Sequence record: MH791411.1
Reading direction: 5' to 3' (one strand)
DNA length: 64,000 nucleotides
The stretch's first letter is position 1, and every line of letters begins with the position of its first letter. The translations under genes were made by a program, and so were the position numbers. The notes beneath the pieces are model-generated. The model was not told where the DNA came from. It did not search any database and worked only from the letters and a program-made list of their open reading frames with translations. Positions 1 to 64,000 of this stretch are shown here, piece by piece.

Positions 1-332
1 TACGTGTCAAGTGTTTTTTGGAATGGTTCAAGTCTATCTGAACCACATATGAAAAGAACATCTAAGTACTTTCCATCCAGTTCTCTCATTATATCAAACA
101 GATTATCTTCTGTATAGATATTTTCTTGTACAGATGGGTAAAATCCTTCTGTATAGTACATTTTCAGTTCAGGAGGTAATGGGTTTTTGATGGCATCAGT
201 ACTGGTACTAAGGAATATTTTCAAATCAGCATTGTACTGTTCTTGTAGTGCTTGAGCTTTTTCAAACACTAAACCATGACCTCGATGTACAGGGTTAATT
301 CTTCCGAATGTCACTACGCATGTTTCTTTCAT
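1..332 (-). CDS. Cytidylyltransferase-like nucleotidyltransferase (HxGH family), 3' end outside window
   Basis: Manual translation from ATG at 332: MKETCVVTFGRINPVHRGH...ICGSDR; absent from ORF track because no stop in window. Confidence 0.8.
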   Translation of the reverse strand, partial: MKETCVVTFGRINPVHRGHGLVFEKAQALQEQYNADLKIFLSTSTDAIKNPLPPELKMYYTEGFYPSVQENIYTEDNLFDIMRELDGKYLDVLFICGSDRLEPFQKTLDT

Positions 333-853
333 ATGTTCTTCATCACCTGACCAATAGATTTAAGATGGTTGATTTTAGCTGGAGTCAAATACTTATCCAG
401 TACTATTAAACAACTAGGGAATGGAGCACTGTCAGTCTTTTTATCTGGTTCTTCAGGGATACCGAACTTTAAGCGACCTTTTATAAAACAAATACAATCA
501 CAAACTTTCGCAGCATAATCCTGAAAGGCTATAGTATCAGTTCTTGATGGTACGAGAATCAGTACTGTAGCACCTTTGTTATATGCATCAACTGCCTTAG
601 ATAACCACGTTTTCAAATCACTGTACGGTGGGTTGAGCCACACGATATTGTTTCCCCAGTCCTGTTCAAGTGAATTGTCTTCTGGTGTAAAGAAATTATC
701 ACACAATGCTGTTTCTTTAACACATGCTGCATCTAGTGTAAATCCCCAGAGTTCATCCAAATCTTCAAAGAAATCCTTTGGAGTAGTCCAGTTATCTTTC
801 CCAGTACTGAAATGTACTGATTGTTTTTTCTTCGAAGCATCCTTCTTCGACAT
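329..853 (-). CDS. Phage DNA N6-adenine methyltransferase (T1/HP1 Dam-like family)
   Basis: WTTPKDFF, FTLDAAC, VWLNPPY (motif IV), LVPSRTDT, FIKGRLKFG, SAPFPS; target sequence unknown. Confidence 0.9.
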   Translation of the reverse strand: MSKKDASKKKQSVHFSTGKDNWTTPKDFFEDLDELWGFTLDAACVKETALCDNFFTPEDNSLEQDWGNNIVWLNPPYSDLKTWLSKAVDAYNKGATVLILVPSRTDTIAFQDYAAKVCDCICFIKGRLKFGIPEEPDKKTDSAPFPSCLIVLDKYLTPAKINHLKSIGQVMKNI

Positions 854-869
854 ACATAATTTCCTTTGA

Positions 870-1415
870 TTATAGACAGTTAAGTACTATGTCATCAAAA
901 GTACTACTGTCAATGTTGTATTCATATAAAAATTTAAAATGTGATCCATAACGCATCATCAGATTAAACTCTTCTTCAGTATTAAATTTGTAATCATGAA
1001 GAGTTTCAAGGGTACATGTTAAACCTAAAAACTCAATAATTTCTGATGTTACATCATTTCCTGAATTGAAGTATTTAACCCAAACACATTTTCCTTGTGG
1101 GTTGAATTTTCTATATTCTCCTTCTAGTTCTCCATTGACGATATGTGCTTTCGCACTGATTAGATTATTACTATAACGCTCTTCGTAGTAGTTCCCATAA
1201 CGAGCTTTAAGAATTGTAGGCTTCTTGGTTGGGAATAACTTAATGGAAGTTAATTCAAAACCGCACTGCAACTCTTTGATGTACGAAATACATCCCTTTT
1301 CTTTAATCACAACAAAACCAGTAAAATTCTCTTGGTCTTGGTTCTGATTGTCTGAATCAACAAATTCTAGTGTTTTATAAGTGACGCTTTTAGATTTTTT
1401 AATAAATGACATCAT
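870..1415 (-). CDS. Hypothetical protein with MORN-variant-like repeat
   Basis: NGELEGEYRKFNPQGKCVWVKYFNSG. Confidence 0.55.
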   Translation of the reverse strand: MMSFIKKSKSVTYKTLEFVDSDNQNQDQENFTGFVVIKEKGCISYIKELQCGFELTSIKLFPTKKPTILKARYGNYYEERYSNNLISAKAHIVNGELEGEYRKFNPQGKCVWVKYFNSGNDVTSEIIEFLGLTCTLETLHDYKFNTEEEFNLMMRYGSHFKFLYEYNIDSSTFDDIVLNCL

Positions 1416-1445
1416 TATTCCTATGGAAACATCAATGACTGTACA

Positions 1446-2065
1446 TGGCGTTGACTACATCAACACCAGTCGAATTATACACGCTTCGCATGTCTAATTC
1501 GACGAAAGTACTATGATTTGTTTTAATTAATATTGACGGGGTTTGCTTGAGCATATTTCATCCCCCCCGCAGGGGAAAGAACAAAAAAAGTTTGACGCTG
1601 GTGGCCTTCACATAGTTCATATCACGAATTCTCTTACGAGGCGAAAGCGGGTTGCTCTGTTTCTCTCTATCGCGGTTCTTGTAGCAACGGTCGTCGGTCT
1701 TAAACATCCCGACACATAATACAAATACCATATGACCAGTACTTGTATTTGATTTCACGAATTTTGGACGCAACTATATTGTATAAATTACGACCGCAAA
1801 TTTCTCATGAAATCTCCCTTAGATAATTGGTAAGGTGCGATCCTTATATGTCTATCGAGGAACTCTCTTTATCCTATTGGAGTTCTTTATACAGCCGCAT
1901 TGCCGTGAGTGGTTCAAACTATGCCATCATCTAACGGGTTTCATTTGCTGTTCGTACTGAAAGGACTACTCATCTACCCTCTACTTTTCGAGTGGATTAG
2001 GCTTTAATCATTTCCATATGGAACCTTTCAGGATTAAAAAAAGGCGACAACATATTCTGCTGTCA
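1446..2065 (-). ncRNA. Candidate long structured non-coding RNA or leader
   Basis: ORF-poor; many stems with G-U pairs on minus strand (1446-1468, 1469-1503); upstream extended -10 at 2072-2077. Confidence 0.4.
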
Positions 2066-2099
2066 CCTTACATTATATCATAAACTTATGGTATGTCTC
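2036..2099 (-). terminator. Intrinsic terminator fused to a sigma70 promoter
   Basis: AAGGTGACAGC..GTTGTCGCCTT+T7; TGA-TATAAT at 2072-77, GAGACA at 2094-99. Confidence 0.7.
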
Positions 2100-2946
2100 A
2101 GTTGTATTCTGTTTTTTCAGTGAAATTAGTTAAGATATCTGCACTTAAGCTTCTCATAACCTCAATCTTACTTGGCATGAACCTGTGCTTGTTTTTTACA
2201 TACAACTCATCATCTTCAATGAAAGATGTGAACATGAATACCATATCTTCACGTGGAATTGAGAGAATATTACAGTTTTCATTTTCAGCAACAGGGGAAT
2301 CATTGTAGTACTTAGAGAATGCAGTACTTTGACGACCGATTATGATAGAATTTCGGATTAGAAAATTACTACAGTACTGAAAATCTTTGTAGTACTTGTC
2401 AAGGATATATGGCATTATCGCTTCTTTCACTTCTTCATATCCATTGGTACTATCAATTTCAGTACAATAATCTTCTCGGTCTTTTTTCCCTCGATGATTA
2501 TCAAACTCGTACTCAAAGAATAAATTTTTATTTAATGAATCATTTGAACCAACTGATCCACTATAGTATGATTTTCTATCATTCATTCGATCATCCGGGC
2601 ATGATGCATACATAGAAATGTCATGTGTTGACGTACCGATATAAATTTTCTTAGTAATGTGATTGTACGCGATGTAATCATAATCTTGTACTCCAGTTAG
2701 CATTAACTGGAACATCAATTCATCAGGAACATCAATTAACGGGTACTCAAACTTCGAATATCTACTACGACAGAAATTCTTTTCAAATGCTCGATATGCG
2801 ATGAAATCTTTTAGGTTTGTAATAGATTCATGCTCATGTGTACTACTGGTGCGTACATTGACATTAGTAGACGAGCAATACCCTTCAGATTCTTCTGCGT
2901 AGTCATAATAACCCTTACTGTAGTCAACGATTAGATAAAGTTTCAT
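2098..2946 (-). CDS. Hypothetical protein, family A motif
   Basis: DELMFQLML. Confidence 0.7.
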   Translation of the reverse strand: MKLYLIVDYSKGYYDYAEESEGYCSSTNVNVRTSSTHEHESITNLKDFIAYRAFEKNFCRSRYSKFEYPLIDVPDELMFQLMLTGVQDYDYIAYNHITKKIYIGTSTHDISMYASCPDDRMNDRKSYYSGSVGSNDSLNKNLFFEYEFDNHRGKKDREDYCTEIDSTNGYEEVKEAIMPYILDKYYKDFQYCSNFLIRNSIIIGRQSTAFSKYYNDSPVAENENCNILSIPREDMVFMFTSFIEDDELYVKNKHRFMPSKIEVMRSLSADILTNFTEKTEYN

Positions 2947-2958
2947 ATATCTCCAGAC

Positions 2959-2987
2959 AAAAAAAAGACGAGATATTATATCCCGTC
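2959..2987 (-). terminator. Intrinsic terminator with TATAAT in loop
   Basis: GACGGGA-TATAAT-ATCTCGTC-T7. Confidence 0.75.
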
Positions 2988-2997
2988 CTTTGGTTTA

Positions 2998-3303
2998 TTA
3001 GTGGCTTGCCCAGCAGTAAACAGGACGTAGATTTTCCATTGGGTTTACTTCAGGCTTCAGTACTGTAACACGAACTTCATACGGAGTACCATCTGCATGA
3101 TGGAACGTTTCGTAATGAATACTCTCAATGAAGGTTTCATATTCTTCTTGAGAACGTGAACGAACTGATGGGGAATATTTCTTTTTGGTATCTGATTTTA
3201 GTGTAACACTTACTAGTTCTGATTCTTCACCATTTTCAAGTTTATTGAAATCGAACTCTGGTACACCTTCAAACATATCAAATTTCATTCCGTTGTCTTC
3301 CAT
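2998..3303 (-). CDS. Hypothetical protein
   Basis: 101 aa ORF, SD, co-oriented. Confidence 0.75.
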   Translation of the reverse strand: MEDNGMKFDMFEGVPEFDFNKLENGEESELVSVTLKSDTKKKYSPSVRSRSQEEYETFIESIHYETFHHADGTPYEVRVTVLKPEVNPMENLRPVYCWASH

Positions 3304-3354
3304 TTTAAATTCCTTTTTATATAATGTTAGTTAGATAGTTTTTAATAAATCAGA

Positions 3355-3741
3355 TTAGATTACGTCATACGGTAGAGTACCGTGACGGAATTTATCAAGT
3401 TGTGCTAGAACTTCTTTACGTTCGATAATCTCTGGCACATCTTCTTGCAGTTGGTCACATACTTCAACGATGAAATCCCAATCGCTCTCACAACTCACAC
3501 GTACTGCTTCAATTGTTTTCCAATCAGCACTAATTTCACCTTCAGGATTTACATACGAAGGCCATACCTTTCCATAGTCTTGTACTGATTTGTCGTTAAG
3601 AACACGAATAGCATTGAAAATCTGTCCAGTACTGAAGTGTTTAGTATTCTTCATGTCTTCTAAGCAACATAGCTTAGGTTCACCCTGGACTTCAATCAGA
3701 AGTACACCACCAATAGCTTTTAGAACAGAACTTGTATTCAT
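3355..3741 (-). CDS. Hypothetical protein
   Basis: 128 aa ORF, GGAG SD. Confidence 0.8.
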   Translation of the reverse strand: MNTSSVLKAIGGVLLIEVQGEPKLCCLEDMKNTKHFSTGQIFNAIRVLNDKSVQDYGKVWPSYVNPEGEISADWKTIEAVRVSCESDWDFIVEVCDQLQEDVPEIIERKEVLAQLDKFRHGTLPYDVI

Positions 3742-3758
3742 CTATATCTCCATTTATC

Positions 3759-3802
3759 AAAAAAAGATGTGAACATTATATCACAAGGAATTGTCATGTC
3801 CA
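3759..3802 (-). promoter_or_regulatory. Extended -10 promoter overlapping terminator hairpin
   Basis: TGGACA-16-TATAAT (TG at -15/-14); TGTGA/TCACA stem +T7. Confidence 0.65.
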
Positions 3803-3812
3803 CAATATTTTA

Positions 3813-4106
3813 TCAAATAGTCAAACTTTCGTGCCAGTTATTGAAATCGTTAATAGCCAGCATAAACATATTCTCATCATTAAATTCTAGAATATGTTCA
3901 TTGTATAAGTAGCTAATGTACTTATTACTACAGTGTTTGCTATTCATAATTAGCATTTCAACTGCACGTTCATACGAACATGGGCTGAGATACAATTTTG
4001 TTCCATCAGGATGCTCAATCTCCACTGCACCAGGTGGAATAAAACGTTCACCAGTATAAGGGATATACGGCTCTGTTTTGAAAATAAGTTTGAATTTAGT
4101 ATCCAT
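3813..4106 (-). CDS. Hypothetical protein
   Basis: 97 aa ORF, GGAGG SD. Confidence 0.75.
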   Translation of the reverse strand: MDTKFKLIFKTEPYIPYTGERFIPPGAVEIEHPDGTKLYLSPCSYERAVEMLIMNSKHCSNKYISYLYNEHILEFNDENMFMLAINDFNNWHESLTI

Positions 4107-4122
4107 ACCAAATCCTCCATAA

Positions 4123-4971
4123 TTACATTGTTTCTTTTATGTTGCGTAACATAGTATTAACTATGTTCATCTTCCCACCTAACTTGAAGTAATATTCCAA
4201 TTTATTAATAATATTACTTTTTAATATCTCAAATATTTGATATTCATTTGTTTCGAAACCAAGTTCGAATTGGAAAGTATATAAATTGTTGAATAGATGT
4301 ACCAACGATGCATCAGGTGATTCCATTGTAAATGTGTAGTTGGTACGATAACCAGTACTAATCACCACTTCCGATGATTCACCTTTCATGAATATGTCAA
4401 TATTATACATCATTGGGCGACCAGTTGCAATATCTTTCATTCGGAAGAATGCAGTACTACGATACACAACACCATCTTCGGTAACCTTTTCTTGTATAGT
4501 GATATTTGAAACTTCACTCTCTTTGAATTTGGATTCGAATGAATGAATACGATTTGATTTTTCATCATCCGTATACATAGTGCATGTATATTTTCCAAAA
4601 TCATCTCTAGATGTATATGATTTATCGCTGGCGGTTTTATAAAACGAAACCCCATTGATGTGTTCTTCTTTGTACATCATTGTGTCATTGGATTTGTAGT
4701 ATGAACAATTAGGTGTTGAAAGAGATTCAAAATTGTTCACATCATGACAGTAAGAAATAGAAGAATCGCTATACAGTACTACATCACGAATTGCAACTTC
4801 TTTTGAAGTACCTTTTTTGACAGAAATTTGAAAGTCATTGCATGGGAAGATTCTATATCCATCGTATGTATCTGATGTACTGATACCAAATGGTGTTGGG
4901 GAATTCAGAAATTCGTTGATATGTTCAAGTACTGAATACTTTTTGAAATTACGAAAATCTGTTGTATCCAT
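4123..4971 (-). CDS. Hypothetical protein
   Basis: 282 aa ORF, AGGAG SD. Confidence 0.8.
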   Translation of the reverse strand: MDTTDFRNFKKYSVLEHINEFLNSPTPFGISTSDTYDGYRIFPCNDFQISVKKGTSKEVAIRDVVLYSDSSISYCHDVNNFESLSTPNCSYYKSNDTMMYKEEHINGVSFYKTASDKSYTSRDDFGKYTCTMYTDDEKSNRIHSFESKFKESEVSNITIQEKVTEDGVVYRSTAFFRMKDIATGRPMMYNIDIFMKGESSEVVISTGYRTNYTFTMESPDASLVHLFNNLYTFQFELGFETNEYQIFEILKSNIINKLEYYFKLGGKMNIVNTMLRNIKETM

Positions 4972-5004
4972 AGTAATACAATCTCCTAAATTTCGGACAA
5001 AAAA

Positions 5005-5136
5005 TTAGTCGAGAATAAATCTCGACTTGTGTTTTACTTTACCATTCTTCATTGCTTTTTTACGGTCCACATGTGTTTGAGGTTTATTAAACTCATTCAT
5101 ATGCTTTTGTACAAAGTTGTTTACATTTTTAGCCAT
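5005..5136 (-). CDS. Small basic phage protein (43 aa)
   Basis: Manual: MAKNVNNFVQKHMNEFNKPQTHVDRKKAMKNGKVKHKSRFILD; resembles widespread small phage ORFs; terminator hairpin overlaps 3' end. Confidence 0.7.
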   Translation of the reverse strand: MAKNVNNFVQKHMNEFNKPQTHVDRKKAMKNGKVKHKSRFILD

Positions 5137-5138
5137 AC

Positions 5139-5612
5139 TTACTCCAAATCGGGATCTTTAACTGTTAGGCTTTCAATATCACTTGCGTAAAGAACTACAT
5201 TAGTTTGTGTCTCTGATACTTTAAAATCATGATAACTATCTTTCACTTTAAAATTATCCAAAATAAACCCTTTACTACAACACATCATGATTTTATCATC
5301 TTTGATGGTGTATGTATTCTTTTTCTTACGTACTTCAGATTGTGGGGTAATATTATCATTGTTACGAATAACACAATCAATGTACTCGTCATTTGTACTC
5401 ATAGGCATACCCATGATAAACGAATTACTAGTACTGATTGTTAGTATGAAAACATTAGTATTTGGATTGTGAAAGAAGTCGTGCATAGTTTTACTGCATA
5501 AAAACAAGCACTGAATTATGTCCTTTACATTGAACATTATATCATGAACTTTGAATGCGTCCAACTCTAAAATGTCATCTATCTTTCCATTCTCAACAGT
5601 TTTAATCTCCAT
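5139..5612 (-). CDS. Hypothetical protein
   Basis: 157 aa ORF. Confidence 0.75.
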   Translation of the reverse strand: MEIKTVENGKIDDILELDAFKVHDIMFNVKDIIQCLFLCSKTMHDFFHNPNTNVFILTISTSNSFIMGMPMSTNDEYIDCVIRNNDNITPQSEVRKKKNTYTIKDDKIMMCCSKGFILDNFKVKDSYHDFKVSETQTNVVLYASDIESLTVKDPDLE

Positions 5613-5654
5613 GATCTATCCTTGATCTTCAAAGGCACTCCATGTGCACATATA

Positions 5655-6155
5655 TTAGGTCACAGCTTTGTATTTCTCCATTGCTTCGGTGATATTCAAT
5701 ACTGCTTGCGGTACGTCACTTTTGTTGTATGCAATGGTTAGTTTTTCCATGTTATTGAGAAGACTTAGAAACAATGGAAGTACTTCTGCATTGTCACTGA
5801 AGTTACAATCATTGACAGTACTCAATTGAAATAACTCACCAGCATCAACATTGAGTGTGTTGTATTCTTTAACAATGTTTTCTTCAGTATTGAAGATGTA
5901 GAATACAGTCCCCATGTGGTGTAAGTATACACCAGTATCATTCTGAATATGACATGGGGTGATTACAATTGCTGTGTTATCAATATTATTTACTATTGTC
6001 AAACGCAGACTATGTAACCCAAAGATTACAGTACAATCCTTTGTACTGTGTTGGATCTGGTCACTAGTAAAGGAAGACCCACTATGATTTTTAGATCCAT
6101 TTAGTATTTCTTTGATAATTTTAAATGAATACTTCATCGAATTAGTTAAAAGCAT
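5655..6155 (-). CDS. Family A paralogue
   Basis: AGELFQLSTV. Confidence 0.8.
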   Translation of the reverse strand: MLLTNSMKYSFKIIKEILNGSKNHSGSSFTSDQIQHSTKDCTVIFGLHSLRLTIVNNIDNTAIVITPCHIQNDTGVYLHHMGTVFYIFNTEENIVKEYNTLNVDAGELFQLSTVNDCNFSDNAEVLPLFLSLLNNMEKLTIAYNKSDVPQAVLNITEAMEKYKAVT

Positions 6156-6555
6156 GAACTTTACCTTTAAGTAAATTAATTAATGATCGCATAGATTCAG
6201 TACTGACAGTACCAAAATCAACACCTAAGCACTCGTATTGAAAGAACTCAATAGAATCAATTGAGTCCAAAGGAATCTCAACAACCTGATTCCCTATACC
6301 AGACATAGTAACATTGCTTTTATTAATCGTCAAGAAGTTTTTTGAATAAGTATTAAATTTTAGTGAAATCGCATCGGGGTGCTTTGTAACAATGCAGTAC
6401 TGGGAGCCATACACATATAGTACTTTACTTTCACTAAGATCCGTTTTAAAAAAATGAATCCCATTGAAGTATTTCTCATTGGCTCCCATCGCCGCGATTA
6501 GTTCATCTGTTGTTGTTAACCTTGTTTCGTTCTTCGTTAAACTGTTGAAAAGCAT
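6142..6555 (-). CDS. Family A paralogue
   Basis: SIEFFQYECL. Confidence 0.7.
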   Translation of the reverse strand: MLFNSLTKNETRLTTTDELIAAMGANEKYFNGIHFFKTDLSESKVLYVYGSQYCIVTKHPDAISLKFNTYSKNFLTINKSNVTMSGIGNQVVEIPLDSIDSIEFFQYECLGVDFGTVSTESMRSLINLLKGKVHAFN

Positions 6556-6976
6556 AGAATACTACCTTAACCATTTGTAGTGTTTCAGACATTACTTCTG
6601 ATGAAAATTCAACATCATTGAATTTCAGCATAGTGTTCTGTGTAAAGAAAGTTGCTTCTAAGTCTTCCAGATTGAAGGGTTCATCAAACAAATTAGTACT
6701 GAACATGTCAGTCTTCTTCTTGTATGTGAACAAGAATTTGGAATTATAACGAAGAACTATTTCATCTTTATTAACCAAAATACGTGCAATGTTTTGACGT
6801 GTCAATGTGGTAATGTTTAAATTGAACACGTTCTTGCGTGTTTCAGTGATATCAACAAAATACCCATCTCCCTGATGGATATTACATCGTACATCCAACC
6901 CTTTCTGTACTGTATTGAACAGTGCATCTTGAATAAAATAATTTGCTGTATCGATGTTTCCTAAAATGTCTAACAT
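6503..6976 (-). CDS. Family A paralogue
   Basis: LEATFFTQNTM. Confidence 0.65.
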   Translation of the reverse strand: MLDILGNIDTANYFIQDALFNTVQKGLDVRCNIHQGDGYFVDITETRKNVFNLNITTLTRQNIARILVNKDEIVLRYNSKFLFTYKKKTDMFSTNLFDEPFNLEDLEATFFTQNTMLKFNDVEFSSEVMSETLQMVKVVFYAFQQFNEERNKVNNNR

Positions 6977-7488
6977 AACTTCTCCTTGATTGCTGTCATA
7001 TTTAGAAGAAATTCTTCAAGCAATTCCTCTGTAACATACTCAACATACCAGAATATCACAATATCTTTTGAAAGTCGAGTATTCTTAAAAATATCTACTA
7101 ACTCTTTGTAGTACTCAAGATCATATACATCTTTTATAATTAGTGAGTACTGAAATAGTGATTCTTCAGTTAACTTAAATTCTGGATATAGTAAGTCATT
7201 AAATTCTAATGATTCTGATTGTACTTTTATTTTAGTGAAGTCATTTGTTAATCCACCATTACATCCATATAATGCAGCGTAATTCACGAACTTGGCTTTT
7301 GGATTAAAATCAAGAACAGTTTCACCATTATATGACAATCGGTGGAACGCCGTGAACTTTGTAATTTGCCACGGTTGCTTAATATCTAAGTCATTTATGT
7401 CTTTATTATTGTACATAAGAACAGTGAATATTTCAGCAATCTTCAATAATAATTTAGTACGTGCTAGTACTGTCATAGGTTCAATCAT
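6970..7488 (-). CDS. Family A paralogue
   Basis: EESLFQYSLI. Confidence 0.8.
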   Translation of the reverse strand: MIEPMTVLARTKLLLKIAEIFTVLMYNNKDINDLDIKQPWQITKFTAFHRLSYNGETVLDFNPKAKFVNYAALYGCNGGLTNDFTKIKVQSESLEFNDLLYPEFKLTEESLFQYSLIIKDVYDLEYYKELVDIFKNTRLSKDIVIFWYVEYVTEELLEEFLLNMTAIKEKLC

Positions 7489-7901
7489 TATACACCTTCA
7501 TATTCATCAAGGAAATCTTCGATGATCATTTCTGCGTCATCCATGTGCATAGCATCAACTTCGACAATGCGAACCTTAGACGTATCCCAAATCATATAGC
7601 TAGAAACTGTATCTGGTTCGTAATCGTTTTTGTACTGAACTGCATCATAGCCGTTAATTTCGCAGTACTCAATCACTCCACGCCATTCGTCATCACTGCC
7701 CATATCCGTCCACAGAAGCACGTTATCAACATCAACTTCTAAGGTATGTAAGTATACTGTATCAGCGTCAACAACGTTCAGTGGGCTTCTAAGCTTGCGT
7801 AATGCAGCTTCTAAAGCACTGTGTTTACCTCCCATATGAAGACCACCATACGGGATATAAAAGTTATCAATTTTTACAGTACTCGCATGATACAGTTTCA
7901 T
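7488..7901 (-). CDS. ADP-ribosyltransferase-fold protein (ART-PolyVal-like)
   Basis: MKLYHAS, GGLHMG, GYDAVQYKNDYE..SYMIWD. Confidence 0.55.
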   Translation of the reverse strand: MKLYHASTVKIDNFYIPYGGLHMGGKHSALEAALRKLRSPLNVVDADTVYLHTLEVDVDNVLLWTDMGSDDEWRGVIEYCEINGYDAVQYKNDYEPDTVSSYMIWDTSKVRIVEVDAMHMDDAEMIIEDFLDEYEGV

Positions 7902-7910
7902 AATTCATTC

Positions 7911-8495
7911 CTATTTCAGTACTTTGACCAGGGCTTTAACCGCTGTTTCAAGTTGTGCAAAGTCGTTGATTGTAAGATAATGAATACCCAATGTACTCAT
8001 TTCTGAATCTATTTTACTATACAAATCGAACATGTCAAGTAGATATTGATATGTATATGACTCCGATGACACACATGATTCTTGAAATAGACGTTCTTCC
8101 ATATCATTTACTACTTCATCATTTGCGTCTCGAATCACACCATCTTTGTATGTGTAGTAAATCTCATCCCATTCATCTGATAAGCGGAATAGTAAAGGTT
8201 TACCATTAAACATCTCAAGGTCATATGCATTGACTTCACTCAATAACATATCATCAGGATCAGGTGTGAAATCGAATTGAGCGAGTGAAGAACCATCATA
8301 ATCCTTAAGGAATACACCAATAGCATTCAATTTAACTTCGCCATAATTGCCATTCTTGAACTTTACACGAATATTAATATCAATGTTTTGAACAGTATCA
8401 TCATCTTGGAATTGATAATCAATTTTATACTTTTCCCAAAGTTTTTTAATATCTTTAAAGTACTTAATTTTACTTTCTATTTCTTTAAAGTTCAT
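7911..8495 (-). CDS. Family A paralogue
   Basis: EERLFQESCV. Confidence 0.8.
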   Translation of the reverse strand: MNFKEIESKIKYFKDIKKLWEKYKIDYQFQDDDTVQNIDINIRVKFKNGNYGEVKLNAIGVFLKDYDGSSLAQFDFTPDPDDMLLSEVNAYDLEMFNGKPLLFRLSDEWDEIYYTYKDGVIRDANDEVVNDMEERLFQESCVSSESYTYQYLLDMFDLYSKIDSEMSTLGIHYLTINDFAQLETAVKALVKVLK

Positions 8496-9087
8496 CTGGA
8501 ACCGCCATCTCTTGTATGTTCTTGCATTTTATCATTGCACAATTAGTATGTAAAATGATAGCGTACTTGTGTAATGATTTAATTTTATAACACTCATTAA
8601 GTACTGAAATGATGCCCCATAACTCTTCTACATCAATAGTGATAGGTTCACTAGTACTAAGTTGCATTAGTGCTGCTTCCACATCATCTTTGTTATTGAT
8701 TTTGAACTGCATACCACGTTTCAGTATTTTGGTTTTTGGGTTATACTCTGCCATTACATCACCTTCAGGGTAACCCTCGTGTAATAATAATGTAGTCTCA
8801 TAATCTCCACAATTGAAATTAATTTCATCATAGTCAGGAACACAAATCATTCCTTCACCATATTGATTATCTACTGATTCGATTGTTAAAATACGCTGAT
8901 GTTCATTACTCAGGATAATAGAATCATGCCAGTACTGCGTAGTGAATTTACTACGTTTCTTTTGACAGCACATACTTGACATGGGACCATACTTTTTATA
9001 TAGGGACTTCTTGAATGCTATCGCATCAGGAGCCACCTTAATAACTTCTCGAATTAGGTCAATAGCTTCTTGATAACTTTTTCTCAT
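8485..9087 (-). CDS. Family A paralogue
   Basis: EAALMQLSTS; start reassigned to MRKSY. Confidence 0.7.
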   Translation of the reverse strand: MRKSYQEAIDLIREVIKVAPDAIAFKKSLYKKYGPMSSMCCQKKRSKFTTQYWHDSIILSNEHQRILTIESVDNQYGEGMICVPDYDEINFNCGDYETTLLLHEGYPEGDVMAEYNPKTKILKRGMQFKINNKDDVEAALMQLSTSEPITIDVEELWGIISVLNECYKIKSLHKYAIILHTNCAMIKCKNIQEMAVPDEL

Positions 9088-9635
9088 TTGTCGTACCCAT
9101 ATAAAATATGATCTAGTGTGCATTGTACTTCTTCATGGAAGAACAGTGGGTAAATTTGTATCAATTTTTCTTTAAGTTCAAGTGAATGGCATAATTCTAA
9201 TGCTTTGATACAATCTTCATATTGAACTAAGCTATGTATTGTACTTAACTGGAAATGTTGTTCTTCAGAGTAAGCTAAATCATATACCAAATTATCATCT
9301 AAAAGGTTTGATTTCTTTGAAGGATCAAGTACTGTGTTGCTATGACCTACCCAGAAAAAAGCATTGGTGTTCATATTATTACAACCCCAACCTGCCCCCA
9401 TTTTCTGGTGAATAGCAAAGACACAACTATCATAGAGATTAATACCAAGACGTTCTTCGTTGACATAAATCGTAACACCATCGATTGTCATGGTTATTTG
9501 GAAACGCATTGAACCTTCACTTCGTGAACGTGCACAGAAGCCAAGATAACGGTTAATAATTGTATTGATTTTATCTGCCCATCCTTCCACATCTTTGGAT
9601 GCACATAATTTAAAAAGATCATGACTTTGATTCAT
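9084..9635 (-). CDS. Family A paralogue
   Basis: EEQHFQLSTI. Confidence 0.8.
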   Translation of the reverse strand: MNQSHDLFKLCASKDVEGWADKINTIINRYLGFCARSRSEGSMRFQITMTIDGVTIYVNEERLGINLYDSCVFAIHQKMGAGWGCNNMNTNAFFWVGHSNTVLDPSKKSNLLDDNLVYDLAYSEEQHFQLSTIHSLVQYEDCIKALELCHSLELKEKLIQIYPLFFHEEVQCTLDHILYGYDK

Positions 9636-9646
9636 GTAGTTCTCCG

Positions 9647-10228
9647 TTAATCAAGCATAAGTGGCATCATCGCCCATATCTTTTTCATAATCATATCTTC
9701 AGTAAAAACAAACGTTTTAGGTGCAGTATATGATATTGACAACCCAAATGGAAGTACGATTGCATCATCAATTATATTATGAATATCAAACCATGTTTTT
9801 ACACAATCATATGGTGGAAGTTCATGTATTGTACTTAACTGAAAGTATTGTTCTTCACCAAATGTACTGCAATCAATATCACAAATTTTAGTGAATTGAT
9901 GATTCCATTTAGATATAATACTGTTTTTATTATTGAACATATTAGTTCTATGCATGAAACCATTTCTGCTAATATGATTTGATATTGCGTTTTCTTCAAT
10001 ATCATTGCTTATTTTAAAATTCATGTCAAAGTTGTAGTGCGAACTCGACGATTCTTTGAATTTTAAATGAAAATAACGATTGTTATTAATTTCCATTTCA
10101 ATACAAAACACATCCGAATCAAAACGATTAAACTTGTAATCGTTGTCTTCAGGTAGAGTCTGTAGTTTTTTCATAACACCAAGCATAGGGTGCACTAAGC
10201 TTCTAATAAAATCATTAGTTATTTTCAT
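9647..10228 (-). CDS. Family A paralogue
   Basis: EEQYFQLSTI. Confidence 0.8.
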   Translation of the reverse strand: MKITNDFIRSLVHPMLGVMKKLQTLPEDNDYKFNRFDSDVFCIEMEINNNRYFHLKFKESSSSHYNFDMNFKISNDIEENAISNHISRNGFMHRTNMFNNKNSIISKWNHQFTKICDIDCSTFGEEQYFQLSTIHELPPYDCVKTWFDIHNIIDDAIVLPFGLSISYTAPKTFVFTEDMIMKKIWAMMPLMLD

Positions 10229-10721
10229 AGTATTCCTTTAGAACTTTAAATGATTCAACAATACAATCTTGTGTGTAATTAGAACTATATACAATTGCAT
10301 TTGATTTGATTGACCACAGATATGACATAAAGGTTATAACACTACTACATGAACTTAATGTATTGTTTTGGAATTCATTTTCTTCAATGTTATCAGTACT
10401 GGTATTGATGAATTGGATAGTATCTTGTTTCTGATTAGACATTGAAACTAAAGTACAATCAGTATAAGGAGTGTACAAAAACGTCTCATTACTAATTGAA
10501 CTATCATTAGTATATGATGGTTTGGTAATATAAATCAAACGCATGATATCACGCTCAATACCCGATTTACGACTTTCCACTAAAGAAATCATATCTATAT
10601 TTTTCATATGATCAACATTGACATGGAACTTTTTGTTTAGAATTACATCTTTTGGGGAATTTTTATATGAAGATAAGATCTCATACATCTCAACTAATTC
10701 TCGTGCATTTAATAAACTCAT
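10215..10721 (-). CDS. Family A paralogue
   Basis: EENEFQNNTL. Confidence 0.7.
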   Translation of the reverse strand: MSLLNARELVEMYEILSSYKNSPKDVILNKKFHVNVDHMKNIDMISLVESRKSGIERDIMRLIYITKPSYTNDSSISNETFLYTPYTDCTLVSMSNQKQDTIQFINTSTDNIEENEFQNNTLSSCSSVITFMSYLWSIKSNAIVYSSNYTQDCIVESFKVLKEYYENN

Positions 10722-11146
10722 GTTTTGTCTCTTAATGAAAGAATATCCTTAGTATAAACTGAAACTGAAATATGATTATATTTCATCATTAATTTATACA
10801 CATAAGAAGCTAGTACTAAATCGTAAATTAATTTAGTATCATACAGTACTCCGTATTGTAAAGCAAGTGAATCAATATCATCTTTACTTTCAATATCCAG
10901 AAATGTGCCGAAATATGTAGTACCGTAGAGATGAAAATTGGAATTAATGCAATCAATGCATTCATTGTCCAACAGAGTAGATGATGATGCCCTCGGTGAA
11001 TCCCAAATAGTCACTGCGTGTATGCCCTCAACGAACAAATCTATCCATATTTTGTGTCGTTGTCTTTTTTTTGTTTTATAATTTTCTGGATTTGAAAGTG
11101 TAGTTTCAATTATATCCCATATGTATAAGCATTCATCTCTTGTCAT
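10718..11146 (-). CDS. Divergent family A paralogue
   Basis: DSLALQYGVL, weak motif. Confidence 0.55.
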   Translation of the reverse strand: MTRDECLYIWDIIETTLSNPENYKTKKRQRHKIWIDLFVEGIHAVTIWDSPRASSSTLLDNECIDCINSNFHLYGTTYFGTFLDIESKDDIDSLALQYGVLYDTKLIYDLVLASYVYKLMMKYNHISVSVYTKDILSLRDKT

Positions 11147-11724
11147 TATAGCACCTTATCCATTGCTGCATTTAATGCTTTTAAACGATCAACATTCAAA
11201 GTATTGAAGATGTACGTTCCTAAAATGTGGAAATCGAACTGGTACTTTTTGTATGTGTGATAAATTAAACTACAAAAAATAACAGTACTAAGAACCTCTT
11301 CAGGTATAACGGTGCTCATCTGAAACAGTTCTTCATCAACTGTACTTGATTCTGGATTGATAGCTTTTAACTCATACTCTTTATCACCGAATAGTACTTT
11401 AATATTATATAAAACACCAACAGTACTAATATGAAATGGATGGTGTGAAAAACTTCCATCATCATTAATTTGGATATCGGATCTAATCTCGCACTCTTCA
11501 TTACTTTTACTATTATTTTTTACAATACAAATATTCCTGGCACCAGAAATAGTAAGAATACCGTGATCGTAATATTCTTTGGACATACATTTAGATGAAA
11601 ATGACACATCACGAATGAGGTAATGTTTGTTAATTTCTTTGGCACTACCAACAATGTGTAGCATCTTTGTACTGATATCATATAGCTGTTGGTGTCGGGC
11701 TGTCATATAACTATAAGCGTTCAT
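11146..11724 (-). CDS. Family A paralogue
   Basis: DEELFQMSTV. Confidence 0.8.
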   Translation of the reverse strand: MNAYSYMTARHQQLYDISTKMLHIVGSAKEINKHYLIRDVSFSSKCMSKEYYDHGILTISGARNICIVKNNSKSNEECEIRSDIQINDDGSFSHHPFHISTVGVLYNIKVLFGDKEYELKAINPESSTVDEELFQMSTVIPEEVLSTVIFCSLIYHTYKKYQFDFHILGTYIFNTLNVDRLKALNAAMDKVL

Positions 11725-12295
11725 ATGTATCCTTGATGTTTTTGATTGCCGTGTGTAGCTCTTTTAATGTATCGGATTCACAGTTAATGAACTTACTATA
11801 CATTACCAATTCACCAGTGTCAATAGCTTTTGCAGTTTCATAGCAAAGCATCATGTACTCAAACTCCTTGAAGTTGTCAAGTACTGATCTCTGGAAAATG
11901 TATGCTTCACGAATGTCTTCACTTTGATCTAGTTCTGGTGGAATTTCCAAATATGTATCATTCTCTACGTCATCAAAATTAGATTCAACAATTCGATTAA
12001 TATCTTCGTGTAAAGCATTGACAAATATCATGTTTGGAGTAATGGAACCAATTCGCTCACTATGCCTTGATGTACGGATATACATTGCCATAGTATCCCA
12101 TGAACCTTTTTTTGTCGTTCCATAATCGTAAACTTTATAAGACTCCAGTACTACTGAACCAAAACGATATGGTGATTTGCATTCAACTTTAAGACGATAA
12201 TTTCCAATAGGCTCATGTTCAGTAATGTTGTGCTTTTCAGATAGTTCTGCAATGTCATGCATCAATTTCATAATTTGAATGTGTTCAGCTTGCAT
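11711..12295 (-). CDS. Family A paralogue
   Basis: EAYIFQRSVL. Confidence 0.75.
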   Translation of the reverse strand: MQAEHIQIMKLMHDIAELSEKHNITEHEPIGNYRLKVECKSPYRFGSVVLESYKVYDYGTTKKGSWDTMAMYIRTSRHSERIGSITPNMIFVNALHEDINRIVESNFDDVENDTYLEIPPELDQSEDIREAYIFQRSVLDNFKEFEYMMLCYETAKAIDTGELVMYSKFINCESDTLKELHTAIKNIKDTYERL

Positions 12296-12858
12296 TATAA
12301 GTCCTCTAATTTAACAGGTACATGTTCATTGATGAACGTCTTAAGAGCCAGTACTAGATCTTCTAATTCTTCTGTACTGAATTTTAATATAGTTTTAAAG
12401 ATTATCAATTCATTTCTTTCTATAATCTTTGGAATTTCATATGCTAACATAAGATTGCGAACAGTACCAGCGTTGTGTATGAGGTTCGCATTGAATAAAA
12501 GTACATCGTACTCGTCTTTTTTAATTTTATAATTGTACTCTTCAATTACTTCATGTGTGTATGTATTCTTATAAGCAATTTTATTTTTATGAAATTTATA
12601 ACCAACAGTAACACTATCATCATAAAATGTAGAACGATAATCTTGTTTTCTATCGCCGGACGAAATGATGTGTAATGCGGTGTATTTGTCCTCAACATCT
12701 AACTCAATGTTTGCATAACTGTTAACAGTTTCATTCTTTAGGACATTAATGTTATATTTCTCATTAACTTTAATGTACTGGCGTGCACCATTATCATCAA
12801 TGAACTTAAAACAATGCTTTATCAACAATGTGATTTCTTTAATTAATTCAGTGCTCAT
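12295..12858 (-). CDS. Divergent family A paralogue
   Basis: DVLLFNANLI, weak motif. Confidence 0.55.
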   Translation of the reverse strand: MSTELIKEITLLIKHCFKFIDDNGARQYIKVNEKYNINVLKNETVNSYANIELDVEDKYTALHIISSGDRKQDYRSTFYDDSVTVGYKFHKNKIAYKNTYTHEVIEEYNYKIKKDEYDVLLFNANLIHNAGTVRNLMLAYEIPKIIERNELIIFKTILKFSTEELEDLVLALKTFINEHVPVKLEDL

Positions 12859-12885
12859 ATCTTCTCCTGTACTCTGTTAAAAGCG

Positions 12886-12947
12886 ATTATAACACACCTG
12901 AATGCTCATGTAAAGCACTAAACACAAAAAGACCCATAAGGGTCTTT
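12886..12947 (-). promoter_or_regulatory. Terminator (12926-47) followed by sigma70 promoter
   Basis: AAAGACCC/GGGTCTTT stem; TTTACA-17-TATAAT at 12909-14/12886-91. Confidence 0.8.
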
Positions 12948-13530
12948 ATTTTGGTAAAACGCTGTCAATGTACGCTAGAGCCTCATCTCGGAGGTACGTT
13001 CCATCTATTGTTATGTAATAATTCTTAGGGATATCACTCCCAATCTTCTCGTAAATTTTCATACATGATATCACATCTTCATCACAAATGGTACTCAATT
13101 GAAACTGTACTTCATCAGTTAAAGGTACGATATCATGTTTAGATGGGGGGTTGGTATTTTCATTCAAAACAATATCAAACAAATTAGGAGTATTCTTTGA
13201 CGAAATGTAACGATGTTTACTACGAATTACCATTCTCGACAGAGAAATACTGGAACTCCATCTTTGGTCCACATCTTCGTATGTTAACGCAATTAACATT
13301 TCATAATAATCTTGGAATTTCATTGATGCATAATATGTTTTGTCCTCACCGTACATTCCAAATGATTTGAATTCAATGTCACCTACATTGTGTGTATCGC
13401 TATCACTATTCACGAATTTTAAAAGACTGTTGATTAGTCTGATTAGAATATCATCTTTATTCATTATCAGATAACTCCCTGTGCATGTTGTATAAATCTC
13501 TAAAGTCCTGATAGAAATCTTTTTCTTCAA
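12946..13530 (-). CDS. Family A paralogue
   Basis: DEVQFQLSTI. Confidence 0.8.
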   Translation of the reverse strand: MKKKISIRTLEIYTTCTGSYLIMNKDDILIRLINSLLKFVNSDSDTHNVGDIEFKSFGMYGEDKTYYASMKFQDYYEMLIALTYEDVDQRWSSSISLSRMVIRSKHRYISSKNTPNLFDIVLNENTNPPSKHDIVPLTDEVQFQLSTICDEDVISCMKIYEKIGSDIPKNYYITIDGTYLRDEALAYIDSVLPK

Positions 13531-14023
13531 GAATATCTTTTAAACTAGGAATCTCATCCATAATCTCATCGATATCAGTTTCAATAGTAAAACCTGATTT
13601 ATAATTTTGTAAGAGATAACTAAAAGCAACAAGATAAAGAATTTCATTTGGTTTATGAATTAACATGTGTTGGAACATAACTGATTCTAAATCAGATTCA
13701 GTACTAAGGTCAGCATAACATGTATCGTTGGTGTCAATTCGTACTGTACTTGAATTTGGATTCCATGTAAAGCAATGTGTTCCAACTGTTCCCAAACATC
13801 CTACTCTTGTACTATCATTTGTTCCCAAAAAGATATAAAAATACGTTTCATCTGTATAATCGTATTTTTGTACTTTACCTTTTTTAAGGCATAAATCATT
13901 ATCCTTTCGAAAAGTTTTAGATGATAGTGTATCAATGATGCACATTAATGTTTTTGCAAATGCAATACAATGACGTAATTCAAGTCTATGGAAATTATAA
14001 TTAGTAAAATTCATAAAATTCAT
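13457..14023 (-). CDS. Family A paralogue
   Basis: ESVMFQHMLI. Confidence 0.7.
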   Translation of the reverse strand: MNFMNFTNYNFHRLELRHCIAFAKTLMCIIDTLSSKTFRKDNDLCLKKGKVQKYDYTDETYFYIFLGTNDSTRVGCLGTVGTHCFTWNPNSSTVRIDTNDTCYADLSTESDLESVMFQHMLIHKPNEILYLVAFSYLLQNYKSGFTIETDIDEIMDEIPSLKDILEEKDFYQDFRDLYNMHRELSDNE

Positions 14024-14562
14024 AATTGTACCTTCAATATTTTATCAGCAATTGATATAACCTTATCACTGAATACATTACCAATCTCAATTCTTATATA
14101 CATCGCAGGTGGAATCTTTCCCTGAAGTGCATAATATGTTTGTATACCTAAGTACTCATTATTTGATAATGAAAATTTGATTCTCTCCATATCTATGTCT
14201 GATGTTGGTAAATCTAGTAGTTCATGGTTGTAGTCAACATTTTCAGTGTATATCTGTTCGACGTAATTTGAATGATCACTACTAATGTAGATACTATCAT
14301 CACGAATAATTACTTTATAATCAGAAGGTTCAAACTTATCTTTAGGAGAAAAGAAGACATCATCTATCTTCTCTTCTCGGACACCGAATAACAATTTACC
14401 ATCGTACTTTACATCAAGCATACTACCTAGAATAGTAATTACACAATGATCATCAATATTATGACGTAAAGAACGAGTCTTGTATTTTGGGTTAATGAAA
14501 ATTTTCATTAATTTTATACAAATGTCGGCAATGCATTTTACATTATCATTTTCTATGTACAT
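14020..14562 (-). CDS. Divergent family A paralogue
   Basis: ERIKFSLSNN, weak motif. Confidence 0.55.
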   Translation of the reverse strand: MYIENDNVKCIADICIKLMKIFINPKYKTRSLRHNIDDHCVITILGSMLDVKYDGKLLFGVREEKIDDVFFSPKDKFEPSDYKVIIRDDSIYISSDHSNYVEQIYTENVDYNHELLDLPTSDIDMERIKFSLSNNEYLGIQTYYALQGKIPPAMYIRIEIGNVFSDKVISIADKILKVQL

Positions 14563-15040
14563 CGTAAATCCTCTTTAATTCTTTTACATTTTTAATGAAT
14601 ACTTTCATTGCAGAGATCTCAAAAGCTAATGATTTAAATTTGCAGTACTTTTTAAAGTACGACATAATGAATAGCATTTTGAGTTCTTTTTCTGTGTAAA
14701 TTAAACTATTTTGAAAGTAACTTTCTTCTGATAAATCATCAAGAAAAGGATATACAACTCCATTTGGAGTCAAGAACATGACACGTTCACTCCAAGATCT
14801 AAATGAAATGTAATCAGTCTTACCACATTCATATAAGGAGTTTATCATGCCATCAATCATTAAGGAGAACTCAATACTGTATCCTAATCGTTGACACTTG
14901 TATCTCTTATCTTCTTTCTTTGTAATTACAAAGTGACGACCCAATGCGTCTTTGTTATCGAAAATGAAATCAACTGTCTCTAAACACTCCTTAGCGAACT
15001 TCATAGTTTCTCTGTACTTTCGGTTCATTAGTCTCTCCAA
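14546..15040 (-). CDS. Family A paralogue
   Basis: EESYFQNSLI. Confidence 0.8.
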   Translation of the reverse strand: MERLMNRKYRETMKFAKECLETVDFIFDNKDALGRHFVITKKEDKRYKCQRLGYSIEFSLMIDGMINSLYECGKTDYISFRSWSERVMFLTPNGVVYPFLDDLSEESYFQNSLIYTEKELKMLFIMSYFKKYCKFKSLAFEISAMKVFIKNVKELKRIYDVHRK

Positions 15041-15441
15041 ACTTTACCAGGGAAGTGTTTCTCGTAGAACTCATCATCACTTAACATATAATCAGGTGTT
15101 TCTACTTCTATGGGTTTGTAGAATGTTTCTGGAATGTGTGTAATTTTATTGGGTAGTACTTTATGTTCGCGTAAAACCTTCTGTATAGCTCCTAGACGTT
15201 GTAAATCAATACAGCCCGGCAGAACTAAGCTGTACTGAAATAGCTCATCAGGGGTCATTATAGATACATCCTTGGCTTGTTTGATTTTATTGTTGGCATC
15301 AATGAATATATCAAATCCAAGTACTGCATTATAGCTTACATATGTTGTTTTGTTTTTGTCAATAGCTGCACTTAAACTATATCCATATATTCCATGTTGG
15401 TCAACAATGCATCGTTGCATAATTTTAATCATTTCGAACAT
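15028..15441 (-). CDS. Family A paralogue (short type)
   Basis: PDELFQYSLV. Confidence 0.8.
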   Translation of the reverse strand: MFEMIKIMQRCIVDQHGIYGYSLSAAIDKNKTTYVSYNAVLGFDIFIDANNKIKQAKDVSIMTPDELFQYSLVLPGCIDLQRLGAIQKVLREHKVLPNKITHIPETFYKPIEVETPDYMLSDDEFYEKHFPGKVWRD

Positions 15442-15784
15442 AATTTACCTCGTATGTGTTATAATTCCACGTTTTAACACTATCCATTTGTATATCCTGA
15501 ACTTCATGGAAATATTTAAGTACCTTCTGGTATTCCATTAGTTCGTACACATCTTCAGTATTGACAGTGCTCTCCTGAAACAATTCCTCTTCTGATAAAG
15601 TACTATAATCAGGGATTTTTATTTCAGAATATATCTCATTCATATATGAATCATTTTGGTAAATCTGTAGATAAAACTGATTATATTCAGGGATATAGGT
15701 TACGAAATGGTTCTTGATGAATTCATATCTTGAAGCAAAGCAATCATTGCCATCCGTCATGTACTGAATTGTTGTATTATGCAT
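15425..15784 (-). CDS. Family A paralogue (short type)
   Basis: EEELFQESTV. Confidence 0.8.
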   Translation of the reverse strand: MHNTTIQYMTDGNDCFASRYEFIKNHFVTYIPEYNQFYLQIYQNDSYMNEIYSEIKIPDYSTLSEEELFQESTVNTEDVYELMEYQKVLKYFHEVQDIQMDSVKTWNYNTYEVNYVRND

Positions 15785-16259
15785 TCAAATAATCCACACA
15801 TTTATAGTATACTGCTAAATCTAAAAAGAATCGTTGTTTGTATTTGTAATGATGAAGTAGTGCACCATAAAGTAATATAGCATTAAGTACTTTTGCATCA
15901 TGAATACAAGACCCTTGGAAGTACATTTCTTCTGTCATGAAAACTAACTCATTGTACGGGATAAGCACTGAATCTCTAAATGTATCAATGTTAATCTTCA
16001 AATCGGACCCTTGGCAATATGAAATATATTCACCTCGGTAATGAAAGTCATTATCGTCAAAGTACTCAGCATATACTTGATTGTCCCTATTATTTTTAAA
16101 GGCAAGTCTTCCTTTGGTTGAACTGAATTGGTCATATTGGAACATTCCACCAAAAGGCATTCCACCGAAAGGTTGGGGACTTCTGAACTCCTTTGCAATG
16201 CGATGAATGTTAGATGCAAATTCTAAAACACCATCGTAATCATATTCTGTTGTAATCAT
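15777..16259 (-). CDS. Family A paralogue
   Basis: EEMYFQGSCI. Confidence 0.8.
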   Translation of the reverse strand: MITTEYDYDGVLEFASNIHRIAKEFRSPQPFGGMPFGGMFQYDQFSSTKGRLAFKNNRDNQVYAEYFDDNDFHYRGEYISYCQGSDLKINIDTFRDSVLIPYNELVFMTEEMYFQGSCIHDAKVLNAILLYGALLHHYKYKQRFFLDLAVYYKCVDYLNA

Positions 16260-16738
16260 AGACCATTTTTCTCCATGTACTCAATGATTTCATCTACGAA
16301 GTTTAAATCCATATAGAATCTATCATCTGCGTCATTGAGTTCATCTTTAAGTACTGTAAAAATTGTAGAACTAAACACGATTCTCTCATTGTACAAAGTA
16401 CTGTACTGGAAGAATTCTTCTTCTGATCTAACATTAAATGTGTCATATTCATATTCATCATCATTAAATCTAGGATGATAGTACTTAAAACTATCAGATG
16501 TATGGAAACAATATGAGATAAAATCCCCTGATGGTGCATCGTCAAGTACACGAATACCACAGAAATTCTCATCTGTAGTATGCAACAAATTGCTATTCAT
16601 TGACAAATAATTTTTGTACGCATAAAGTGTGCATCGTGGGAGAATTATATTCTCTTTAACTGTTACAAAGAACTTATGAAGTTTAATGATATTTTGTGCG
16701 ATTTTTTGTGCATTGCTAAATGATAGGTCTTTGGACAT
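16256..16738 (-). CDS. Family A paralogue
   Basis: EEEFFQYSTL. Confidence 0.8.
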   Translation of the reverse strand: MSKDLSFSNAQKIAQNIIKLHKFFVTVKENIILPRCTLYAYKNYLSMNSNLLHTTDENFCGIRVLDDAPSGDFISYCFHTSDSFKYYHPRFNDDEYEYDTFNVRSEEEFFQYSTLYNERIVFSSTIFTVLKDELNDADDRFYMDLNFVDEIIEYMEKNGL

Positions 16739-16797
16739 TGTGATATAACCCTTTACAATTAATATAAAGAGATTATATCACAAAGATTTGGAGGGTG

Positions 16798-17388
16798 TCA
16801 AGAGTTCTCACGAAGTTCTACCATTTCTTTCCATACTAAATGGTAATCTTCTAAGTCCAGATAGAAGTCTTCATTTAAGTGCTCATATAAGTACTTGTAC
16901 ATGAATAGTACACCTAAATTGTATTCAGTATTAAGTAATGATTGTTGGAAGTAGTTTTCTTCATTTAGTTCTATATCCATGAACTCAAATCTACCTAGAC
17001 CTTTTAATGTACGTATCTCAACATGTGAAGTATCTGTTTTACTGAAGCACATGAATCCACCTCTAAATTCGGGATCATATTCACATTCATACTGTCCACT
17101 GTTATTATAGAAATCTCTATTACCATCCTTATCTTTTGGCTTAACAACTGATACGTGAAGGTCGTCATCTTTGTACATTGTACGTTCTGGCGTTTTCACA
17201 CATTTTAACTTATTTTCTTTAATGTACTTGATAATATCAATTATATCTTGTGCAGTACTGATTGCTGCCTCGAACGTATCCAACTTAAGATGATTGTATT
17301 GTGTACCCTTGTTCTTTATTTTATCTAACATACTAACCTCATAATTCATACATCTTTGATTTGAATTGCATTGGTCCACCAACTTCAC
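16798..17388 (-). CDS. Family A paralogue
   Basis: EENYFQQSLL; true start probably MNYEVS. Confidence 0.8.
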   Translation of the reverse strand: MKLVDQCNSNQRCMNYEVSMLDKIKNKGTQYNHLKLDTFEAAISTAQDIIDIIKYIKENKLKCVKTPERTMYKDDDLHVSVVKPKDKDGNRDFYNNSGQYECEYDPEFRGGFMCFSKTDTSHVEIRTLKGLGRFEFMDIELNEENYFQQSLLNTEYNLGVLFMYKYLYEHLNEDFYLDLEDYHLVWKEMVELRENS

Positions 17389-17677
17389 ATGGATAATTTT
17401 CCATAATACGATTCAAAAGTATCTGGTACTGTTGTAGTACTTCAATTTCCAAATGTATACTACTATCCAGTACTAATGACTCCTGGAACAATTCACCTGT
17501 ATCTAAACATGAAAAATCATTTATAGTTAGCATTGGCTTATCATTGGTACGCAATGTAAATGATTCCTCATTTCGGATTAATGTACAGAATTCATTATGT
17601 TTTCTGTTATAATCCATTTTAACCAATAATAACTTAGTGTGAGTTGCGTACATTATTTTTACTAATTCAGTCTTCAT
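17339..17677 (-). CDS. Family A paralogue (short type)
   Basis: TGELFQESLV. Confidence 0.8.
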   Translation of the reverse strand: MKTELVKIMYATHTKLLLVKMDYNRKHNEFCTLIRNEESFTLRTNDKPMLTINDFSCLDTGELFQESLVLDSSIHLEIEVLQQYQILLNRIMENYPCEVGGPMQFKSKMYEL

Positions 17678-18026
17678 AACGGAATAAAATTCTCCTGTAC
17701 TGCTCCGGCTTAGTACTCAATCTCTTCACCGGATAATTGTCGAAGATCCTTTTCATTTCTTTCTGGATTAAACAAAGAAAATCAAAATCACAATAGTATT
17801 TTTTATCCCATACTAAACTTTCTTGAAATAACTCATCTTCTTGCATTAGCGTAGTATCAATTGTATCTTCACGTGTATTTGAGTACGCTTCATGACATTG
17901 AAAACCATCTTCTGATAATTCTAATGTATATGCCGCCATTTCAAACATATCATCATTTGTCTTTAACGAAAGTAAACAACAAACGTATTTTTTCGTTGTG
18001 TAGTACGTAATACTAATGGTATTCAT
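17667..18026 (-). CDS. Family A paralogue (short type)
   Basis: EDELFQESLVW. Confidence 0.8.
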   Translation of the reverse strand: MNTISITYYTTKKYVCCLLSLKTNDDMFEMAAYTLELSEDGFQCHEAYSNTREDTIDTTLMQEDELFQESLVWDKKYYCDFDFLCLIQKEMKRIFDNYPVKRLSTKPEQYRRILFRYED

Positions 18027-18031
18027 GGCAT

Positions 18032-18634
18032 TTAAACCTCAGTATAAAGCTTACAATAGCTTTCATCGAAATCAAAAATACTTCTCAAGAACTGACAAAG
18101 GTCAGTAAAAATATTTACATTTGCTATATACACATTATCAAATTCTGTTCTTTCGAAGAATGTATGCATAGAATTTGTAATATATCTCATTGCAGATTCA
18201 CGCTGCATTGTTATATCATTTGTGAACATTGCATCTTCATCAGTACTGACTAATTCAATATCAAATGATTGCATATATGGGATACTCTTCCCTAGTGCAA
18301 AGCTATCACCGTATGATGCTTCAACTGCACCTTTAGAATACACCAATTGATATAAGTCCGAAATAGGGTTATAAAAAGTACGACATATTGATGAACATAA
18401 TTTATTATCTATCCAAAAGAAAACCCTATTTGTATTACCGTCAAATGCTATACGCAATCCATCACCATCTAACGATATATCACCATCGAGATTAAAAGAG
18501 AACTGAACTAATGCTTTTTCTAAGTCCATTCTTTTGTGATAAATGATTTCTTGCATATAGATAATATCATTTACTAATTTCTTAAAATACAAATGAACCT
18601 CAGTACTACAACATTTATTTGCATTTAATAACAT
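18032..18634 (-). CDS. Divergent family A paralogue
   Basis: EDAMFTNDIT, weak motif. Confidence 0.55.
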   Translation of the reverse strand: MLLNANKCCSTEVHLYFKKLVNDIIYMQEIIYHKRMDLEKALVQFSFNLDGDISLDGDGLRIAFDGNTNRVFFWIDNKLCSSICRTFYNPISDLYQLVYSKGAVEASYGDSFALGKSIPYMQSFDIELVSTDEDAMFTNDITMQRESAMRYITNSMHTFFERTEFDNVYIANVNIFTDLCQFLRSIFDFDESYCKLYTEV

Positions 18635-19221
18635 AGTAGATCCTTATACATTGCATGTATTCTTACAATGTCTCTGTAATAACTCATATCTTCACGATTA
18701 TCATTAAAAACAGTAACACTGAATACAGCAGTACTAATTGAACTATCAACAATGTACTCTTTTAATTTATTATAAAGATATATGCACTTAGTAGATGTAT
18801 CATCCCACATAAGACTATTTTGAAAGATGTTTTCTTCTGTGTTAGGATATAAGTACTGCTCAATCTTGTACTCCAATGAACTATCACAGTTTTTATATAC
18901 AGAAATAGATGGGACATTCATATTGCACATAATACTAATAACATTATCATTGTATGTAGAAATTAAACTGGTACTGGATGCTACACTTTCATCATAATTC
19001 AGTACTGAAATTCTTGCATTATCTGTGCAGTACAGATGTTTCATTCCACCTCTCATAGCCATAGTAAGAAATTTATCAGTGAACCATATTCCTTTTGTTT
19101 TCAGTATAGTTTCATGCATAAGATAAGTTTCAATGAAGATTTTTACACGCTCAAATGCCAAGTCAAGTTCATTGTACATAACGGATATCCTTCTGTAAAG
19201 AATCAATATATTCTTTAACAA
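18625..19221 (-). CDS. Family A paralogue
   Basis: EENIFQNSLM. Confidence 0.8.
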   Translation of the reverse strand: MLKNILILYRRISVMYNELDLAFERVKIFIETYLMHETILKTKGIWFTDKFLTMAMRGGMKHLYCTDNARISVLNYDESVASSTSLISTYNDNVISIMCNMNVPSISVYKNCDSSLEYKIEQYLYPNTEENIFQNSLMWDDTSTKCIYLYNKLKEYIVDSSISTAVFSVTVFNDNREDMSYYRDIVRIHAMYKDLLCY

Positions 19222-19360
19222 CTTGTTCCTGATACTGTGTGCCCAAATACATCAGTACTTTTAATTCTTTGAATTCAGTACTATATGAGTCAATTTGCAT
19301 CATTTTAGAAGAATATATATTGAATAGTTTAGCAATATCATCTTGGTCTATTATTTTCAT
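19169..19360 (-). CDS. Family B paralogue
   Basis: YLGTQYQE. Confidence 0.8.
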   Translation of the reverse strand: MKIIDQDDIAKLFNIYSSKMMQIDSYSTEFKELKVLMYLGTQYQEQVVKEYIDSLQKDIRYVQ

Positions 19361-19556
19361 ATATTCTCTTCTGGATTAGTTCCTGTAAGTGCTGAATATA
19401 ACCCTTCATTGCAACATCCTGTTTGTTAGAGCCAACGAAGAACAATAGCTTAAAGTCATGGTAATCCATTTTTGGTTTAGTAGTGAACCATATGTCCCAC
19501 ACTGCACTCACAGTTCTCATGTATTCAATTCGATTAAATGTTTTTGAATACTTCAT
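19338..19556 (-). CDS. Family B paralogue
   Basis: FVGSNKQD. Confidence 0.7.
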   Translation of the reverse strand: MKYSKTFNRIEYMRTVSAVWDIWFTTKPKMDYHDFKLLFFVGSNKQDVAMKGYIQHLQELIQKRIYENNRPR

Positions 19557-20070
19557 CGATGTTCATCGCCAATAAGTTAATATACAAATTACTGTTAAAT
19601 GCAATCTGCAATTCCATATAGAACTGAATGATAGCATAGTCAGGGTCAGTACACGATAGTTGAAAACACTGTTCGTCAAATGCATTGTAACTGTACTTAG
19701 GGATGTGAATTTCACGCTTCAAATCAGGTTGACCCCACTTCATCGCATACACACCAATGTTATTGTTCTTTTTCCTTTTCTTAAATGTTAATTGTTGAAT
19801 ATTTCCAGCGTTGTCTAGGAAAATAGTATTATTCGACACAGGTGCACCAATAGAAAACAATGATGTATCAATGACGTGTTTCTCACGTATCTCACACTTC
19901 TGGAATGCACCATTCCCTTGTAACAGTTTATGGAAATCGTACTTCTCATTAACAACAGTACTAGGATCAATTAATCCAGTACTGCATTTTTTCAGTACTG
20001 GTACGATAGTGCGAATCTTTTTTGATAAATCTTGTAATGCATCATAATCATTAATGTTAATTTTTCTCAA
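19534..20070 (-). CDS. Family A paralogue
   Basis: DEQCFQLSCT. Confidence 0.75.
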   Translation of the reverse strand: MRKININDYDALQDLSKKIRTIVPVLKKCSTGLIDPSTVVNEKYDFHKLLQGNGAFQKCEIREKHVIDTSLFSIGAPVSNNTIFLDNAGNIQQLTFKKRKKNNNIGVYAMKWGQPDLKREIHIPKYSYNAFDEQCFQLSCTDPDYAIIQFYMELQIAFNSNLYINLLAMNIDEVFKNI

Positions 20071-20513
20071 AAGGATGCCTCTTCTATAGTAACGAAATCA
20101 ACTAACCTATCAAGTTTTTCAGTGTCTAGATAAAATATATCCAGTACTGACTTCTGATATAGTACACTAAATGTACATAGATTGTCAAGTGTTCCTTCAT
20201 TATAAACAGTACTTCCCTGGAAGTACCCTTCTTCTGTACTCAGAGATAAAATATCAGAAATTTTAAAAGATTCTTCATTCTCATGACGCTCTATCGTAAC
20301 TTCATCATATTTTCTGTTCAATGAAATATAATCGTATGCTAATTCAATAGTACTACAGTTGTTGTTGCTAGTGTCAAATAAAGAATCAATTGTAATCTTC
20401 GTACCATTAGAAACTTCTCTGCGTTCATCATCTACGTATTCAGGATTTTCTTTGAAGAACTTAACAACTTTTAGAATATCATTTGCTTTCTTGATTGCAC
20501 TTTCATAACTCAT
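20067..20513 (-). CDS. Family A paralogue (MSxESA subfamily)
   Basis: EEGYFQGSTV. Confidence 0.8.
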   Translation of the reverse strand: MSYESAIKKANDILKVVKFFKENPEYVDDERREVSNGTKITIDSLFDTSNNNCSTIELAYDYISLNRKYDEVTIERHENEESFKISDILSLSTEEGYFQGSTVYNEGTLDNLCTFSVLYQKSVLDIFYLDTEKLDRLVDFVTIEEASF

Positions 20514-20952
20514 TTTTTCTGGACTCCATATATATCACCTGATTTAGTTCATATACATAATCTAAATCAATGAATATAGAATTATTAAAGTTCTCTTTCA
20601 GGAATGCATTAAAAACTACTAAAGCTCTTAACGCCCCATTTGGGTATATAGTACTGTACTGGAAGTAAGCATCTTCTGAATTTAAAAATAGTACTTCTTC
20701 TTCTGTGAATTCAAAATATTTGCCATCTTCCTCTATAGAATAGAAAGTTCCAGAATCCCATACGAAGTACTTGAATTCCAAATCATAATCATGGGACTCG
20801 TACTTATATTCATTACCTAATCCTAGTATATCTGTACCAACACTTATAGTACTAATATATGCCCCTTTATAGTCTAAGTACTTTACATTATTTTGAAAGA
20901 ACTTTACTATATTAACTAATTCTTCAGCGTGCTTAAGATCACTTTCGTACAT
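20503..20952 (-). CDS. Family A paralogue (MSxESA subfamily)
   Basis: EDAYFQYSTI. Confidence 0.8.
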   Translation of the reverse strand: MYESDLKHAEELVNIVKFFQNNVKYLDYKGAYISTISVGTDILGLGNEYKYESHDYDLEFKYFVWDSGTFYSIEEDGKYFEFTEEEVLFLNSEDAYFQYSTIYPNGALRALVVFNAFLKENFNNSIFIDLDYVYELNQVIYMESRKNEL

Positions 20953-21266
20953 TATATTTCAATCTCTATATATTTTTGGGTAATTAAGTAATCCCAGTAG
21001 TACTTCACTTGTTTTTGTATCTCAAGTAAAGCATAAAAATTAATTCTCTTATCCCATACAAGTGATTCCTGAAAAAGAAATGTTTCATGATCATCTCTGT
21101 AATCACATTCAAGGAAGTCAGGAATATAATCACAATCGTGAAGATATTCAATCATTAAAGATTCATTACATCTTCTAACGGCAAGGTGCTGGAAATTATC
21201 ATGATCGAAGAAATACATTAAACTAATTGTACCTGGAATGTACTGAATACTGTATAATAATTTCAT
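20952..21266 (-). CDS. Family A paralogue (short type)
   Basis: ETFLFQESLVW. Confidence 0.8.
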   Translation of the reverse strand: MKLLYSIQYIPGTISLMYFFDHDNFQHLAVRRCNESLMIEYLHDCDYIPDFLECDYRDDHETFLFQESLVWDKRINFYALLEIQKQVKYYWDYLITQKYIEIEI

Positions 21267-21706
21267 CGTTTACCCTTATGTGCTGCACGTACATATTCAT
21301 AATCCAAATAAAATCTTGTGCTATCAATACTTTTAAAGTACCACATAATAACTAAAGTATCTAGTACTTCATCATCATACAAAGTACTATTCTGAAAGTA
21401 ATACTCTTCACTATCCCACGGACCTTTCAGTACTTCAAAGTTCAATTTTAAAGGTCTGCTGCGATTATAAAAACGGATTTCACCACCATAAGCATAACTG
21501 ATAAATTCTGCATCTGGATTGTATTGTGAAAAATCTGCGGGACTTTTGGAATTCAGCCCAAGAATAACTGTAGTTGTGGTAAAATCACTATCCTTGTAGT
21601 AGTTACCATTCTCGGCTTTGTATACTTCTTCGAACTTCCCAGCCTTGATATCTTCAATATATACCTGTAGTTCTTTTGCTTTATCCAGAGCACTTTGTAA
21701 TGACAT
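21263..21706 (-). CDS. Family A paralogue (MSxESA subfamily)
   Basis: GPWDSEEYYFQNSTL. Confidence 0.85.
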   Translation of the reverse strand: MSLQSALDKAKELQVYIEDIKAGKFEEVYKAENGNYYKDSDFTTTTVILGLNSKSPADFSQYNPDAEFISYAYGGEIRFYNRSRPLKLNFEVLKGPWDSEEYYFQNSTLYDDEVLDTLVIMWYFKSIDSTRFYLDYEYVRAAHKGKR

Positions 21707-22172
21707 TATCTTCCCCTACAGTATTCTCTACGTATTCATAATCGAAATAGAAACTATCAGAACCAATACTTTTAAAGTACCACATAATTACAATAACATC
21801 TAATTCTTCTTCATTGTACACAGTACTGTTCTGGAAGTAATATTCTTCACTATCCCACGGACCTTCCAGTACTGAATACGGAATGATTGTGTCATAATCA
21901 TCGTAATCAGGACTGTAAATTATAATATCTTCATCTCTACAATAACTAATGTACTGATTGTACATATGATATTCACAGTCATCAGTATCACCCGTATCAG
22001 TGTGTAGTACTAACGTTTCTGCACATATCTCTGACTCATCATAATCGTCGCGGTCTTTTACAAAAAATTCAGTATCAGATGTTTTATACACACCAGGCAC
22101 TGAACCTTCTTGTACCATAATCATGTACTCATGAATCTTCTTTGCTTCTTTCAATGCACTTTCTAATGACAT
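21681..22172 (-). CDS. Family A paralogue (MSxESA subfamily)
   Basis: GPWDSEEYYFQNSTV. Confidence 0.85.
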   Translation of the reverse strand: MSLESALKEAKKIHEYMIMVQEGSVPGVYKTSDTEFFVKDRDDYDESEICAETLVLHTDTGDTDDCEYHMYNQYISYCRDEDIIIYSPDYDDYDTIIPYSVLEGPWDSEEYYFQNSTVYNEEELDVIVIMWYFKSIGSDSFYFDYEYVENTVGEDNVITKCSG

Positions 22173-22174
22173 TA

Positions 22175-22615
22175 CTAATCCCCTGTACTTAAATATTCAC
22201 ATGCTCCCCAGTCAAGGAAGAAGGGTTCAAAATTCAATTCCTTAAAGTACCACAAAACAACCAAGGAATCAAGCATTTCTTGGTTAAAAATAAGACTCTG
22301 TTGGAAGTAATACTCTTCAGTACCCCACGGCCCATCAAGTACCCCGAAGTCAACAGGTGTATTTGATGTGTCAAAAGTAATCTTAGTACCTGGAATATAT
22401 ACAAAAAAACTAGTATATTGACTACATGAAGAGTACTGTATAGTATTGTCTTTATCATGGCCCATAAGTAAAATATCATCAGAGTATGTCTTTATACCTG
22501 ATAGATAATACTCATTACCAAATGCACTTACTTTATCACCATAGAAACCACTTTTTATGTTATCGTGGAAGTGATGTATTTTGTGTGCCAGTTTAAGTGC
22601 ACTTGCTAAACTCAT
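22175..22615 (-). CDS. Family A paralogue (MSxESA subfamily)
   Basis: GPWGTEEYYFQQSLI. Confidence 0.85.
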   Translation of the reverse strand: MSLASALKLAHKIHHFHDNIKSGFYGDKVSAFGNEYYLSGIKTYSDDILLMGHDKDNTIQYSSCSQYTSFFVYIPGTKITFDTSNTPVDFGVLDGPWGTEEYYFQQSLIFNQEMLDSLVVLWYFKELNFEPFFLDWGACEYLSTGD

Positions 22616-23082
22616 ATATCCTCTTTAATAACTCGTAGTAGATCCAAGTCCAAATAGAAGCTAGGACAATCTGTATTATTAAAGTACCACAGAATGACAA
22701 GCTTGTCAAGCACATATTCCTCGTAGATAGTATTCTGCTGGAAGTAGAACTCTTCACTTCCCCAGTCATTATCCAGTACTGAATACGGAAGATGTTTCTC
22801 TGCTGCACCAGTTATAATGTCAGTATATTGTATTAAAATATCAGCATCACGACAGAAGTACATGTAATTATCTTCCAGATTAACATCACACCCAGTGAGT
22901 GTTGTTTCAGAAGAATCTAAGTTTTCTTCGTACATGTGAATGTACTCACTACTGTCATCGTATATCATTCGACAATAAGCTTTACCTTCCTTGAATAGAT
23001 ACCCATTGAGTTGATTGAGTACTATTTCCTTTTTACATAAATCAATTAACTTAGCAATTTCTAATGCTCTTTCTAAACTCAT
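22612..23082 (-). CDS. Family A paralogue (MSxESA subfamily)
   Basis: DWGSEEFYFQQNTI. Confidence 0.85.
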   Translation of the reverse strand: MSLERALEIAKLIDLCKKEIVLNQLNGYLFKEGKAYCRMIYDDSSEYIHMYEENLDSSETTLTGCDVNLEDNYMYFCRDADILIQYTDIITGAAEKHLPYSVLDNDWGSEEFYFQQNTIYEEYVLDKLVILWYFNNTDCPSFYLDLDLLRVIKEDI

Positions 23083-23083
23083 T

Positions 23084-23575
23084 TTAACCCCTGTTAATAC
23101 CGTTATCTACAGTTTTCTTTACGTATTTGTAATCGAAATAGAAGTTCCCAGAACCAATACTTTTAAAGTACCACATAATTATAATAACATCAAGTACTTC
23201 ATCATCGTAAACAGTACTTTGTTGGAAGTAATACTCTTCACTATCCCACGGACCTTCCAGTACTTCACTCGGAATTATAATGTCATCGGAATCGCTATCA
23301 GTACTGTAGATGGTATCTGTATCATTAATATAGACCATGTACTCATTATGCATATTAATGAAGCATTCATAATCATTAGGGTCGGTATCCAGTACACACG
23401 TTTCTGTATCCAGTACGCACGTTTCTGTATCTGAGTCGTCATTATTAAGGAGGTTATCCGGTACATAATATTGAGTACTTGTGTCTTTGAAAACACCGTA
23501 AACTGAACCTTCTTTTGCCATATTCATGTACTCATGAATCTTCTTTGCTTTTTCCAATGAACTCTGTAATGTCAT
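23084..23575 (-). CDS. Family A paralogue (MSxESA subfamily)
   Basis: GPWDSEEYYFQQSTV; internal 7-aa duplication. Confidence 0.85.
   Translation of the reverse strand: MTLQSSLEKAKKIHEYMNMAKEGSVYGVFKDTSTQYYVPDNLLNNDDSDTETCVLDTETCVLDTDPNDYECFINMHNEYMVYINDTDTIYSTDSDSDDIIIPSEVLEGPWDSEEYYFQQSTVYDDEVLDVIIIMWYFKSIGSGNFYFDYKYVKKTVDNGINRG
23385..23431. repeat. 21-bp in-frame tandem duplication
   Basis: gtatccagtac[a/g]cacgtttct x2; encodes DTETCVL twice. Confidence 0.9.
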
Positions 23576-23584
23576 TTTATAATC

Positions 23585-23944
23585 TCATATATTGAAATAA
23601 TAATTACTTGTTGTTGGTGTAGATGTATCAAAGGTGTTTTCTTTAACATATCTCTTCATTTCATTTTGTATAAAAATCATATCTTCTATTGTACATGAGT
23701 ACTTATTCTTGTCAAACACCAAAGAAGCTTGAAATAGTTCAACATCATCCAGTACTGTATAATCTGTAATACTTTCAGAGTTATAGTCGAAGTCATCATG
23801 CAATACATCAATGAAATTAAAACACAAATCCGAGTACTGAATATATAAACTCAACTCATGTTCCGAGTCACCCTTGACAAGATTACAGCACAAATCCCAC
23901 CCCGTTCTGGACTTGCAAACGTACATCGAATAATCAAATGTCAT
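23585..23944 (-). CDS. Family A paralogue (short type)
   Basis: DVELFQASLVF. Confidence 0.8.
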   Translation of the reverse strand: MTFDYSMYVCKSRTGWDLCCNLVKGDSEHELSLYIQYSDLCFNFIDVLHDDFDYNSESITDYTVLDDVELFQASLVFDKNKYSCTIEDMIFIQNEMKRYVKENTFDTSTPTTSNYYFNI

Positions 23945-24300
23945 TCTGGAATTCCTATATTGAATTTGTATTCTTGATTAATACTGACATTGCCTTTATT
24001 CAAAGCAGCATACTCTTTCATTTCATTTTGTATTGCAATAACTTCTTCAAATGTACACAAGTACTTCTTATCAAATACTAATGACTCCTGAAATAGTTCA
24101 GCCTCATCAAGTACTGTATAATCCGGCATATCCTGATGCGGATACTGTAATGAATTGTAATCAATGAATGTAAATTTACCCTGAGTGAAATGAATATACT
24201 CATTTGCACTGTGCATTAAATCACCTTTGTTTAAATTACAAAAGTACTGAAAACTGTTCTTAAAAGAATGTACTGATATTACAAAATCAAATTCCATCAC
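23941..24300 (-). CDS. Family A paralogue (short type)
   Basis: EAELFQESLVF. Confidence 0.8.
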   Translation of the reverse strand: MMEFDFVISVHSFKNSFQYFCNLNKGDLMHSANEYIHFTQGKFTFIDYNSLQYPHQDMPDYTVLDEAELFQESLVFDKKYLCTFEEVIAIQNEMKEYAALNKGNVSINQEYKFNIGIPE

Positions 24301-24710
24301 TCTTCCCCTAGATTGAAATGATTACAAAAATCAACTTCACCAGTACTGCACCAGATATCTATACATTCCCTGTGAATACATTTAATTCTACGCTGTAATT
24401 CAATCATCTCTTCTAATGTACAGATGTACTTCTTATCAAATACTAATGCCTCCTGAAACAGTGCAGCATCATCAAGTACTGTATAGTCCAACATCTCGGT
24501 TGCTTTACCCCTAAACCCAGTATTAAAATCCATCAAATAAAAGTCAGCATTTTCGTATTTTATAAGCTTGTCCCTTGTGTAGTTTAAATCACCCTTGTAT
24601 AAGTTAGAGTGCGTAACTAACTCACCAGTGTACATCCATGTCCTTGCACAAAATTCATTATATTTTATTTCCATCTTAATCTCTACTATAATTAATAAGG
24701 TAAACTCCAA
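24297..24710 (-). CDS. Family A paralogue (short type)
   Basis: DAALFQEALVF; true start probably MEIKY. Confidence 0.8.
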   Translation of the reverse strand: MEFTLLIIVEIKMEIKYNEFCARTWMYTGELVTHSNLYKGDLNYTRDKLIKYENADFYLMDFNTGFRGKATEMLDYTVLDDAALFQEALVFDKKYICTLEEMIELQRRIKCIHRECIDIWCSTGEVDFCNHFNLGEE

Positions 24711-24868
24711 TATAAGGAGAACGTTCGCGGCGGGGTATTTTTTGTTTCAGGAAACATGAACTGTACTCTGAAAACACATTTTAAAACTTTATATTAAACA
24801 TATACCTTAACATGTTTTTCAGCGAAAATTTTTTTGACCCCCCAGCGGCCTGTGAAAATGAAACGTCT

Positions 24869-25084
24869 CTATTTATTCAGCCTAGAAAGCTTGATTTCTT
24901 CAATCCTTTTCATCGCACAAAGCCTTCGACTCGTCTTCTCGTATATATTCAATACTCGTTGTACTGCATCATCTGCAACTGCAATCTGAACCAAATATGT
25001 ATCCTTCAAAATCGAATCCATCATGTATTCAAAACCTTTCACACTATAACAATATACCACTTCCGGCTCTTCAAACGTAATCAT
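24869..25084 (-). CDS. Small hypothetical protein
   Basis: 71 aa ORF. Confidence 0.7.
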   Translation of the reverse strand: MITFEEPEVVYCYSVKGFEYMMDSILKDTYLVQIAVADDAVQRVLNIYEKTSRRLCAMKRIEEIKLSRLNK

Positions 25085-25274
25085 AACTCCAATCCCCTAT
25101 TCCATCTAACCTTCTAAGATATCTTGCGTAAATTATTTCGAAATATCTGTGCAACGAAATTACGGATTGCTCATAATCATCATTCCTGTACATTGTGCAT
25201 GTAAGAAAATCATTTAAACCGTAATCTAAACTGCACTTGAACTTCTCCTTTGCAACATCTCTAAAATTATCCAT
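25071..25274 (-). CDS. Small hypothetical protein
   Basis: 67 aa ORF. Confidence 0.7.
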   Translation of the reverse strand: MDNFRDVAKEKFKCSLDYGLNDFLTCTMYRNDDYEQSVISLHRYFEIIYARYLRRLDGIGDWSYDYV

Positions 25275-25428
25275 AATATGTCCTCTGCACAGCGTAGGTG
25301 TACTGTGAACTCAGCACCGTTAATAGGTAATCTATGTTGTAAGCACGATTTCCTCGTTGACTAGCACGACTAGAATAAAGAATATTATCCACATATGTAT
25401 CGAACTGTTCTTCAAATAACTCTTTCAT
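25267..25428 (-). CDS. Small hypothetical protein (53 aa)
   Basis: Manual: MKELFEEQFDTYVDNILYSS...YAVQRTYYG; fills the gap between neighbours. Confidence 0.6.
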   Translation of the reverse strand: MKELFEEQFDTYVDNILYSSRASQRGNRAYNIDYLLTVLSSQYTYAVQRTYYG

Positions 25429-25437
25429 CAGCACCCT

Positions 25438-25992
25438 TTAGCACCCTTTAACAACTTTTGAAATGTAATCTTCTAATGCACCAATGTTCTTTGTATTCGT
25501 TCGAACTAAAAGATAACTTAAATTCTCGAACTCCTGAACATAATGCTTAACAGCGTACATGCATCGTAATTCAAAATCTGTATGAACCGTTTTGTACTGA
25601 AATAACATCTCTTCTGAAGCCTCTAAAAGCTCTGTAGCTTGTTCTGTACTGAACTTAAAGGGATTCTGTACTCCTGAACTAAAACACTTTTGTTCGTTCG
25701 TCTGGACACCCTGTGATAGATATAATCCTGTACTACCATCTTGTGTTGATATCGAATTGAAACCATTACTTGCAACCATTAAATCTGAACTCAATACAAA
25801 TAATAATTTATCTTCCTTATGAATTAATAAATCTGACTTCAGGGATTTTATTCCTGTACTGGTTATATCACCTATACTAAGATTGTCACTGAACTTCTCA
25901 GCGTTGTTCGCAATGCTCTGGACAAGATTTTTTAATCTCTTAATGGCACTTCTGTCTTTTTCTAATGTATCTAATAAACTCATTGAACTCAT
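25438..25992 (-). CDS. Family A paralogue
   Basis: EEMLFQYKTV; start reassigned to MSSMSLL. Confidence 0.75.
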   Translation of the reverse strand: MSSMSLLDTLEKDRSAIKRLKNLVQSIANNAEKFSDNLSIGDITSTGIKSLKSDLLIHKEDKLLFVLSSDLMVASNGFNSISTQDGSTGLYLSQGVQTNEQKCFSSGVQNPFKFSTEQATELLEASEEMLFQYKTVHTDFELRCMYAVKHYVQEFENLSYLLVRTNTKNIGALEDYISKVVKGC

Positions 25993-26002
25993 TGTACTTT
26001 CC

Positions 26003-26347
26003 TTACATATTTGTACCGAACAAAACGGAACTTTGAATGCCATTAATCGACACTTCATGTACATATATATTTTGTCTGAATACCTGAAGCAATTGAACTA
26101 AACTCTGTTGCATAATAATATGCATCGCTAAATTATCAAAGGCCGTTTCGTGTTGGAATCGTGCAGCTTCATCTTCTATGAAATTCGGAACTTGGACTGG
26201 ATTCTCAAAATTTGTCCTTGTACTGAACTGTACATCATTGTCCTGTACCTTAATACCATATGAATTATCATTGTTATCAACTACATCAAATTCAATTAAA
26301 CTACCATCTTTACTGACGTTTACTATATAAACTGAAAATCTACTCAT
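26003..26347 (-). CDS. Family A paralogue
   Basis: EAARFQHETA. Confidence 0.65.
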   Translation of the reverse strand: MSRFSVYIVNVSKDGSLIEFDVVDNNDNSYGIKVQDNDVQFSTRTNFENPVQVPNFIEDEAARFQHETAFDNLAMHIIMQQSLVQLLQVFRQNIYVHEVSINGIQSSVLFGTNM

Positions 26348-26862
26348 AATCCTATTTCCTTTAAATCTTCCAAAAATGTTTCATAATCACTTAAGGAAAA
26401 AAAGATATCCGTATCGATGTTCGCATCTAATACATTATACAAATTCTGCATCTGTAACACATCAGGAGCATCAATCAATGATTGCTGGAAATATGCAGCT
26501 TCATCTTCTAAAATATCCCTGAATGTTCTCTCTCGTACTCTGTGGTGTACTGAATTGAATATTGATTTCTCATCCTTAAGCATTGGTAGGTATCGAATGT
26601 ACATGTGTTCTCTTAGCTCAGGACTGATGGAACCCCTGAACTGTAACACGTATTCGAAGCACATAGCAACATCCTGAAGGTAATTGGCACTGTAATTATT
26701 GCTGTAAACAATCTTATGACTTCTGAACTCATCATCATTTCTGAACCAATTGTCACCTACTTTGGTGTACTTATGACTAAGCAATCCACCCTCTAACGCT
26801 TTGATGATCTTCAAAATGTTGTGTGCAAATGCATATGATGTATTGTACTTGGCCTGATACAT
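26344..26862 (-). CDS. Family A paralogue
   Basis: EAAYFQQSLI; start reassigned to MYQAKY downstream of promoter TTAACA-17-TATAAT (26929-34/26906-11). Confidence 0.8.
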   Translation of the reverse strand: MYQAKYNTSYAFAHNILKIIKALEGGLLSHKYTKVGDNWFRNDDEFRSHKIVYSNNYSANYLQDVAMCFEYVLQFRGSISPELREHMYIRYLPMLKDEKSIFNSVHHRVRERTFRDILEDEAAYFQQSLIDAPDVLQMQNLYNVLDANIDTDIFFSLSDYETFLEDLKEIGL

Positions 26863-26875
26863 GTGTGCCTCAACC

Positions 26876-27070
26876 TTATCTTGTGTTAAAATATTCACTG
26901 AAATGATTATAACACAAAAGCACCACGATGTTAAGCACTCTGTTGTCAAAATCATCTTGTGATGTAGGATGCAATGACGCATTGATGTTAAAATTCACTA
27001 TATCATTGTGGAATTGGTATGTGAACAAATCAAACTTCGTATGCCTTTGTTTGATATCATAGGCGGTCAT
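26876..27070 (-). CDS. Small hypothetical protein
   Basis: 64 aa ORF. Confidence 0.55.
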   Translation of the reverse strand: MTAYDIKQRHTKFDLFTYQFHNDIVNFNINASLHPTSQDDFDNRVLNIVVLLCYNHFSEYFNTR

Positions 27071-27071
27071 A

Positions 27072-27680
27072 TTATATATTCAACCCTTTAACAATGGAAA
27101 TAAATTCTTTGTAAACATTTTCAGGTAAAGCTCTACTACCATAAAGAACACTAAATTCAGGTAACATATCCGAAATCTCTTTCGCTAAATTTATTTCATC
27201 CCTGAACATTTGCACAGGCATGATATCCTGTACCAATGATAACTGAAAGAAAAATGATTCAATATCTTCATGCACCTCTGAATTTAAATAAATCTCTTCT
27301 GGAAACTGGGCTGTACTGTAATAATAAAATACGTCAATTCTTTTTTCATTATTTTGTACAAGAGGTAAATTTCTTTCGTCTCTCTTATTAATATTTGTTT
27401 TCCATGACTCAATGTTATTCGGAACCCAAAACTCATAAGGTGTCTTCTCTCCTGAAATATTATCCAGCTTCAATCCATAATATTCACTTTCGCCGTACTT
27501 TTGCTTCAAAACAATACCTGTACTACTAATGTTTACAATGTACGTATCAACAATCCCTTCTGTGGTAAAAGGAATATTTAACTCTGAACCTTCAGGGTAC
27601 TTAGCATTGAATGCATCTAATGCTTTACTTAGCACTGGAATTGCACTTGCACTGTACTTCATTAATTGGTCTATGTTCAT
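27072..27680 (-). CDS. Family A paralogue
   Basis: ESFFFQLSLV. Confidence 0.8.
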   Translation of the reverse strand: MNIDQLMKYSASAIPVLSKALDAFNAKYPEGSELNIPFTTEGIVDTYIVNISSTGIVLKQKYGESEYYGLKLDNISGEKTPYEFWVPNNIESWKTNINKRDERNLPLVQNNEKRIDVFYYYSTAQFPEEIYLNSEVHEDIESFFFQLSLVQDIMPVQMFRDEINLAKEISDMLPEFSVLYGSRALPENVYKEFISIVKGLNI

Positions 27681-28252
27681 TTTAATTCCCCTGTAATCAC
27701 TGCATTTACTGCACTTGATGCAAATAAACTGATATTTGAACGATACATATCGTACACTGTACTTTCTTTCTTGTGCACAATGAAATCATAAAGATCAACA
27801 AATGCAGGAATAATAATCTTGAATGATTTATTTGGGTACGTCCCAAAATCAACTGTACTCAATTTTGCAACGAGCATAACAACAAAGATTTCTTCTGGAC
27901 TATACACTGTACTGTACTGAAAATAATCCTCTGCACTCATGGCACTCATTGCATTTATATCTTGTGTTTGTAATGTAATATTAAGACAATCAAAAATATA
28001 ATAAAACTCTGATTTGTTTTGTATTTTGTATTTGTCAATTGGGGTATCTCTCATGAACCATAAACGATCTTGTCCATAAAAAGGAATGATTGAATTTGGG
28101 GAAGCCAGAAATACTTCTTCTCTATCAATATCCTTTAACTCAATTTGCATACCGGATGAATTGGCAATAATTAATTCATTAAAAATATAATGAACCTTGT
28201 GTACAATCTCTTGTACTGAATTGAAATCATCTGGTATTTTAAAATTTTCCAT
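27677..28252 (-). CDS. Family A paralogue
   Basis: AEDYFQYSTV; start reassigned to MENFKI. Confidence 0.8.
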   Translation of the reverse strand: MENFKIPDDFNSVQEIVHKVHYIFNELIIANSSGMQIELKDIDREEVFLASPNSIIPFYGQDRLWFMRDTPIDKYKIQNKSEFYYIFDCLNITLQTQDINAMSAMSAEDYFQYSTVYSPEEIFVVMLVAKLSTVDFGTYPNKSFKIIIPAFVDLYDFIVHKKESTVYDMYRSNISLFASSAVNAVITGELK

Positions 28253-28277
28253 AGGTATCTCCTTAAAATGATTACAC

Positions 28278-28338
28278 ATTGTACCATGCATTTGTACTCG
28301 TGTCAAACAAAAAAAGCCCATATCTTACGATACAGGCA
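28278..28338 (-). promoter_or_regulatory. Terminator (GUAA tetraloop) followed by sigma70 promoter
   Basis: GCCTGTATC-GTAA-GATATGGGC-T7; TTGACA-17-TACAAT at 28301-06/28278-83. Confidence 0.85.
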
Positions 28339-28822
28339 TGTTTATTTGAATTTCATTGTACAAATCATCAATATATAGACATGAAAACGATAAACTTTCT
28401 TTAACTATATTGTTGTGATAAAGCATTTTAAATGCAATATAGAAAAATAAATCAATATCATCATGTACTAAATTCTGCTGGAACCACCACTCTTCTGTTA
28501 AATCTTGTGCATTAAAATCATCAGGAACTACAATTGACGACATATCAGCATCTTCTTTGTACTCAAACCACATGTCGTCATTTGGATAACGTTCATGCTT
28601 CTCTGGGTAACAATTGCTGGGATTAAATGCTAAAATATAAAATGCCGTCGCAGAATGTTCTTTATTATAAAATGAATTATTCCACACCTGATACCTTTCA
28701 CCAACATCAAACTCTTTTGATACTGATGTTATTGCACATAATGTACGATATATTGTTTCTATTTTGTGAACAAATTTAAAGGCTGCATCTAAACTGAACT
28801 CTAAATCAGACATGCGGTGCAT
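28325..28822 (-). CDS. Family A paralogue
   Basis: EEWWFQQNLV. Confidence 0.8.
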   Translation of the reverse strand: MHRMSDLEFSLDAAFKFVHKIETIYRTLCAITSVSKEFDVGERYQVWNNSFYNKEHSATAFYILAFNPSNCYPEKHERYPNDDMWFEYKEDADMSSIVVPDDFNAQDLTEEWWFQQNLVHDDIDLFFYIAFKMLYHNNIVKESLSFSCLYIDDLYNEIQINMPVS

Positions 28823-29142
28823 AAAATTACCTCAACTAAAATAAGAACGGTATTGAATTCGATGCAACCTTTGATACCTTGATTGTACATGTACTTTGCT
28901 ACTACATATTTCTGTACTAAATTATAATTATTAAATTCCTCAAAATTGTAATTTAGAATGAAATTTGTACTCAAAAATAACTTATGCATCTCTAATGCAC
29001 TCTGATAATATTTGTACAACTCTCTGATATCAATACTTTGTAAATCACTTTGTTCATATCTATGATAAGGAATGGCTTCAATTTCAATACTATAAAACCA
29101 TTCTCTTAACTTCTTAATATCAAATGTATTATTCAGCTTCAT
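28801..29142 (-). CDS. Divergent family A paralogue
   Basis: FEEFNNYNLV, weak motif. Confidence 0.55.
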   Translation of the reverse strand: MKLNNTFDIKKLREWFYSIEIEAIPYHRYEQSDLQSIDIRELYKYYQSALEMHKLFLSTNFILNYNFEEFNNYNLVQKYVVAKYMYNQGIKGCIEFNTVLILVEVILCTACLI

Positions 29143-29698
29143 AACTCAATACCTCCATTAAGCACTCATAAACACCATCAATCGCATAAGCACAAAAACT
29201 GAAATTAATTTTGTTATTCTTGTGTAATGGACTATTGTATACTGTACTCAACATAACACTATAAAACAAAGAACGTTCATGTGTAAATAATGATTCCTGA
29301 AAAAATGCTTCCTCTGATTTAATTTTATTATATTCAATCGATTGATCATTAGAATAAAATGAATCTTGATTTGAATTGTACCATGTGTAATCCAAATCAT
29401 TCTTTGATATAACTGGTGTTGGATTAAACTGTAAAAGACTAATAACACTACGGGCATTTGGGGTATCAGGTGTATTGAATCGTTTGTCAAAATAACTTGT
29501 GCACGCAATATGTGAATCAAAATCAGATGGTTTAAACCCCATGAATGCGTTAATGATTCTTGTATATGGTTTTTTATTATGTGCTGCTTTCTGTACATTA
29601 TATAAGGCTGCAACAATACAAGCTAACTTTTGTCCCATTAGGATTGCATTAGCGTAGGTGTACTGAATTTCATTGCTGGTACGGTACTTCGAGATCAT
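29129..29698 (-). CDS. Family A paralogue
   Basis: EEAFFQESLF. Confidence 0.8.
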   Translation of the reverse strand: MISKYRTSNEIQYTYANAILMGQKLACIVAALYNVQKAAHNKKPYTRIINAFMGFKPSDFDSHIACTSYFDKRFNTPDTPNARSVISLLQFNPTPVISKNDLDYTWYNSNQDSFYSNDQSIEYNKIKSEEAFFQESLFTHERSLFYSVMLSTVYNSPLHKNNKINFSFCAYAIDGVYECLMEVLSYEAE

Positions 29699-30020
29699 GG
29701 AACAGCCTCACTTTGCCTAACTCGTCATTGGATATTAATTCGTTAACAGCTTTCTGTATATTCTTTAATAATAGCACATCAAATCCTTTTGTGTCAAGCA
29801 CACATTGCATTTGGAAGAATTCTTCTTCTGATAATGTATTAAAATCCACAAAATTGTCTAATATTACGTCATTATCCAAATGTGCCATGTACCATGTATT
29901 TCTTTCGGAGCGTTTGATAAAATTCCATCCATCTGGATAATCGGGTTCTAATTCTACATATATCCCTGATAATGTATAAAGCATTTTATACTTCATAACT
30001 ATTGTACTCATTGCTTTCAC
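29670..30020 (-). CDS. Family A paralogue (short type)
   Basis: EEEFFQMQCV; close paralogue of next gene. Confidence 0.8.
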   Translation of the reverse strand: MKAMSTIVMKYKMLYTLSGIYVELEPDYPDGWNFIKRSERNTWYMAHLDNDVILDNFVDFNTLSEEEFFQMQCVLDTKGFDVLLLKNIQKAVNELISNDELGKVRLFHDLEVPYQQ

Positions 30021-30328
30021 TGTACGTCGATGTCATAATACGCTCCTACCTCATAATCTTTCTTGCTTTGGAATTCATTAACGGCTTTCTGTATATTTCT
30101 TAATGTTACCATGTCATGTCCGTACATGTCAACCACCAATTGCATTTGGAAAAATTCTTCTTCAGATAATGTATTAAAATCTATAAAATAATCCGTAACA
30201 ACCTGTGCGTCTAAATTTGCCATGTACCATTGATTGGTATCGACCTCTTTAACCAAATTCCATGCATCTGAATCGGATTCTAATTCTACATATATTAATG
30301 TTAATGTATACAGCATTTTATACTTCAT
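30017..30328 (-). CDS. Family A paralogue (short type)
   Basis: EEEFFQMQLV. Confidence 0.8.
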   Translation of the reverse strand: MKYKMLYTLTLIYVELESDSDAWNLVKEVDTNQWYMANLDAQVVTDYFIDFNTLSEEEFFQMQLVVDMYGHDMVTLRNIQKAVNEFQSKKDYEVGAYYDIDVQ

Positions 30329-30878
30329 AACTATATCCTTGCATTAAAAGATCATAAGCAATATCAACTAATTCTAAACGAATGAAAAATTTTAAATTAT
30401 CTTTCAATGGATTCAAATGCATTGTACTAAACAACATAAGATACTTCATTTGATTTGTATTGTATATTAGGGATGTCTGAAATACTTCTGCTTCATTGTA
30501 AGGATCAATGAATTTTATACCTTCTTCACTATAATCCGTTTTGGAATTCTGATATATAAAATAATCATCACCATAATTGTACCACAAATAACCTTCAAAA
30601 CTGGAATCAAATTCTGAATTTTCATTTCGCATTAAAGGTGATACTGAAATTGGATTTGAACCAACTGTTGCACAAACCTCAATGAAAGCATCTTCATTTC
30701 CCTTAACTTCTTCTTTGATTTTATCATTGTACTGTCCTGCAAAACCAGCTTTTACTTCCAAATATAAACTACTCCCAACTTTATTAATTCTTAAAAGGGA
30801 ACTCTGTACTGTATTCGCATTGTCCAGCACTAACGATATTGTGCAAATCTTATGTACCAATAACTCAATATCATTCAT
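30318..30878 (-). CDS. Family A paralogue
   Basis: EAEVFQTSLIY. Confidence 0.8.
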   Translation of the reverse strand: MNDIELLVHKICTISLVLDNANTVQSSLLRINKVGSSLYLEVKAGFAGQYNDKIKEEVKGNEDAFIEVCATVGSNPISVSPLMRNENSEFDSSFEGYLWYNYGDDYFIYQNSKTDYSEEGIKFIDPYNEAEVFQTSLIYNTNQMKYLMLFSTMHLNPLKDNLKFFIRLELVDIAYDLLMQGYSYEV

Positions 30879-30889
30879 ATTGGTATTCC

Positions 30890-31072
30890 TTAATTTGGTG
30901 GATTTGGATGTAATAACTGATCTATATAATTTAAATGTTCTATTGTAACTAATGAAAGATAATAATTGTAATTATCTATACCACCCTTTAAATGTATATT
31001 GTAATACATCTTGATACTTACTAATAAAGAATCATTTAAATCATTTATTGCTTTTGTATTAACGGTTTTCAT
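30890..31072 (-). CDS. Small hypothetical protein
   Basis: 60 aa ORF. Confidence 0.55.
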   Translation of the reverse strand: MKTVNTKAINDLNDSLLVSIKMYYNIHLKGGIDNYNYYLSLVTIEHLNYIDQLLHPNPPN

Positions 31073-31211
31073 TAATGTTCTTCTCTTAAAAAACGCTTAA
31101 TGGCACAATCTAAATAAAAATCATAATACATCATATCTCTATTCTTAACCCATACACAATAATCTGCATTAATATTTCTTAATAATATATTCATATTATA
31201 ATCTTCACACC

Positions 31212-31622
31212 CTAATCGTGCCATTTAATAGGATACTCCGTTCCATTTATTGTATAAGATATAATCCATCCGTAATGAATAGGATGATTTTTGTCTGAAA
31301 CAGGAATAAAATATAAAGATGTACTGGGGTTATAACTGAATAAATCGTTGTTACCAATTGTAAAATGTGATAACTCAATCTTCCTTGTACCTGTACTTGG
31401 ACGAAGAACATTCTTAACACCGAAGACTGTACCTTGATATTTCTCGGAAAATTCAAACAATGCATCTGCAATTAAATCACGAAACTCCGCATGTATGGTT
31501 TCAAAAAAATCTATATTACACGATGTTTTAATATCCTTGAACTCCTTATATAAAGAGCTTCTTGTATTCAAAAGAAATATTACTTTTTTAAGATCCTGAA
31601 CTATTTCTGGATTCATATTCAT
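31212..31622 (-). CDS. Hypothetical protein
   Basis: 136 aa ORF. Confidence 0.75.
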   Translation of the reverse strand: MNMNPEIVQDLKKVIFLLNTRSSLYKEFKDIKTSCNIDFFETIHAEFRDLIADALFEFSEKYQGTVFGVKNVLRPSTGTRKIELSHFTIGNNDLFSYNPSTSLYFIPVSDKNHPIHYGWIISYTINGTEYPIKWHD

Positions 31623-31872
31623 TTATCTCATTCTGTAACTTAAGCATCAAAATTTGCATATTAATTTTTTGTACAAGATGATTGAGAAATTTCTGTACTG
31701 TATCTTCTTGTTCTTTTGTACCAAGATAAAATAACATATTAAATTCAGATAATCTCAGAGCGAAATCTTCCTCTCCCCCTCGTAAACAAAAATCCCTGTA
31801 CTTTGAAGCATACAAATAAGCATCTATCTTTTTATACCTTTGGGTCTGCATTGTATCTCCTTTTTCATGCAC
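31588..31872 (-). CDS. Family B paralogue
   Basis: YLGTKEQE. Confidence 0.75.
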   Translation of the reverse strand: MHEKGDTMQTQRYKKIDAYLYASKYRDFCLRGGEEDFALRLSEFNMLFYLGTKEQEDTVQKFLNHLVQKINMQILMLKLQNEINEYESRNSSGS

Positions 31873-32036
31873 CTTATTAGATTATCAACGTATTGATCCT
31901 GTACTATTGTCCCTAGATAAAATGATACTTCGAACTCTGATAATTTTATATTGAAAGGATCTACATATACATCTTTAATAAACTCTTTGTACTTCAACAT
32001 ATATGCATTAGGTATATTCTTATATATCGATTTCAA
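31824..32036 (-). CDS. Family B paralogue
   Basis: YLGTIVQD. Confidence 0.75.
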   Translation of the reverse strand: MKSIYKNIPNAYMLKYKEFIKDVYVDPFNIKLSEFEVSFYLGTIVQDQYVDNLIRCMKKEIQCRPKGIKR

Positions 32037-32331
32037 TGATCCTCCCTGACATACCTTGTATTAGCTTATCATACATATCGAGCATCACTTTTTGAATACT
32101 AATTAATACTGGCATCGTGCAAATATCAATGTCGTATATTAAGCTGTACTGGAATAATTCCTCTTCCTGCATGTGTACTAAATTAGGTAAAAGATAATTG
32201 TCTGCCTCTTCATCCTGGTACTTGAAATGCATAACACCATCCTTTTTGTACAAAAGAATGTCAATATCACCTAACTCTTCTGCATAACCAAAAATACATA
32301 TACTCGATGTTTTTGCTATATTAAATTTCAT
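32020..32331 (-). CDS. Family A paralogue (short type)
   Basis: EEELFQYSLIY. Confidence 0.8.
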   Translation of the reverse strand: MKFNIAKTSSICIFGYAEELGDIDILLYKKDGVMHFKYQDEEADNYLLPNLVHMQEEELFQYSLIYDIDICTMPVLISIQKVMLDMYDKLIQGMSGRIIEIDI

Positions 32332-32340
32332 ATTCTTCTC

Positions 32341-32691
32341 TTATATGTAGAATTCACATACGCGTTGAACAAAATTCTTTGGAAGATGACAATGTGCAAT
32401 CATCTGCTTTTGTACTTCCTTCATGTCTTCGAATGTAAATCCTAAAGAATCATCATGTACTAACAAGTACTGAAACTCTTCTTCTTCAGAGATAGAACAT
32501 AAATTCGGTACTGAAATTGTTTTTGCTTTTCTTGCACCCAATTTCCAATGAAAAGAATTATTGCATTTTCTGTACTCAAATATCTTCAACCCAGAACCTG
32601 TATTAAAATCAGCTACTACAATGTAACATGAATTCTTACGTACAATACAATTGAACTTACGCATTATCTCCACCTCTCTCCGTCTGTACAA
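32341..32691 (-). CDS. Family A paralogue (short type)
   Basis: EEEEFQYLLV. Confidence 0.8.
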   Translation of the reverse strand: MYRRREVEIMRKFNCIVRKNSCYIVVADFNTGSGLKIFEYRKCNNSFHWKLGARKAKTISVPNLCSISEEEEFQYLLVHDDSLGFTFEDMKEVQKQMIAHCHLPKNFVQRVCEFYI

Positions 32692-32909
32692 GAGTACTGG
32701 TACGTTGTCGTTAGGGTAGGGACCATGTTGGTAATGGGCATATTATTAACAATAACGGTAACAGGCATAAGTATCGTCTCTACTCTACTCTGTCCTGTCC
32801 TTGTGCAATTCATCTTTTGCATTTCATCGGACTCCATGAAATACAATACAAATGGTGCAATCCCAAGAACAATACACAAGACGATAAGGAAATTTAAAAA
32901 ATTCAACAT
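32664..32909 (-). CDS. Small membrane-anchored protein
   Basis: Hydrophobic N-terminus FLNFLIVLCIVLGIAPFVLYF; Cys pair in soluble part; promoter TTGACA-17-TATAGT at 32964-69/32941-46. Confidence 0.7.
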   Translation of the reverse strand: MLNFLNFLIVLCIVLGIAPFVLYFMESDEMQKMNCTRTGQSRVETILMPVTVIVNNMPITNMVPTLTTTYQYSCTDGERWR

Positions 32910-32970
32910 AATTTTCTACCCTAATGATTAACGTACAGGTACTATATCAGTAATGAAAAGTACTGTCAAG

Positions 32971-33345
32971 CTAGTATTGCACTGTTCTAATGAAAGTACC
33001 TTTACTCATGGATTTAAGCTTATGAACCTCTTCCTGTATACCCTTGATTAACCCTAAAGGTATAGGTACATCATGTACTAAGCTGTACTGAAAGTATTCT
33101 TCTTCAGATAAAGTACTAACATCTGGAATACCAATTTTAGTTATATAATCTTGATGTGTTGACCAATAAATTATATCTTCAGTACTATTGTACTCCCCAT
33201 ATACTGAACAATATTGATGAATATCTTTCATGTATCCTTGAGCAATAAAGAACTTATCTACTGCATTACCAGCATTAATAGAATTCACTTCGATTGTCAC
33301 AGTACTTGAGCTTGTTTTTCCTTTACTATGCATATTAATCCCCAA
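32971..33345 (-). CDS. Family A paralogue (short type)
   Basis: EEEYFQYSLV. Confidence 0.8.
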   Translation of the reverse strand: MGINMHSKGKTSSSTVTIEVNSINAGNAVDKFFIAQGYMKDIHQYCSVYGEYNSTEDIIYWSTHQDYITKIGIPDVSTLSEEEYFQYSLVHDVPIPLGLIKGIQEEVHKLKSMSKGTFIRTVQY

Positions 33346-33521
33346 ATTAGATATCGAACACTATCAGCTTGATAGTTAGTTCCTACTGTGTGTTTTAATA
33401 TTAACTCATCTTTCAGTACTGAACATTCTGCATTAGATATAGGAAGAGAATTAATTCTTTGAATTTCTGGTCGCAAAATACCGCGAAGCTTGCGGTAATC
33501 TTCGTATGATAATATTTTCAT
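33297..33521 (-). CDS. Family B paralogue
   Basis: TVGTNYQA. Confidence 0.8.
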   Translation of the reverse strand: MKILSYEDYRKLRGILRPEIQRINSLPISNAECSVLKDELILKHTVGTNYQADSVRYLIWGLICIVKEKQAQVL

Positions 33522-33524
33522 TGT

Positions 33525-33866
33525 TTAGTACTCAACGATGTGTTCTTCATAACCATTAAACTCCGGTTTAGTTTCTTTCATTAGGACTACCATTTTATGT
33601 ACTAATGGCATAGGAAATTCTAAATCCCATACTAATGATTCTTGAAAGTATTCTTCTTCAGATAAAGTACTTAAATCTTTAATATCAACGTGCTTGTATA
33701 TTTTATTTTCGTAATTAAGAAATGATATATATAAATCATTAACATCAGAATCATAAGTAATTGTGAATGGCTTACCCTTGTAGTCCATTACATCTTTACA
33801 TAGACTGCATTTGATATATGTATGTTCTTCTGAACTGTATACATTGAGTTGTATATTAGTTTTCAT
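33525..33866 (-). CDS. Family A paralogue (short type)
   Basis: EEEYFQESLVW. Confidence 0.8.
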   Translation of the reverse strand: MKTNIQLNVYSSEEHTYIKCSLCKDVMDYKGKPFTITYDSDVNDLYISFLNYENKIYKHVDIKDLSTLSEEEYFQESLVWDLEFPMPLVHKMVVLMKETKPEFNGYEEHIVEY

Positions 33867-34140
33867 ATTTCTCTTTATTAGCTTGTTTAGATTGTGTGGT
33901 TTTATAGTGAATTAAATCTATTAATGTAATCAAGTACAACGTCAAATAGTACTCTTGTTGATCTGTACCTAATGATACAAAGAACTTGTGCTCATAGATT
34001 AAAACCTGTTTCTCATAACAAGAACACTTAATCCTATGTATAGGTTTCAGTAAATGTGAGTACTTATTAAATCTCATACCCATTTCTATTTCAGATAGTA
34101 CTTTCATATTAAACATGTACTCCATTAGCTGTAGCATCAC
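33856..34140 (-). CDS. Family B paralogue
   Basis: SLGTDQQE. Confidence 0.8.
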   Translation of the reverse strand: MMLQLMEYMFNMKVLSEIEMGMRFNKYSHLLKPIHRIKCSCYEKQVLIYEHKFFVSLGTDQQEYYLTLYLITLIDLIHYKTTQSKQANKEKYEN

Positions 34141-34330
34141 GTAAAGCTCTCAAATACTTCTGTACTGCTTGCTCTTGATGATCTGTACCTAAAAGTATAT
34201 ACATCCATAATTCACTGTAATGTACATCTTGTGTATAAGGGTTGTTGTAACTTTTTGATAATATAGCATCAAATTCAGATGCATGAACCCTTGCGAACTT
34301 AAGCATATCTTGTTGTGTTATGATTCTCAT
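34109..34330 (-). CDS. Family B paralogue
   Basis: LLGTDHQE. Confidence 0.8.
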   Translation of the reverse strand: MRIITQQDMLKFARVHASEFDAILSKSYNNPYTQDVHYSELWMYILLGTDHQEQAVQKYLRALRDATANGVHV

Positions 34331-34542
34331 ATCTTTTCCTGTACTATCTGCATAAGAATCTCTATGTGTGAATTAACAGTTCTCTCTTGATGCTGTGTTC
34401 CTAAGAGTGTCAGTACTATCATATCTGAACGCAAAAGATTTTTTTCAAGTTCACTTATATCAGTTCTTGAATCAAGTGCCATATATTTGTGATTATTCTT
34501 CCTGAATAGTGCCAAGTACTCTTGATTTGATATTTCCTTCAT
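34327..34542 (-). CDS. Family B paralogue
   Basis: LLGTQHQE. Confidence 0.8.
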   Translation of the reverse strand: MKEISNQEYLALFRKNNHKYMALDSRTDISELEKNLLRSDMIVLTLLGTQHQERTVNSHIEILMQIVQEKI

Positions 34543-34778
34543 AGTTTATCCCTGATGCCATTTAAAAGTGCTCTAATATGCTCCTGTACGAATTTGTACT
34601 GACTGTCTGTTCCTAGAGTGAGTAGTAATCTTAAATCTGAACTTTTGATATGATATTCTAAATCATTATTTGATTCTTGCATCAGTTTCTTAAAGGATGA
34701 GAAGTTTGCAGCCATTAGTTCAATGTATTCTGCTGTTCCTAGGGGTTTGTGTATTGGCTGTTTGTGCTGTCTGTGCAT
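34539..34778 (-). CDS. Family B paralogue
   Basis: TLGTDSQY. Confidence 0.8.
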   Translation of the reverse strand: MHRQHKQPIHKPLGTAEYIELMAANFSSFKKLMQESNNDLEYHIKSSDLRLLLTLGTDSQYKFVQEHIRALLNGIRDKL

Positions 34779-34990
34779 TTTAATTTTATTACCCTTTTGA
34801 GTGTATTAATGTAATTATACACATTGGCTTCTTGATAGTTTGTTCCTAGAGTAGCTTGAACGTAGATTTCATTTAACTTAATAATTTTATCAGTATCTGG
34901 AAGTTTTGATGTGTTAATGGCAAATAACTTCGAAAACAGTCCATTTATGATTGTTAGGTATTCTTCGTCGGTAATGATTCGCATTTGCAT
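34739..34990 (-). CDS. Family B paralogue
   Basis: TLGTNYQE. Confidence 0.8.
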   Translation of the reverse strand: MQMRIITDEEYLTIINGLFSKLFAINTSKLPDTDKIIKLNEIYVQATLGTNYQEANVYNYINTLKRVIKLKCTDSTNSQYTNP

Positions 34991-35196
34991 TGGATAAACC
35001 TTTTTAGTTCTTTGATGTAATCATTAATATTACATTCTTGATAGTTAGTCCCTAGGGTAGAATTAACATAGATTTCACTCATTAGAATATTTTTTTCTTC
35101 ATCAGGTAAATCTGTGGTCTTTGCTATATACAATTTTAGAATTAAACTACTTAATAGTTCGTGGTATTCACTTGGTGAAAGGATTTTCATTTGCAT
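34954..35196 (-). CDS. Family B paralogue
   Basis: TLGTNYQE. Confidence 0.8.
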   Translation of the reverse strand: MQMKILSPSEYHELLSSLILKLYIAKTTDLPDEEKNILMSEIYVNSTLGTNYQECNINDYIKELKRFIQCKCESLPTKNT

Positions 35197-35402
35197 GTTC
35201 TCAGTACAGATTCTTTAAGTTCATCGATGTAGTCCTCAACGAATTGCTCTTGGAAGTTAGTTCCAACATATAAAAGAACTCTTAAATCTGCTCTAAGTAA
35301 CTCTTTTTCATCCTCATCTATATCAGACAATGTTATGTTTAAGAATTTACTTGTATTAAAGATTAACAATTCTGTTTGTTCACTGTGGCTTAAAATTTTC
35401 AT
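35187..35402 (-). CDS. Family B paralogue
   Basis: YVGTNFQE. Confidence 0.8.
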   Translation of the reverse strand: MKILSHSEQTELLIFNTSKFLNITLSDIDEDEKELLRADLRVLLYVGTNFQEQFVEDYIDELKESVLRTCK

Positions 35403-35610
35403 AATCTCTTTTTGCTTTCCTCGACAGTAGGTACAAATACGATTCTTCGTATTGTGCTTGGAAGTTTGTGTTTAAGAGTCGAAACAACTTCTGTTCTGCT
35501 AGAACGAGTTGCTTATCTTCATAACAACGGTAGCGTATCAACTTTTTGTATTCGATGTTGATTACATCCATTACTATAAGCCCATGTTCATCATCTGTCA
35601 AGTGCTTCAT
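35380..35610 (-). CDS. Family B paralogue
   Basis: LLNTNFQA. Confidence 0.8.
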   Translation of the reverse strand: MKHLTDDEHGLIVMDVINIEYKKLIRYRCYEDKQLVLAEQKLFRLLNTNFQAQYEESYLYLLSRKAKRDYENFKPQ

Positions 35611-35848
35611 GCTTTTTTCTTTTCCTGATGTGTTTAGTTAAAAGGTATATTAGTTTTCTGATGTATTCTTCTTGATAGTTTGTTCCTAGGAGTGCCAGAA
35701 GTTTTGCTTCAACTAAAGCTAATTGACGTTCTTCAAATGTGTGTTCCAGTATGTACTTTGGGTTTGATTTTTTAGATATTGCACTATTAGTTTTCATTAC
35801 AATCTTATGATATTCATTAACTGTTAGGATTTTTAAATTCTTGAGCAT
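35591..35848 (-). CDS. Family B paralogue
   Basis: LLGTNYQE. Confidence 0.8.
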   Translation of the reverse strand: MLKNLKILTVNEYHKIVMKTNSAISKKSNPKYILEHTFEERQLALVEAKLLALLGTNYQEEYIRKLIYLLTKHIRKRKKHEALDR

Positions 35849-36074
35849 GTACCTTTTCCTTTATAGAGAATTTAAGATATCGAAGCATACTTTCAATGTA
35901 ATACTCTTGTCTGTCAGTGCCAAGAAAGTACATGAGTTGAATGTATAAAACTTCTGCACTCCTTTCGGCATGTGACTTGTTTGTGTCGTTTGGAAGTTGA
36001 TTTGTAAGTTTTCTGGATTTAATTAGTCGTTCTTTTAACTCATCGTCTGTTAAGTATTTCATTTCATTTTGCAT
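35817..36074 (-). CDS. Family B paralogue
   Basis: FLGTDRQE. Confidence 0.8.
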   Translation of the reverse strand: MQNEMKYLTDDELKERLIKSRKLTNQLPNDTNKSHAERSAEVLYIQLMYFLGTDRQEYYIESMLRYLKFSIKEKVHAQEFKNPNS

Positions 36075-36294
36075 TTACTTTTTCCTTAATACTCATTACA
36101 AGATGTTCAATCATATTTTGAACCATAAATTCTTGTTTATCAGTTCCAAGAACGTATGGTAGCTTCTGAAACAATACATTCGCAGACATTTCATATATTG
36201 ATTGATTTGGAACGAACTTAAGAGTAATGTTATTGGCTTTTAACATCTTCTCTTGAAATTCTTCATTCGTTAAGTATATCATTTCACTTTGCAT
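36064..36294 (-). CDS. Family B paralogue
   Basis: VLGTDKQE. Confidence 0.8.
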   Translation of the reverse strand: MQSEMIYLTNEEFQEKMLKANNITLKFVPNQSIYEMSANVLFQKLPYVLGTDKQEFMVQNMIEHLVMSIKEKVNAK

Positions 36295-36520
36295 TTACTT
36301 TTTCCATAATAGTAATTTTGAGATATTTAATTATACGTTCAATGTGATACTCTTGCCTATCAGTTCCAAGAATGTATGGTAATCTTTGGAATAAAACTTC
36401 TGCACTCCTTTCCGCTGGGGTTTGGTTTGGGTTGTGTGGAAGATATTTTGTAAGTTTTTTGGATTTATCTAGTCTTTCTGTTAACTCATCATGTGTTAAG
36501 TATATCATTTCATTTTGCAT
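36284..36520 (-). CDS. Family B paralogue
   Basis: ILGTDRQE. Confidence 0.8.
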   Translation of the reverse strand: MQNEMIYLTHDELTERLDKSKKLTKYLPHNPNQTPAERSAEVLFQRLPYILGTDRQEYHIERIIKYLKITIMEKVNAK

Positions 36521-36756
36521 TTAATGTTCCTTACGTAAATTGTCTGGATTAAACAATCAATCCAAGTTTGAATATATTGGTTTTGATACTGTGTGCCTAA
36601 GAGACTCTGCATTTTAAACTCTGCTTCAAGTTCATATCTCTTTTCTATAGAAAAGCTCAAATGACCATATTCTTTATCGTATCTTCTCAGTGCTTCCCCA
36701 ATTCTATCAAATCTTTCTGCTAATCTGATGTTATTCACAATATTCATCGCATTCAT
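36505..36756 (-). CDS. Family B paralogue
   Basis: LLGTQYQN. Confidence 0.8.
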   Translation of the reverse strand: MNAMNIVNNIRLAERFDRIGEALRRYDKEYGHLSFSIEKRYELEAEFKMQSLLGTQYQNQYIQTWIDCLIQTIYVRNIKCKMK

Positions 36757-37031
36757 CGATCAGTACACCTCAGTGGTTGGGTCATTTGATGAAAGTACAG
36801 CTTACCTCTGATTTCCAGTAGTAACTCAGCAATTAAGCGATTTACTTCTGGCTCTTGATAGTTTGTTCCTAAGAATACACCCATCTTTAACTCACGCATC
36901 ATAATCATTTTCTTACTGTGTTGAATTTCTGGGTTGTGATAGATTGTATTACGTTTGTGCGTAATTTTTGTCATACGCTCGGTATATTCATCTTTACTTA
37001 AATTGATCATTTGCATGTTCATCAACCTCAC
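36753..37031 (-). CDS. Family B paralogue
   Basis: FLGTNYQE. Confidence 0.8.
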   Translation of the reverse strand: MRLMNMQMINLSKDEYTERMTKITHKRNTIYHNPEIQHSKKMIMMRELKMGVFLGTNYQEPEVNRLIAELLLEIRGKLYFHQMTQPLRCTDR

Positions 37032-37242
37032 ATTTATTTTCGATACAAATCATGAGTTCTCTAAGATAGTTTTTTACCTTACCTGCCTGATAGTTCGTCC
37101 CCAGGAAGTTGCATAACTCTGCTTCTATCATTTTGATTCTTCTGTTATCAGGTTTCAATTTTTTGTTATTGAAGATTTGAATCCTTATATCCCTTGATGC
37201 ATTTAAACGTTTTTGATATTCATGGAAAGATAAATTAATCAT
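36994..37242 (-). CDS. Family B paralogue
   Basis: FLGTNYQA. Confidence 0.8.
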   Translation of the reverse strand: MINLSFHEYQKRLNASRDIRIQIFNNKKLKPDNRRIKMIEAELCNFLGTNYQAGKVKNYLRELMICIENKCEVDEHANDQFK

Positions 37243-37457
37243 TTACTTTGTATCTCTCTCTTGAGGGCATCAATTAACAACAGTACAGCATTCTCTTGAT
37301 AGTTTGTTCCTAAGACTGAAAGCATCTTAATCTCATTTACTACGATCAACTTCTTTGAGCGTTCAATAATGTTACTATTATAAACGGCGTTACGTGCTGG
37401 ATAAGTTTTTGCAAGACGTTCATAATATTCATCTTTACTTAAATTAATCATTTGCAT
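37239..37457 (-). CDS. Family B paralogue
   Basis: VLGTNYQE. Confidence 0.8.
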   Translation of the reverse strand: MQMINLSKDEYYERLAKTYPARNAVYNSNIIERSKKLIVVNEIKMLSVLGTNYQENAVLLLIDALKREIQSK

Positions 37458-37666
37458 TTACTTTTGACCTCCTTGACTAATGCATCAACCCACATGTCTA
37501 TATACATTTGTTGATAGTTTGTCCCTATGAGTGCCCCTGCATAGAGTTCAGCTATCAATGCATGTTTTAGGTTGGCAGGGATGCTCTTATCAGATTGAAT
37601 CTTTACTCTTCTGTTGGCACATGTTTTCAGGAGTCTGATGTATTCAAAGCCTTGTAATTTTCTCAT
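37448..37666 (-). CDS. Family B paralogue
   Basis: LIGTNYQQ. Confidence 0.8.
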   Translation of the reverse strand: MRKLQGFEYIRLLKTCANRRVKIQSDKSIPANLKHALIAELYAGALIGTNYQQMYIDMWVDALVKEVKSKCK

Positions 37667-37878
37667 TCTTTTGATATCACCTTGTTACGTAAGGCACTTA
37701 ACAATACGTCAGTGTAGATGTTTTGATAGTTTGTTCCTACGAATACACCCAACTTCATTTCAGCTATTATAACACATTTGTCCTCTTGTGCAATAGACTT
37801 GTCTAAAGAAATACTAACAACTTTCCTTCTTATAGCTTGTAACCTCCAATGATACTGAAACTCATTTAGGGTTATCAT
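37663..37878 (-). CDS. Family B paralogue
   Basis: FVGTNYQN. Confidence 0.8.
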   Translation of the reverse strand: MITLNEFQYHWRLQAIRRKVVSISLDKSIAQEDKCVIIAEMKLGVFVGTNYQNIYTDVLLSALRNKVISKE

Positions 37879-38113
37879 TCTCTCGCCTCCATATCTCGGT
37901 TCTAATGTGTTGACATTGTGCTTCGATGAACATATCTATTGATTTGGCAATTGCTTTTTTATCAGTGCCTGTCATCAGTACAAGCATCTCGGCCTCACAG
38001 TGAAGTAAACGCATGATATCATAGGGTAATATTCCAGATACCGTGTCATAGTGTTTCTGTGCCAGTGTCTGTAATAGTTTACAATACATTTTGTGATTTA
38101 GTCTTTGTCGCAT
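37862..38113 (-). CDS. Family B paralogue (divergent)
   Basis: MTGTDKKA. Confidence 0.7.
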   Translation of the reverse strand: MRQRLNHKMYCKLLQTLAQKHYDTVSGILPYDIMRLLHCEAEMLVLMTGTDKKAIAKSIDMFIEAQCQHIRTEIWRRENDNPK

Positions 38114-38370
38114 TGTCTATTCCATTCTTTTTTGGCCTTGATGGTTTTATATTGGATTTGGTTTCTTAATGCTGATAAGTATCGTTGAATGAACAGATCT
38201 TGATAGTTTGTTCCAATGAATTTCATAAGATAAAGTTCACCGTTGATAACATCCACTTCAGGTGCACCATATAAGGCATTGTTTTTTCTAAGGGCATGGA
38301 TTAAAGAGAATAGGGCAGTTTGATACTCAACTCCTGATAAAGTCTTCATGTTTTGTGAGCCAATAATCAT
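38098..38370 (-). CDS. Family B paralogue
   Basis: FIGTNYQD. Confidence 0.8.
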   Translation of the reverse strand: MIIGSQNMKTLSGVEYQTALFSLIHALRKNNALYGAPEVDVINGELYLMKFIGTNYQDLFIQRYLSALRNQIQYKTIKAKKEWNRQCDKD

Positions 38371-38590
38371 CTAGTTTATCCTGTATAACATTCATTAATT
38401 GTTCGACATATTCTGTGCAAAACTTATCTTGATATTGAGTCCCCATAAAGTACAGCAACCATAGCTCATTAACTTTAGCTCGCATTTGGTTCCATGTAAG
38501 GCTGGGGTCATCGTAGACTATCCTTGCTATAGGGGTTAGTTTACGGACTATAGTTTCATATTCATCTAGTGTTAAGTGTTTCATTTGCAT
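38327..38590 (-). CDS. Family B paralogue
   Basis: FMGTQYQD. Confidence 0.8.
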   Translation of the reverse strand: MQMKHLTLDEYETIVRKLTPIARIVYDDPSLTWNQMRAKVNELWLLYFMGTQYQDKFCTEYVEQLMNVIQDKLDDYWLTKHEDFIRS

Positions 38591-38799
38591 TTGTCCCTTA
38601 TTAAATCAGTGAGGGCAACTATGTGTGCAACAACATACTCTTCCTGAAAGTTCGTCCCCAGTACAGCCATCATGCGTATATCGGTGGTGTTTATTCTGTG
38701 TTCCCTTACACATAAACCTTCTGTGTGAGGAAGTGTAAAATATTTGTTTATTGCAGCAACGATAATTTTATTCTTCTCGTAATTACTTAAATGTTTCAT
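38581..38799 (-). CDS. Family B paralogue
   Basis: VLGTNFQE. Confidence 0.8.
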   Translation of the reverse strand: MKHLSNYEKNKIIVAAINKYFTLPHTEGLCVREHRINTTDIRMMAVLGTNFQEEYVVAHIVALTDLIRDKCK

Positions 38800-39008
38800 A
38801 GTTTGCTCTTAATGTATTTCTGGAGTGCAATTATATACTCATTCAAGAAGTGCTCCTGATAATCTGTGCCGAGGAATGCACCCAATAGTATATCATTTTC
38901 CAATACTAATGCTAAGTTTAAATCATCAGTCTCTTCATATACTATGAGAATTTCAAGTTGTCTGGCAGCGACGCGTTCGGTATATAGATTTGAGTTAATG
39001 CTATTCAT
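38796..39008 (-). CDS. Family B paralogue
   Basis: FLGTDYQE. Confidence 0.8.
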   Translation of the reverse strand: MNSINSNLYTERVAARQLEILIVYEETDDLNLALVLENDILLGAFLGTDYQEHFLNEYIIALQKYIKSKL

Positions 39009-39217
39009 AGTTTACTCTTAATGTAATTCTGGAGTGCAATTAAGTATTCCCCTACATAATACACCTGAAAGTCTGTATCCAAAAATGCACCCATAAGTAA
39101 ATCTTTTTCTAATACCCTTGATAAGTTAAGGTCTGCATTTGAATTGTATATAATTAAGATTTTATTCTGGACAGAAACAAAACGTATCTTATATTCTTCT
39201 GGTGTTAAAAAAATCAT
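39005..39217 (-). CDS. Family B paralogue
   Basis: FLDTDFQV. Confidence 0.8.
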   Translation of the reverse strand: MIFLTPEEYKIRFVSVQNKILIIYNSNADLNLSRVLEKDLLMGAFLDTDFQVYYVGEYLIALQNYIKSKL

Positions 39218-39423
39218 AGTTTACTCTTAATATCTTCTATTAAAAAATGAATCCAATCATCAACATACTCTTCCTGATGGTTTGTGTTCAGTACAGCCAA
39301 CATGCGGATCTCTGCTCTTGCAACTTGGATTTCAGTTTTAGAAAGGTCTTTGCTGATATCAAACATTAAGTCCATGTATTTCAAGATAAGACCGAATGAT
39401 TGGGTTCGTGTTATAGTTTTCAT
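39214..39423 (-). CDS. Family B paralogue
   Basis: VLNTNHQE. Confidence 0.8.
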   Translation of the reverse strand: MKTITRTQSFGLILKYMDLMFDISKDLSKTEIQVARAEIRMLAVLNTNHQEEYVDDWIHFLIEDIKSKL

Positions 39424-39620
39424 TGTTTCCTCGTGGACAATATTTCATTTTTCAATGCATCCATATATTGAATCACCCATCTTCCCTGATAGCTTGTACC
39501 CAATGTAATCAAAAGGTATAACTCAATTCGTTCTAAGTTTGTGTCTGTGTTATAAATCTTTACCATGTTTTTACGTAACAGTTCTTGATAATCTTCTTTA
39601 TTTAAAATACGCATTTTCAT
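39420..39620 (-). CDS. Family B paralogue
   Basis: TLGTSYQG. Confidence 0.8.
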   Translation of the reverse strand: MKMRILNKEDYQELLRKNMVKIYNTDTNLERIELYLLITLGTSYQGRWVIQYMDALKNEILSTRKQ

Positions 39621-39814
39621 AGTCTACCTTTTATGTCCCTTCGTAATTCTTGTAAGTATAGTTCGATATACTTTTCTTGATAGTTAGTTCCTATGAAAAG
39701 TTTCATAACCAATTCACGCTTATATGCAATACCACGGATATGTGACATATGTAAGATATATGCCATGTTGGATATGAGTGTGTGGTTGTGCTCTTCTTGA
39801 GTTAAAATACGCAT
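39617..39814 (-). CDS. Family B paralogue (first gene of array)
   Basis: FIGTNYQE; TTGACT-16-TATTAT promoter just upstream (~39844-39872). Confidence 0.8.
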   Translation of the reverse strand: MRILTQEEHNHTLISNMAYILHMSHIRGIAYKRELVMKLFIGTNYQEKYIELYLQELRRDIKGRL

Positions 39815-39967
39815 AGGGACTCCATTAAAAATAATATCAATCCAATAATATACGATTCATATAAAAAGTCAATAACATTTTATAAGTAATACCCCTTTAT
39901 CGAAGTCGCTAAGGTTACCCGCCCTTTAGCCCCCTACGCATTTTGCCATAGTCCAATCCCTTTTTAT

Positions 39968-40039
39968 TCATAAAAGTCAAGGGATTACCTATGCATTTTT
40001 TTAACGCTGAAGTTTAAAAATGCCTTGACTTTTTTATGA
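39968..40039. repeat. Long imperfect inverted repeat at compositional boundary
   Basis: TCATAAAAGTCAAGG..GCATTTTT..AAAAATGC-CTTGACTTTTTTATGA. Confidence 0.75.
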
Positions 40040-40063
40040 TTCAGTACTAAATCCTTTTACGCA

Positions 40064-40273
40064 TTAATCCTTCGTTACGCTTACGATTATCTGTGTATCC
40101 CCATAGTCCTGCCATACTTCCACGCCAGCCGTCGCCTTGGTTAGTCGTGCTGTCATCTGCTTAATGGTCTTAGGCTTTAGTGGAACCTGTTGCAGTACTG
40201 TACGCATAGCACTATCGACGTTATCATGTACGCCTGCAATAGTGCCTAGAACGCTATATACTGTATAGATCAT
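40064..40273 (-). CDS. Early hypothetical protein
   Basis: AGGAG SD. Confidence 0.75.
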   Translation of the reverse strand: MIYTVYSVLGTIAGVHDNVDSAMRTVLQQVPLKPKTIKQMTARLTKATAGVEVWQDYGDTQIIVSVTKD

Positions 40274-40341
40274 GTGTATGTACTCCTGATATAGTTAAGG
40301 CCGCTAGAGAGCGGCCTATGATGTTTGATGATGTGTAACGC

Positions 40342-40743
40342 TTACAGTCCTAAGATAGTGCGTGCTTCGTTACGTTCCGTACACAGCTGCATGATGTGAG
40401 CAAGTAAGTCCTTGCTAATGTATCCGGTGTTCATAGCTTCACGAATAGATACATCATAAGCACCGAACCCAGTGCGAACGATACGCACATCATTCAGGTT
40501 AGTATTATAGATACCGCCGAGATCAACGGCTTCGAATACTACATCAACAGAATATTCATTGTTGCCATCGTGGAAGTTTTCCAGTGCAATAGTATTGGAA
40601 ACCGCCCAACGTTTGCAGTTTCCAATGATGCGGCACTGTTCCGGTTGGATAGTGCCATTACTTACAGCGTACTCCAGTGCATCTTTACCAAAAGTCCGAG
40701 CCAGTACTAAAACGTCAGCGAAGGAAGTGATTGAGAAGGTCAT
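40342..40743 (-). CDS. Early hypothetical protein
   Basis: Start reassigned to MTFSIT after AAGGAG. Confidence 0.8.
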   Translation of the reverse strand: MTFSITSFADVLVLARTFGKDALEYAVSNGTIQPEQCRIIGNCKRWAVSNTIALENFHDGNNEYSVDVVFEAVDLGGIYNTNLNDVRIVRTGFGAYDVSIREAMNTGYISKDLLAHIMQLCTERNEARTILGL

Positions 40744-40828
40744 GATAAAACTCCTTAATTTAGGAGGGAGAACCATTTCCCCCTCTCTATGTAAAACATT
40801 ATACATGAATCTAAGTACTATGCAAGTA

Positions 40829-41164
40829 CTATTTCATTTTAATACCTGGATTCAGGTAGCGGTGAGATCCATATTCTGGATCGGTTTCGGTCCAGTACTG
40901 TAAATCTATAGTACCTTTAGCGTTAATCTTATCTACCAGCTTATTCATCTTAGCGTATACTACATCAGCATCGATGCGTTTAAAGCCAGTGGCTTTAGTG
41001 AAGTAGTAGTGATTTGCTTCACTATCATTCAGGATGTACCGAGAACCGTCAGCCGTTTGTGCGACAATGAATGAGAATGATACTTTACGATCAAGGCCGT
41101 CGCAGTATACAGATGAATCATTGGTACGGATGAAAGCTTTAACGATAGCGATTGAAGTAGTCAT
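40829..41164 (-). CDS. Conserved-type phage early protein
   Basis: C-terminal IDLQYWTETDPEYGS resembles widespread phage early ORFs. Confidence 0.75.
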   Translation of the reverse strand: MTTSIAIVKAFIRTNDSSVYCDGLDRKVSFSFIVAQTADGSRYILNDSEANHYYFTKATGFKRIDADVVYAKMNKLVDKINAKGTIDLQYWTETDPEYGSHRYLNPGIKMK

Positions 41165-41325
41165 TTTGAATCTCCTAACTTTGTGGGCCGTCGCACCATT
41201 GCCGCCCTACGAGATACATTATTGCAGTACTGATATACTTTGTCAATACTTTTTTATTAATAGTTTTAGTTCCACCAGCAGATAGTTACTCACCGTTATT
41301 AACTATATATTTTGGATACACTTAT

Positions 41326-41392
41326 GCACCCTGTGGGCTAGTTTTTGTCTATGCGTATATAATAGCAAAGGGACTGACCTGAGTCAATCCCT
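41326..41392 (-). promoter_or_regulatory. Terminator/promoter/RCCC-hairpin module, copy 1 (others at 44078-44150, 47353-47420, 51358-51430)
   Basis: AAAGGGA-TTGAC-TCMG-GTCAG-TCCCTTT stem contains -35; TATTAT -10 17 bp downstream; then AGCCCACAGGGTGC. Confidence 0.85.
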
Positions 41393-41409
41393 TTTTTTAT
41401 TCTTTTTTG

Positions 41410-41610
41410 TTAGATGATTCTCCAATCATCAACGATCATGGTAAGATACCGAACCAGTGATTCGAGTGATTCGTGTTCTCGATAGTCTGACGCACCGCCA
41501 GCGGTACAAGTACAGCCGATTAAGCCGTTTTGCAATTCCTTAATCTGTACATCGATAAGGTTGGCTTTAGCTTCTTTCAGTACTTCAACCAGGGCGATAG
41601 CGATAGACAT
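41410..41610 (-). CDS. Early hypothetical protein
   Basis: Own promoter cassette, GGAG SD. Confidence 0.75.
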   Translation of the reverse strand: MSIAIALVEVLKEAKANLIDVQIKELQNGLIGCTCTAGGASDYREHESLESLVRYLTMIVDDWRII

Positions 41611-41700
41611 AATGTTTTACTCCAAACTATTGGCGGGAGAACTATTCCCCCGCTCTATGTAAAACATTATACATTACTGGTTAGTACTGTCAAATAGTTT

Positions 41701-41958
41701 TTATGAAATATCTTCGATGTAGTCGGCCCATTTCATTTTTTCAGTACTGTCAATGGCTACCGGATTATTTGGATCAAACCATTCACCATTACCGCAATAC
41801 ATACCAACGGCTACGGTTTTATAGCCATCCTGGGCCGTACACCACGACATTGCACGATAGATATGGCCTTTAACTGGTTGTAGTACTGGTAACGTTTTAT
41901 GGTCTTCTACGTAGGCCATCGCTTGATGATTTACCCGATATTGTGTGAACTGTTCCAT
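41701..41958 (-). CDS. Early hypothetical protein
   Basis: 85 aa, SD. Confidence 0.75.
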   Translation of the reverse strand: MEQFTQYRVNHQAMAYVEDHKTLPVLQPVKGHIYRAMSWCTAQDGYKTVAVGMYCGNGEWFDPNNPVAIDSTEKMKWADYIEDIS

Positions 41959-42034
41959 TATGTTTCCCCTTGTAGTTAGTAAAGTTATTACATCAGTACT
42001 ATCAAGCTATGTCAATAGTACTGAAATAAAACTT

Positions 42035-42259
42035 TTAGATTAGATTATTGAGGCCGTCAATGGTAGACTCACTTTCTTCTTTCTCCCATTGTCGGTAGTA
42101 CTTCCATGCTTCATGATAGGTGGCGATTAGTTCATCTTTTTGATCCTGGTTACATGCCAGTACTGAATCACGGTGAGCGGTGTTATAGATAGAATCGAAT
42201 GATTTCTTCTCTTCTGCCAGGTTAGCTACTTCCCGCATCAGTTCATCAAAGTTAGCCAT
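42035..42259 (-). CDS. Early hypothetical protein
   Basis: AGGAG SD, own promoter. Confidence 0.8.
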   Translation of the reverse strand: MANFDELMREVANLAEEKKSFDSIYNTAHRDSVLACNQDQKDELIATYHEAWKYYRQWEKEESESTIDGLNNLI

Positions 42260-42326
42260 TTTATTACTCCTTTTAGTGGGGGAGGATATCTCCCCCTATG
42301 CAAAACATTATACTTTGTTTTAGTTA

Positions 42327-42590
42327 TTATGCAAGTACTTTTTTCATATAAACATTAAATTCTACACCGCCGTAACCTTCCACGATGATATGTTTTGCGT
42401 TATCACGTTTGCACATAGTGAAACCATCGTTTACGTGTTTTGCATTTTCCAGGGCGACATCACCGATAGCGGCACATACGGCACTAATAACAGTATTCCG
42501 CAAAGTACTGGTATCATTGGCGGTCATAGTAGTTTGCAGTACTACGTTGTCGTATACGTGTGCATTGATAGTGATTTCGATAGTGTTCAT
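42327..42590 (-). CDS. Early hypothetical protein
   Basis: Start reassigned to MNTIEI. Confidence 0.75.
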   Translation of the reverse strand: MNTIEITINAHVYDNVVLQTTMTANDTSTLRNTVISAVCAAIGDVALENAKHVNDGFTMCKRDNAKHIIVEGYGGVEFNVYMKKVLA

Positions 42591-42677
42591 GGTGTATCTC
42601 CTGGACTTGAGGGGAAACCATTTCCCCCTCTCGATATAAAACATTATACGTTAATCTAACTACAATGCAAGTACTTT

Positions 42678-42869
42678 TTAAATTTTATTTCCGATATAGT
42701 CCGGCATGTTCTTTTCAGTCATACGCTTTGCTAATGTCTGCATATGGCTTATAGCGTTCAAGGTGTCTTCCTCCAGGGATGAATCGAGATAATCAGGATC
42801 ATTCTTCACCTTGCAATGATTATGATAGCGTAGTACTGCCAGTACTTTTTTAACTTCTTCTACTGTCAT
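42678..42869 (-). CDS. Early hypothetical protein
   Basis: 63 aa, coupled to upstream gene. Confidence 0.7.
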   Translation of the reverse strand: MTVEEVKKVLAVLRYHNHCKVKNDPDYLDSSLEEDTLNAISHMQTLAKRMTEKNMPDYIGNKI

Positions 42870-43138
42870 AATAAGTACCCCACTTCGTTAGCTTTCAGGT
42901 TAGTATCAATCATCAGTGGATTTTTGTAGTTCACAAAACGAGTAGTTTTCTCGATAGCGAATCCCATATAATCCAGCTTACTAACAGTACATTCATTCTT
43001 AAAAACTTCTTTCGCTGCATCGATGGCTGATTGCATGGATAACCGACCATCTAAATTAATGTTTCCAAATGATCCACCAGCAGAAGTAGGATTACCGTTC
43101 ATATCTTTAATGATCATAGTAGCGGAGTAGCTGGACAT
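42866..43138 (-). CDS. Early hypothetical protein
   Basis: LDGRLSMQSAID; contains a Chi site at 43074. Confidence 0.75.
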   Translation of the reverse strand: MSSYSATMIIKDMNGNPTSAGGSFGNINLDGRLSMQSAIDAAKEVFKNECTVSKLDYMGFAIEKTTRFVNYKNPLMIDTNLKANEVGYLL

Positions 43139-43227
43139 AATTTTGTTTCCTTTTATTGGTGTGGGGAGAACTATTCTCCCCTTGATGTAAACTATTATAC
43201 AGTACTAAAATACTTTGTCAAATACTT

Positions 43228-43635
43228 TTATTCGCCCATATAGATTAGATTATCATCGCCTACATAGGGATCGCAAACGTTGATTTCTTCACAGTACTTC
43301 GTGAATACATCGCCATAGTGACCTAAACCACGATCCCAAAAACCAGTTCCGTGACCTTCGCGGGTAAGGAACAGATCATGACCAGCTTGCTCATAACCGT
43401 AATCAATAAACATACCGCGAACTACTTCCAGATCATTACCGTGTTTCTCAATGAAGCGAGAACATGCAATCACCGCCGCTTGACGTGCTTCATCAGATAA
43501 CTCATAATCTTCCAGGTAATCGCCGTTATCATTATGTACAGTACTGAATTGCATAGCTTCAATGTAAGCTACAACCATTGCAGCATGATTTTTATCGTTA
43601 GTGATGTTCCGAGCGAGATTAGTAGTAGTAGACAT
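43228..43635 (-). CDS. Conserved-type phage protein (GHDxxLTRxGHGxGFWDR)
   Basis: AGHDLFLTREGHGTGFWDRG motif; function unknown to me. Confidence 0.8.
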   Translation of the reverse strand: MSTTTNLARNITNDKNHAAMVVAYIEAMQFSTVHNDNGDYLEDYELSDEARQAAVIACSRFIEKHGNDLEVVRGMFIDYGYEQAGHDLFLTREGHGTGFWDRGLGHYGDVFTKYCEEINVCDPYVGDDNLIYMGE

Positions 43636-43718
43636 GATTTTATTCCTTATTGTATTGGGGAGAACTATTCTCCCCTTGATGTAAACTATTATACAGTACT
43701 GATATACTTTGTCAATAC

Positions 43719-43940
43719 TTAATTACGTTTAAAATGATATGTGCCTTTATCATCCTGTACGCCCCATACTGATTTACCATCAACACCAGTGAAGCCGGAT
43801 TGTAATTCAATATGGAAACCATTATTATCAACTACAAAAACTTTTTTATTTTCATCCCGATAACATTGATATTCTGAATCAACATTAAAGGCCGCATCAT
43901 TCAGACGATTGGAAGCGTAAATGCAAGTCATTGTAGTCAT
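43719..43940 (-). CDS. Early hypothetical protein
   Basis: Start reassigned to MTTMTC. Confidence 0.7.
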   Translation of the reverse strand: MTTMTCIYASNRLNDAAFNVDSEYQCYRDENKKVFVVDNNGFHIELQSGFTGVDGKSVWGVQDDKGTYHFKRN

Positions 43941-44164
43941 GATTTTATTCCTTAATATACCAGGGAGAACCATTCCCCCTCTCGATATAAAACATTATAC
44001 TTGATTCTAAGTACAATGCAAGTACTTTTTTAAAAATAGTTTTCAGTACTGAATACTTATATAATAGATACACTTCCGCACCCTATGGGTCAGTGAGTTA
44101 TCTCTCAATGGATATATAATAGCAAAGGGACTGACCGGAGTCAATCCCTTTTTTTAATCTTTTT

Positions 44165-44749
44165 TTATCGTGTTACCTTACTTGCTGCCACATCACGCTT
44201 TTTATAGTACTGATTCCAGATATTGCTGGTTAAACCGTAATCAAGTACTTTAATAAGTCCATTACGATCCTGGCCGATATTCTGTTTTCTGATATCTCTT
44301 ATCGTTAGTGTTGATAATGTATCATCAACGTGTTGTAGTGCATCAGCAAAGCGGTGCTGGCGTTCGATTGCATTACGTTTAATATTGTACTTTAATTCAT
44401 TGCACGCGTTTACGTGCTTCACACTGCCTTTGCTTGCAGTACTCAACCGATCCATAACGATAAACATATTATCAGGATCGCATAAATGCATATGCACCTT
44501 TGCAAAGTACTGTTTCAATTGAGGGCGGTCATAGTCTAAAAAATTCCATACCTTACATTCAGTTTCATTTTGTTCTACACCCGCATCACAATTCGCGACC
44601 TTAATCACTAACCGATCATTTAAAGCGAAAACTATACGGGAAGAACCAGCACCGATGATCTCCAGGCCAGCTAACCGACAAGCTGAAAGGATCTCTTTGT
44701 TGGTTTCCATTTCTGACAGTGTACGGATGAATTTAGTATAATTACGCAT
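44165..44749 (-). CDS. Ser/Thr-type protein kinase-fold enzyme
   Basis: IGAGSSRIVF (Gly loop), VIKVA (Lys), EQNETE (alphaC Glu), RDIRKQN (catalytic loop), LDYG (DFG equivalent). Confidence 0.85.
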   Translation of the reverse strand: MRNYTKFIRTLSEMETNKEILSACRLAGLEIIGAGSSRIVFALNDRLVIKVANCDAGVEQNETECKVWNFLDYDRPQLKQYFAKVHMHLCDPDNMFIVMDRLSTASKGSVKHVNACNELKYNIKRNAIERQHRFADALQHVDDTLSTLTIRDIRKQNIGQDRNGLIKVLDYGLTSNIWNQYYKKRDVAASKVTR

Positions 44750-44780
44750 TGCATGTTCTCCTTGAGTTAATGAAACTATA

Positions 44781-45023
44781 TTACAGTACTTTACTATCAA
44801 TGGCAACTACTTTTTTAACATTAACGGCGTGGATCACTTCCTTCGTGTTTTTAGTACTGAATACTTTCGCCGCTCCTTGTTCGACCGTGATACGATAGCG
44901 ACCATTAACATCAACCATATTAATAAAGTCCGGCGTGCTGAATGGTGTTGTTTTACATTTGAGTACTGTTAACAGTTCCACCAGCGATGTAGTTTCTTTG
45001 ATACGTTTTTCTAAAGTAATCAT
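44781..45023 (-). CDS. Early hypothetical protein
   Basis: Start reassigned to MITLEK; Chi at 44978. Confidence 0.7.
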   Translation of the reverse strand: MITLEKRIKETTSLVELLTVLKCKTTPFSTPDFINMVDVNGRYRITVEQGAAKVFSTKNTKEVIHAVNVKKVVAIDSKVL

Positions 45024-45080
45024 TTTGTTTCCCCCGTGTTGGTATGTACATATAGTACTAAAACATTTGAGTACTGTCAA

Positions 45081-45299
45081 TTAGATAATATTATATTTCT
45101 TAAAATAAAATGCGTCCTGTGTTGGTTGATACTCGATACCGTTACCGTTATTGACTTCAACTAATAAACCTTTGTCAATTAGTTTTTTAATAGTACGATA
45201 CCCTTGTTGAAAATTGGTAAAATGTGAATCATTACGAAAGGTATAACCGTGCTTAACTGCTTCATCAATAGTTTTCTTTTCGATTTTAGATAATTTCAT
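45081..45299 (-). CDS. Possible winged-helix protein
   Basis: RTIKKLIDKGLLVEV..YQPT. Confidence 0.5.
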   Translation of the reverse strand: MKLSKIEKKTIDEAVKHGYTFRNDSHFTNFQQGYRTIKKLIDKGLLVEVNNGNGIEYQPTQDAFYFKKYNII

Positions 45300-45352
45300 T
45301 TTGTTTCTCCCGTGTTGGTATGTGTACATAGTACTAAAACAATTGAGTACTG

Positions 45353-45607
45353 TCAACGTGATATTAGTTTTATTTTCTTATTGTATTGTTGATGCTCATA
45401 AAGGTTTATCTTTCCTGTGTTCTCGATTACTATCCTGTTGTTAGTGTCCACGTCGATTACACGCAGTTTCCCGTTGCTTAACTTCCTAGGTAATAGGTTA
45501 CCATTAATAAACTCATTAGCAAGCTGTACGGCCTTTGTGATGATTCTCTGAGGTGCTTTATAGTGTACCCGTAAGATGTTATCTTTATATAGTTGAACCT
45601 TAATCAT
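45353..45607 (-). CDS. RelE/ParE-like toxin-fold protein
   Basis: KAVQLANEFINGNLLPRKL..VIDV..R..LYEHQQYNK pattern recalled from ParE-like families. Confidence 0.45.
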   Translation of the reverse strand: MIKVQLYKDNILRVHYKAPQRIITKAVQLANEFINGNLLPRKLSNGKLRVIDVDTNNRIVIENTGKINLYEHQQYNKKIKLISR

Positions 45608-45621
45608 TTTGTTTGTCCTAT

Positions 45622-45646
45622 AAAAAAGGCGGGAACTGATCCCGCC
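45622..45646 (-). terminator. Intrinsic terminator
   Basis: GGCGGGA-TCAGT-TCCCGCC-T6. Confidence 0.85.
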
Positions 45647-45668
45647 GTGTTGTTAGTACTGCAAGTTA

Positions 45669-46064
45669 TTAGATAACCTGGCGGCGTTTACTGTATACTG
45701 TTACACGATTACCCTTACGATCATGTCGGATCTCTTTCTGGTTGCGAATCAGTTCACTTGGACGCTTAAGGTTTGCCAGGTGATCCGCGTGAGTCCATGC
45801 GGTGTGGTTTACCTGTACTTTGATATCAGAATCAGCGATAAACTCATCTTGTGCGTCAAGTATTGCCGCCAGCATATCCGCTCGTTTTAGTTCTGCTGCT
45901 GTCAGTACTGGCTCAGGTGAATTCACAATATCAGAGATTTCTTTGAACTGTACGGCCCAGCGTTGACCTTTCGTTGCATCTTTGCCCATGTCTTTAAATG
46001 CTGCTCCTTCCTCGCGTGCAACAATACGGGCAGCTTCACGGGTAGCGTAGAATTTAGTAATCAT
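45669..46064 (-). CDS. Early protein, paralogue of 59079-59345
   Basis: FYATREAARIVAR..FKDMG..RWA..DRKGNRVTVY. Confidence 0.8.
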   Translation of the reverse strand: MITKFYATREAARIVAREEGAAFKDMGKDATKGQRWAVQFKEISDIVNSPEPVLTAAELKRADMLAAILDAQDEFIADSDIKVQVNHTAWTHADHLANLKRPSELIRNQKEIRHDRKGNRVTVYSKRRQVI

Positions 46065-46159
46065 GGTATACATCCTATTAGTTGAGTTAGTACTACAAGT
46101 TAGAGTCTATTATAAAGTACTATCTGGGCAATGTCAAATAGTACTTTAAATGGATTCTA

Positions 46160-46483
46160 TTACATGTCTTTCTTACGTTTTACATCGTGGTAGCGAACTG
46201 TTATTTCTTTGTTGATCTCTTCCTCGATGCGATGAATAACTTTTTCTTTCGGGTTGAAACCTATAACGGTTTCTTTAATGATCTCCAAGCCCGTGTATTC
46301 GCCTTGTGTACCGTAACCGTATGTAAAGGTTTCGTGTCCCAGGTCTTCCCAGCGGTCGCCAATTAACGCAGACACGTAGCAAGAGTGGTAAGTATTGCCG
46401 TGTGAATCAGTCCACCGATTAACGTTAATGTCAAAGGAGGTTACAATTTTCAATTCTACTTTCTGGGCAAGGATCATAGCCAT
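46160..46483 (-). CDS. Early protein, paralogue of 53003-53326
   Basis: RWTDSHGNTYHSC..FTYGY..VKRKKD. Confidence 0.8.
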   Translation of the reverse strand: MAMILAQKVELKIVTSFDINVNRWTDSHGNTYHSCYVSALIGDRWEDLGHETFTYGYGTQGEYTGLEIIKETVIGFNPKEKVIHRIEEEINKEITVRYHDVKRKKDM

Positions 46484-46844
46484 TTTTATTTCTCTCTCTT
46501 TGTTAGGAGGGGAACCATTCCCCTCGCTTGATGTAAACTATTATACAGTACTAAGATACTTTGTCAATACTTATTTTTTGGAAAGTTTACGCATTAATTC
46601 TACGCTTTCTTGTGAACGTTTTGCTACCTGGCAAGCTGTATGGGCAGTAAACATTTTTGTATAGTCTGACGCTTTGCCACCGAACCGAGCGGCACGTTCA
46701 CGGGCACTTGGAACTAATACTATTTCTTTATTACAGATAGTGCACTTAGCCATTTTTATTTCTCTCTCTTTGTTAGGAGGGGAACCGTTTCCCCTCACTT
46801 GATGTAAACTATTATACAGTACTAAGATACTTTGTCAATACTTA
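46477..46844. repeat. Two ~97-bp near-identical promoter cassettes flanking one gene
   Basis: 46477-46573 and 46747-46844. Confidence 0.9.
46571..46753 (-). CDS. Small Cys/His protein, possible Zn binding
   Basis: MAKCTICNK...HTAC. Confidence 0.75.
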   Translation of the reverse strand: MAKCTICNKEIVLVPSARERAARFGGKASDYTKMFTAHTACQVAKRSQESVELMRKLSKK

Positions 46845-47117
46845 AGTATTGTAAATGTCGTGAATAGTGATAAAGTTTTTACGACCGTAAACATGTAAAT
46901 CAGTATCAATGTAGTGCTTATCAAGTACATCCTCGACGCTTAAAGACGTGTCGTGAATATCTTCATAAAATTGTGGATCAACAATCGTGCTTAAGTCATC
47001 TGGCGTTAACTTATCGTTAAGGCATTGAACCGCCTGGATATCTGCTTCACGTTTCCATTGTTCCAGATTAGTAGTCAGTACTTGCTCGATTTCGTTAGCT
47101 GTAAGTAAAGTCCGCAT
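46842..47117 (-). CDS. Acidic early protein
   Basis: 91 aa, AAGGA SD. Confidence 0.75.
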   Translation of the reverse strand: MRTLLTANEIEQVLTTNLEQWKREADIQAVQCLNDKLTPDDLSTIVDPQFYEDIHDTSLSVEDVLDKHYIDTDLHVYGRKNFITIHDIYNT

Positions 47118-47185
47118 TTTAATGTTTCCTTATCAGTGGTTGATGTAAGTATTATACTCGTTTACTTTCTATTGTCAAACTATTT

Positions 47186-47262
47186 TATCAGGGGAGTTTT
47201 TCGTATGTCTTACTCCTGGACTACTTAACGGGGTTACTTATTTCGTTCCCCGTCCTGATGTA
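47186..47262 (-). ncRNA. Promoter-driven ORF-less structured RNA, copy 1
   Basis: -10 at 47267; outer ATCAGG/CCTGAT stem, ACGGGG/CCCCGT stem, GGAGT-14nt-ACTCC stem; no ATG. Confidence 0.6.
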
Positions 47263-47432
47263 AAACATTATACTTGATTCTAAGTACAATGCAAGTACTT
47301 TTTTAAAAATAGTTTTCAGTACTAGCCACCAGCAAACAATAGATACATTTATGCACCCTGTGGGCTAATTTGTTTCTATGCGTATATAATAGCAAAGGGA
47401 CTGACCGGAGTCAATCCCTTTTTCAAATATTT

Positions 47433-47582
47433 TTAAACTTCTTTCGGGTTGCGATATGTGATAGCGTTCGGGTACATTTGTTTAATGTTATTCCATGCCT
47501 GGTTAACATTATAACCACTTGATCGAATCAGTTGGTTATTACCGACACCTTGAAACACTACTTCAAATAAGAATTCTTTCAT
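47433..47582 (-). CDS. Small early protein (49 aa)
   Basis: Manual: MKEFLFEVVFQGVGNNQLIRSSG... Confidence 0.6.
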   Translation of the reverse strand: MKEFLFEVVFQGVGNNQLIRSSGYNVNQAWNNIKQMYPNAITYRNPKEV

Positions 47583-47752
47583 GCTTTCACCTCTCGATCT
47601 GCTTTGCCTTTACGCCAGGCCGTTGCTAATTGTTCGCGTTGCCATAAGTCGAGTGATACGTAAAGTTTTGCATTATCACCCTTCGGATATTCGCCAGTAG
47701 TACCAATCCGATAAAACAGATCTTTCAGTACTGTTAATTCTACCTGGACCAT
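47579..47752 (-). CDS. Small early protein
   Basis: Start reassigned to MVQVEL. Confidence 0.7.
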   Translation of the reverse strand: MVQVELTVLKDLFYRIGTTGEYPKGDNAKLYVSLDLWQREQLATAWRKGKADREVKA

Positions 47753-47839
47753 TATACTTTCCTCTTTGTTAGGAGGGGAACTATTCCCCTTCCGATATAA
47801 AACATTATACACTTTATTCAGTACTGTGCAAGTACTTTT

Positions 47840-48052
47840 TTAATCTTTCAGCCAATGATCCTGAATGAATTTTTCACCGGAACCTTGCTGCATTGATTGT
47901 AACAGACGTTCGCGATGAGCGGCGGCGAATTGCTCAGTACTATGCGTTACACCTGGTTGATATCTGGATTCACCATTTGGGGCGATGTATTGTACATCCC
48001 ACGGTTTTTCGTTAGTATCAGACCATTTACGAACGATTAGTTGACCTTGCAT
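47840..48052 (-). CDS. Early hypothetical protein
   Basis: Own promoter cassette. Confidence 0.75.
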   Translation of the reverse strand: MQGQLIVRKWSDTNEKPWDVQYIAPNGESRYQPGVTHSTEQFAAAHRERLLQSMQQGSGEKFIQDHWLKD

Positions 48053-48135
48053 TTTTCTTTCCTCTTAGTGGGGAGAATCATTTCTCCCCTTCATGTAAAC
48101 TATTATACAGTACTGGATTGCATTGTCAATAGTTT

Positions 48136-48459
48136 TTATTCACCTTGTTTGAATATAGTTTTCTCCATTGATTCCATGATTGCAACCAATACAGCATGGA
48201 TCTCACTTAACGCGGCATCACTAAAAGCATTAATGAATAGGCAATCATTCTCGCGAATATTTTTAATGTACTTATCAGCAGTGGTTGCGAATTCATTCAA
48301 CGGCAGATCAAATGCTTTATCCCATAATGGATGGCGTAACTGTAACAGTACTGGATTATCACGATCACCAGGGGAAAACGTACCAGTGATGAAACATACG
48401 CCCGGAATACTTTCGAACTGGCAACGGACTTCCTTTGTGATAGTAGTATGAATGTACAT
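48136..48459 (-). CDS. Early hypothetical protein
   Basis: GAGG SD. Confidence 0.75.
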   Translation of the reverse strand: MYIHTTITKEVRCQFESIPGVCFITGTFSPGDRDNPVLLQLRHPLWDKAFDLPLNEFATTADKYIKNIRENDCLFINAFSDAALSEIHAVLVAIMESMEKTIFKQGE

Positions 48460-48486
48460 TTATTGTTATCCTCTATTAAATTAATA

Positions 48487-48675
48487 TTACAGTTTATGAA
48501 TTAATTCTTTATCTAAGCGATAGCGTACATTATTAATGGTAACAGCATTATTTTTAATGCTACGCTGTACGGGTCCACCAGCAATAACAAACGTTGCTTT
48601 ATTGCCCCGAACAATGATAGCACTTCCAGGATTACCGAAATCATCTTGTACTAAAATACTTGATAAGTTTTCCAT
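48487..48675 (-). CDS. Early hypothetical protein
   Basis: 62 aa; Chi at 48575. Confidence 0.7.
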   Translation of the reverse strand: MENLSSILVQDDFGNPGSAIIVRGNKATFVIAGGPVQRSIKNNAVTINNVRYRLDKELIHKL

Positions 48676-48753
48676 TTTTATTTCCTCTTAGTAGGGGAAG
48701 ATGTTTCCCCTTGATGCAAGTACTATAACAGTACTGAAAACTAAATGCAAGTA

Positions 48754-49110
48754 CTATGATAAAATCATGATAGGATATTCACTATCTATCAATACCTCGA
48801 ATCCGAAACCTTCGTACCATTCTTTAAGATTAAAGGCGTTATCTTCTCCCGTATCGCATTCTAAGATGATACAATCTGAATCATCGGCGGCATCAATAAA
48901 GGCATTCATTAATTCGTTACCTTCACCATTGCCCCGACTATCAGGATCAACATAAAGAGAATCAATAAACGCTACACGGTCATAATCAAGATCCGGTGCA
49001 ATGATTCCACGTTTAACAAACCAGTACTGCAATTGTGCTACTTTGCCCTGTACTTGATAGCCAGTGATCTCGCCATTGTCAGTAGTACGCGTGATATGTT
49101 GTATTCCCAT
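48754..49110 (-). CDS. GNAT-family acetyltransferase
   Basis: IDSLYVDPDSRGNGEGNELM (acetyl-CoA motif A), WYEGFGF. Confidence 0.85.
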   Translation of the reverse strand: MGIQHITRTTDNGEITGYQVQGKVAQLQYWFVKRGIIAPDLDYDRVAFIDSLYVDPDSRGNGEGNELMNAFIDAADDSDCIILECDTGEDNAFNLKEWYEGFGFEVLIDSEYPIMILS

Positions 49111-49173
49111 GATTACTATCCTCAGTTAAGATATAAAACATTATACACTATCTTTCAGTACTGTCAATACTTT

Positions 49174-49431
49174 TTATCTCATAGATCTATGCCAACAATT
49201 ACGCGGATCTCTTTTAAAAGTACTATCATGATCCTCCTGGCAAGTAATACAATACATGCACCCTATAACGGCCTGGCGTCGATTCTCAGGGATTTTATCG
49301 CCGCAGTCGAGGCAATGTACAAGTGATTCTCTTTGTGCGTTAATTTGCTTTCTAGCGTGGTTAACGGCGGCCTGAATCACTGCATGAATCTCGTCTTGTT
49401 CGGCCCCGTCTTTCGCGTATCCTACTGCCAT
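49174..49431 (-). CDS. TraR/DksA-family C4 zinc-finger protein
   Basis: GYAKDGAEQDEI (acidic tip), CLDCGDKIPENRRQAVIGCMYCITCQ. Confidence 0.9.
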   Translation of the reverse strand: MAVGYAKDGAEQDEIHAVIQAAVNHARKQINAQRESLVHCLDCGDKIPENRRQAVIGCMYCITCQEDHDSTFKRDPRNCWHRSMR

Positions 49432-49760
49432 TATTTTAACCTCATTATAAAAATACTATAGTACTGTAATGCTACAATAATACTACTAGTGTTTATCTTA
49501 TTCAAACCATATGATACTACATATCCACCAGCATTACCACGAATAGTAACGCCTTTGTACTGTCTATATAAATTCAACTGCGTATATTGCCTTTGATCAA
49601 GAATTGATCAGAATTATACGCCTTATGCTAAATTGATCCAGTACTTTTTTGATCATTTATTGATCGATATTATATAGTTACATTTGTGCACCCTATGGGT
49701 TAGTGACGTTCTCGTCTTGATGTAAGTATTATGCCAGTACTGGAGGATATTGTCAATAGA

Positions 49761-49964
49761 TTATTTTAATTTTTTTCTGTCATTGATTAATGCTTTCAGT
49801 ACTATACTAATAACTTGCAATGATTCATCAATGACAATGAAATTATTCTCTTTCATTAGATGATAGTTACCATTGATTGTATATTCTAACGAGTACTGTT
49901 TACGTTTAATTTTTGATAATGTTTCTATTTGTTTTTGTACTGATTTCATGCTAATCATTGTCAA
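49761..49964 (-). CDS. Small hypothetical protein
   Basis: 67 aa, start uncertain. Confidence 0.5.
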   Translation of the reverse strand: MTMISMKSVQKQIETLSKIKRKQYSLEYTINGNYHLMKENNFIVIDESLQVISIVLKALINDRKKLK

Positions 49965-50063
49965 ACGTCCTGTAACGCATTCTAACGAGATAAACGGTTT
50001 AGTACTGGCATTGTATAGGGTAAATGATTAAAGCCCACCAGCGTTAACCAGTGGGCTATAATA

Positions 50064-50207
50064 TTACATCTTGCGGATAATCTTAACAGTATCTTTCACC
50101 GATTTACCGTTTTGCTGACATTGCTCGATCATCGCGTATTGTTCTGCGGTCAGATCCTCGCCAGTTTTTGCCAGTACTGCGTCGATGAATGAATCCAGTG
50201 CGATCAT
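50064..50207 (-). CDS. Small early protein (47 aa)
   Basis: Manual: MIALDSFIDAVLAKTGEDLTAEQY...; followed by AGCCCAC/GTGGGCT terminator. Confidence 0.65.
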   Translation of the reverse strand: MIALDSFIDAVLAKTGEDLTAEQYAMIEQCQQNGKSVKDTVKIIRKM

Positions 50208-50297
50208 TTTATTTCTCTCTTAGGTTAAGTTAACTACTGTTTATAAAACTTATTATACAGTACTATCAATCTATGTCAATAGTACTGGTAATATATT

Positions 50298-50477
50298 TTA
50301 GCGGTAGTCGTCGTATGCTTTATTCACCTGGCGAATATAACTTTCAAAGGCTTCGTCTACCGTTTCATACTCCCGAACATAATCACCATATGAAACTACA
50401 TACATACCTTTTTGATCTTCAAACGTCATGATGATAGAATCCAGACCAACGATTTCAGTTTTTGCGATGATAGCCAT
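50298..50477 (-). CDS. Small early protein (59 aa), weak paralogue of 53416-53628
   Basis: Manual: MAIIAKTEIVGLDS...YVVSYGDYVREYETVDEAF. Confidence 0.65.
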   Translation of the reverse strand: MAIIAKTEIVGLDSIIMTFEDQKGMYVVSYGDYVREYETVDEAFESYIRQVNKAYDDYR

Positions 50478-50560
50478 TTTTTAATTCCTTAGTAGTGTAG
50501 TTGATAAAAGTTATTATGTCAGTACTATCAAACTATGTCAATAGTACTGTGATAATATTT

Positions 50561-50773
50561 TTAGTTAATGATAGTCAGTGTAAAATTGTAATCACCGCAG
50601 CGATATAGCACGTTATTCCCAAATGTCCCAACTAATCGCACATCACACAAAACGCCGGTTTTTTCTTTTACTTCCTTGATACTTGTAACTCCTGTAATAT
50701 CTTTATTAAAGTATTCATGATCTGAAAATAAAACTTGTTTTGCATTTTTTAATTTCGACCGGATATTAGCCAT
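50561..50773 (-). CDS. Early hypothetical protein
   Basis: Own promoter cassette. Confidence 0.75.
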   Translation of the reverse strand: MANIRSKLKNAKQVLFSDHEYFNKDITGVTSIKEVKEKTGVLCDVRLVGTFGNNVLYRCGDYNFTLTIIN

Positions 50774-50869
50774 TTTGTTTTCTCTCTCTGTTAGTGGGGA
50801 GAAGTTTTTCTCCCCTTGATGTAAACTATTATACAGTACTATAATCTATTGTCAAACTATTTTTTTATA

Positions 50870-51211
50870 TTATTCGAAATCTTCTGGACCGGACTGATAA
50901 TCATCTTCACCGTATGCACTTTCTAACCGCTCGCCAGTGTGATCATCAGTTAGTGAGTCATCCTCATAGTTCACGTCTACGCCAGTGATGTAAAACTGGC
51001 TATCGTCTGGATCATTGAAATTAATTTTCTGTATGTTTACAATAACTGTATTGATGCCCAGGACACCGCCATCAGCCGTTACAAAGTACTGATAGTTTTC
51101 GCAACCGCCTGAATTGAAACCGTAATTAATTTCGGCCCGACCATCATTTAAACGCAGTGCCTGGGCGATGATTTCGTTTTCAAAGTTAGATTGAGCAATT
51201 GAGATAGTCAT
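50870..51211 (-). CDS. Acidic conserved-type phage early protein
   Basis: YFVTADGG...VNYEDDSLTDDHTGERLESAYGED. Confidence 0.8.
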   Translation of the reverse strand: MTISIAQSNFENEIIAQALRLNDGRAEINYGFNSGGCENYQYFVTADGGVLGINTVIVNIQKINFNDPDDSQFYITGVDVNYEDDSLTDDHTGERLESAYGEDDYQSGPEDFE

Positions 51212-51433
51212 GATTTGTTTCCTTATTACCAGGGGAAACCGTTTCCCCCTCTCGATGTAAAACATTATACGCTTATTGAGATAGTTTGCAAGTACTTTCT
51301 ACAAATACTTTTAAAATAGTTTTCAGTACTCAATACTCATATAATAGATACACTTATGCACCCTGTGGGCTAGTGAGCTATCTCTCAATGAATATATAAT
51401 AGCAAAATGGCTGACCGGAGTCAACCACTTTTT

Positions 51434-51577
51434 TCATTTATTTTTAGCTTTTAGAATCGCCGCCTTTCGCGTCATGCCTTGCTTGATGTATTCTTGTACT
51501 TTCGCTTTACGTGCATTCGCTTTATTTGCTTTCGTAAATGCCGAACAACTTTTATAGTTTAAACCTGTTGGATTCAT
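51434..51577 (-). CDS. Small basic protein (47 aa)
   Basis: Manual translation MNPTGLNYK...KAKNK. Confidence 0.55.
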   Translation of the reverse strand: MNPTGLNYKSCSAFTKANKANARKAKVQEYIKQGMTRKAAILKAKNK

Positions 51578-51667
51578 TTAAATCACCATAAAGAATAGAT
51601 AGGTTACTAACAACGCCGCGATCAATGCACCGACCAGGGCCGAACTATAGTAAGCTAATGTTTTCAT
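51578..51667 (-). CDS. 29-aa single-TM peptide
   Basis: Manual: MKTLAYYSSALVGALIAALLVTYLFFMVI. Confidence 0.55.
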   Translation of the reverse strand: MKTLAYYSSALVGALIAALLVTYLFFMVI

Positions 51668-51816
51668 TTTTTAGCCTGAAAGTAATGTTTAATTTGAGCG
51701 GCGGTCAGTGCACAATTACGCAGGAAGTTTTCTGTATAACTGCGGCGAGTACTGAAAGAGAATTGACCTTTGCCGTTACCGATAGTAACATCAAACCGAG
51801 CGTTGTATTGTTTCAT
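51664..51816 (-). CDS. Small early protein
   Basis: Start reassigned to MKQYNA. Confidence 0.65.
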   Translation of the reverse strand: MKQYNARFDVTIGNGKGQFSFSTRRSYTENFLRNCALTAAQIKHYFQAKK

Positions 51817-51897
51817 TTTGATTCTCCTGTTATTGGGGAGAATCATTTCTCCCCTTCATGTAAAACATTATACAGTACTAAAAACTAATTGCAAGTA

Positions 51898-52044
51898 CTA
51901 TTTTTTAGATTTACGCAAACTTTCTACCATCTCAGGAGTAAGGCCCGGCGGGTAGGAAACTACTTCATCAACGAAACGTAAAGGGAATACCCCAGCGAAA
52001 GGTGAACGTGCTTTCTTAGTATTACTCTTTTTTGATGCTTTCAT
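51898..52044 (-). CDS. Small early protein (48 aa)
   Basis: Manual: MKASKKSNTKKARSPFAG...; own promoter cassette. Confidence 0.6.
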   Translation of the reverse strand: MKASKKSNTKKARSPFAGVFPLRFVDEVVSYPPGLTPEMVESLRKSKK

Positions 52045-52113
52045 TTCATATTCCTTAATTAGTGGGGAGAATCATTTCTCCCCTTCATGTAAAACATTAT
52101 ACGCGTTTAAAAA

Positions 52114-52323
52114 CTAATTGCAAGTACTATTTGAAAGTAAATGCTCATACGCTGCATTAACTACGTTTTCAATAACCGACTGTACAGAAAGATCCCCCAC
52201 GTCCTGGCTATAGTAGAAATCGCTTACAGTGGTGTCATCGTATGCAAATACTTTACCAGGTACTGCATCAATCACATACATATTAACCTTTAAGATGTCG
52301 ATCTTATCCTGTACAGTAAGCAT
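52114..52323 (-). CDS. Early hypothetical protein
   Basis: 69 aa. Confidence 0.7.
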   Translation of the reverse strand: MLTVQDKIDILKVNMYVIDAVPGKVFAYDDTTVSDFYYSQDVGDLSVQSVIENVVNAAYEHLLSNSTCN

Positions 52324-52328
52324 ATTAA

Positions 52329-52601
52329 TTAACCTTTTAAGTACTGGCTTAAGTAGTCTTGTTGATCTTCGGTGATTGCAGCCATCTTCCCTAGTACTGG
52401 ATTAATGATATAATCCCCTGTAACGTCCTGTAACGCATTCTCAGGCGGTTTAACGGCTGGGGTAGCCATAGCCATCGCCTGGACTTGTTCGACGCTATAA
52501 CGCTCATATAGGCGGCATTCTTCCGGTGTTAACATAGCATCAATGCGTTTCATTGGTTTAATGATGCTTTCAACTTCATTCAGTACTTGATTAACGTTCA
52601 T
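52329..52601 (-). CDS. Early hypothetical protein
   Basis: 90 aa. Confidence 0.75.
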   Translation of the reverse strand: MNVNQVLNEVESIIKPMKRIDAMLTPEECRLYERYSVEQVQAMAMATPAVKPPENALQDVTGDYIINPVLGKMAAITEDQQDYLSQYLKG

Positions 52602-52652
52602 GGTATAATCCCCAATATAAGCGGCCTGAATCGACCGCTAACGATGTTTTGA

Positions 52653-52922
52653 TTAATAGGTGTATGGTTGACGTTCAAACAATGATTGCACGTTGTACGC
52701 CCCACTAATGGGCTTTGCTGGTAAATCAATTTTATATTGCTCACGCTTAAAGATAATAAAACGGCAATTGTTTTTAACATCAAAATTGATTGAACGTTCC
52801 AGTAGTTTACCATCGTGCACAAATACAAGATAACCGCTCGCTACTTGTTTTGTAGTACTGGTTGCAACCATAGACCGCCGAACATGTGTACCTGCGTCGA
52901 TTAAAGTACTGATATTTTTCAT
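52653..52922 (-). CDS. Early hypothetical protein
   Basis: 89 aa, GAGG SD. Confidence 0.7.
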   Translation of the reverse strand: MKNISTLIDAGTHVRRSMVATSTTKQVASGYLVFVHDGKLLERSINFDVKNNCRFIIFKREQYKIDLPAKPISGAYNVQSLFERQPYTY

Positions 52923-53002
52923 TATACGTTCCTCTTAAGTTAATTTAATTTCTTTCCCCTATGCAGACACTATATCAAAGTATCTGCATAAAGTAAAGCT
53001 AA

Positions 53003-53326
53003 TTAAAGATCTTTTTTGCGTTTAACATTCTGTACAGTACAATGCAACGGGATATTAAGATCATTGCACAAACGAGTAAGGGAGGTTTCATCAGTATTAA
53101 GCCCGTCTACTGATTCCTTTAATAGATCTAACGCCGTTTGTTGATATGCATCTTCATAGCCATAAGTAAATGATTCAACCGCCAGATCATTCAAACCGTT
53201 ATCCAGTTCGACGCTTACATGACAAGAATGATAAGTATTGCCATATGAATCAGTCCAACGTTTACCGTCAACATTGATTGCACGGATTGCAGCCAGGGAA
53301 ACGGTGTTAATGATAGTTTTAGCCAT
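53003..53326 (-). CDS. Early protein, paralogue of 46160-46483
   Basis: RWTDSYGNTYHSC. Confidence 0.8.
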   Translation of the reverse strand: MAKTIINTVSLAAIRAINVDGKRWTDSYGNTYHSCHVSVELDNGLNDLAVESFTYGYEDAYQQTALDLLKESVDGLNTDETSLTRLCNDLNIPLHCTVQNVKRKKDL

Positions 53327-53415
53327 TTTTGTATTCCTTAAATTAATATGTTGTCTTGATAAAATCTATTATGCCAGTACTATCAAACTATGTCAATAGT
53401 ACTGTGATAATATTT

Positions 53416-53628
53416 TTACTTACTTTCTTTCGCTGCTTTGTGCGTTGCCACTGCCATAACCACATCAGCACGAACAAAGTTTTTAACCGTGTCGCTGTAA
53501 TAATTGATCGCTTCATCAATATCTGCGAACATCCGATACATACCGCACCACGATACTTTATAACCTGCTTTCACTTCTTCCAGCTTAACCAGTGATTTGT
53601 TAACTTTGATTTTAGTAATGATAGCCAT
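53416..53628 (-). CDS. Early hypothetical protein
   Basis: Flanked by ~75-bp direct repeats of a promoter (about 53350-53420 and 53643-53715). Confidence 0.75.
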   Translation of the reverse strand: MAIITKIKVNKSLVKLEEVKAGYKVSWCGMYRMFADIDEAINYYSDTVKNFVRADVVMAVATHKAAKESK

Positions 53629-53707
53629 TTTATTTTCCTCAGTTGTCTTGATAAAATCTATTATGCCAGTACTATCAAACTATGTCAATAGCACTGTGAT
53701 AATATTT

Positions 53708-53851
53708 TTACTTACTTTTTGCTTTCTTGATTGCTTCCACCTGGTCGGCCCATTCTTTACCCCATACTTGTAAATTATAATGGTACTGGCAAAGAGCAAC
53801 GCCCCGCTTTAAACCCGTAATAGATTTCTGACCACATTGACAAGTTTTCAT
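53708..53851 (-). CDS. Small Cys-rich protein (47 aa)
   Basis: Manual: MKTCQCGQK...ALCQYH. Confidence 0.6.
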   Translation of the reverse strand: MKTCQCGQKSITGLKRGVALCQYHYNLQVWGKEWADQVEAIKKAKSK

Positions 53852-53937
53852 TTTAGTTTCCTTGTAGTGGGGAGAACCATTTTCTCCCCTTGATGTAATG
53901 TATTATACTTTATTCGATTTACTTTGCAAGTACTTTT

Positions 53938-54165
53938 TTAATTTAATTCATCAAGGCAAAGGATACGCTCAACGCCCAAATCAGTTAAACTAATCGACGG
54001 CACTTGATAGGTTTCAATGTATGCTACACTTGCCCACTGACCGAACTCATTAACGGCCCAGGTATTCATTGCATTTTGCAATTCCGCACCTTCCTTGTTG
54101 GTAATGACTGCAACTACTTGTTCGTTGCCAGTAGTACCAGATACGCGAGTAATGATAATAGCCAT
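53938..54165 (-). CDS. Early hypothetical protein
   Basis: Start reassigned to MAIIIT. Confidence 0.7.
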   Translation of the reverse strand: MAIIITRVSGTTGNEQVVAVITNKEGAELQNAMNTWAVNEFGQWASVAYIETYQVPSISLTDLGVERILCLDELN

Positions 54166-54450
54166 TGTTTTGATTCCTTTGATTTGGAAGGAGAACCGTT
54201 TCCCCCTCTCGATGTAAAACATTATACGCTAATCTCTTAATCGTGCAAGTACTTTTTATTACTTTTTGCAAAATACTTTAAACGCTCTCAATCGCGTTCT
54301 TACAGCCTTAACGCCACCAGCTAGGGCAATGCATCAGATAATCAGTTTAATGCGTTAGAATCGTTTCTAGGCGGTGCTGGTGGCATGGTAAACGATAAAC
54401 ACAAAAAAGCCCACCGTTTAAGGTGGGCTAGTGATTCAGTACTTTAATTG

Positions 54451-54933
54451 TTATGCTTCAACTTTGCGATGAGATTCGATCCATTCCTCGCGAGTCATAC
54501 CGCTGGCGTTAATCGCGTCCAGTACTACCGCAATGCAGTTACCACGCACCGGAATCAGATATTCTTCCCCGTTGTCCAGTACTACCGCTACGCGTTCCTG
54601 AATCCATTTTTTGGCTTTTACTTCTGGCTTGTCTTCCCCATACTTAACCGCCAGGGCTTTTTGTGCCATCTCTGTAACTACTTCCAGATCCAATCCAACT
54701 ACTGCCGCCTGAATACTTTCGATTGTTGCTTGTAGTTCTGCTTCACGGGCCGCCTTTGCCGCTTCAATTTCTGCCGCTTTATTTGCTTGTAGTTCTTTCG
54801 CAGTACTGTACGCGATGTTAAAATTATTGCGTACCGCTTTCATGGTATCGTTATCCAGTTCAGCCAGGATCTCAGCCGCGACGTTAGTTTCATTTGCTAC
54901 CAGTGCTTTGATGAATGATTTTACATTAGCCAT
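54451..54933 (-). CDS. H-NS/StpA-like protein with altered DNA-binding motif
   Basis: Coiled-coil N-terminus; C-terminus KAK..DNGE.7.GNCIAVVLDAINASGMTREEWI aligns by eye to H-NS KAK..ENGE.7.[22 protein letters not shown]. Confidence 0.65.
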   Translation of the reverse strand: MANVKSFIKALVANETNVAAEILAELDNDTMKAVRNNFNIAYSTAKELQANKAAEIEAAKAAREAELQATIESIQAAVVGLDLEVVTEMAQKALAVKYGEDKPEVKAKKWIQERVAVVLDNGEEYLIPVRGNCIAVVLDAINASGMTREEWIESHRKVEA

Positions 54934-54997
54934 TTTATAAATCCTCAATTAAAGTTTAGTTTACGTTTATTAGTGTATCAAAGTTTTCTCGACGTGT

Positions 54998-55050
54998 CCA
55001 GTTTTTCGTTCGACTTACTGGCGGTCTACTTAGTGCTCCCCGTCTTGATG
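54998..55050 (-). ncRNA. Structured RNA motif, copy 3 (5' leader of H-NS-like gene)
   Basis: CCAGT-AAGTCGAACGAAAA-ACTGG; compensatory version of copies 1 and 2. Confidence 0.6.
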
Positions 55051-55166
55051 TAATACATTCTACGCTTTTCTGCGGTAATGTCAACTACTTTCTTAAAACT
55101 ATTTTCAAAGTATCTCAGTACTACGATACTACAAAAACAAAAAAGCCCACCAGGTGGGCTATGTAC

Positions 55167-55397
55167 TTAATCAGTGAGTAAAATATTAAACACTTTACCA
55201 TTTAACGTTATTGGTGCACTGCTACCAGGCACAAGATCCGTTAGTATACCTGCAATCGCTTTATCATTGGCTACCTTTCCAGTGTCCAACAGTACTACAG
55301 TACTGATAAGATTAACGCTCGTTTCAATATCATAATGCACGGCGTTAAGTAGTTGTGTAGTACTGCTTTCGTTAAGTAAAACAATTCGCTTAGTCAT
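55167..55397 (-). CDS. Early hypothetical protein
   Basis: 76 aa, followed by terminator at ~55137-55160. Confidence 0.65.
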   Translation of the reverse strand: MTKRIVLLNESSTTQLLNAVHYDIETSVNLISTVVLLDTGKVANDKAIAGILTDLVPGSSAPITLNGKVFNILLTD

Positions 55398-55418
55398 GAT
55401 GTTACCCCGTAGTATCTA

Positions 55419-55718
55419 TCAACGGCAATTAATAACGCCGGTATGAGTTACTTTCTCGGTATCCATTACAGTGACCGAACCGCGTTTAGCACTGGCATCA
55501 TAATAAATTGTCGTGCTACCGTTTTCGTCTTCTTCATGGAACGGGCCGTTTTTAAATGCTTCCGGCTGGATCTCTAAATCCTTTAATACAATCTCGCCAG
55601 TTCTTTCATCGGTCATTGCAACAGTGCACTGAATGAATTTTTCACTACTTACATCTAATGACGCATTAACAGCGAAAGAGGAAACAGATAAAGCCAGGGC
55701 GATGATTGCAATTTTCAT
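55419..55718 (-). CDS. Secreted/periplasmic protein
   Basis: Sec signal MKIAIIALALSVSSFAVNA. Confidence 0.75.
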   Translation of the reverse strand: MKIAIIALALSVSSFAVNASLDVSSEKFIQCTVAMTDERTGEIVLKDLEIQPEAFKNGPFHEEDENGSTTIYYDASAKRGSVTVMDTEKVTHTGVINCR

Positions 55719-55802
55719 TTGATTATCCTTAGTTACCAGGGGAAACCGTTTCCCCTTGCGATGTAAAATATTATACAGTACTAAAAACTAATTGCAAGTA
55801 CT

Positions 55803-56039
55803 TTATGATTTTTTATAAAACATTTCAGCAGTGATATTTTTACCCGTTGGCTGTACTTTATCCAGAATTTTTTGATGCCCTGGTCGTCCAAAGGAATATG
55901 ATCCGTAAACAGTAAACCAGTAGTTACCCTCAGTGTTTACATGTACAGCACAATAAGGAACACCACGCGATTCATCACTAGTAAAGTGTGATACCGTTCC
56001 CGTTACATTCGCAGACGTTGATTTGATTTGTTCGACCAT
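55803..56039 (-). CDS. Early hypothetical protein
   Basis: Own cassette. Confidence 0.75.
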   Translation of the reverse strand: MVEQIKSTSANVTGTVSHFTSDESRGVPYCAVHVNTEGNYWFTVYGSYSFGRPGHQKILDKVQPTGKNITAEMFYKKS

Positions 56040-56147
56040 TTTCTTATTCCTTAGTTACCAGGGGAACCGCTCCCCCTATGCAAAACATTATACGCGTTTA
56101 AAAACTAATTGCAAGTATTTTAATAAAAAGTATTTGAAAAATAGTTG

Positions 56148-56216
56148 TTGACAAGTGCATCCAGTACTGGCATAATTACTACATCAAGACGAAACAGTCA
56201 CTAACCCACCGGGTGC
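56148..56216 (+). promoter_or_regulatory. Antisense sigma70 promoter with RCCC-hairpin, no ORF
   Basis: TTGACA-17-CATAAT; AACCCACCGGGTGC at 56203. Confidence 0.75.
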
Positions 56217-56282
56217 CGAGATCCGTCTATTAAATGATTCAGTACTGAAAAAGTAACGGGGAGTTATTATCTCCCCGTGTTG

Positions 56283-56504
56283 TTATTTTGTAAGGTATAA
56301 ACAGAAGTCGCCTTTATTTGCTACGCCGCCAGTGTAACGCGAGGAATAGTTAGAAACGTCCTGGACTTCTGCTATTACCAGGGTATCATCATTCAATTCG
56401 TCGCAGAAGCAAACGGCTGGATCTTGTACGCCGATTTTGTCGGCATGTTCCCGCATAGATTTAACCAGTGCTTCCAGTTGGGAAAGAGTAGTGATATTAG
56501 CCAT
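56283..56504 (-). CDS. Early hypothetical protein
   Basis: Start reassigned to MANITT. Confidence 0.7.
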   Translation of the reverse strand: MANITTLSQLEALVKSMREHADKIGVQDPAVCFCDELNDDTLVIAEVQDVSNYSSRYTGGVANKGDFCLYLTK

Positions 56505-56588
56505 TTTATTTTCCTCATTACCAGGGAGAACCATTTCTCCCTTTGATGTAAACCATTATACAGTACTGAAAACTAATTGCAAGTACTT

Positions 56589-56777
56589 TTAATTAAATTC
56601 CATAAAATCATTTTCAACGTGCACAACAATCTGATTATTTTTAAAGGACGCAGAAAACTCTATACAATCATAAACCGCTTTTTCTGTTACCAGACTATGA
56701 GCACCAATCGGATTAATTGGGGATTGAATTGTTTCAATCTCGTTACCTTGTTCATTAACGATTAAAATATTAAACAT
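56589..56777 (-). CDS. Early hypothetical protein
   Basis: AGGAG SD. Confidence 0.7.
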   Translation of the reverse strand: MFNILIVNEQGNEIETIQSPINPIGAHSLVTEKAVYDCIEFSASFKNNQIVVHVENDFMEFN

Positions 56778-56816
56778 TGCCGTTACTCCTGGATAGTGTT
56801 AACTCGATATAAAGTA

Positions 56817-56999
56817 TTATACGCCTTTATTGCTTAGTGTCCAGTGATCACGCATCATACGCCCCGCACGATCCCAGCTAGTAGGCATGGGTATGCCTTG
56901 CAATTCGTTAGGGGAGATCTCGACCTCGATCCCTACATCAATAACAGTCATTCCAGCTTTCGCAGCTTGCTCGCGGATAACCTCAGATAATGTTGTCAT
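56817..56999 (-). CDS. Early hypothetical protein
   Basis: AGGAG SD. Confidence 0.7.
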   Translation of the reverse strand: MTTLSEVIREQAAKAGMTVIDVGIEVEISPNELQGIPMPTSWDRAGRMMRDHWTLSNKGV

Positions 57000-57073
57000 G
57001 ATTAAAGCTCCTGGATAGTGTTAACTCGATATAAAGTATTATACAGTACTGAAAACTAATTGCAAGTACTTTT

Positions 57074-57334
57074 TTAATATTGTTTGTCGTCGTCTTCCTC
57101 GATGAATTGACCGACGAAATGATCTACTTTCGCTTTGAGGCTTTTATAATCTTCTTCTACTTCCGTTAAACGTTCCTGGTAGTATTCCAATGCTTCAAGA
57201 TACGCCGCCTCAGCAGTTTTTGCACGCATAGCTAAATTCATTCCACGCGTTTCATCAAATAGCCAATAACCATCGGTGCACTGGCTAATAGATAATGACT
57301 TGCTTAGTACTGTATAGCTAATTACTTTACTCAT
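57074..57334 (-). CDS. Conserved-type phage early protein
   Basis: SQCTDGYWLFDETRGMNLAMRAKT. Confidence 0.8.
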   Translation of the reverse strand: MSKVISYTVLSKSLSISQCTDGYWLFDETRGMNLAMRAKTAEAAYLEALEYYQERLTEVEEDYKSLKAKVDHFVGQFIEEDDDKQY

Positions 57335-57391
57335 TAGATAACCCTCAGTAAAGGCGGGAACTATTACCCGCCATTATCTCAGTACTGAATA

Positions 57392-57631
57392 TTACATTCC
57401 AACCATTGCAGCACGGATCGCAGTAGTGCTATACTTAAAGCCGTCCGGCGTTGTAGTAGTACCGTTGGCTTTTAATCTGCGGTACATACATTCCGCAGCA
57501 ATATCTTTAGTTCTACTTTGTGCGATGCAACTTTGAGCAAGCCGATACAATGACTCACCGTTATTAATCCAAAGGCTTACATTCCAATGAGTTTTGTTTT
57601 TGTGTCCGTTGTAAGTTTTAGTACTAGCCAT
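57392..57631 (-). CDS. Early protein, paralogue of 59432-59671
   Basis: YNGHKNKTHWNVSLWINN...TPDGFKYSTTAIRAAMVGM. Confidence 0.8.
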   Translation of the reverse strand: MASTKTYNGHKNKTHWNVSLWINNGESLYRLAQSCIAQSRTKDIAAECMYRRLKANGTTTTPDGFKYSTTAIRAAMVGM

Positions 57632-57721
57632 TTTTAAATCCTCGTTTGAGCGGGGAACCACTCCCCGCCTCGATATAAAGTATTATACGCTTTTAAACTT
57701 AGTTTGCAAGTACTTTTTAAA

Positions 57722-58333
57722 TTAATATTCGATTGATTCCACTACGCCATCAATAACATTGAATTGATACTCGTTACCCTCAATCAGTGCCGTAATGTTT
57801 TCAGTAGTGAATTGATCCTCATATGCATTCTCTAAATCACGGTACAACTTGCGGGACAATTCACGAATAGTTTCAGTGAGTAGTTCCTCAAGCTCATTAA
57901 CTAACGTTTCTTGTTTTGCGGTTAAATCAGTGTAAGCCGATTCAATGTACCCGCTTACAGTATTCTCATGCGAGTAGTGGGAGTGCGAACGTTTTACACT
58001 CATCGCCAAATCATCTTCATTCAGCAAGTGACGGATTGAGCGATACTTAGTTAATGCTCTTACCTTGCGTAAAAACTTCACTGCGTCAACGTGGTCAGTA
58101 CTGATTGATGCACCGTCACCCTGGGACCAAAAACCACTGAATTGTATTTCAGCGTCATTAATGCCATATTCCGGTAGTACTGTTTCTTTATAGTATTCAA
58201 TTTCACTTTCAGAAAAATAATTGTCGTTTGAGTTTTTTTCACGTTCCCGAACCAGTTCGATAGCTGACGTTTGTTGTTCTGCGTTCAATTCAGAAAAAGC
58301 CATAACATAAGTAGTAGTAGTGATAGTTTTCAT
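57722..58333 (-). CDS. Protein of family often annotated as toxin-antitoxin antitoxin
   Basis: TYVMAFSELN..FSGFWSQGDGAS..LYRDLENAYE; family recalled, function unproven. Confidence 0.55.
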   Translation of the reverse strand: MKTITTTTYVMAFSELNAEQQTSAIELVREREKNSNDNYFSESEIEYYKETVLPEYGINDAEIQFSGFWSQGDGASISTDHVDAVKFLRKVRALTKYRSIRHLLNEDDLAMSVKRSHSHYSHENTVSGYIESAYTDLTAKQETLVNELEELLTETIRELSRKLYRDLENAYEDQFTTENITALIEGNEYQFNVIDGVVESIEY

Positions 58334-58400
58334 TTTGTAACCCTCATTCAGTAGTTGATGTAAGTATTATACGCTTTTAAAAACATTTGTCAAACTATTT

Positions 58401-58478
58401 TATCAGGGGAGTTTTTCGTGTGCCTTACTCCTGGGCTACTTAACGGGAAGTTACTTATTTCGTTCCCCGTCCTGATGT
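58401..58478 (-). ncRNA. Promoter-driven ORF-less structured RNA, copy 2
   Basis: Near-identical to 47186-47262; -10 at 58484. Confidence 0.6.
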
Positions 58479-58557
58479 AAAACATTATACGCCTTTAAAC
58501 ATAGTTTGCAAGTACTTTTTAAAAATAGTTTTCAGTACTGAATAGTAAAAAAAAGTA

Positions 58558-58730
58558 TTGACAGCATTATCAAGTACTGGTATAATATACCCCATGACAA
58601 CAGCTAACCCACCGGGTGCACAATTGTAACTATACTAAACTAATTTTTCTATAGATACACTCCCGCACCCTATGGGCTACGGCTTATCTGCCAATGAATA
58701 CATTATGCCAGTACTGACAAAATAAGTCAA
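58558..58730. promoter_or_regulatory. Convergent promoter pair, each followed by an RCCC-hairpin
   Basis: + TTGACA-17-TATAAT (58558/58581), motif 58606; - TTGACT-17-CATAAT (58725/58702), motif 58665. Confidence 0.8.
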
Positions 58731-58760
58731 TACCGGCAATTGTAAAGATTTGTAAACTGC

Positions 58761-58991
58761 TTATACTGCAATCGCGTCCAGGCTATAATAATAATAAGTG
58801 CCGTATTGGTGTACTTTATTACCTTTTATTTCAGTACTGAATGAATCCGAACGGTTTGCATATGATGTTAATTTAAAGTACTTTGATTTGCTGATACGTT
58901 GCCATACACCACAGATCCGCTGTAAGTAAGTAGTTTTATTCGTGGTAGTATCTTTTACGGTTTTAACTTCAGTCATATACATATTAGTCAT
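58761..58991 (-). CDS. Early hypothetical protein
   Basis: Own cassette. Confidence 0.7.
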   Translation of the reverse strand: MTNMYMTEVKTVKDTTTNKTTYLQRICGVWQRISKSKYFKLTSYANRSDSFSTEIKGNKVHQYGTYYYYSLDAIAV

Positions 58992-59078
58992 TTTCATTAC
59001 TCCAGGTTATAGGCGGGAAGAGTTCCCGCTCTCGATGTAAAACATTATACGCCATTAAACATAGTTTGCAAGTACTTT

Positions 59079-59345
59079 TTATTCAAGTACTGCAATCTTT
59101 TTAGTACGGTACACGGTCACGCGGTTGCCCTTTCGGTCGAGCTTTATTTCTACCACTCGACGCGATACACTATCGGGACTTTTTAAGGCCGCTAACCAGT
59201 ACTGTAATGATCTGGCGGTACTACGCTTTACAATGGCCCAACGTTTACCACGTTCCGATTGTACGCCCATATCTTTAAACGTTGCCCCGTCCTGGCGTGC
59301 GGCGATCCGAGCTTGTTCACGCGTCGCAAAATACTTAATTTTCAT
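59079..59345 (-). CDS. Early protein, paralogue of 45669-46064
   Basis: YFATREQARIAAR. Confidence 0.8.
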   Translation of the reverse strand: MKIKYFATREQARIAARQDGATFKDMGVQSERGKRWAIVKRSTARSLQYWLAALKSPDSVSRRVVEIKLDRKGNRVTVYRTKKIAVLE

Positions 59346-59431
59346 GCTGTTGCCCTTATCGTTGGTGTATGAATAAAACACTATTATAAAGTACTATCGC
59401 AAAAAAATGATAGTACTTTAAATAAATTCTA

Positions 59432-59671
59432 TTACATTCCAACCATCGCCGCACGGATCGCAGTAGTGCTATATTTGAATCCGTCCGGTGTTTTATCTTG
59501 TCCAGTCTGTTCTAAAAATAACATCATATGACGGGCCGCATCATTGCGATTAGTGCTATCGTTAATAAAGTCCTGGGCCAACCGATACAATCCCTCATCG
59601 TTATTAATCCAAAGGCTTACATTCCAATGAGTTTTGTTTTTGTGACCTAAGAACATTTTTGATTTAGCCAT
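59432..59671 (-). CDS. Early protein, paralogue of 57392-57631
   Basis: GHKNKTHWNVSLWINNDE. Confidence 0.8.
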   Translation of the reverse strand: MAKSKMFLGHKNKTHWNVSLWINNDEGLYRLAQDFINDSTNRNDAARHMMLFLEQTGQDKTPDGFKYSTTAIRAAMVGM

Positions 59672-59764
59672 TTTTTTAATCCTCTTATATAGTGGGGAAC
59701 TATTCCCCACCTGATGTAAAACATTATACGCCATTAAACATAGTTTGCAAGTACTTTATTAAAC

Positions 59765-60127
59765 TTATTTGTAAATTTTGCCACTGTCAGCCCATACCAG
59801 GAAACGAGGCATATTATCCCATGCATCTTGTTTTAAGTTTAAGCCGTGCAATTCCTCAGTTGTTGCCATCCCTGGTACTGGCTTACTACACACCGCGAAA
59901 TTTTCGCCCATATACTGATAAACCATCGTCAAATCATTTGAGATCATTATATGGATCATTGAATCCAGCATCAAAGTAGCGGCGTATTGTTCACGCTTAA
60001 GCGGCAACATTGCAATAAGTTCCCGATAAGCTGCAATGTGAATTTTTACAGTTTCAGCCGGAAGACCTTTCATCTCATCGCGGAAGTTTACCAGGTTAAG
60101 CATGATTTTATTGATTTGAGTCGCCAT
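59765..60127 (-). CDS. First early protein of region
   Basis: Start reassigned to MATQIN. Confidence 0.75.
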   Translation of the reverse strand: MATQINKIMLNLVNFRDEMKGLPAETVKIHIAAYRELIAMLPLKREQYAATLMLDSMIHIMISNDLTMVYQYMGENFAVCSKPVPGMATTEELHGLNLKQDAWDNMPRFLVWADSGKIYK

Positions 60128-60241
60128 CGTTTTAATCTCTCTTAATGTGTAGCGGGAAGTGTTCCCGCTCTCGATGTAAAACATTATACGCTTTTATCAG
60201 TACGGTGCAAGTACTTTCTACAAATACTTTTAAAATAGTTT

Positions 60242-60328
60242 TCTTTCTATATAGGAGTACTATTATTCAGTACTGCAATCATCCAGGGGAACTATCTTTC
60301 TATATAGGAGTACTATTATTCAGTACTG
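60242..60328. repeat. 34-bp direct repeat, each copy with two AGTACT
   Basis: tctttctatataggagtactattattcagtactg at 60242 and 60295. Confidence 0.9.
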
Positions 60329-60490
60329 AATCAATCCACTAAATCATCCCTATACCCCGTAAAACGTCCTCAGACGCATTCTAACGCATTAATACACATA
60401 AGCTATACATTTGCACCATTCCAATCATTCCAGGGCTTTACAGGCCGTTTAAACGCGTTAAATTATTTTCAATTATTTTGTTTTTAGGTA

Positions 60491-60860
60491 TTGACTTGAT
60501 CCTGAAAAAGCGTATAATTACTACATAGACGCGAGAAAGCGGATACCCCAGGGGGTGGGAAGATCCGTCCAAAATTCAAGATATAAAAAAAGGATACACT
60601 CCCGCACCCTAGCAGGTAAACGCACTTTCTCAGTACTGAAATATAGTACCATAGTCCGGCCCAGGATAGCAAGCAAATTAATTAAAACTTTTTTGCTTCC
60701 AGGGTATTGCTTTATTTTTCCAGTACTGTATAATAGTTCCATCAAGTCGAGAAAGACTCAAGCCCACCGGGTGCATAGTTACGCCCAAAATTCAGTACTG
60801 AAAAAATTTTTAAAAATATCCGGCCAGGCCGTTGACATTGCCCCCAGTTTATAAGATAAT
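60491..60860 (+). promoter_or_regulatory. Three tandem rightward sigma70 promoters with no downstream ORF
   Basis: TTGACT-16-TATAAT (60491), TTGCTT-16-TATAAT (60707), TTGACA-17-GATAAT (60832). Confidence 0.8.
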
Positions 60861-60956
60861 GATTCCAGATTCAGAAAAATCTAACACCAGATACTGCGGG
60901 GAAACTATCCCCACGCGGTAGGGGAACTATTGGAAAAAACAAAATAAAATTTTGAT

Positions 60957-61100
60957 TTAGCCGTCTATACTTCCAGACGTGTAACCATCTAGCCGTTTAG
61001 CCGTCCAAACGTCTAGCCATCCAGCCATCCAGAAATCTAGCCGTTTAGCCGTCTAGATGGATAGCCATCTTTACTTCCAGACTTCTGGAGGGCTAGACAT
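60957..61100. repeat. 18 in-register degenerate 8-bp units
   Basis: ttagccgt ctatactt ccagacgt gtaaccat ctagccgt ttagccgt ccaaacgt ctagccat ccagccat ... ctagacat. Confidence 0.85.
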
Positions 61101-61267
61101 ATCTACGCCCAAAATCCATCCAGGGTAACTACGCCCAAAATCCGTCAGTACTATACCATAGATCTATCTTTTGAAAGGGAGTATTCAGTACTGCCATCAT
61201 AGCCCTCACTATGTTACCCTAGGAGGATGAAGACCATCATGTAGTACTGAATACTGTTAGAGGGAAT

Positions 61268-61287
61268 CCACCAGCTTGTGCTGGTGG
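61268..61287. other. Back-to-back Chi sites (CCACCAGC-TTGT-GCTGGTGG)
   Basis: Exact Chi octamer on both strands; further Chi at 41272, 43074, 44978, 47326, 48575, 49525, 50035, 54314 (minus strand) and 54376, 1597 (plus strand). Confidence 0.85.
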
Positions 61288-62166
61288 CATAATGCTTTAG
61301 ATTAAAATCAGTACTGACACCATTCTGTTAATATCAGTACTGTTATTACGATTTTCATATGAGGTTCAAAAAGATGTACCACCACAGGAGGAACTATCTT
61401 TTCTGTACTGTCTCACGACAGGAGGTAGAGTAAATGAATTGTTCGCAGCAACTCATCACCCTATGTAGAACATTATACAGTACTGAATCATAAAGTCAAT
61501 AACTTTCTTTCATCTTTCAGTACTGATATTCTTGAGAACTACCCGACTACAAACATCATTATATCCCACAAATCATAAACGTCCCAACGTAAATTTCAAC
61601 TTTCGAAGATCCAACTTTTATTTCATAGGTACTCCAAAATTTTTAGGATCGAGATTTAGGATGGAGTACTAACCAACTTTTTGCTGGAGCCTCAAGGGGT
61701 AATGGAATTTTACCCCGAAGGGTAAAGGGGTAATTGAAATTAAGGTGAAAGTAATAATTCAGTACTAATCATTGCGTGATTACTTTTGATTACATTTGAT
61801 GTAATTTGCAAAATGGAAAAGGAGCTTGGAAACTACAAAGTACGGCAGACTTCCTCTGCCTACTTAGTGGGATATCGCCACCTTCAGTACTGAATACTTT
61901 TAGGGCAGTACTGAATCCTTCCCTAGCATTCTTGAGTAATCTTGTCTATAATAATCAGTACTGAATCATATATAATCATTCTGTGATTCTACGGTGCTCA
62001 TATAAATGTTTATATATGATTACTTATGACTACATATGATTACGGGGTTTAGCCTGGGGAGAATCCTAGTGATCGCATTTGTCCAGGCTGAATTTTAACA
62101 ATTCTTCTAATTGTTAAAGCCTGTCCAATGCTTTCCCTGCGGAGCTTCCCCTGTCTATATGTTGAA

Positions 62167-62373
62167 TTACTTCCTATATATAAGCATTAACATATAGTAG
62201 TACTGATTATGCTGTACATTCTCTTTAATATTATAAGGGTCTATAGCAATCTCGGTACATCTGTTAAATGCATATCTATTAAATGCCAGTACTATTATAG
62301 ATCTAATCCATGCTTGGTCAGTCGGTGGTAGTTTACTTATATAGTACTCTTTATAGTTTTTTATGTTCTGCAT
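62167..62373 (-). CDS. Family C paralogue
   Basis: KEYYISKLP..YYMLMLIYRK. Confidence 0.75.
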   Translation of the reverse strand: MQNIKNYKEYYISKLPPTDQAWIRSIIVLAFNRYAFNRCTEIAIDPYNIKENVQHNQYYYMLMLIYRK

Positions 62374-62384
62374 AGTATACCTTA

Positions 62385-62576
62385 TTATTTCAAAGTACCA
62401 TATAGTACTCTTAATAGGAAGTAGTACGTATTAGAGATATCATTAGTAGTTAAAACAATCTTTGTACACATATTAAATTCGTATTGAGTCATTGCCAGGG
62501 GGATTAAATTGTTAACCCATGCTTGTTCGTTTTCTTTTAGTTTACTTATATAGAAATCTTTATGTTCTTTATTCAT
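62385..62576 (-). CDS. Family C paralogue
   Basis: HKDFYISKL. Confidence 0.75.
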   Translation of the reverse strand: MNKEHKDFYISKLKENEQAWVNNLIPLAMTQYEFNMCTKIVLTTNDISNTYYFLLRVLYGTLK

Positions 62577-62778
62577 ATAGGAATAGTATACCTATGATGC
62601 CGGAGTACATATTAGTACTGTTATTATTGTCGTTTGCGTTTAAAGTCATTTGAATACAATTATTGTAGCATACTCTGCCGAAATAAGTATCAGTACTTAA
62701 AGGTGCTGTAGTCCTTAGAAACATTTGTTCTGTGGGGCTGAGGTGTTTGGAGTAGAATTCTTTATGTTCTTTATTCAT
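62569..62778 (-). CDS. Family C paralogue
   Basis: HKEFYSKHL. Confidence 0.75.
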   Translation of the reverse strand: MNKEHKEFYSKHLSPTEQMFLRTTAPLSTDTYFGRVCYNNCIQMTLNANDNNNSTNMYSGIIGILFLYE

Positions 62779-62783
62779 ATTAG

Positions 62784-62969
62784 TTAGTGTCTGTATATAA
62801 GTAATAGTAAGAATACGTACTGCACCTGTTCATCTTTAGTATTGAGTACTGTACGTATTGCGTCATGGAACAAGAATATAGTACTTGGGTCATTAGAATT
62901 TAAGGGGTTTACGGGGACGGCGTGTTTGTAGTTCCCTTTAACAAATTGTGTGTAGTATTCTCTATGCAT
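62784..62969 (-). CDS. Family C paralogue
   Basis: HREYYTQF. Confidence 0.75.
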   Translation of the reverse strand: MHREYYTQFVKGNYKHAVPVNPLNSNDPSTIFLFHDAIRTVLNTKDEQVQYVFLLLLIYRH

Positions 62970-62970
62970 A

Positions 62971-63159
62971 TCAGTACCTATATATTAGGGCGAGAATGTA
63001 GTACAGTTTATATGTATTATAATCTGGGTTGATAGCACATAGTGTGTGGTAGTGGAATTGTTTGGTATTTTTCTTATCCTTGATATCTATTGGGTTTAGT
63101 GGTATAAGCATTTGGGAGTTTAGTTCCAGATGGTTTAAGTAGAATTCTTTGTTATTCAT
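62971..63159 (-). CDS. Family C paralogue
   Basis: NKEFYLNHL. Confidence 0.75.
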   Translation of the reverse strand: MNNKEFYLNHLELNSQMLIPLNPIDIKDKKNTKQFHYHTLCAINPDYNTYKLYYILALIYRY

Positions 63160-63358
63160 AGAAGAATATTAGTCCCATTACGCCTGAGTACTGAATATTT
63201 TTGTTATTGTTTTCTAAAGCTTCTAGAGTAATACGTATACAATTATTAAAGCAATCTCTGGCGTGTGGTGTATCTAAACTTAAAGGTGATACACTCCTTA
63301 GAAACATTTGTTCTGATGCACTGAGGTGTTTGGTGTAAAATTCTTTCTGTTCGTTCAT
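63152..63358 (-). CDS. Family C paralogue
   Basis: QKEFYTKHL; close copy of 62569. Confidence 0.75.
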   Translation of the reverse strand: MNEQKEFYTKHLSASEQMFLRSVSPLSLDTPHARDCFNNCIRITLEALENNNKNIQYSGVMGLIFFYE

Positions 63359-63368
63359 ATTGGCCTCT

Positions 63369-63602
63369 TTAGTACACGAAAGCTAGGTACAGGGTATGAT
63401 ACAGTACTCGATGATAGCTATCAAAATCTAGTATACATGCTTTAGTGCACATAGTAAAGTACACTTTATCGTTTTGAGCATTGATACCGCGAGGTTTATC
63501 TAATAGATTAGTACTGAGGTACATTGGGAAATATTTTGTGTAGTATTCTTTATGCATATTAGTACCTGAATATAAGTAGGATAGTGTTATATAATTGGTC
63601 AT
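63369..63602 (-). CDS. Family C paralogue
   Basis: HKEYYTKYFP; true start probably MHKEYY. Confidence 0.7.
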   Translation of the reverse strand: MTNYITLSYLYSGTNMHKEYYTKYFPMYLSTNLLDKPRGINAQNDKVYFTMCTKACILDFDSYHRVLYHTLYLAFVY

Positions 63603-63747
63603 AGCTACTACTATTTTCTATACTGCGTTCTATGCAATTATTGAATCCCAGTACTGCCAAATCGTTATCCAGGGGGACTTTATATCTGGCGTAGTGTTCA
63701 AAAATACTGGGGAGAAATTGTGTGTAGTATTCTTTGTGGTTGTTCAT
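63559..63747 (-). CDS. Family C paralogue
   Basis: HKEYYTQFLP. Confidence 0.75.
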   Translation of the reverse strand: MNNHKEYYTQFLPSIFEHYARYKVPLDNDLAVLGFNNCIERSIENSSSYDQLYNTILLIFRY

Positions 63748-63748
63748 A

Positions 63749-63940
63749 TTAGTACTTATATATTAGTAAAAGGATGTGATACAGTACTCTATTATAGTCC
63801 TCAATATCTATCGAGGATTTAGTGCACTTAATGAAATAGTCTTTTTCGTAGTCTTTTTCTATACTCAATTGTTTTGTTGGTACAAGGTGTTGGAGATACA
63901 TTGGGAGTTTCTCTATGTAGTATTCTTTGTGGTTATTCAT
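63749..63940 (-). CDS. Family C paralogue
   Basis: HKEYYIEKLP. Confidence 0.75.
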   Translation of the reverse strand: MNNHKEYYIEKLPMYLQHLVPTKQLSIEKDYEKDYFIKCTKSSIDIEDYNRVLYHILLLIYKY

Positions 63941-63948
63941 ATTATGTG

Positions 63949-64000
63949 TTATTTCGTGAAAACAAGGGTTAGTACTGCATAGTACAAGTCATACGTATCT
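63949..64000 (-). CDS. Family C paralogue, partial (5' end outside window)
   Basis: Manual: ..DTYDLYYAVLTLVFTK*. Confidence 0.6.
   Translation of the reverse strand, partial: DTYDLYYAVLTLVFTK

Follow-up and report, generated by a model that had tools for sequence, protein, structure and literature searches.

AGTACT, a genome-wide word of RaK2-like jumbo phages and a candidate operator at early promoters

In E. coli, the GATC word of the Dam/SeqA/MutH system is a short, strict palindrome found genome-wide at sub-kilobase to kilobase spacing, and at a few regulated promoters and origins it is also paired on one helical face, where it acts as a timing switch. The hexamer AGTACT, which we describe here in a giant coliphage, resembles GATC in both respects. 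GATC is not strongly over-represented, however, whereas AGTACT occurs at 8 times expectation, and GATC has Dam, SeqA and MutH, whereas no clade-wide methyltransferase and no SeqA-like or MutH-like protein was identified for AGTACT. A second E. coli system, nucleoid occlusion, uses SlmA sites (GTGAGTACTCAC), which are palindromic, contain the same AGTACT core and are read by a dimeric helix-turn-helix protein. SlmA needs GT...AC flanks, whereas the phage word is found in a T-n-C...G-n-A context and avoids the SlmA-type flank, and SlmA sites number in the tens in E. coli, as against 986 AGTACT sites in the 355-kb phage.

Two further precedents are partial parallels. TF1 of Bacillus phage SPO1 is a phage-encoded DNA-binding protein that prefers phage over host DNA, recognizes hydroxymethyluracil-containing DNA and inhibits transcription at early promoters, which contain preferred TF1 sites. 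TF1 shares the two-layer logic that we propose for AGTACT but is not based on a sequence word. Chi and the uptake sequences USS/DUS are, like AGTACT, short words that occur far above chance and in all frames of coding DNA, and they let a machine separate its own from foreign DNA; these words are asymmetric and strand-biased and have known readers, whereas AGTACT is palindromic and viral.

Abundance, spacing and distribution of AGTACT

The window analyzed here is a 64,000-nucleotide stretch corresponding to positions 248,001–312,000 of the 354,537-bp genome of Escherichia phage Ecwhy_1 (Asteriusvirus). AGTACT occurs 275 times within it (positions 1–64000), a 15-fold excess over the 18.2 ± 4.3 occurrences in dinucleotide-preserving shuffles, and the sites extend from position 65 to 63971, well beyond the 40810–59420 interval covered by a first-pass annotation. 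The whole genome contains 986 sites, ~8 times chance, and ~85% of these fall in coding DNA, with all temporal classes and modules represented. Restriction-site avoidance, which should deplete a palindromic hexamer that Type II enzymes such as ScaI recognize, is contradicted by this 8- to 15-fold enrichment.

The excess is not a consequence of coding content. Coding DNA contains 834 sites compared to 229 under a null model in which protein sequence and codon usage are preserved (3.6 times, z=56), and AGTACT is the highest-ranked hexamer against this null, while its one-mismatch neighbors are not enriched (0.9–1.4 times), including the deamination products AGTATT (0.89 times) and AATACT (0.95 times). 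All three reading frames are used (67/60/43), and density is equal in plus- and minus-strand genes. An excess that persists against a codon-aware null and in every frame is the pattern expected of a genomic identity word. The flanks are mirror images of one another, with C at -1 in 44% and G at +1 in 48% of sites, and the favored context is T-n-C-AGTACT-G-n-A; as a palindrome with symmetric flanks, AGTACT shows no orientation bias of the kind linked to a directional reader, and only a variant described below is oriented.

AGTACT sites are also spaced more regularly than random (CV 0.88, p=0.0005). The widest gap is 1,964 bp, compared to 2,246–3,797 bp under a Poisson model, and no gap exceeds 2 kb across 270 kb, so that AGTACT has the attribute of GATC/Dam-type systems of being a strict short palindrome distributed genome-wide without a long uncovered stretch. 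Host DNA is very different in this regard: E. coli K-12 contains 6 sites in 100 kb (0.06 per kb, 0.26 times expectation), and phage density is ~45 times that of the host.

Sites are conserved above background in 121Q (64% vs 41%), Munch (36% vs 20%), GAP32 (29% vs 19%) and RaK2 (38% vs 19%). The first-pass annotation suggested that coding-region sites may serve as a sink; a passive role of this kind is at odds with their excess over the codon-preserving null, their conservation and their even spacing. Between Ecwhy_1 and 121Q, the commonest change is interconversion of AGTACT and coding-strand AGTACA: five of the 26 sites not conserved in 121Q read AGTACA on the coding strand, and two more changed in the reverse direction.

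Enrichment characterizes the RaK2-like jumbo phage lineage. AGTACT occurs at 4.6–14.5 times expectation in Asteriusvirus, Munch, GAP32, XbC2, RaK2 and fHe-Yen9-04, is depleted in PA5oct (0.06 times) and Atu_ph07 (0.22 times) and is not enriched in T4 (0.70 times) or T5 (0.61 times). Since T4 and T5 share the host and are unenriched, while XbC2, whose record lists it as a Xanthomonas phage, shows 9.6-fold enrichment, the trait tracks phage lineage rather than host.

AGTACT within early promoters

An early-promoter block on the minus strand (40043–62000) contains 143 AGTACT sites and 42 sigma70-type promoters (at least 10/12 matches) that point in the same direction. Colinearity with fEgEco12 suggests that ~39.9–53.6 kb of this block corresponds to a ~21-kb direct terminal repeat. 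The first-pass annotation proposed that AGTACT sits at fixed promoter positions, and we find this to be the case for 33 of the 42 promoters, which account for 40 of the 143 sites. With offsets counted from the -10 hexamer's first base, sites occur at -7/-8 (AGTACTG-TATAAT or AGTACTGG-CATAAT), -17/-18 (TTGACAGTACT), -27 (AGTACTTGCAA, whose final T opens the -35) and -29 to -31 (AGTACTATTGACA). Density is 27 per kb in promoter windows and 4.4 per kb in the surrounding coding DNA.

Many of the promoters are duplicates; at ≥75% identity the promoters form 24 clusters, and AGTACT is present in 16 of the 24. The same positions recur in RaK2, which belongs to a different genus and has a different host; among its 27 strong promoters, sites lie at -7/-8 in 18, at -27/-28 in seven and at -30 in two. 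Early-block sites are also 87% conserved between Ecwhy_1 and 121Q, compared to 62% for arbitrary hexamers. A palindrome that overlaps or abuts the -35 or -10 at a fixed position, often as two sites 20–24 bp apart, and that keeps this position in diverged relatives, is placed as expected of an operator that blocks RNA polymerase. To this extent the earlier proposal of an operator for early-gene shut-off holds up, but AGTACT is not specific to early promoters, because its sites extend well beyond regulated promoters (834 of 986 are in coding DNA of all modules). Control of "all early promoters" was likewise too strong a claim: perfect 12/12 promoters that lack AGTACT include those at 16777, 47156 and 58371, and since such promoters exist the word is dispensable for promoter activity as such.

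The closely spaced pairs that had been singled out are all real and lie at 40814/40825 (11 bp), 46116/46140 (24 bp), 53376/53398 (22 bp) and 56562/56582 (20 bp). Two more pairs, at 47820–47836 and 48719–48735, share the 11-bp spacing of the one at 40814–40830. Close pairs overall are not above Poisson expectation (38 gaps of ≤30 bp vs 41 expected); gaps of 20–24 bp are in excess (20 vs 7.5 expected), mostly because of cassette copies. One example of a two-site promoter is on the minus strand at 56555–56587, where sites 20 bp apart overlap the -35 (TTGCAA; AGTACT at 56582–56587) and adjoin the -10 (TATAAT at 56555–56560; AGTACT at 56562–56567), with copies at 51867–51899, 55770–55802 and 57038–57070. 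In an inverted-repeat type (50252–50286, minus strand), sites 22 bp apart within AGTACTAT...ATAGTACT (50259–50286) flank a TTGACA -35 that is paired with a TATAAT -10 at 50252–50257; related copies are found at 50521–50548 and 53376–53403.

The perfect dyad reported at 59388–59419, AAAGTACTATC-N10-GATAGTACTTT, is also real. Read on the minus strand, the dyad has T-TATAAT after its downstream AGTACT (offset -7), and no -35-like hexamer is present on that strand. As RNA, the dyad is predicted to form a hairpin followed by a U-rich tail (-14.4 kcal/mol, z=-4.4).

Two islands that lack AGTACT

Two minus-strand stretches of the window are free of AGTACT. Island 1 (24481–32465, ~8 kb) encodes ~20 genes without a known domain and carries AGTACA 43 times on the coding strand and never on the other strand, with zero GTACT on the coding strand. 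AGTACA is ~5 times enriched in island 1, and its flanks agree with those of AGTACT genome-wide. The island 1 state is common to five genomes (Ecwhy_1, 121Q, PBECO4, UE-S1 and SD-15_S21). A partial parallel is provided by phage T7, in which EcoP15I sites in a single orientation, without enrichment, enable escape from this Type III enzyme. Both cases involve an asymmetric word that points entirely one way (43 to 0 in island 1), but the oriented word of island 1 is enriched and replaces the palindrome in one block only.

Island 2 (34521–40042) is made up of tiny genes in arrays and starts at what would be the inner end of the terminal repeat. Its GTAC content is at the random level (2.7 per kb), and the homologous stretch of 121Q likewise lacks AGTACT.

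A putative AGTACT reader and competing explanations

The statistics, placement, conservation and clade distribution of AGTACT lead us to favor, tentatively and at somewhat less than even probability, an explanation in which AGTACT is recognized by a sequence-specific, two-fold-symmetric double-stranded DNA reader of the RaK2-like lineage and serves early promoters as an operator. The putative reader would most likely be a phage-encoded homodimeric protein. Because phage DNA carries the word at ~45 times the host density, with gaps of ≤2 kb (270 kb), such a protein would act on phage DNA throughout and barely on host DNA, telling the two apart without base modification. In the early/terminal-repeat block, the word is placed in the sigma70 promoter core, within the spacer next to the -10 and overlapping or beside the -35, often in pairs about two helical turns apart. 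We infer that a protein binds these sites and represses by binding: as the reader accumulated, promoter sites would become occupied, RNA polymerase would be excluded and early transcription would be turned off. The genome-wide layer could function in coating or compaction, in shielding against a host-DNA-degrading nuclease or in the loading of some machinery.

Two observations fit this explanation less easily. The strictness of AGTACT is nearer to that of restriction-modification enzymes than of repressors, as typical transcription factors tolerate degenerate sites, and a symmetric dimer does not explain the one-orientation array of 43 AGTACA words in island 1. A broader proposal, which we regard as possible though doubtful, is that RaK2-like jumbo phages have a sequence-based identity system composed of a strict palindrome and a dedicated reader, without base modification, that doubles as the operator of terminal-repeat early promoters and in which AGTACA replaces the word in a conserved 8-kb block. 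If so, the half-broken, one-orientation AGTACA would make the reader directional or inactive over island 1, turning this block into a polar or exempt domain beside the terminal repeat.

Candidates for the reader are few. The first-pass annotation pointed to a winged-helix protein on the minus strand at 45081, annotated as a 72-aa CDS (45081–45299) within a longer ORF (45081–45356) whose first 20 codons overlap a repeated promoter cassette with AGTACT at 45330 and 45346. Its fold assignment is supported by an Atlas model that resembles MarR/ArsR winged helices (TM 0.63–0.70 by query), but the protein is undetectable in RaK2, GAP32, Munch and Yersinia phage fHe-Yen9-04, which share the AGTACT trait. 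The protein at 54451 that had been called H-NS-like has language-model scores (0.75–0.77) below the level of a usable lead. Pfam and PHROGs searches yielded no reader candidate among the early-block and sigma-adjacent proteins examined, and a helix-turn-helix regulator that adjoins the sigma factor in GAP32/CBB has no homologue in Asteriusvirus or RaK2.

The main rival, which we consider unlikely, is that AGTACT is a methylation word that follows Dam/SeqA/MutH logic. A phage methyltransferase would modify AGTACT, with the genome-wide sites (≤~2 kb apart) serving strand discrimination or another methylation-reading process, and promoter pairs that are hemimethylated after replication would be sequestered or inactivated, coupling early shut-off to replication. 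A strict 6-bp palindrome without near-cognate enrichment is typical of restriction-modification-type enzymes, and the even spacing, with its maximum gap below 2 kb, and the promoter pairs 11 or 20–24 bp apart suit this explanation as well. The window also encodes a Dam-family N6-adenine DNA methyltransferase (PF05869, E=6e-33) on the minus strand at 329–853, a candidate writer if AGTACT is methylated, and the genome additionally encodes a C5 methyltransferase. Some PF05869 members are non-specific, however, and close homologues of this gene among the matches listed come from Asteriusvirus-level relatives only. In the loci compared, no methyltransferase family is visibly common to the AGTACT-rich clade: PF05869 is seen in Asteriusvirus and PF01555 in a variable slot of Yersinia phage fHe-Yen9-04, and none was recognized for GAP32_519. 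A MutH-like or SeqA-like gene was not identified, and the deamination products of AGTACT show no signal. Methylation of RaK2 DNA has been reported, which counts in favor of this rival, but the reported modification is at CpG, which is absent from AGTACT (PMC3622015).

Less probable again is that AGTACT functions as a Chi-like self-protection signal, in which a phage-encoded or host nuclease/helicase that destroys DNA without AGTACT is halted or tamed by the word itself or by its bound protein. Host DNA would be recycled while phage DNA survives, and promoter sites would be a secondary use of the word. The phage/host density ratio, the lack of an uncovered stretch above 2 kb (270 kb) and the presence of the word in every module and on both strands are in line with this role; a palindrome would be functional from either direction, and the one-orientation array of island 1 would suit a directional reader. 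Ten restriction enzymes digest the virion DNA of a close relative as usual, indicating that no global base modification marks self (PMC13070987), and the authors of the Sharanji study propose that degraded host DNA supplies nucleotides (PMC11895373); we count both in favor of self-protection. On the other hand, no nuclease is linked to AGTACT, islands 1 and 2 (13.5 kb) would lack protection and the exact promoter offsets are not predicted. True Chi (GCTGGTGG) is itself in excess on sense strands (19 vs 8.8 under the codon-aware null, ~2 times), which suggests that RecBCD is handled separately.

Even less probable is that a host protein, such as SlmA or another enterobacterial DNA-binding protein, reads AGTACT and is recruited or titrated by the phage, for instance to block cell division. 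The 12-bp SlmA site has an AGTACT core (consensus GTGAGTACTCAC; PMC3020112), Sharanji-infected cells filament (PMC11895373) and the enriched phages mostly infect Enterobacterales, while a Pseudomonas relative is depleted. SlmA requires G and T at positions 1–2 and a purine at position 3 (PMC3020112), though, and GT.AGTACT.AC fits only two of the 986 sites, which largely rejects them as SlmA sites. The SlmA-type flank is in fact the least used, with six occurrences of GAGTACTC as against 222 of CAGTACTG. A host reader is also difficult to reconcile with the lack of enrichment in T4 and T5 on the same host and with the enrichment in XbC2.

Very-short-patch repair, which inflates CCWGG in E. coli, provides a model for the weakest alternative, in which AGTACT has no reader, its excess is a by-product of mutation/repair bias or codon/dinucleotide usage and its promoter positions reflect only cassette duplication. 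Although many promoters are paralogous copies and AGTACT/coding-strand AGTACA is the top interconversion between Ecwhy_1 and 121Q, this alternative is very improbable and already contradicted by the excess over both dinucleotide shuffles (275 vs 18) and the codon-preserving null (834 vs 229), by conservation and spacing, by offsets common to 16 sequence-distinct promoter families and to RaK2, and by the AGTACT-free 8-kb island 1, which in the five genomes carries 34–46 words one substitution from AGTACT that a uniform drive would have converted.

An AGTACT word throughout the genome

The window is identical to positions 248,001-312,000 of Escherichia phage Ecwhy_1 (MH791411.1, Asteriusvirus, 354,537 bp), and nearly all of its genes lie on the - strand. 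We found that it contains 275 copies of the palindromic hexamer AGTACT, against 18.2 +/- 4.3 in dinucleotide-preserving shuffles. The complete genome contains 986 (2.8/kb, ~8x expectation), and every genome module carries the word, capsid, portal, polymerase and tail genes included. Among palindromic hexamers, AGTACT alone is strongly over-represented (the runner-up reaches 3.4x expectation). Coding DNA was compared with a codon-aware null that leaves protein sequences and the codon usage of individual genes intact, and 834 copies were observed where 229 were expected (z=56), which places AGTACT first among all hexamers. The shuffles and the codon-preserving null rule out a codon or dinucleotide artefact. 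AGTACT does not behave as a conventional promoter motif.

The word is strict: its one-mismatch neighbours occur at 0.9-1.4x the codon-preserving null. Its flanks are mirror images (T-n-C-AGTACT-G-n-A), genic copies use all three reading frames (67/60/43), density is equal in + and - strand genes, and no positional bias along genes was found except for a drop in density at ribosome-binding sites and start codons. These properties together point to a putative reader of double-stranded DNA that is strict and two-fold-symmetric. Two other units were considered and rejected. The octamer CAGTACTG is complete at 222 of the 986 sites, about as often as two independent flank preferences would produce, and a genome-wide strand-specific AGTAC(W) motif is not evident, with sense-strand AGTACA and TGTACT each at ~1.33x the null; their asymmetry in the window is attributable to a single gene block (island 1, below).

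Two further sequence signals were observed on sense strands. Once AGTACT and words overlapping it are set aside, the strongest enrichment is that of TTGACC, TGACCA and TGACCC (~2.0-2.3x the codon-preserving null), which may be part of another signal. The whole genome contains 31 copies of the E. coli Chi octamer GCTGGTGG (24 on the - strand, 7 on the +), which is modestly enriched in the orientation of the genes (19 sense-strand copies versus 8.8 +/- 2.5 under the codon-preserving null).

Across ~35-39 kb of aligned core genes, AGTACT is conserved above background in 121Q (64% vs 41%), Munch (36% vs 20%), GAP32 (29% vs 19%) and RaK2 (38% vs 19%); the majority of sites turn over between relatives while density is maintained. 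Outside the early block (40043-62000), spacing is more even than random placement would produce (CV 0.88, p=0.0005): over 270 kb, no two neighbouring sites are more than 1,964 bp apart, whereas the longest interval under a Poisson model would be 2,246-3,797 bp. The first-pass annotation had suggested that coding-region sites may act as a sink; as part of a lineage-wide genomic word under selection, they are not a passive one.

The word is present at 4.6-14.5x expectation in 121Q, Munch (Salmonella), GAP32 (Cronobacter), XbC2 (a Mimasvirus recorded on Xanthomonas), RaK2 (Klebsiella) and fHe-Yen9-04 (Yersinia). Two distant relatives stand at the opposite extreme to this RaK2-like clade: PA5oct (Pseudomonas) has 1 copy in 45 kb where ~15 are expected (0.06x), and Atu_ph07 (Agrobacterium) has 3 in 41 kb where ~14 are expected (0.22x). 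The unrelated coliphages T4 (0.70x) and T5 (0.61x) show no enrichment, and E. coli K-12 has 6 copies in 100 kb (0.26x), making the phage ~45x denser than its host. The trait thus tracks phage lineage rather than host, which favours a phage-encoded reader. As a separate observation, the GC-rich palindromes AGGCCT, AGCGCT and often ACGCGT are fully absent from most of the ~40-50 kb RaK2-like genome pieces examined.

We found no description of the AGTACT word in papers on RaK2, CBB, Sharanji and fEgEco12 or by full-text searches, and neither AGTACT nor CAGTACTG yielded anything relevant in searches of the phage literature. On the practical side, the word predicts ~1,000 ScaI sites per genome, can serve as a metagenome marker of this clade, and should be respected in recoding or engineering these phages.

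AGTACT at early promoters

A promoter scan of the - strand between 40043 and 62000 identified 42 sigma70-type promoters, many of them perfect TTGACA-N16/17-TATAAT, and 33 contain AGTACT, always at one of a few offsets from the first -10 base. At -7/-8 the sequence reads AGTACTG-TATAAT or AGTACTGG-CATAAT; the -17/-18 form is TTGACAGTACT; the -27 form is AGTACTTGCAA, with one T common to the motif and the -35; and at -29 to -31 the word lies immediately upstream of TTGACA. Within the early block, density is 27/kb in promoter windows, ~7/kb in other non-coding DNA and 4.4/kb in coding DNA. Some of these promoters are copies of one another, and the 42 collapse to 24 clusters at 75% identity, 16 of which carry AGTACT.

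The word's placement at early promoters is conserved. In the syntenic early region of RaK2, a Klebsiella phage of a different genus whose core genes are ~74% identical, up to 20 copies occur per 2 kb, and among the 27 strong sigma70 promoters of RaK2, AGTACT is found at -7/-8 in 18, at -27/-28 in 7 and at -30 in 2. Between the early blocks of Ecwhy_1 and 121Q, 87% of AGTACT sites are conserved, compared with 62% of arbitrary hexamers.

The first-pass annotation had described helically phased AGTACT pairs and a dyad and read them as a candidate operator for early-gene shut-off. All of its coordinates for these sites are correct. Pairs 20-24 bp apart are more frequent than expected (20 versus 7.5), an excess that derives largely from promoter copies, and close pairs overall are in line with Poisson expectation. 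The dyad at 59388-59419 has the layout of the inverted-repeat promoters (AGTACTAT...ATAGTACT then TATAAT) but lacks a -35, and its RNA is also predicted to form a hairpin with a U-rich tail. Perfect-consensus promoters that lack AGTACT exist at 16777, 47156 and 58371, and the word is thus not required for promoter recognition as such. An operator role remains a reasonable reading of a feature that is real and conserved, but the promoter sites are one local manifestation of a word that marks the genomes of the whole lineage. Logan contigs of RNA-type sequencing runs break at the promoter repeats and are uninformative for transcript ends.

These considerations lead us to favour, tentatively, a model with two layers, in which a phage-lineage protein would read AGTACT in double-stranded DNA genome-wide and the same word would additionally be used as an operator at early promoters. 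Jumbo phages of the RaK2-like group are not known to form a phage nucleus. A word that is 45x denser than in E. coli, evenly spaced, selected and embedded in promoter cores offers one concrete handle on how such phages distinguish self from host DNA and on how dozens of consensus sigma70 promoters are shut off, and it is amenable to mutation, pull-down, ScaI digestion and recoding.

The early block overlaps an apparent terminal repeat. In the close relative fEgEco12 (97% ANI), the genome is linear and carries direct terminal repeats of 20,993 bp (PMC13070987), and colinearity with this phage would place the counterpart in the window at about 39.9-53.6 kb. This mapping is supported by the gene at 45081, which is present twice in repeat-including records and, in vB_Ec-M-J, lies within a feature annotated 'Direct Terminal Repeats'.

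Two side observations concern repeated elements of the early block. A composite repeat, AAAGGGATTGACTCCGGTCAGTCCCTTT-GCTATTATAT, occurs at 41364-41394, 44121-44151, 47391-47421 and 51401-51431; it forms a hairpin with a -35-like TTGACT inside its 12-bp stem and a -10-like TATTAT after it, scores as terminator and promoter alike, and is the one promoter family that lacks AGTACT. Within 55000-60999, metagenome contigs fuse promoter cassettes (for example, 56554 to 57038, with 483 bp skipped), which suggests that small early genes are gained and lost at the strain level through recombination between repeated promoters.

Candidate readers of the word

We consider a version of the system based on methylation unlikely. 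Ecwhy_1 carries genes for a Dam-family PF05869 methyltransferase (329-853 of the window) and for a C5 methyltransferase. Methyltransferase families are not the same among AGTACT-enriched phages. Methylation in RaK2 has been reported at CpG (PMC3622015). Ten restriction enzymes, a set without ScaI, cut fEgEco12 DNA as predicted (PMC13070987), and the DNA of this close relative thus gives no sign of global base modification. Nor is there a conserved methyltransferase at the core slot occupied by a PF01555 methyltransferase in the Yersinia phage: the Ecwhy_1 counterpart, ~840 bp of the structural core at 113,484-114,323 (13484-14323 of genome piece L003), has no ORF >81 aa, and Munch and RaK2 carry homing-endonuclease-like genes there. 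A version in which the word serves in nuclease protection seems somewhat less probable again.

Reading by a host factor appears very improbable given the lineage distribution. One candidate is SlmA, whose site GTGAGTACTCAC contains the word, but its required flanks are present at only 2 of 986 sites. Infected cells of a relative do show filamentation; the flank data still exclude SlmA as a general reader.

Several phage proteins were also considered. About a dozen tandem paralogues at 314.9-328.3 kb of Ecwhy_1 (14881-28251 of genome piece L007), most of them named 'putative DNA condensation protein', turn out to be beta-propeller proteins built of RCC1 repeats; the label is an artefact carried over from the name of the RCC1 family and is no evidence of DNA binding. 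The HTH_37 regulator adjoining the sigma factor in GAP32 and CBB has no homologue in Asteriusvirus or RaK2, which rejects it as a clade-wide reader. The first-pass winged-helix assignment for the gene at 45081, whose upstream promoter carries two AGTACT, gains some support from an Atlas model that resembles MarR/ArsR winged helices (TM 0.63-0.70, pTM 0.57), but no counterpart of the protein was detected in RaK2, GAP32, Munch or the Yersinia phage. For 54451, the case for an H-NS-like protein is weak.

The ORFs at 45081-45356 and 44781-45080 are 80% identical over their first 20 codons (45300-45356 versus 45024-45080) because both overlap the repeated promoter cassette. Their true starts are probably internal ATGs, as in the annotated 45081-45299.

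Islands without AGTACT

Two stretches of the window contain no AGTACT. Island 1 is an 8-kb gene block (24481-32465) with sharp edges, AGTACT occurring at 24475 and next at 32466. Its coding strand has 43 copies of AGTACA and none of AGTACT or GTACT, at normal GTAC density, and its non-coding strand has no AGTACA. These AGTACA copies share their flanks with the genome-wide word, occur in every frame (15/12/11) and show even spacing (CV 0.73, p=0.02). 121Q, PBECO4, UE-S1 and SD-15_S21 share this state, with 34-46 coding-strand AGTACA, no copy on the opposite strand and 0-4 AGTACT, so that five Asteriusvirus genomes, Ecwhy_1 included, show it (counterparts lie at 20074-27658 of L014 and in L024, L025 and L026, DNA pieces from Asteriusvirus relatives). 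No other region of Ecwhy_1 resembles island 1, and no recognisable domains were found in its genes. Recent horizontal acquisition does not account for the AGTACT-free islands, which are present and motif-free in genomes that are only 75-80% identical there.

The palindrome is thus actively excluded from island 1 while a half-broken form is retained in one orientation. None of the models explains this pattern, which suggests that something directional also reads the word and is strong evidence against mutational drive acting uniformly. An AGTACT excess with no function is the reading we find hardest to credit.

Island 2 (34521-40042) has zero AGTACT and random-level GTAC, and consists of arrays of tiny paralogous genes (about 70-90 aa). 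Its start coincides with the inferred inner boundary of the terminal repeat, and G+C rises abruptly there from 0.34 to 0.41.

Follow-up and report, generated by a model that had tools for sequence, protein, structure and literature searches.

Terminal arrays of Chi, the octamer at which RecBCD is regulated, have been described in two kinds of phage. Phage P1 and its relatives P7 and D6 carry 50 Chi sites, concentrated in or near the terminally redundant ends of the genome, and it has been proposed that RecBCD/RecA recombination between the repeats circularises the injected DNA (bioRxiv 10.1101/2021.07.08.451572; PMC12315714). In lambdoid phages of the LLS class Chi is among the most frequent octamers (23 sites in LLS, one per 1.86 kb), and across lambdoid phages a high Chi density accompanies the absence of a Rec module; the site recognised by RecBCD is the one on the strand whose 3' end is at the entry point, and enteric RecBCD enzymes respond to the Chi octamer considered here (PMC12315714). 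The sites of the LLS class and of Pseudomonas phage MD8 are terminally clustered and oriented. The locus described below, from the Escherichia phage Ecwhy_1, shows the characteristics of P1/LLS-type arrays, i.e. a density above that of the host and above expectation, clustering in the terminal redundancy and an orientation bias. Our literature search found no paper describing terminal-repeat Chi arrays for jumbo phages, nor a published test of whether host RecBCD/RecA supports the growth of these phages.

The window (the whole 64-kb stretch of DNA that was analysed) is 100% identical to its source, Ecwhy_1 (Asteriusvirus, 354.5 kb), an E. coli phage, in agreement with the enteric host that had been foreseen. 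The termini of Ecwhy_1 were placed by homology to the experimentally mapped ends of phage fEgEco12 (97% ANI), which possesses a direct terminal repeat (DTR) of 20,993 bp with termini confirmed by PhageTerm and restriction digests. In the alignment fEgEco12 position 1 corresponds to window position 61864 and position 20993 to window position 39912, the latter also being the first base of the G17 record, while the unique flanks beyond both DTR ends are 99.75–100% identical between Ecwhy_1 and fEgEco12. The original prediction, made from the letters of the window, had placed genome ends near 40 kb and just past 61.3 kb, which matches these two positions, and had called the intervening DNA an early region, consistent with the 11 perfect (12/12) sigma-70 consensus promoters found on its gene strand. 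In the Ecwhy_1 record the DTR is present as one collapsed copy, unmarked and in the middle of the record (Table 1). Its approximately 50 small early genes are all encoded by the minus strand. The gene strand is G-rich, and the G+C content of the DTR exceeds that of the remaining genome by about 3 points (38.6% versus 35.4%). Its non-coding leader harbours the first sigma-70-like promoter (61499–61472), a back-to-back pair of Chi sites and iteron-like repeats. No match to the DTR was detected in 5,426 E. coli genomes, and the DTR is not host-derived.

Table 1. Chi sites and associated features of the terminal repeat (coordinates of the window).
Feature	Position	Strand	Context
DTR equivalent (21,953 bp)	39912..61864	.	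Placed by homology to the mapped ends of fEgEco12
Chi at a distance of 1,360 bp from the 39,912 end, which it faces	41272..41279	-	Intergenic, early promoter directly downstream
Chi facing the 39,912 end	43074..43081	-	Coding; Ala-Gly-Gly, frame 0, in fEgEco12 orthologue
Chi facing the 39,912 end	44978..44985	-	Coding; Ser-Leu-Val-Glu frame in fEgEco12 orthologue
Chi facing the 39,912 end	47326..47333	-	Intergenic, early promoter downstream
Chi facing the 39,912 end	48575..48582	-	Coding; Ala-Gly-Gly
Chi facing the 39,912 end	49525..49532	-	In a 48-aa ORF annotated in fEgEco12 (Ala-Gly-Gly); intergenic by ORFs of at least 50 aa
Chi facing the 39,912 end	50035..50042	-	Intergenic; overlaps the 3' arm of a terminator-like hairpin (AGCCCAC...GTGGGCT, then T's)
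Chi facing the 39,912 end	54314..54321	-	Intergenic; divergent pair with the 54376 site
Chi at a distance of 7,481 bp from the 61,864 end, which it faces	54376..54383	+	Intergenic
Non-coding leader (about 1.7 kb)	60185..61864	-	Separates the first early gene (ORF 59765–60184) from the DTR end
Chi palindrome CCACCAGC-N4-GCTGGTGG	61268..61287	.	One Chi per orientation (61268 minus, 61280 plus); in the non-coding leader

An exact search for Chi (GCTGGTGG) identified 12 sites in the window, nine on the minus strand and three on the plus strand (54376, 61280 and 1597), and 11 of these (nine minus, two plus) are located inside the DTR. All eleven positions listed in the original prediction were correct, as was its statement that only one site (1597) occurs in the first 41 kb, and its rough expectation of 0.2 sites in 20 kb proved about right when compared with Markov models of the 22-kb block, which at orders 0–4 predicted 0.12–0.56 sites on the minus strand and 0.04–0.10 on the plus strand. 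Up to order 5 these models gave at most 1.6 and 0.1 sites, respectively, the expected density in the DTR being 0.01–0.03 per kb, while 100 dinucleotide-preserving shuffles of the window yielded 0.45 sites (sd 0.59, maximum 3). At order 3 the enrichment is approximately 20-fold on each strand (9/0.455 on the minus and 2/0.104 on the plus strand). The Ecwhy_1 genome as a whole contains 31 Chi sites, with 11 in the 21,953-bp DTR and 20 in the other 332.6 kb (binomial P = 1.4e-6); the genome-wide count that had been called for therefore shows that Chi is not equally dense throughout (0.50 per kb in the DTR versus 0.06 per kb elsewhere). Chi ranked first among 168 octamers of the same composition in the DTR (11 occurrences versus a mean of 0.40), whereas its 24 one-mismatch variants, which were not enriched, together occurred five times. 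By enrichment on the gene strand it was sixth among all octamers, preceded only by promoter-type and CAGTACTG motifs. Around the 11 DTR sites no shared flanking repeat was present. When ORFs of at least 50 aa are counted, seven of the 11 sites fall between genes, where several had been anticipated, and in the fEgEco12 annotation the same is true of 7 of the 12 DTR sites, as against 32% of the DTR being non-coding.

Chi was likewise confined to, or enriched in, the DTR of five other phages, the set covering three genera. Expressed as the ratio of the two orientations within the repeat, the counts were 9:2 in Ecwhy_1, 10:2 in fEgEco12 (versus none in 6 kb of flanks), 9:1 in G17 (versus four in 29 kb outside), 8:2 in SP27 (versus none in 11 kb outside), 12:2 in the annotated DTR of the Klebsiella phage fENko-Kae01, which belongs to a different genus (versus eight in 110.5 kb, P = 3e-7; 0.71 versus 0.07 per kb), and 7:2 in the Pectobacterium phage CBB (Mimasvirus; versus three in 27.5 kb). 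Only three of the 14 DTR sites of fENko-Kae01 are situated in sequence alignable to fEgEco12. Because the array thus recurs in the repeats of related genera even where the DNA cannot be aligned, as is largely the case in fENko-Kae01 and CBB, the octamer itself would seem to be under selection. The palindrome, kept across genera at approximately 0.5 kb from the end, illustrates this at a single position: both octamers are invariant in Ecwhy_1, fEgEco12, G17 and fENko-Kae01, while the 4-nt loop varies (ACAA, TTGT or TTAA) and the flanks in fENko-Kae01 diverge.

Given the ends placed by homology, the nine minus-strand sites face 39,912 and the two plus-strand sites face 61,864. This is the polarity that had been proposed, with minus-strand sites guarding an end at about 40 kb and plus-strand sites an end beyond 61.3 kb, and all nine and both sites are correctly oriented for this. 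Since the repeat is present at both genome ends, any Chi within it faces one end or the other; what is informative is therefore that the sites are confined to the repeat and that each strand is enriched. The orientation bias coincides with the gene strand and is partly compositional. As the fold-enrichment is equal on the two strands, the 9:2 asymmetry is not explained by the RecBCD–Chi model alone, and this equality suggests that Chi is just less costly to fit into the G-rich gene strand. Clustering of the sites toward the guarded end within the repeat was a trend only (KS P = 0.13–0.54 per phage).

We consider it probable (roughly 0.6) that this is a selected Chi array which stops RecBCD within the repeat and promotes RecA-mediated recombination of repeat with repeat. 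The packaged linear DNA would expose two free duplex ends to RecBCD. Enzyme entering at the 39,912 end would encounter nine correctly oriented Chi sites, the first after 1.36 kb, and enzyme entering at the 61,864 end would encounter Chi after 0.58 kb (the plus-strand octamer of the palindrome, 577 bp in) and again after 7.5 kb. Recognition would switch RecBCD from DNA degradation to the loading of RecA on a 3' tail ending at Chi and, because recognition would fall inside the repeat, this tail would always have a homologous partner in the other repeat copy. Strand invasion could then circularise the genome, or prime recombination-dependent replication and concatemer formation, and the degraded DNA would be restored from the duplicate copy. 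A single Chi site is recognised with a frequency of 20–40%, at which RecBCD would be captured within the repeat in 87–99% of entries past nine sites and 36–64% of entries past two. That the phage would use host RecBCD/RecA to protect or circularise its genome, as the original prediction suggested, is plausible, and it agrees with the published models for P1 and LLS. More tentatively, it is possible that the RaK2-like jumbo phages (Asteriusvirus, Mimasvirus and the fENko-Kae01 group), although virulent and equipped with recombination genes of their own, need the RecBCD and RecA of the host for the opening step of infection, i.e. joining or invasion between the ~20-kb repeats, and that the Chi array pacifies RecBCD instead of inhibiting it. 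Among the 51 DTR ORFs no member of the Gam, Abc2 or gp5.9-type families was recognised (the phage encodes approximately 590 proteins, mostly of unknown function). A separate search found no T4 gp2 homologue. The many uncharacterised phage proteins could still include a RecBCD inhibitor, or a protein that binds DNA ends, that escaped recognition. What counts against the mechanism is that Ecwhy_1, unlike the Chi-dense lambdoid phages, has its own recombination genes, annotated as a recombination protein, an SbcCD-like nuclease, endonuclease VII and exonucleases, and the annotation of phage Sharanji includes recombinase A.

The same RecBCD–Chi chemistry might instead operate late in infection, the array protecting ends that are made intracellularly at the repeat boundaries, such as terminase-cut concatemers or rolling-circle tails. 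This would parallel the action of Chi in lambda red gam mutants and the proposal for LLS, in which terminase occludes one of the ends, the other being open, and the LLS/lambda model having RecBCD enter at the packaging-generated end (PMC12315714). The strong one-sided bias seen in every phage examined (9:2, and up to 12:2) would fit a single exposed end, and the phage's own recombination genes could cover the early steps; however, the enrichment on two strands and the conserved Chi less than 0.6 kb from the less-guarded end fit two exposed virion ends at least equally well, and a late stage of action seems unlikely to us.

It is improbable that immune evasion is the main benefit, whether through end-proximal Chi limiting the RecBCD products that feed Cas1-Cas2 spacer acquisition, or through tolerance of RecBCD without inhibition, thereby avoiding defences that sense such inhibition. 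Chi reportedly bounds CRISPR adaptation, a result ascribed to Levy et al. 2015, and the short distances from the two ends to the first Chi (0.58 and 1.36 kb), together with the lack of a recognised RecBCD inhibitor among the DTR ORFs, would suit such a benefit. Nevertheless, one or two sites per end would suffice to bound adaptation, CRISPR adaptation is silent or absent in many E. coli strains, and the need to stop RecBCD in homologous DNA better accounts for an array that extends over the whole 22 kb and ends where the repeat does.

The octamer could also serve a role unrelated to RecBCD, such as the binding of a phage protein for packaging or replication, or the formation of hairpin stems in transcription, its identity with Chi being coincidental. 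The transcribed strand carries nine of the 11 sites, and two sites overlap hairpins, for which a transcriptional role could be envisaged. The palindrome forms a predicted DNA hairpin (-9.9 kcal/mol, z = -3.7) and is labelled a terminator in the G17 annotation, while the 50035 site overlaps a terminator-like hairpin; the G17 Chi at 9392, regarded as its orthologue because of its position and without an alignment, sits in an annotated terminator (9390–9413). Against this, no T-run adjoins the palindrome on either strand, most sites lie outside hairpins, the palindrome arms are invariant as exact Chi without compensatory changes, one-mismatch variants are not enriched, and phages infecting three enteric genera, which have this Chi in common, show enrichment of one and the same octamer. 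No partner of Chi other than RecBCD is known (PMC12315714), and we regard such a role as very improbable. An origin of the cluster in base composition, in codon or dipeptide usage, in a dispersed repeat or in host DNA that was captured, to which the G+C-richer repeat, its G-rich gene strand and the four coding sites read as Ala-Gly-Gly might point, is effectively refuted by the Markov maxima and the same-composition mean given above, the absence of shared flanks, the mostly intergenic positions, the lack of an E. coli match and the recurrence in non-alignable DTRs.

The proposed stopping of RecBCD within the repeat would extend Chi-based handling of this enzyme beyond temperate P1 and the small lambdoid phages, to virulent phages of large size, which are under characterisation for therapy (fEgEco12, Sharanji and UE-S1 papers). 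The array offers a cheap sequence signature of the repeat for assemblies that collapse it. If the RaK2-like phages do need host RecBCD and RecA as suggested above, a Chi-dense block would predict where the terminal repeat lies, and how far it reaches, in genomes of this group that have not been mapped, and these phages would also be invisible to defences triggered by RecBCD blockage. The RecBCD–Chi mechanism further predicts that plating and burst size depend on recA, recB, recC and Chi recognition, with recD behaving differently. A repeat acting as a recombination hotspot may help to explain why it is the most mosaic part of these genomes.

The E. coli chromosome carries the same octamer with the same orientation requirement relative to a duplex end, at about 0.22 per kb in K-12; the density in the DTR is 2.3 times this value, at only 38.6% G+C and mostly in intergenic DNA. 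Chromosomal Chi, in contrast, is found preferentially inside ORFs, is tied to frequent codons and resides in DNA of 51% G+C (bioRxiv 10.1101/2021.07.08.451572). The T4 gp2 end cap, lambda Gam, T7 gp5.9 and P22 Abc address the same problem of a linear end exposed to RecBCD by blocking the enzyme or hiding the end, whereas with a Chi array RecBCD would stay active and be redirected. T5 resembles Ecwhy_1 in being a virulent coliphage with a long exact DTR (10 kb) that bears the first-expressed genes, yet its DTR has just two Chi sites, both on one strand, with none in the next 35 kb and no dense array; an array of this kind is therefore not general to DTR phages. LLS shares with Ecwhy_1 the many Chi sites and the strong bias to one orientation; in LLS the sites are clustered toward one genome end and an anti-RecBCD gene is absent. 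Phages of the LLS class, however, end in cos sites and lack both a terminal repeat and a recombination module, whereas Ecwhy_1 has its own recombinase and SbcCD-like nuclease, and these recombination genes rule out its membership of that class; the enhancement of LLS growth by RecBCD has been measured. P1 is similar to Ecwhy_1 in having a linear packaged genome with multi-kb terminal repeats and Chi at approximately 0.5 per kb (2–3 times the E. coli density), on both strands and dense at the DNA ends. Its dependence on RecBCD has been shown by experiment, whereas that of Ecwhy_1 is proposed. P1 is a temperate phage packaged by a pac-headful mechanism, its ends spread over 20–40 kb and its Chi-rich zone diffuse, whereas phages of the Ecwhy_1 type are virulent myoviruses of 355–375 kb with fixed ends and an exact repeat of about 21 kb, at the boundaries of which the array stops.

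Over the region 41,000–62,000, the window matches Escherichia phage Ecwhy_1 (MH791411.1, 354,537 bp, Asteriusvirus) with 100% identity, window positions being obtained by subtracting 248,000 from the record position. The closest relative of this phage, fEgEco12 (97% ANI), possesses a linear genome with direct terminal repeats (DTRs) of 20,993 bp, as defined by PhageTerm and restriction digests (PMC13070987), while terminal redundancy of approximately 20 kb (from coverage) and a terminal repeat of 20,668 bp have been reported for phages G17 (PMC6563267) and Sharanji (PMC11895373), respectively. The two repeat copies of fEgEco12 are identical to each other, and alignment placed its position 1 at window 61,864 and its position 20,993 at window 39,912, with the unique sequence beyond both repeat edges displaying 99.75–100% identity between fEgEco12 and Ecwhy_1. 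Since the G17 record likewise starts exactly at window 39,912, the intervening 21,953 bp are, as judged by homology, the terminal repeat of Ecwhy_1, which is represented in its record as a single collapsed copy in mid-record. All genes of the repeat are located on the minus strand, which also carries eleven perfect TTGACA-16/17-TATAAT promoters (the first at a distance of approximately 365 bp from position 61,864), and this block is thus an early region. On both sides of the repeat, dense runs of 61–90-aa ORFs with overlapping stops and starts were observed, which resemble tandem paralogue arrays (see table).

An exact search of the window for GCTGGTGG, the RecBCD regulatory octamer Chi, identified 12 sites, compared to 0.45 expected and a maximum of three in 100 dinucleotide-preserving shuffles, and returned every coordinate of the original prediction. 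The eleven clustered sites all lie within the terminal repeat; the twelfth, on the non-gene strand, is isolated, no other Chi being present in the initial 39.9 kb of the window. The complete genome contains 31 Chi sites: the repeat accounts for 11 (0.50/kb), and the remaining 332.6 kb contribute 20 (0.060/kb; binomial P = 1.4e-6). Markov models predict 0.12–0.56 sites on the minus strand of the repeat (orders 0–4) and 0.04–0.10 on its plus strand, corresponding to an approximately 20-fold enrichment on each strand (order 3).

Chi sites, Chi palindrome and neighbouring repeated elements in the window
Feature	Window position	Strand	End faced (distance)	Remark
Chi	1597–1604	plus		outside the array
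Chi	41272	minus	39,912 (1.36 kb)	
Chi	43074	minus	39,912 (3.16 kb)	
Chi	44978	minus	39,912 (5.07 kb)	
Chi	47326	minus	39,912 (7.41 kb)	
Chi	48575	minus	39,912 (8.66 kb)	
Chi	49525	minus	39,912 (9.61 kb)	
Chi	50035	minus	39,912 (10.12 kb)	
Chi	54314	minus	39,912 (14.40 kb)	
Chi	54376	plus	61,864 (7.48 kb)	
Chi	61268	minus	39,912 (21.36 kb)	arm of palindrome
Chi	61280	plus	61,864 (0.58 kb)	arm of palindrome
Chi palindrome, CCACCAGC-N4-GCTGGTGG	61,268–61,287	both orientations fused	0.58 kb from end	non-coding leader
Small-ORF runs	37862–39814; 62167–63940	minus		
12-bp-stem hairpin, three copies	47394–47421; 44124–44151; 51404–51431	minus		
CAGTACTG upstream of -10	61482–61475			example
CAGTACTG as paired hairpin arms	61342–61309			example
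Iteron-like leader repeats	~60985–61140; ~60790	minus		

Among the 168 octamers of the same composition, Chi is the most frequent in the repeat, with 11 copies against a mean of 0.40; the second-placed octamer, a terminator-stem motif, has six, and all 24 one-mismatch neighbours of Chi combined have five. Outside the repeat, Chi (20 copies) is ordinary among these neighbours, which average approximately 11 each. When all enriched octamers on the gene strand were ranked (order-4 model), Chi was placed sixth, preceded only by -10-type promoter words and CAGTACTG. The flanks of the individual Chi sites are unrelated, indicating that the array is not a dispersed repeat, and a megablast search of 5,426 complete E. 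coli genomes returned no match, excluding captured host DNA as the origin of the repeat. When ORFs of at least 50 aa are considered, seven of the 11 sites fall between genes, as do seven of the 12 repeat Chi in the curated annotation of fEgEco12, where the non-coding fraction of the repeat is only 32%; four of the five coding Chi in the latter repeat are read as Ala-Gly-Gly. The Chi sites beyond the Ecwhy_1 repeat are distributed as 15 on the minus and five on the plus strand (expectation approximately 5.7 per strand), and include a loose second group of six in 22 kb (record positions 74,947–97,017), all on the gene (minus) strand, in a stretch with the genes for helicase, primase, recombination, terminase and DNA polymerase.

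A Chi site is read by RecBCD when it lies on the strand that has its 3' end at the point of entry, top-strand Chi being activated from the right (PMC12315714). With the virion ends placed by homology at 39,912 (left) and 61,864 (right) in window orientation, the proposal that the Chi polarity faces both genome ends was borne out, nine minus-strand sites being directed toward the former and two plus-strand sites toward the latter. As every Chi within a terminal repeat necessarily faces some end, it is the confinement of the sites to the repeat and their enrichment on both strands that are informative. Clustering of Chi toward the ends inside the repeat is a trend only, with per-phage tests not reaching significance. 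The one-sided excess of Chi may mean that the two ends are unequally exposed or, given the equal fold-enrichment, that a G-rich octamer costs less on a G-rich gene strand.

The Chi content of related phages was compared (majority, i.e. gene-strand, plus other-strand sites). Within Asteriusvirus, the repeat contains 10+2 Chi in fEgEco12 (none in 6 kb of flanks), 9+1 in G17 (four in the following 29 kb) and 8+2 in SP27, which represents another species of the genus (none in 11 kb of flanks). As most of these sites are orthologues of one another, stronger evidence is provided by other genera. Klebsiella phage fENko-Kae01 (~29% ANI; DTR 1–19,736, annotated from PhageTerm) harbours 12+2 Chi in its repeat (0.71/kb) compared to eight in 110.5 kb of sampled unique blocks (0.072/kb; P = 3e-7). 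Only 4.05 kb of this repeat, mostly short intergenic modules, can be aligned to that of fEgEco12, and only three of its 14 Chi are situated in the alignable pieces. Similarly, Pectobacterium phage CBB (Mimasvirus; annotated repeat 1–22,456) carries 7+2 Chi in its repeat, where octamers of the same composition average 0.23, against three in the following 27.5 kb (sampled blocks). In every phage compared, the majority Chi strand is the gene strand and faces the end toward which the early genes point. In all three genera, the G+C content of the repeat also exceeds that of adjoining DNA by approximately 3 percentage points (38.6% versus 35.4% for the rest of the genome in Ecwhy_1; 37.3% versus 33.9% and 37.8% versus 34.9% in the flank for fENko-Kae01 and CBB, respectively).

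The unrelated coliphage T5 was considered as a second example and discarded, as only two Chi occur in its 10.2-kb repeat and no array is formed; the array is thus a trait of the jumbo-phage group rather than a general property of DTR phages. The two T5 sites (8127 and 8689) are the sole Chi in the first 45 kb, occupy one strand in the inner part of the repeat and directly precede the annotated injection stop signal region.

Both octamers of the Chi palindrome are invariant in Ecwhy_1, fEgEco12 (578–597), G17 (20064–20083) and fENko-Kae01, in the last of which the flanks have diverged, while SP27 retains only the arm facing the nearby end. The loop reads ACAA in Ecwhy_1, TTGT in fEgEco12 and G17, and TTAA in fENko-Kae01; since ACAA and TTGT are reverse complements and the arms are identical, the hairpin has been flipped between close relatives. 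Folding of the palindrome as a DNA hairpin yields -9.9 kcal/mol (z = -3.7), and although the G17 annotation designates it a terminator, no T-run adjoins it on either strand. A search of IMG/VR for the palindrome pattern retrieved 46 contigs, one of which is jumbo-sized, a number close to chance for 16 specified bases and therefore uninformative.

Additional repeated elements were noted in this region. The palindrome CAGTACTG occurs in 43 copies in window 39901–62000 (14.8 expected) and 23 copies in 1–39900, often in the spacer of promoters, immediately preceding the -10 element, and also as paired hairpin arms; AGTACT-core octamers likewise head the list for the fENko-Kae01 repeat, and CAGTACTG may be an operator which shuts off early transcription. 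In the non-coding leader (1.7 kb, minus strand), which separates the first gene from the genome end, iteron-like direct repeats built of GGCTAAACGGCTAGA- and GGATGGCT-type units are accompanied by TTTTGGGCGTA in three copies; all of these are candidate packaging or replication signals. Furthermore, a hairpin with a 12-bp stem, containing a TTGACT -35-like hexamer and followed by GCTATTATAT, is present three times, two copies being identical and the third having a slightly different stem.

The genome encodes approximately 590 proteins, and no known RecBCD inhibitor was detected among the 51 repeat ORFs by PHROGs and Pfam searches. The matches obtained were to families of unknown function, a DksA/TraR zinc finger, a GNAT acetyltransferase, DUF7249 (two ORFs), a ParE-like toxin domain in one small ORF (Pfam PF24732, E = 6.4e-11) and, weakly, a kinase. 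An end protector of the T4 gp2 type beside the head-closure gene was also considered and rejected, as the adjoining gene is a tail-tube paralogue, and tblastn on the whole genome identified no gp2 homologue (best E = 0.99). Both negative findings are of limited scope.

We propose that, upon entry of the linear genome, with both ends free, into a RecBCD+ cell, the Chi array would halt RecBCD degradation within the repeat and RecA would be loaded on the 3' tail, for which the other repeat copy would serve as homologous partner. The outcome would be circularisation or recombination-primed replication, with the degraded sequence being restored from the duplicate repeat copy. Such a model needs an array confined to the repeat, since Chi recognition beyond it would give a partnerless tail in a single infection. 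RecBCD recognises an individual Chi with an efficiency of 20–40%, at which capture inside the repeat was computed as 87–99% for nine sites and 36–64% for two. The array may act on incoming DNA or, alternatively, on the ends made at packaging.

No published link between Chi or RecBCD function and Asteriusvirus, RaK2-like or jumbo phages was found among about 8.4 million papers and preprints. The fEgEco12 study suggests circularisation via the repeats and makes no mention of Chi or RecBCD (PMC13070987), while PMC4925675, in which the octamer and DTRs appear together, is irrelevant as the octamer is listed there as a ribosome-binding-site string. The principle of Chi-based RecBCD handling is already known; the phage group and the architecture, i.e. 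a fixed 20-kb repeat bounding the array and a conserved two-way palindrome in virulent phages with their own recombinase, appear undescribed, and the model is open to a clear and inexpensive experimental test. The proposed role of the array resembles that shown for LLS-class lambdoid phages (PMC12315714); however, the absence of a Rec module is one of the defining features of that class and Ecwhy_1 differs in having its own recombination genes, and the pattern of phage P1 represents the best match for the Ecwhy_1 array.

Follow-up and report, generated by a model that had tools for sequence, protein, structure and literature searches.

A repeated promoter-proximal hairpin in the terminal repeat of an Asteriusvirus belongs to an undescribed element that most likely works as RNA

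Results

The DNA analysed here, a stretch of 64,000 nucleotides (MH791411.1; in the following called the window), stems from a PBECO4/121Q-like jumbo coliphage, an Asteriusvirus. It contains a direct terminal repeat (DTR) of approximately 22 kb (39930-61864), the boundaries of which were set by alignment to the phage fEgEco12; a G+C step is also present in the window. The repeat of fEgEco12 itself comprises 20,993 bp, as determined by PhageTerm and confirmed by restriction digests. The proteins encoded in the repeat are nearly all ORFans, and the region as a whole is hyperplastic and full of repeated promoter cassettes. It is also packed with Chi sites.

All copies of a short hairpin motif that we detected in the window are located within this repeat, between 41.3 and 60.8 kb. 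A search of the 64-kb window with RCCCAYMGGGTGC resulted in nine exact matches compared to 0.00 expected, and there were no matches in any of 100 shuffles. Six of these copies are located on the minus strand (41326, 44078, 47353, 49688, 51358 and 58665) and three on the plus strand (56204, 58607 and 60762). A covariance model built on the family found eleven copies in the 64 kb and nothing else, two of them being diverged. The motif is therefore real and non-random, as a preliminary description of this DNA had claimed. The minus-strand coordinates given there are correct, but the plus-strand starts were 1 nt too low, and the motif as written has 13 and not 14 nt. All ten copies listed at that time exist, including a variant at about 60603, which is ACCTGCTAGGGTGC on the minus strand (60604-60617), but an eleventh copy, CCCCAGGGGGTGG on the plus strand (60546-60558), facing this variant, had been overlooked. 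Of six copies said to continue with AGTGTATC, five do so (41326, 44078, 51358, 58665 and the variant at 60604), but the copy at 47353 has AATGTATC. The proposed promoter-proximal position in the transcribed orientation was confirmed, since a good sigma70 promoter precedes all nine canonical copies, with 20-27 nt between its -10 hexamer and the start of the motif, and the same distance separates each of the eleven copies from a sigma70 -10 box. The annotations of fEgEco12 and G17 place none of these copies inside a gene; some copies are overlapped by mechanical ORFs, but these are not annotated genes.

The preliminary description had caught only the 13-nt core of a larger unit of approximately 55 nt and had not recognised the surrounding region as the terminal repeat of the phage. 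This unit consists of a start site (the A of CAT), a variable helix P1, a YUA linker, the hairpin P2 and a tail. The inferred 5' end precedes P1 by 2-5 nt, and the P1 stem occurs in at least 14 different sequences in the family. Its best-hairpin score is 8.71, compared to 6.26 ± 0.23 in 500 shuffles, and its covariation score of 0.233 (0.116 ± 0.007 in shuffles) was reached by none of the 500. P2 is a near-invariant 4-bp hairpin, RCCC-AYM-GGGU, and the conserved tail GC-RGARN-USYRUCUAU is located 3' of it. The alternation of A and G at stem position 1, already noticed before, holds for the whole family: of 85 distinct members, 43 have G.U and 40 have A-U as the closing pair, while G-C never occurs. 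Due to the G.U pairs, the structure is specific to the transcribed strand. Moreover, a C-G pair of P2 is replaced by U-A in two family members (L013:4074 and L007:4522) and by U.G in the tenth unit of the window. The loops of P2 have either three (ACA, AUA, ACC, AUC, AUU, ACU, ACG) or four nucleotides (UAGA, UCAA, UUUA, GUAA, UAUA). P2 is predicted to be weak (about -3.7 to -4.1 kcal/mol), and for 44 of the 85 units the prediction gives a higher stability to an alternative helix, GGGUGCR/USYRUCU, than to P2. The near-invariant block of 13 + 16 nt would also suit DNA recognition. The tail often reads TATAAT, TATTAT or TATAGT, and AGTACT, another palindrome, is found repeatedly in the promoter spacers and approximately 25-35 nt downstream.

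The first five units are all located on the minus strand. In unit 1 (41302-41394), a terminator-like hairpin (41394-41367) contains the -35 box TTGACT (41387-41382), followed by the -10 box TATTAT (41364-41359) and the element (41359-41302) with its motif (41338-41326). Unit 2 (44054-44151) has a terminator hairpin holding the -35 box (44151-44124), the -10 box TATTAT, P1 UGAG/CUCA, the motif at 44090-44078 and the tail GGAAGTGTATCTAT. Terminator hairpins holding the -35 box are also present in unit 3 (47329-47421; hairpin 47421-47394, motif 47365-47353) and unit 5 (51334-51431; hairpin 51431-51404, P1 UGAG/CUCA, motif 51370-51358). A Chi site, GCTGGTGG (minus strand, 47333-47326), starts at the final bases of the unit 3 element. 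Unit 4 (49664-49756) possesses the promoter TTGACA-17-CATAAT (49756-49728) with CCAGTACTGG in the spacer, P1 GACG/CGUC and the motif at 49700-49688.

Unit 6 on the plus strand (56148-56290) resembles an sRNA gene. Its promoter (56148-56176) and inferred start (A 56183) are followed by P1 GAC/GUC, the motif (56204-56216) and a bidirectional intrinsic terminator (56256-56278) with a U-rich tail. The predicted RNA of approximately 105 nt has no ORF and is antisense to the flanking genes. Units 7 and 8 form a convergent pair: unit 7 on the plus strand (58558-58643) has the promoter TTGACA-17-TATAAT (58558-58586) and the motif at 58607-58619, and unit 8 on the minus strand (58641-58730) has its promoter at 58730-58702, P1 UGGC/GCCG and the motif at 58677-58665, which starts 58 nt from the unit 7 motif. 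In the second convergent pair, unit 9 on the plus strand (60491-60582; promoter TTGACT-16-TATAAT at 60491-60518, P1 CGC/GCG) carries the variant motif that had been overlooked and matches the covariance model with 22.2 bits (E 0.002). Its partner on the minus strand, unit 10 (60580-60672), has a weaker promoter (TTGCTA at 60672-60667, 18 nt, TACTAT at 60648-60643), its variant motif at 60617-60604 with a U.G pair and a 4-nt loop, and the tail GGGAGTGTATCC. Its match to the covariance model reaches only 12.5 bits (E 2.1), and it was accepted as a member because the full architecture is present. Unit 11 on the plus strand (60707-60798; promoter TTGCTT-16-TATAAT at 60707-60734, P1 AGUC/GACU, motif 60762-60774) is directed at the physical genome end, approximately 1.1 kb off.

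Overall, three settings of the units can be distinguished: fusion to a terminator hairpin with the -35 box inside it, face-to-face pairs, and sRNA-like genes of approximately 100 nt, in which the unit runs into a terminator. The fusion applies to four of the eleven units in the window and to approximately 34 of 87 distinct units of the family, and the fused terminator stems covary around TTGAC between phages. Approximately 28 of the 87 are arranged in convergent pairs, and 8-12 run into a good terminator at about +70. In most units, namely those fused to a terminator and those arranged in pairs, no 3' end could be recognised. The units are located between a gene and the promoter belonging to the following gene, in either orientation, and four of the eleven point against the genes. 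The next feature on the 3' side is AT-rich DNA, another promoter, a terminator or a facing unit; an AT-rich region is seen 3' of every unit, and neither an RBS nor an ORF follows. The genes of the repeat are served by approximately 35 promoters in 22 kb, almost every gene having its own. These consist of TTGACA or TTGCAA, a 16-nt spacer and TATAAT, followed by a different GC-rich 5' stem-loop and an RBS. A ParE-like gene (45353-45607) starts 20 nt after a strong terminator and has no promoter of its own.

The search in related phages, which the preliminary description had suggested, revealed that the unit is conserved across RaK2-like phages, namely in RaK2, GAP32, CBB, 121Q and Yen9-04-type phages and in metagenomic relatives. 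In each relative the units are confined to one stretch of approximately 20 kb, and the host genera are Escherichia, Klebsiella, Cronobacter, Pectobacterium and Yersinia. In 185,579 species genomes, the unit was absent apart from scattered chance matches. Rfam 15 covariance models applied to 38-64 kb (E ≤ 1) gave only a chance-level match to an S15 leader away from the units. The searchable literature contained nothing on the element, and the literature searched included no transcriptome data for an Asteriusvirus or a RaK2-like phage. The units match no described RNA family, in line with the earlier view of the element as undescribed.

Discussion

Judged from its sequence, the core hairpin is part of an undescribed element that most likely works as RNA. 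The reading as an RNA-level element, already proposed in the preliminary description, is the best one, since the adjoining helix covaries, the closing pair alternates between G.U and A-U, and two independent double changes from C-G to U-A occurred in relatives. One could also assume a double-stranded DNA site, either an operator or roadblock at +15 to +45, by which a phage or host protein shuts off or tunes the promoters, or a Q-type loading site beside a -10-like element (TCTATNNT). The palindromic ACCC-N3-GGGT, the approximately 30 bp of conserved sequence, the -10-like tails and the recurring AGTACT palindrome would suit such a site. However, half of the copies break the DNA symmetry, since a G at position 1 faces a T at position 11 and the symmetric G/C never occurs, and the two double changes preserve pairing. 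The loop varies in length and sequence, P1 is conserved as a structure only, and the orientation relative to the promoter is constant in 85 units, all of which makes a DNA site very unlikely.

A cis-acting, co-transcriptional modifier of RNA polymerase, be it a nut/put-like antiterminator or a promoter-proximal hairpin pause that loads a factor, would explain the fixed position of two adjacent small hairpins just past the start site, and a contact with the conserved polymerase would be in keeping with invariance in different hosts. Lambda nut and HK022 put are likewise promoter-proximal nascent-RNA elements with small hairpins in phage early transcription units, and the GCCC...GGGC-like stem of the units recalls boxB. 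HK022 put consists of two stem-loops (approximately 70 nt) just past the promoter and acts in cis without a phage protein; the units, known here from sequence alone, have two small hairpins within approximately 35-55 nt. The elemental pause consensus is G-10 Y-1 G+1. Relative to tail position 66, the units have GGG at -12 to -10, U at -1 (79 of 85) and G at +1 (50 of 85), which fits this consensus. Similar to his-type pause sites, the units have a small hairpin, followed here by GG...(9 nt)...UG, and the element is, like ops, part of an untranslated leader. The promoterless ParE-like gene behind its terminator is what a cis antiterminator would serve. Yet the specific nut/put analogy drawn before is not supported and fits the contexts poorly. 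The window contains no exact lambda boxA (CGCTCTTA), no boxB-like 15-mer within two mismatches and no match to the ops/RfaH loading site GGCGGTAGnnTG within one mismatch; six matches to an rrn-type boxA (TGCTCTTTAACAA) with up to two mismatches are all far from the units. The units have a 4-bp stem and a variable loop of 3-4 nt instead of the 5-bp stem and the purine-rich, GNRA-like pentaloop of boxB, and there are eleven copies, not two. Read-through would be superfluous given the number of gene promoters, and many units point against genes, face each other or hit an efficient terminator after approximately 70 nt. Between the end of the hairpin and the candidate pause site there are 8 nt, fewer than the approximately 11 nt of his-type pause hairpins, and no long operon follows the units as it does ops. 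We therefore regard a polymerase modifier as unlikely. Origin-type transcripts are hardly probable at all: a strong promoter, a G-cluster RNA and the AT-rich stretch downstream might give rise to R-loops, which would prime the replication of the terminal repeat or its recombination, as in T4 oriF/oriG or ColE1, and the AT-rich regions, the Chi-rich repeat and the convergent pairs, which recall the RNA I/RNA II layouts of plasmids, are in agreement with this. Eleven origins in 22 kb are implausible, however, no DnaA boxes or iterons adjoin the units, and several units end at terminators.

It is somewhat more conceivable, though still rather improbable, that the units are RNA-end modules without a specific partner, meaning a 5' stabiliser or processing determinant in a mobile promoter/stem-loop cassette that is homogenised by recombination. 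P1 begins close to the inferred 5' end like 5' stabilisers do, the repeat is rich in promoter cassettes, and four units are fused to terminator hairpins. Such composite sigma70 promoter/terminator cassettes, which mediate shuffling, are known from T4-type phages as PeSLs (promoter-early stem-loops; Arbiol et al. 2010, PMC2839356; Comeau et al. 2014, PMC4122927). Like PeSLs, the units are repeated composite cassettes of approximately 100 bp in hyperplastic regions of small ORFans; they have the near-consensus sigma70 early promoter and the AT-rich upstream region by which PeSLs are defined (PMC2839356), and the stem-loop that terminates upstream transcription corresponds to the hairpins containing the -35 box. 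Nevertheless, the 3' end of a PeSL consists of an SD and a start codon, and its transcript contains no conserved RNA domain, whereas the units lack an RBS and an ORF, possess an invariant hairpin and tail, and occur inverted, as face-to-face pairs and conserved in sequence across genera. It is rather the gene promoters of the repeat, with their GC stem-loop and SD, that are PeSL-like, and these cassettes stabilise with a freely covarying stem-loop. A stabiliser needs structure but not an invariant 13-mer with a conserved 16-nt tail, and recombination cannot explain identical cores with differing flanks across genera, which share only about a third of their proteins (CBB paper).

The contexts fit a family of small non-coding or decoy RNAs, also considered in the preliminary description, better than antitermination. 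Phage early sRNAs likewise have a strong promoter of their own and no ORF and are made from the DNA that enters the cell first. Within approximately 50-300 nt, a Rho-independent terminator is present in unit 6 and in 8-12 of the 87 family members, about 100 nt downstream in this subset. RNA anti-CRISPRs are an example of phage-encoded decoy RNAs; the motif is not known to resemble enterobacterial CRISPR repeats. For PA5oct, a distant relative, two abundant ncRNAs from the terminal repeat have been described (PMC7318152). This is a precedent for expression and not homology, since PA5oct shows no sequence or model similarity to the units. In most copies the 3' end is not defined. The presence of many copies suggests that the dose is important.

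From the sequence family, its structural signals, contexts and distribution we infer a start site, an expression pattern, a partner and an effect as follows. The unit might be an RNA recognition module that forms the 5' domain of immediate-early non-coding RNAs belonging to a multi-copy family, a reading that we hold tentatively and to which we give a little less than an even chance. Host sigma70 RNA polymerase would start at the A of the conserved CAT, 7 nt past the -10 box, as suggested by the spacing. The first 12-22 nt of the transcript would fold into P1 as a variable clamp, and after the YUA linker P2 would form, while the conserved tail could alternatively pair with GGGUGC. In a subset, the RNA would end at an intrinsic terminator with a length of approximately 100 nt. 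Since the unit is autonomous, having no RBS or ORF and lying between genes in either orientation and in some cases with a terminator, it would most likely act as RNA and in its own right. Together with its 3' flank, the invariant hairpin may be the recognition site for one conserved partner, possibly a phage protein or a factor conserved across Enterobacterales, which would be sequestered or recruited by RNA present in high dose within the first minutes, made from eleven copies per repeat or 22 per packaged genome.

A bolder possibility, which we consider doubtful, is that the RNA serves as a novel type of immediate-early weapon or tool. The hairpin would either neutralise a conserved enterobacterial factor, as a decoy in takeover or anti-defence, or attach to the polymerase as a protein-independent modifier unrelated to put. 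The approximately 22 copies per genome would be delivered with the first DNA entering the cell, and the face-to-face pairs and the two-state hairpin (CCC:GGG versus GGGUGC:tail) might be involved in the mechanism.

Jumbo phages of the RaK2/121Q type are under study as candidates for therapy, but more than 80% of their genes are unknown, and so is their entire regulatory RNA. An invariant structured module that is kept in approximately eleven copies per repeat across phages of five host genera indicates strong selection, and it probably acts in the first minutes of infection. For annotation, the units represent a new family of non-coding transcription units, the loci of which appear as empty intergenic space with current pipelines. 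Whatever binds the module would be a conserved player in host takeover, and the element offers a simple handle for finding it.

Results

The window shares 99% identity with Escherichia phage Ecwhy_1, 98% with fEgEco12 and 90-97% with PBECO4, 121Q-type phages, G17, phAPEC6 and other members of Asteriusvirus, a genus of RaK2-like jumbo myoviruses of about 350 kb. A direct terminal repeat of 20,993 bp has been determined for fEgEco12 by PhageTerm, with restriction digests as confirmation (PMC13070987). We placed this repeat on the window by aligning the first 22.5 kb of fEgEco12: genome position 1 corresponds to window position 61,864 and the inner repeat end to approximately 39,930, and a step in G+C content from 0.31-0.34 to 0.36-0.41 coincides with the aligned boundary. 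Because of this alignment and the G+C step, the interval that contains the motif (41,326-60,774) can be equated essentially with the terminal repeat. The window strand is opposite to that of fEgEco12, so that the genes lie on the minus strand and run inward from the physical end. No tRNA or tmRNA is present within the 64 kb.

The pattern RCCCAYMGGGTGC has nine exact matches in the window, with 0.00 expected, which bears out the repetition reported in the preliminary description; the positions were correct except that the plus-strand values were 1 nt too low. When two mismatches were permitted, extra matches in the window appeared only at chance level. A covariance model built from the element family and run over the 64 kb gave 11 matches, namely the nine exact copies and two variants, and none between 1 and 41 kb. 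The model recovered the variant suspected near 60603, which is real (60,604-60,617, minus), as well as a previously overlooked copy at 60,546-60,558 (plus). Each canonical copy lies in sense orientation 20-27 nt past the -10 box of a good sigma70 promoter, and no copy overlaps a gene annotated in G17 or fEgEco12.

The comparison of 85 distinct units from the window and from related phages revealed that the 13-nt motif RCCC-AYM-GGGU-GC is the core of a larger unit. A conserved CAT is located 6 nt past the -10 box, and from this spacing its A is the expected start site. It is followed by P1, a short helix of 3-5 bp with a purine-rich loop of 4-9 nt, whose sequence varies between the copies while pairing is retained (GAC/GUC, AGUC/GACU, UGGC/GCCG, UGAG/CUCA, GACG/CGUC, GGAG/CUCC, AGCA/UGCU, GCC/GGC, ACCAC/GUGGU, ACAAA/UUUGU, AGACA/UGUCU, ACCG/CGGU, GCCAG/UUGGC and GCCA/UGGC). 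The mean best-hairpin score of P1 is 8.71, compared to 6.26 ± 0.23 in 500 shuffles. Each of the three P1 pairs scored in the model-based alignment has changed on either side, and the covariation score of 0.233, against 0.116 ± 0.007, was matched by none of 500 shuffles and collapses once the partners are slid. A minority of short-leader units (CAUAGACAAAAACUA type) has a P1 of 3 bp at most.

The second hairpin, P2, is preceded by a YUA linker and has an almost invariant CCC/GGG stem. Its closing pair, for which an alternation of A and G opposite an invariant U had been pointed out, is indeed G.U in 43 and A-U in 40 of the 85 units, and in none of them G-C. At the loop-proximal position almost every unit has C-G; unit 10 of the window has U.G, and two independent relatives (CBB, locus L013:4074, and Yen9-04, locus L007:4522) have U-A, one of these two double changes being scored in the model alignment. 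The P2 loop occurs in seven 3-nt and five 4-nt versions. The tail 3' of P2 (GC-RGARN-U-S-Y-R-U-C-U-A-U) is conserved in sequence, and past it conservation fades into AT-rich DNA, often with an AGTACTG 25-35 nt further on.

Mutual information between the tail columns and the upstream columns disclosed no covariation. Pairings seen by eye (AUAGA/UCUAU and AGAUA/UAUCU) had suggested that the tail might form a third helix or a pseudoknot with the 5' end or with the P1 loop; this structure was discarded, as the registers are inconsistent and mutual information is absent. An alternative 7-bp helix GGGUGCR/USYRUCU is paired to 89.5% in register, compared to at most 58% when slid. For 44 of the 85 units its predicted stability exceeds that of P2, and half of the units form no stable version. 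Since all variation in this helix consists of transitions opposite G or U, we treat a switch between P2 and the alternative helix as an unproven possibility.

Approximately 35 other near-consensus promoters (TTGACA or TTGCAA, 16-nt spacer, TATAAT) are found in the repeat, about one per small gene. They form part of cassettes with the order AT-rich UP region, promoter, start at ACAU, freely covarying GC-rich stem-loop (GGGGAGAA-n3/4-UUCUCCCC), RBS and small ORFan (for instance 43715-43640, 46567-46490, 50855-50780 and 51894-51815, all minus; families D1-D6, D9 and D10), and this stem-loop differs from the element. The element units are a class apart: a 17-bp spacer and a TG-extended -10 box are found in 8 of the 11, and none of the 11 has an RBS or ORF downstream.

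In every setting the module is located between one gene and the promoter of the next, in either orientation. In terminator-fused units (1, 2, 3 and 5; about 34 of the 87 family members) the -35 box is part of a terminator-like hairpin (AAAGGGAUUGACUCCGGUCAGUCCCUUU) that closes off the upstream gene and whose outer stem covaries between phages, and the next gene's own promoter follows after 57-80 nt. Other units are arranged face to face with motif starts 58-76 nt apart (units 7/8 and 9/10; about 28 of 87); if such a pair is transcribed through, each RNA is predicted to form a long hairpin with imperfect pairing (-29 to -43 kcal/mol). Finally, a single unit may be followed, at about 70 nt from the start, by a good bidirectional terminator (unit 6; 8-12 of 87), and the predicted product is an RNA of about 100 nt without an ORF but with a 3' hairpin and a U-tail.

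Besides the element, a second non-coding stretch, D13, is repeated at 47133-47232 and 58348-58447, with a similar leader at 55057-54960. There, a gene-type promoter (approximately 47291-47264, by inspection, and 58511-58484) precedes about 100 nt of structured RNA (ACAUCAGGACGGGGAAC...CUCCCCUGAUAAAAUAG) that contains no ORF and leads directly into another consensus promoter (47178; 58393). D13 may represent another family of small RNAs or leaders.

Among 2.9 million viral contigs, a scan with the exact pattern yielded 30 stretches, the great majority from RaK2, GAP32, CBB, 121Q, Yen9-04 and similar jumbo contigs or from short fragments of such phages. All jumbo-phage matches carry the full promoter-P1-P2-tail architecture; the conservation in relatives that had been asked after exists across RaK2-like jumbo phages. 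Eight or nine of the stretches are chance matches in unrelated contigs without a promoter. The units of each phage are confined to one stretch of about 20 kb, which in CBB is the annotated terminal repeat present at both contig ends. A scan with the tail pattern for distant phage relatives gave about 110 chance matches and one new true unit, and the 39-kb repeat of the Pseudomonas relative PA5oct contains no unit. A host counterpart was sought with a stricter pattern in the genomes of 185,579 bacteria and archaea, one per species (GTDB); a host origin was rejected, as the 16 matches were scattered and single, with none from Enterobacterales.

The repeat is rich in further sequence signals. No hexamer is more frequent in the window than AGTACT (275 copies, the next palindrome having 83; e.g. 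49734-49743, 56161-56170 and 44042-44053), with about 13 times the expected number in the window and about 20 times in the repeat, and CAGTACTG occurs 67 times. AGTACT is found at fixed promoter sites (AGTAC-TTGCAA at the -35 box, AGTACTG abutting TATAAT, and AGTACTGG-CATAAT in element promoters), 25-35 nt past many elements and also within coding DNA. The enrichment is common to the RaK2, GAP32, CBB and Yen9-04 loci (4-8 per kb) but missing in PA5oct (0.1 per kb), which points to a DNA-binding factor or marking system particular to this phage group. The 22-kb repeat contains 11 copies of Chi (GCTGGTGG), where 0.09 would be expected on each strand, and the remaining 42 kb contain only one. Nine of the copies in the repeat (41272, 43074, 44978, 47326, 48575, 49525, 50035, 54314 and 61268, minus) are oriented to stop RecBCD coming in from the right-hand end of the genome (window ~39,930). 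The other two are on the plus strand (54376 and 61280), the latter at a distance of 584 bp from the left end (61,864). Chi is enriched in the relatives too, there often in the spacer of element promoters, and this looks like end protection of a linear genome.

GATC is depleted in the window (149 versus about 202 expected), and yet five sites, three of them as TGATCA, fall within 70 bp at 49595-49665, around a promoter and shortly past unit 4, which may be a Dam/SeqA-sensitive site. An array of about ten TAGCCGTT/TAGCCGTC/CAGCCATC-like units with an 8-bp period (60962-61113) is located about 0.8 kb inside the physical genome end. Many copies of CAGTACTG and an inverted Chi pair lie beyond it as far as 61,960, and this is a candidate region for a terminus or for a role in packaging. 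Convergent pairs of several relatives have at their centre a near-perfect palindrome resembling a Fur box, GAGAATGATAATCATTTAC or GCGAAATGATAATCATTCGC (loci L002 8085-8110, L030 ~6095-6115, L004 ~1283-1300, and L024), the former matching 16 of 19 positions of the Fur-box consensus. A LexA-box-like CTGT-N8-ACAG, e.g. TACTGTACATAAAAACAGTA, comes after the element in the relatives' loci L007, L008, L002, L027 and L030. Neither kind of site is present beside the units of the window.

In search of a candidate partner, 30 of the larger proteins encoded in the repeat were compared to Pfam and ten, including the most conserved, to PHROGs; only ParE-like, GNAT, DksA/TraR zinc-finger, DUF7247 and DUF7249 proteins were recognised. 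Among the proteins of the repeat, the most widely conserved one (57,722-58,333, minus; 203 aa, phrog_5162, in eight relatives) has an invariant SGFxSQGDGAS motif and is encoded by the first gene past convergent pair A (units 7/8). Its AlphaFold model is confident (pLDDT 87) and has no match in the PDB by sequence or by fold, and the close Asteriusvirus orthologues diverge too little for a substitution profile to reveal constraint. The immediate-early repeat also encodes a DksA/TraR-type C4 zinc-finger protein (49174-49431, minus; PF01258, E 4e-9) adjoining a GNAT acetyltransferase (48754-49110, minus; Pfam). DksA/TraR-type proteins bind the secondary channel of RNA polymerase.

Discussion

The original observation is confirmed and enlarged to 11 copies of a unit of about 55 nt that occurs in three architectures, is sited in the terminal repeat and is conserved family-wide. 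As to the level at which it acts, the sequence comparison supports a sense-strand, single-stranded reading, as had been argued from the stem: P1 covaries beside P2, the G.U/A-U alternation breaks the DNA palindrome in half of the copies, two double changes preserve pairing, and the orientation to the promoter is strictly fixed. A duplex DNA operator would agree with about 30 nt of conserved sequence and with the palindromic ACCC-N3-GGGU, but in view of these four points we regard it as quite improbable.

The analogy to nut/put, in which the element would act in cis as an antiterminator, is not supported by the context. It predicts units 5' of terminators that block promoterless genes, and one gene of this kind exists: the ParE-like toxin-domain gene at 45,353-45,607 (Pfam PF24732, E 6e-11; kept in six relatives), which lies 20 nt past a strong intrinsic terminator (GGCGGGAUCAGUUCCCGCC + U6; 45607-45646, minus), lacks its own promoter and, judging by this arrangement, can only be expressed by read-through. 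However, nearly all other genes have their own promoters, 4 of the 11 units are oriented against the genes, the members of a pair run head-on into each other, and efficient terminators lie ahead of several units. Moreover, boxA, boxB-type loops and ops are all absent, and the element is not a nut member, as neither of two defining nut features was found. A hairpin-stabilised pause has a low probability: the tail fits the elemental consensus (GG at -11/-10, U at -1 in 79 and G at +1 in 50 of 85 units), but the hairpin ends 8 nt from the putative 3' end, too near for a his-type pause hairpin. Invariance of sequence would not be required of a plain 5' stabiliser, and for stabilising the gene cassettes already have another stem-loop.

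Three decoy roles were considered by inspection. A CsrA sponge was dismissed, since GGA is present in a minority of the purine pentamers, and a MazF (ACA) decoy likewise, as AUA and other loops are common. A CRISPR-repeat mimic is unlikely with one invariant motif across hosts of differing CRISPR types.

The gene cassettes and terminator-fused promoters are the jumbo-phage counterpart of the promoter-early stem-loops (PeSLs) of T4-type phages (PMC2839356, PMC4122927). Like a PeSL, the element unit combines promoter and terminator parts, but it lacks an SD sequence and start codon and possesses an extra conserved RNA domain. Only a subset of the units resembles an sRNA gene. The terminal repeat of PA5oct yields two abundant ncRNAs (PMC7318152); these are not homologous to the element, but they show that such regions can give rise to abundant non-coding RNA.

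Rfam 15 contains no family that matches the element, and the element is not mentioned in the papers on CBB, RaK2, phAPEC6, fEgEco12, Sharanji and PA5oct. The best reading, which we hold tentatively and at somewhat less than even odds, is that the units would give rise to an RNA product with a conserved recognition hairpin, because the module is autonomous, multi-copy, located in the first-entering DNA and includes an sRNA-like subset. RaK2-like jumbo phages possess in this element a strongly conserved RNA module that had not been described before.
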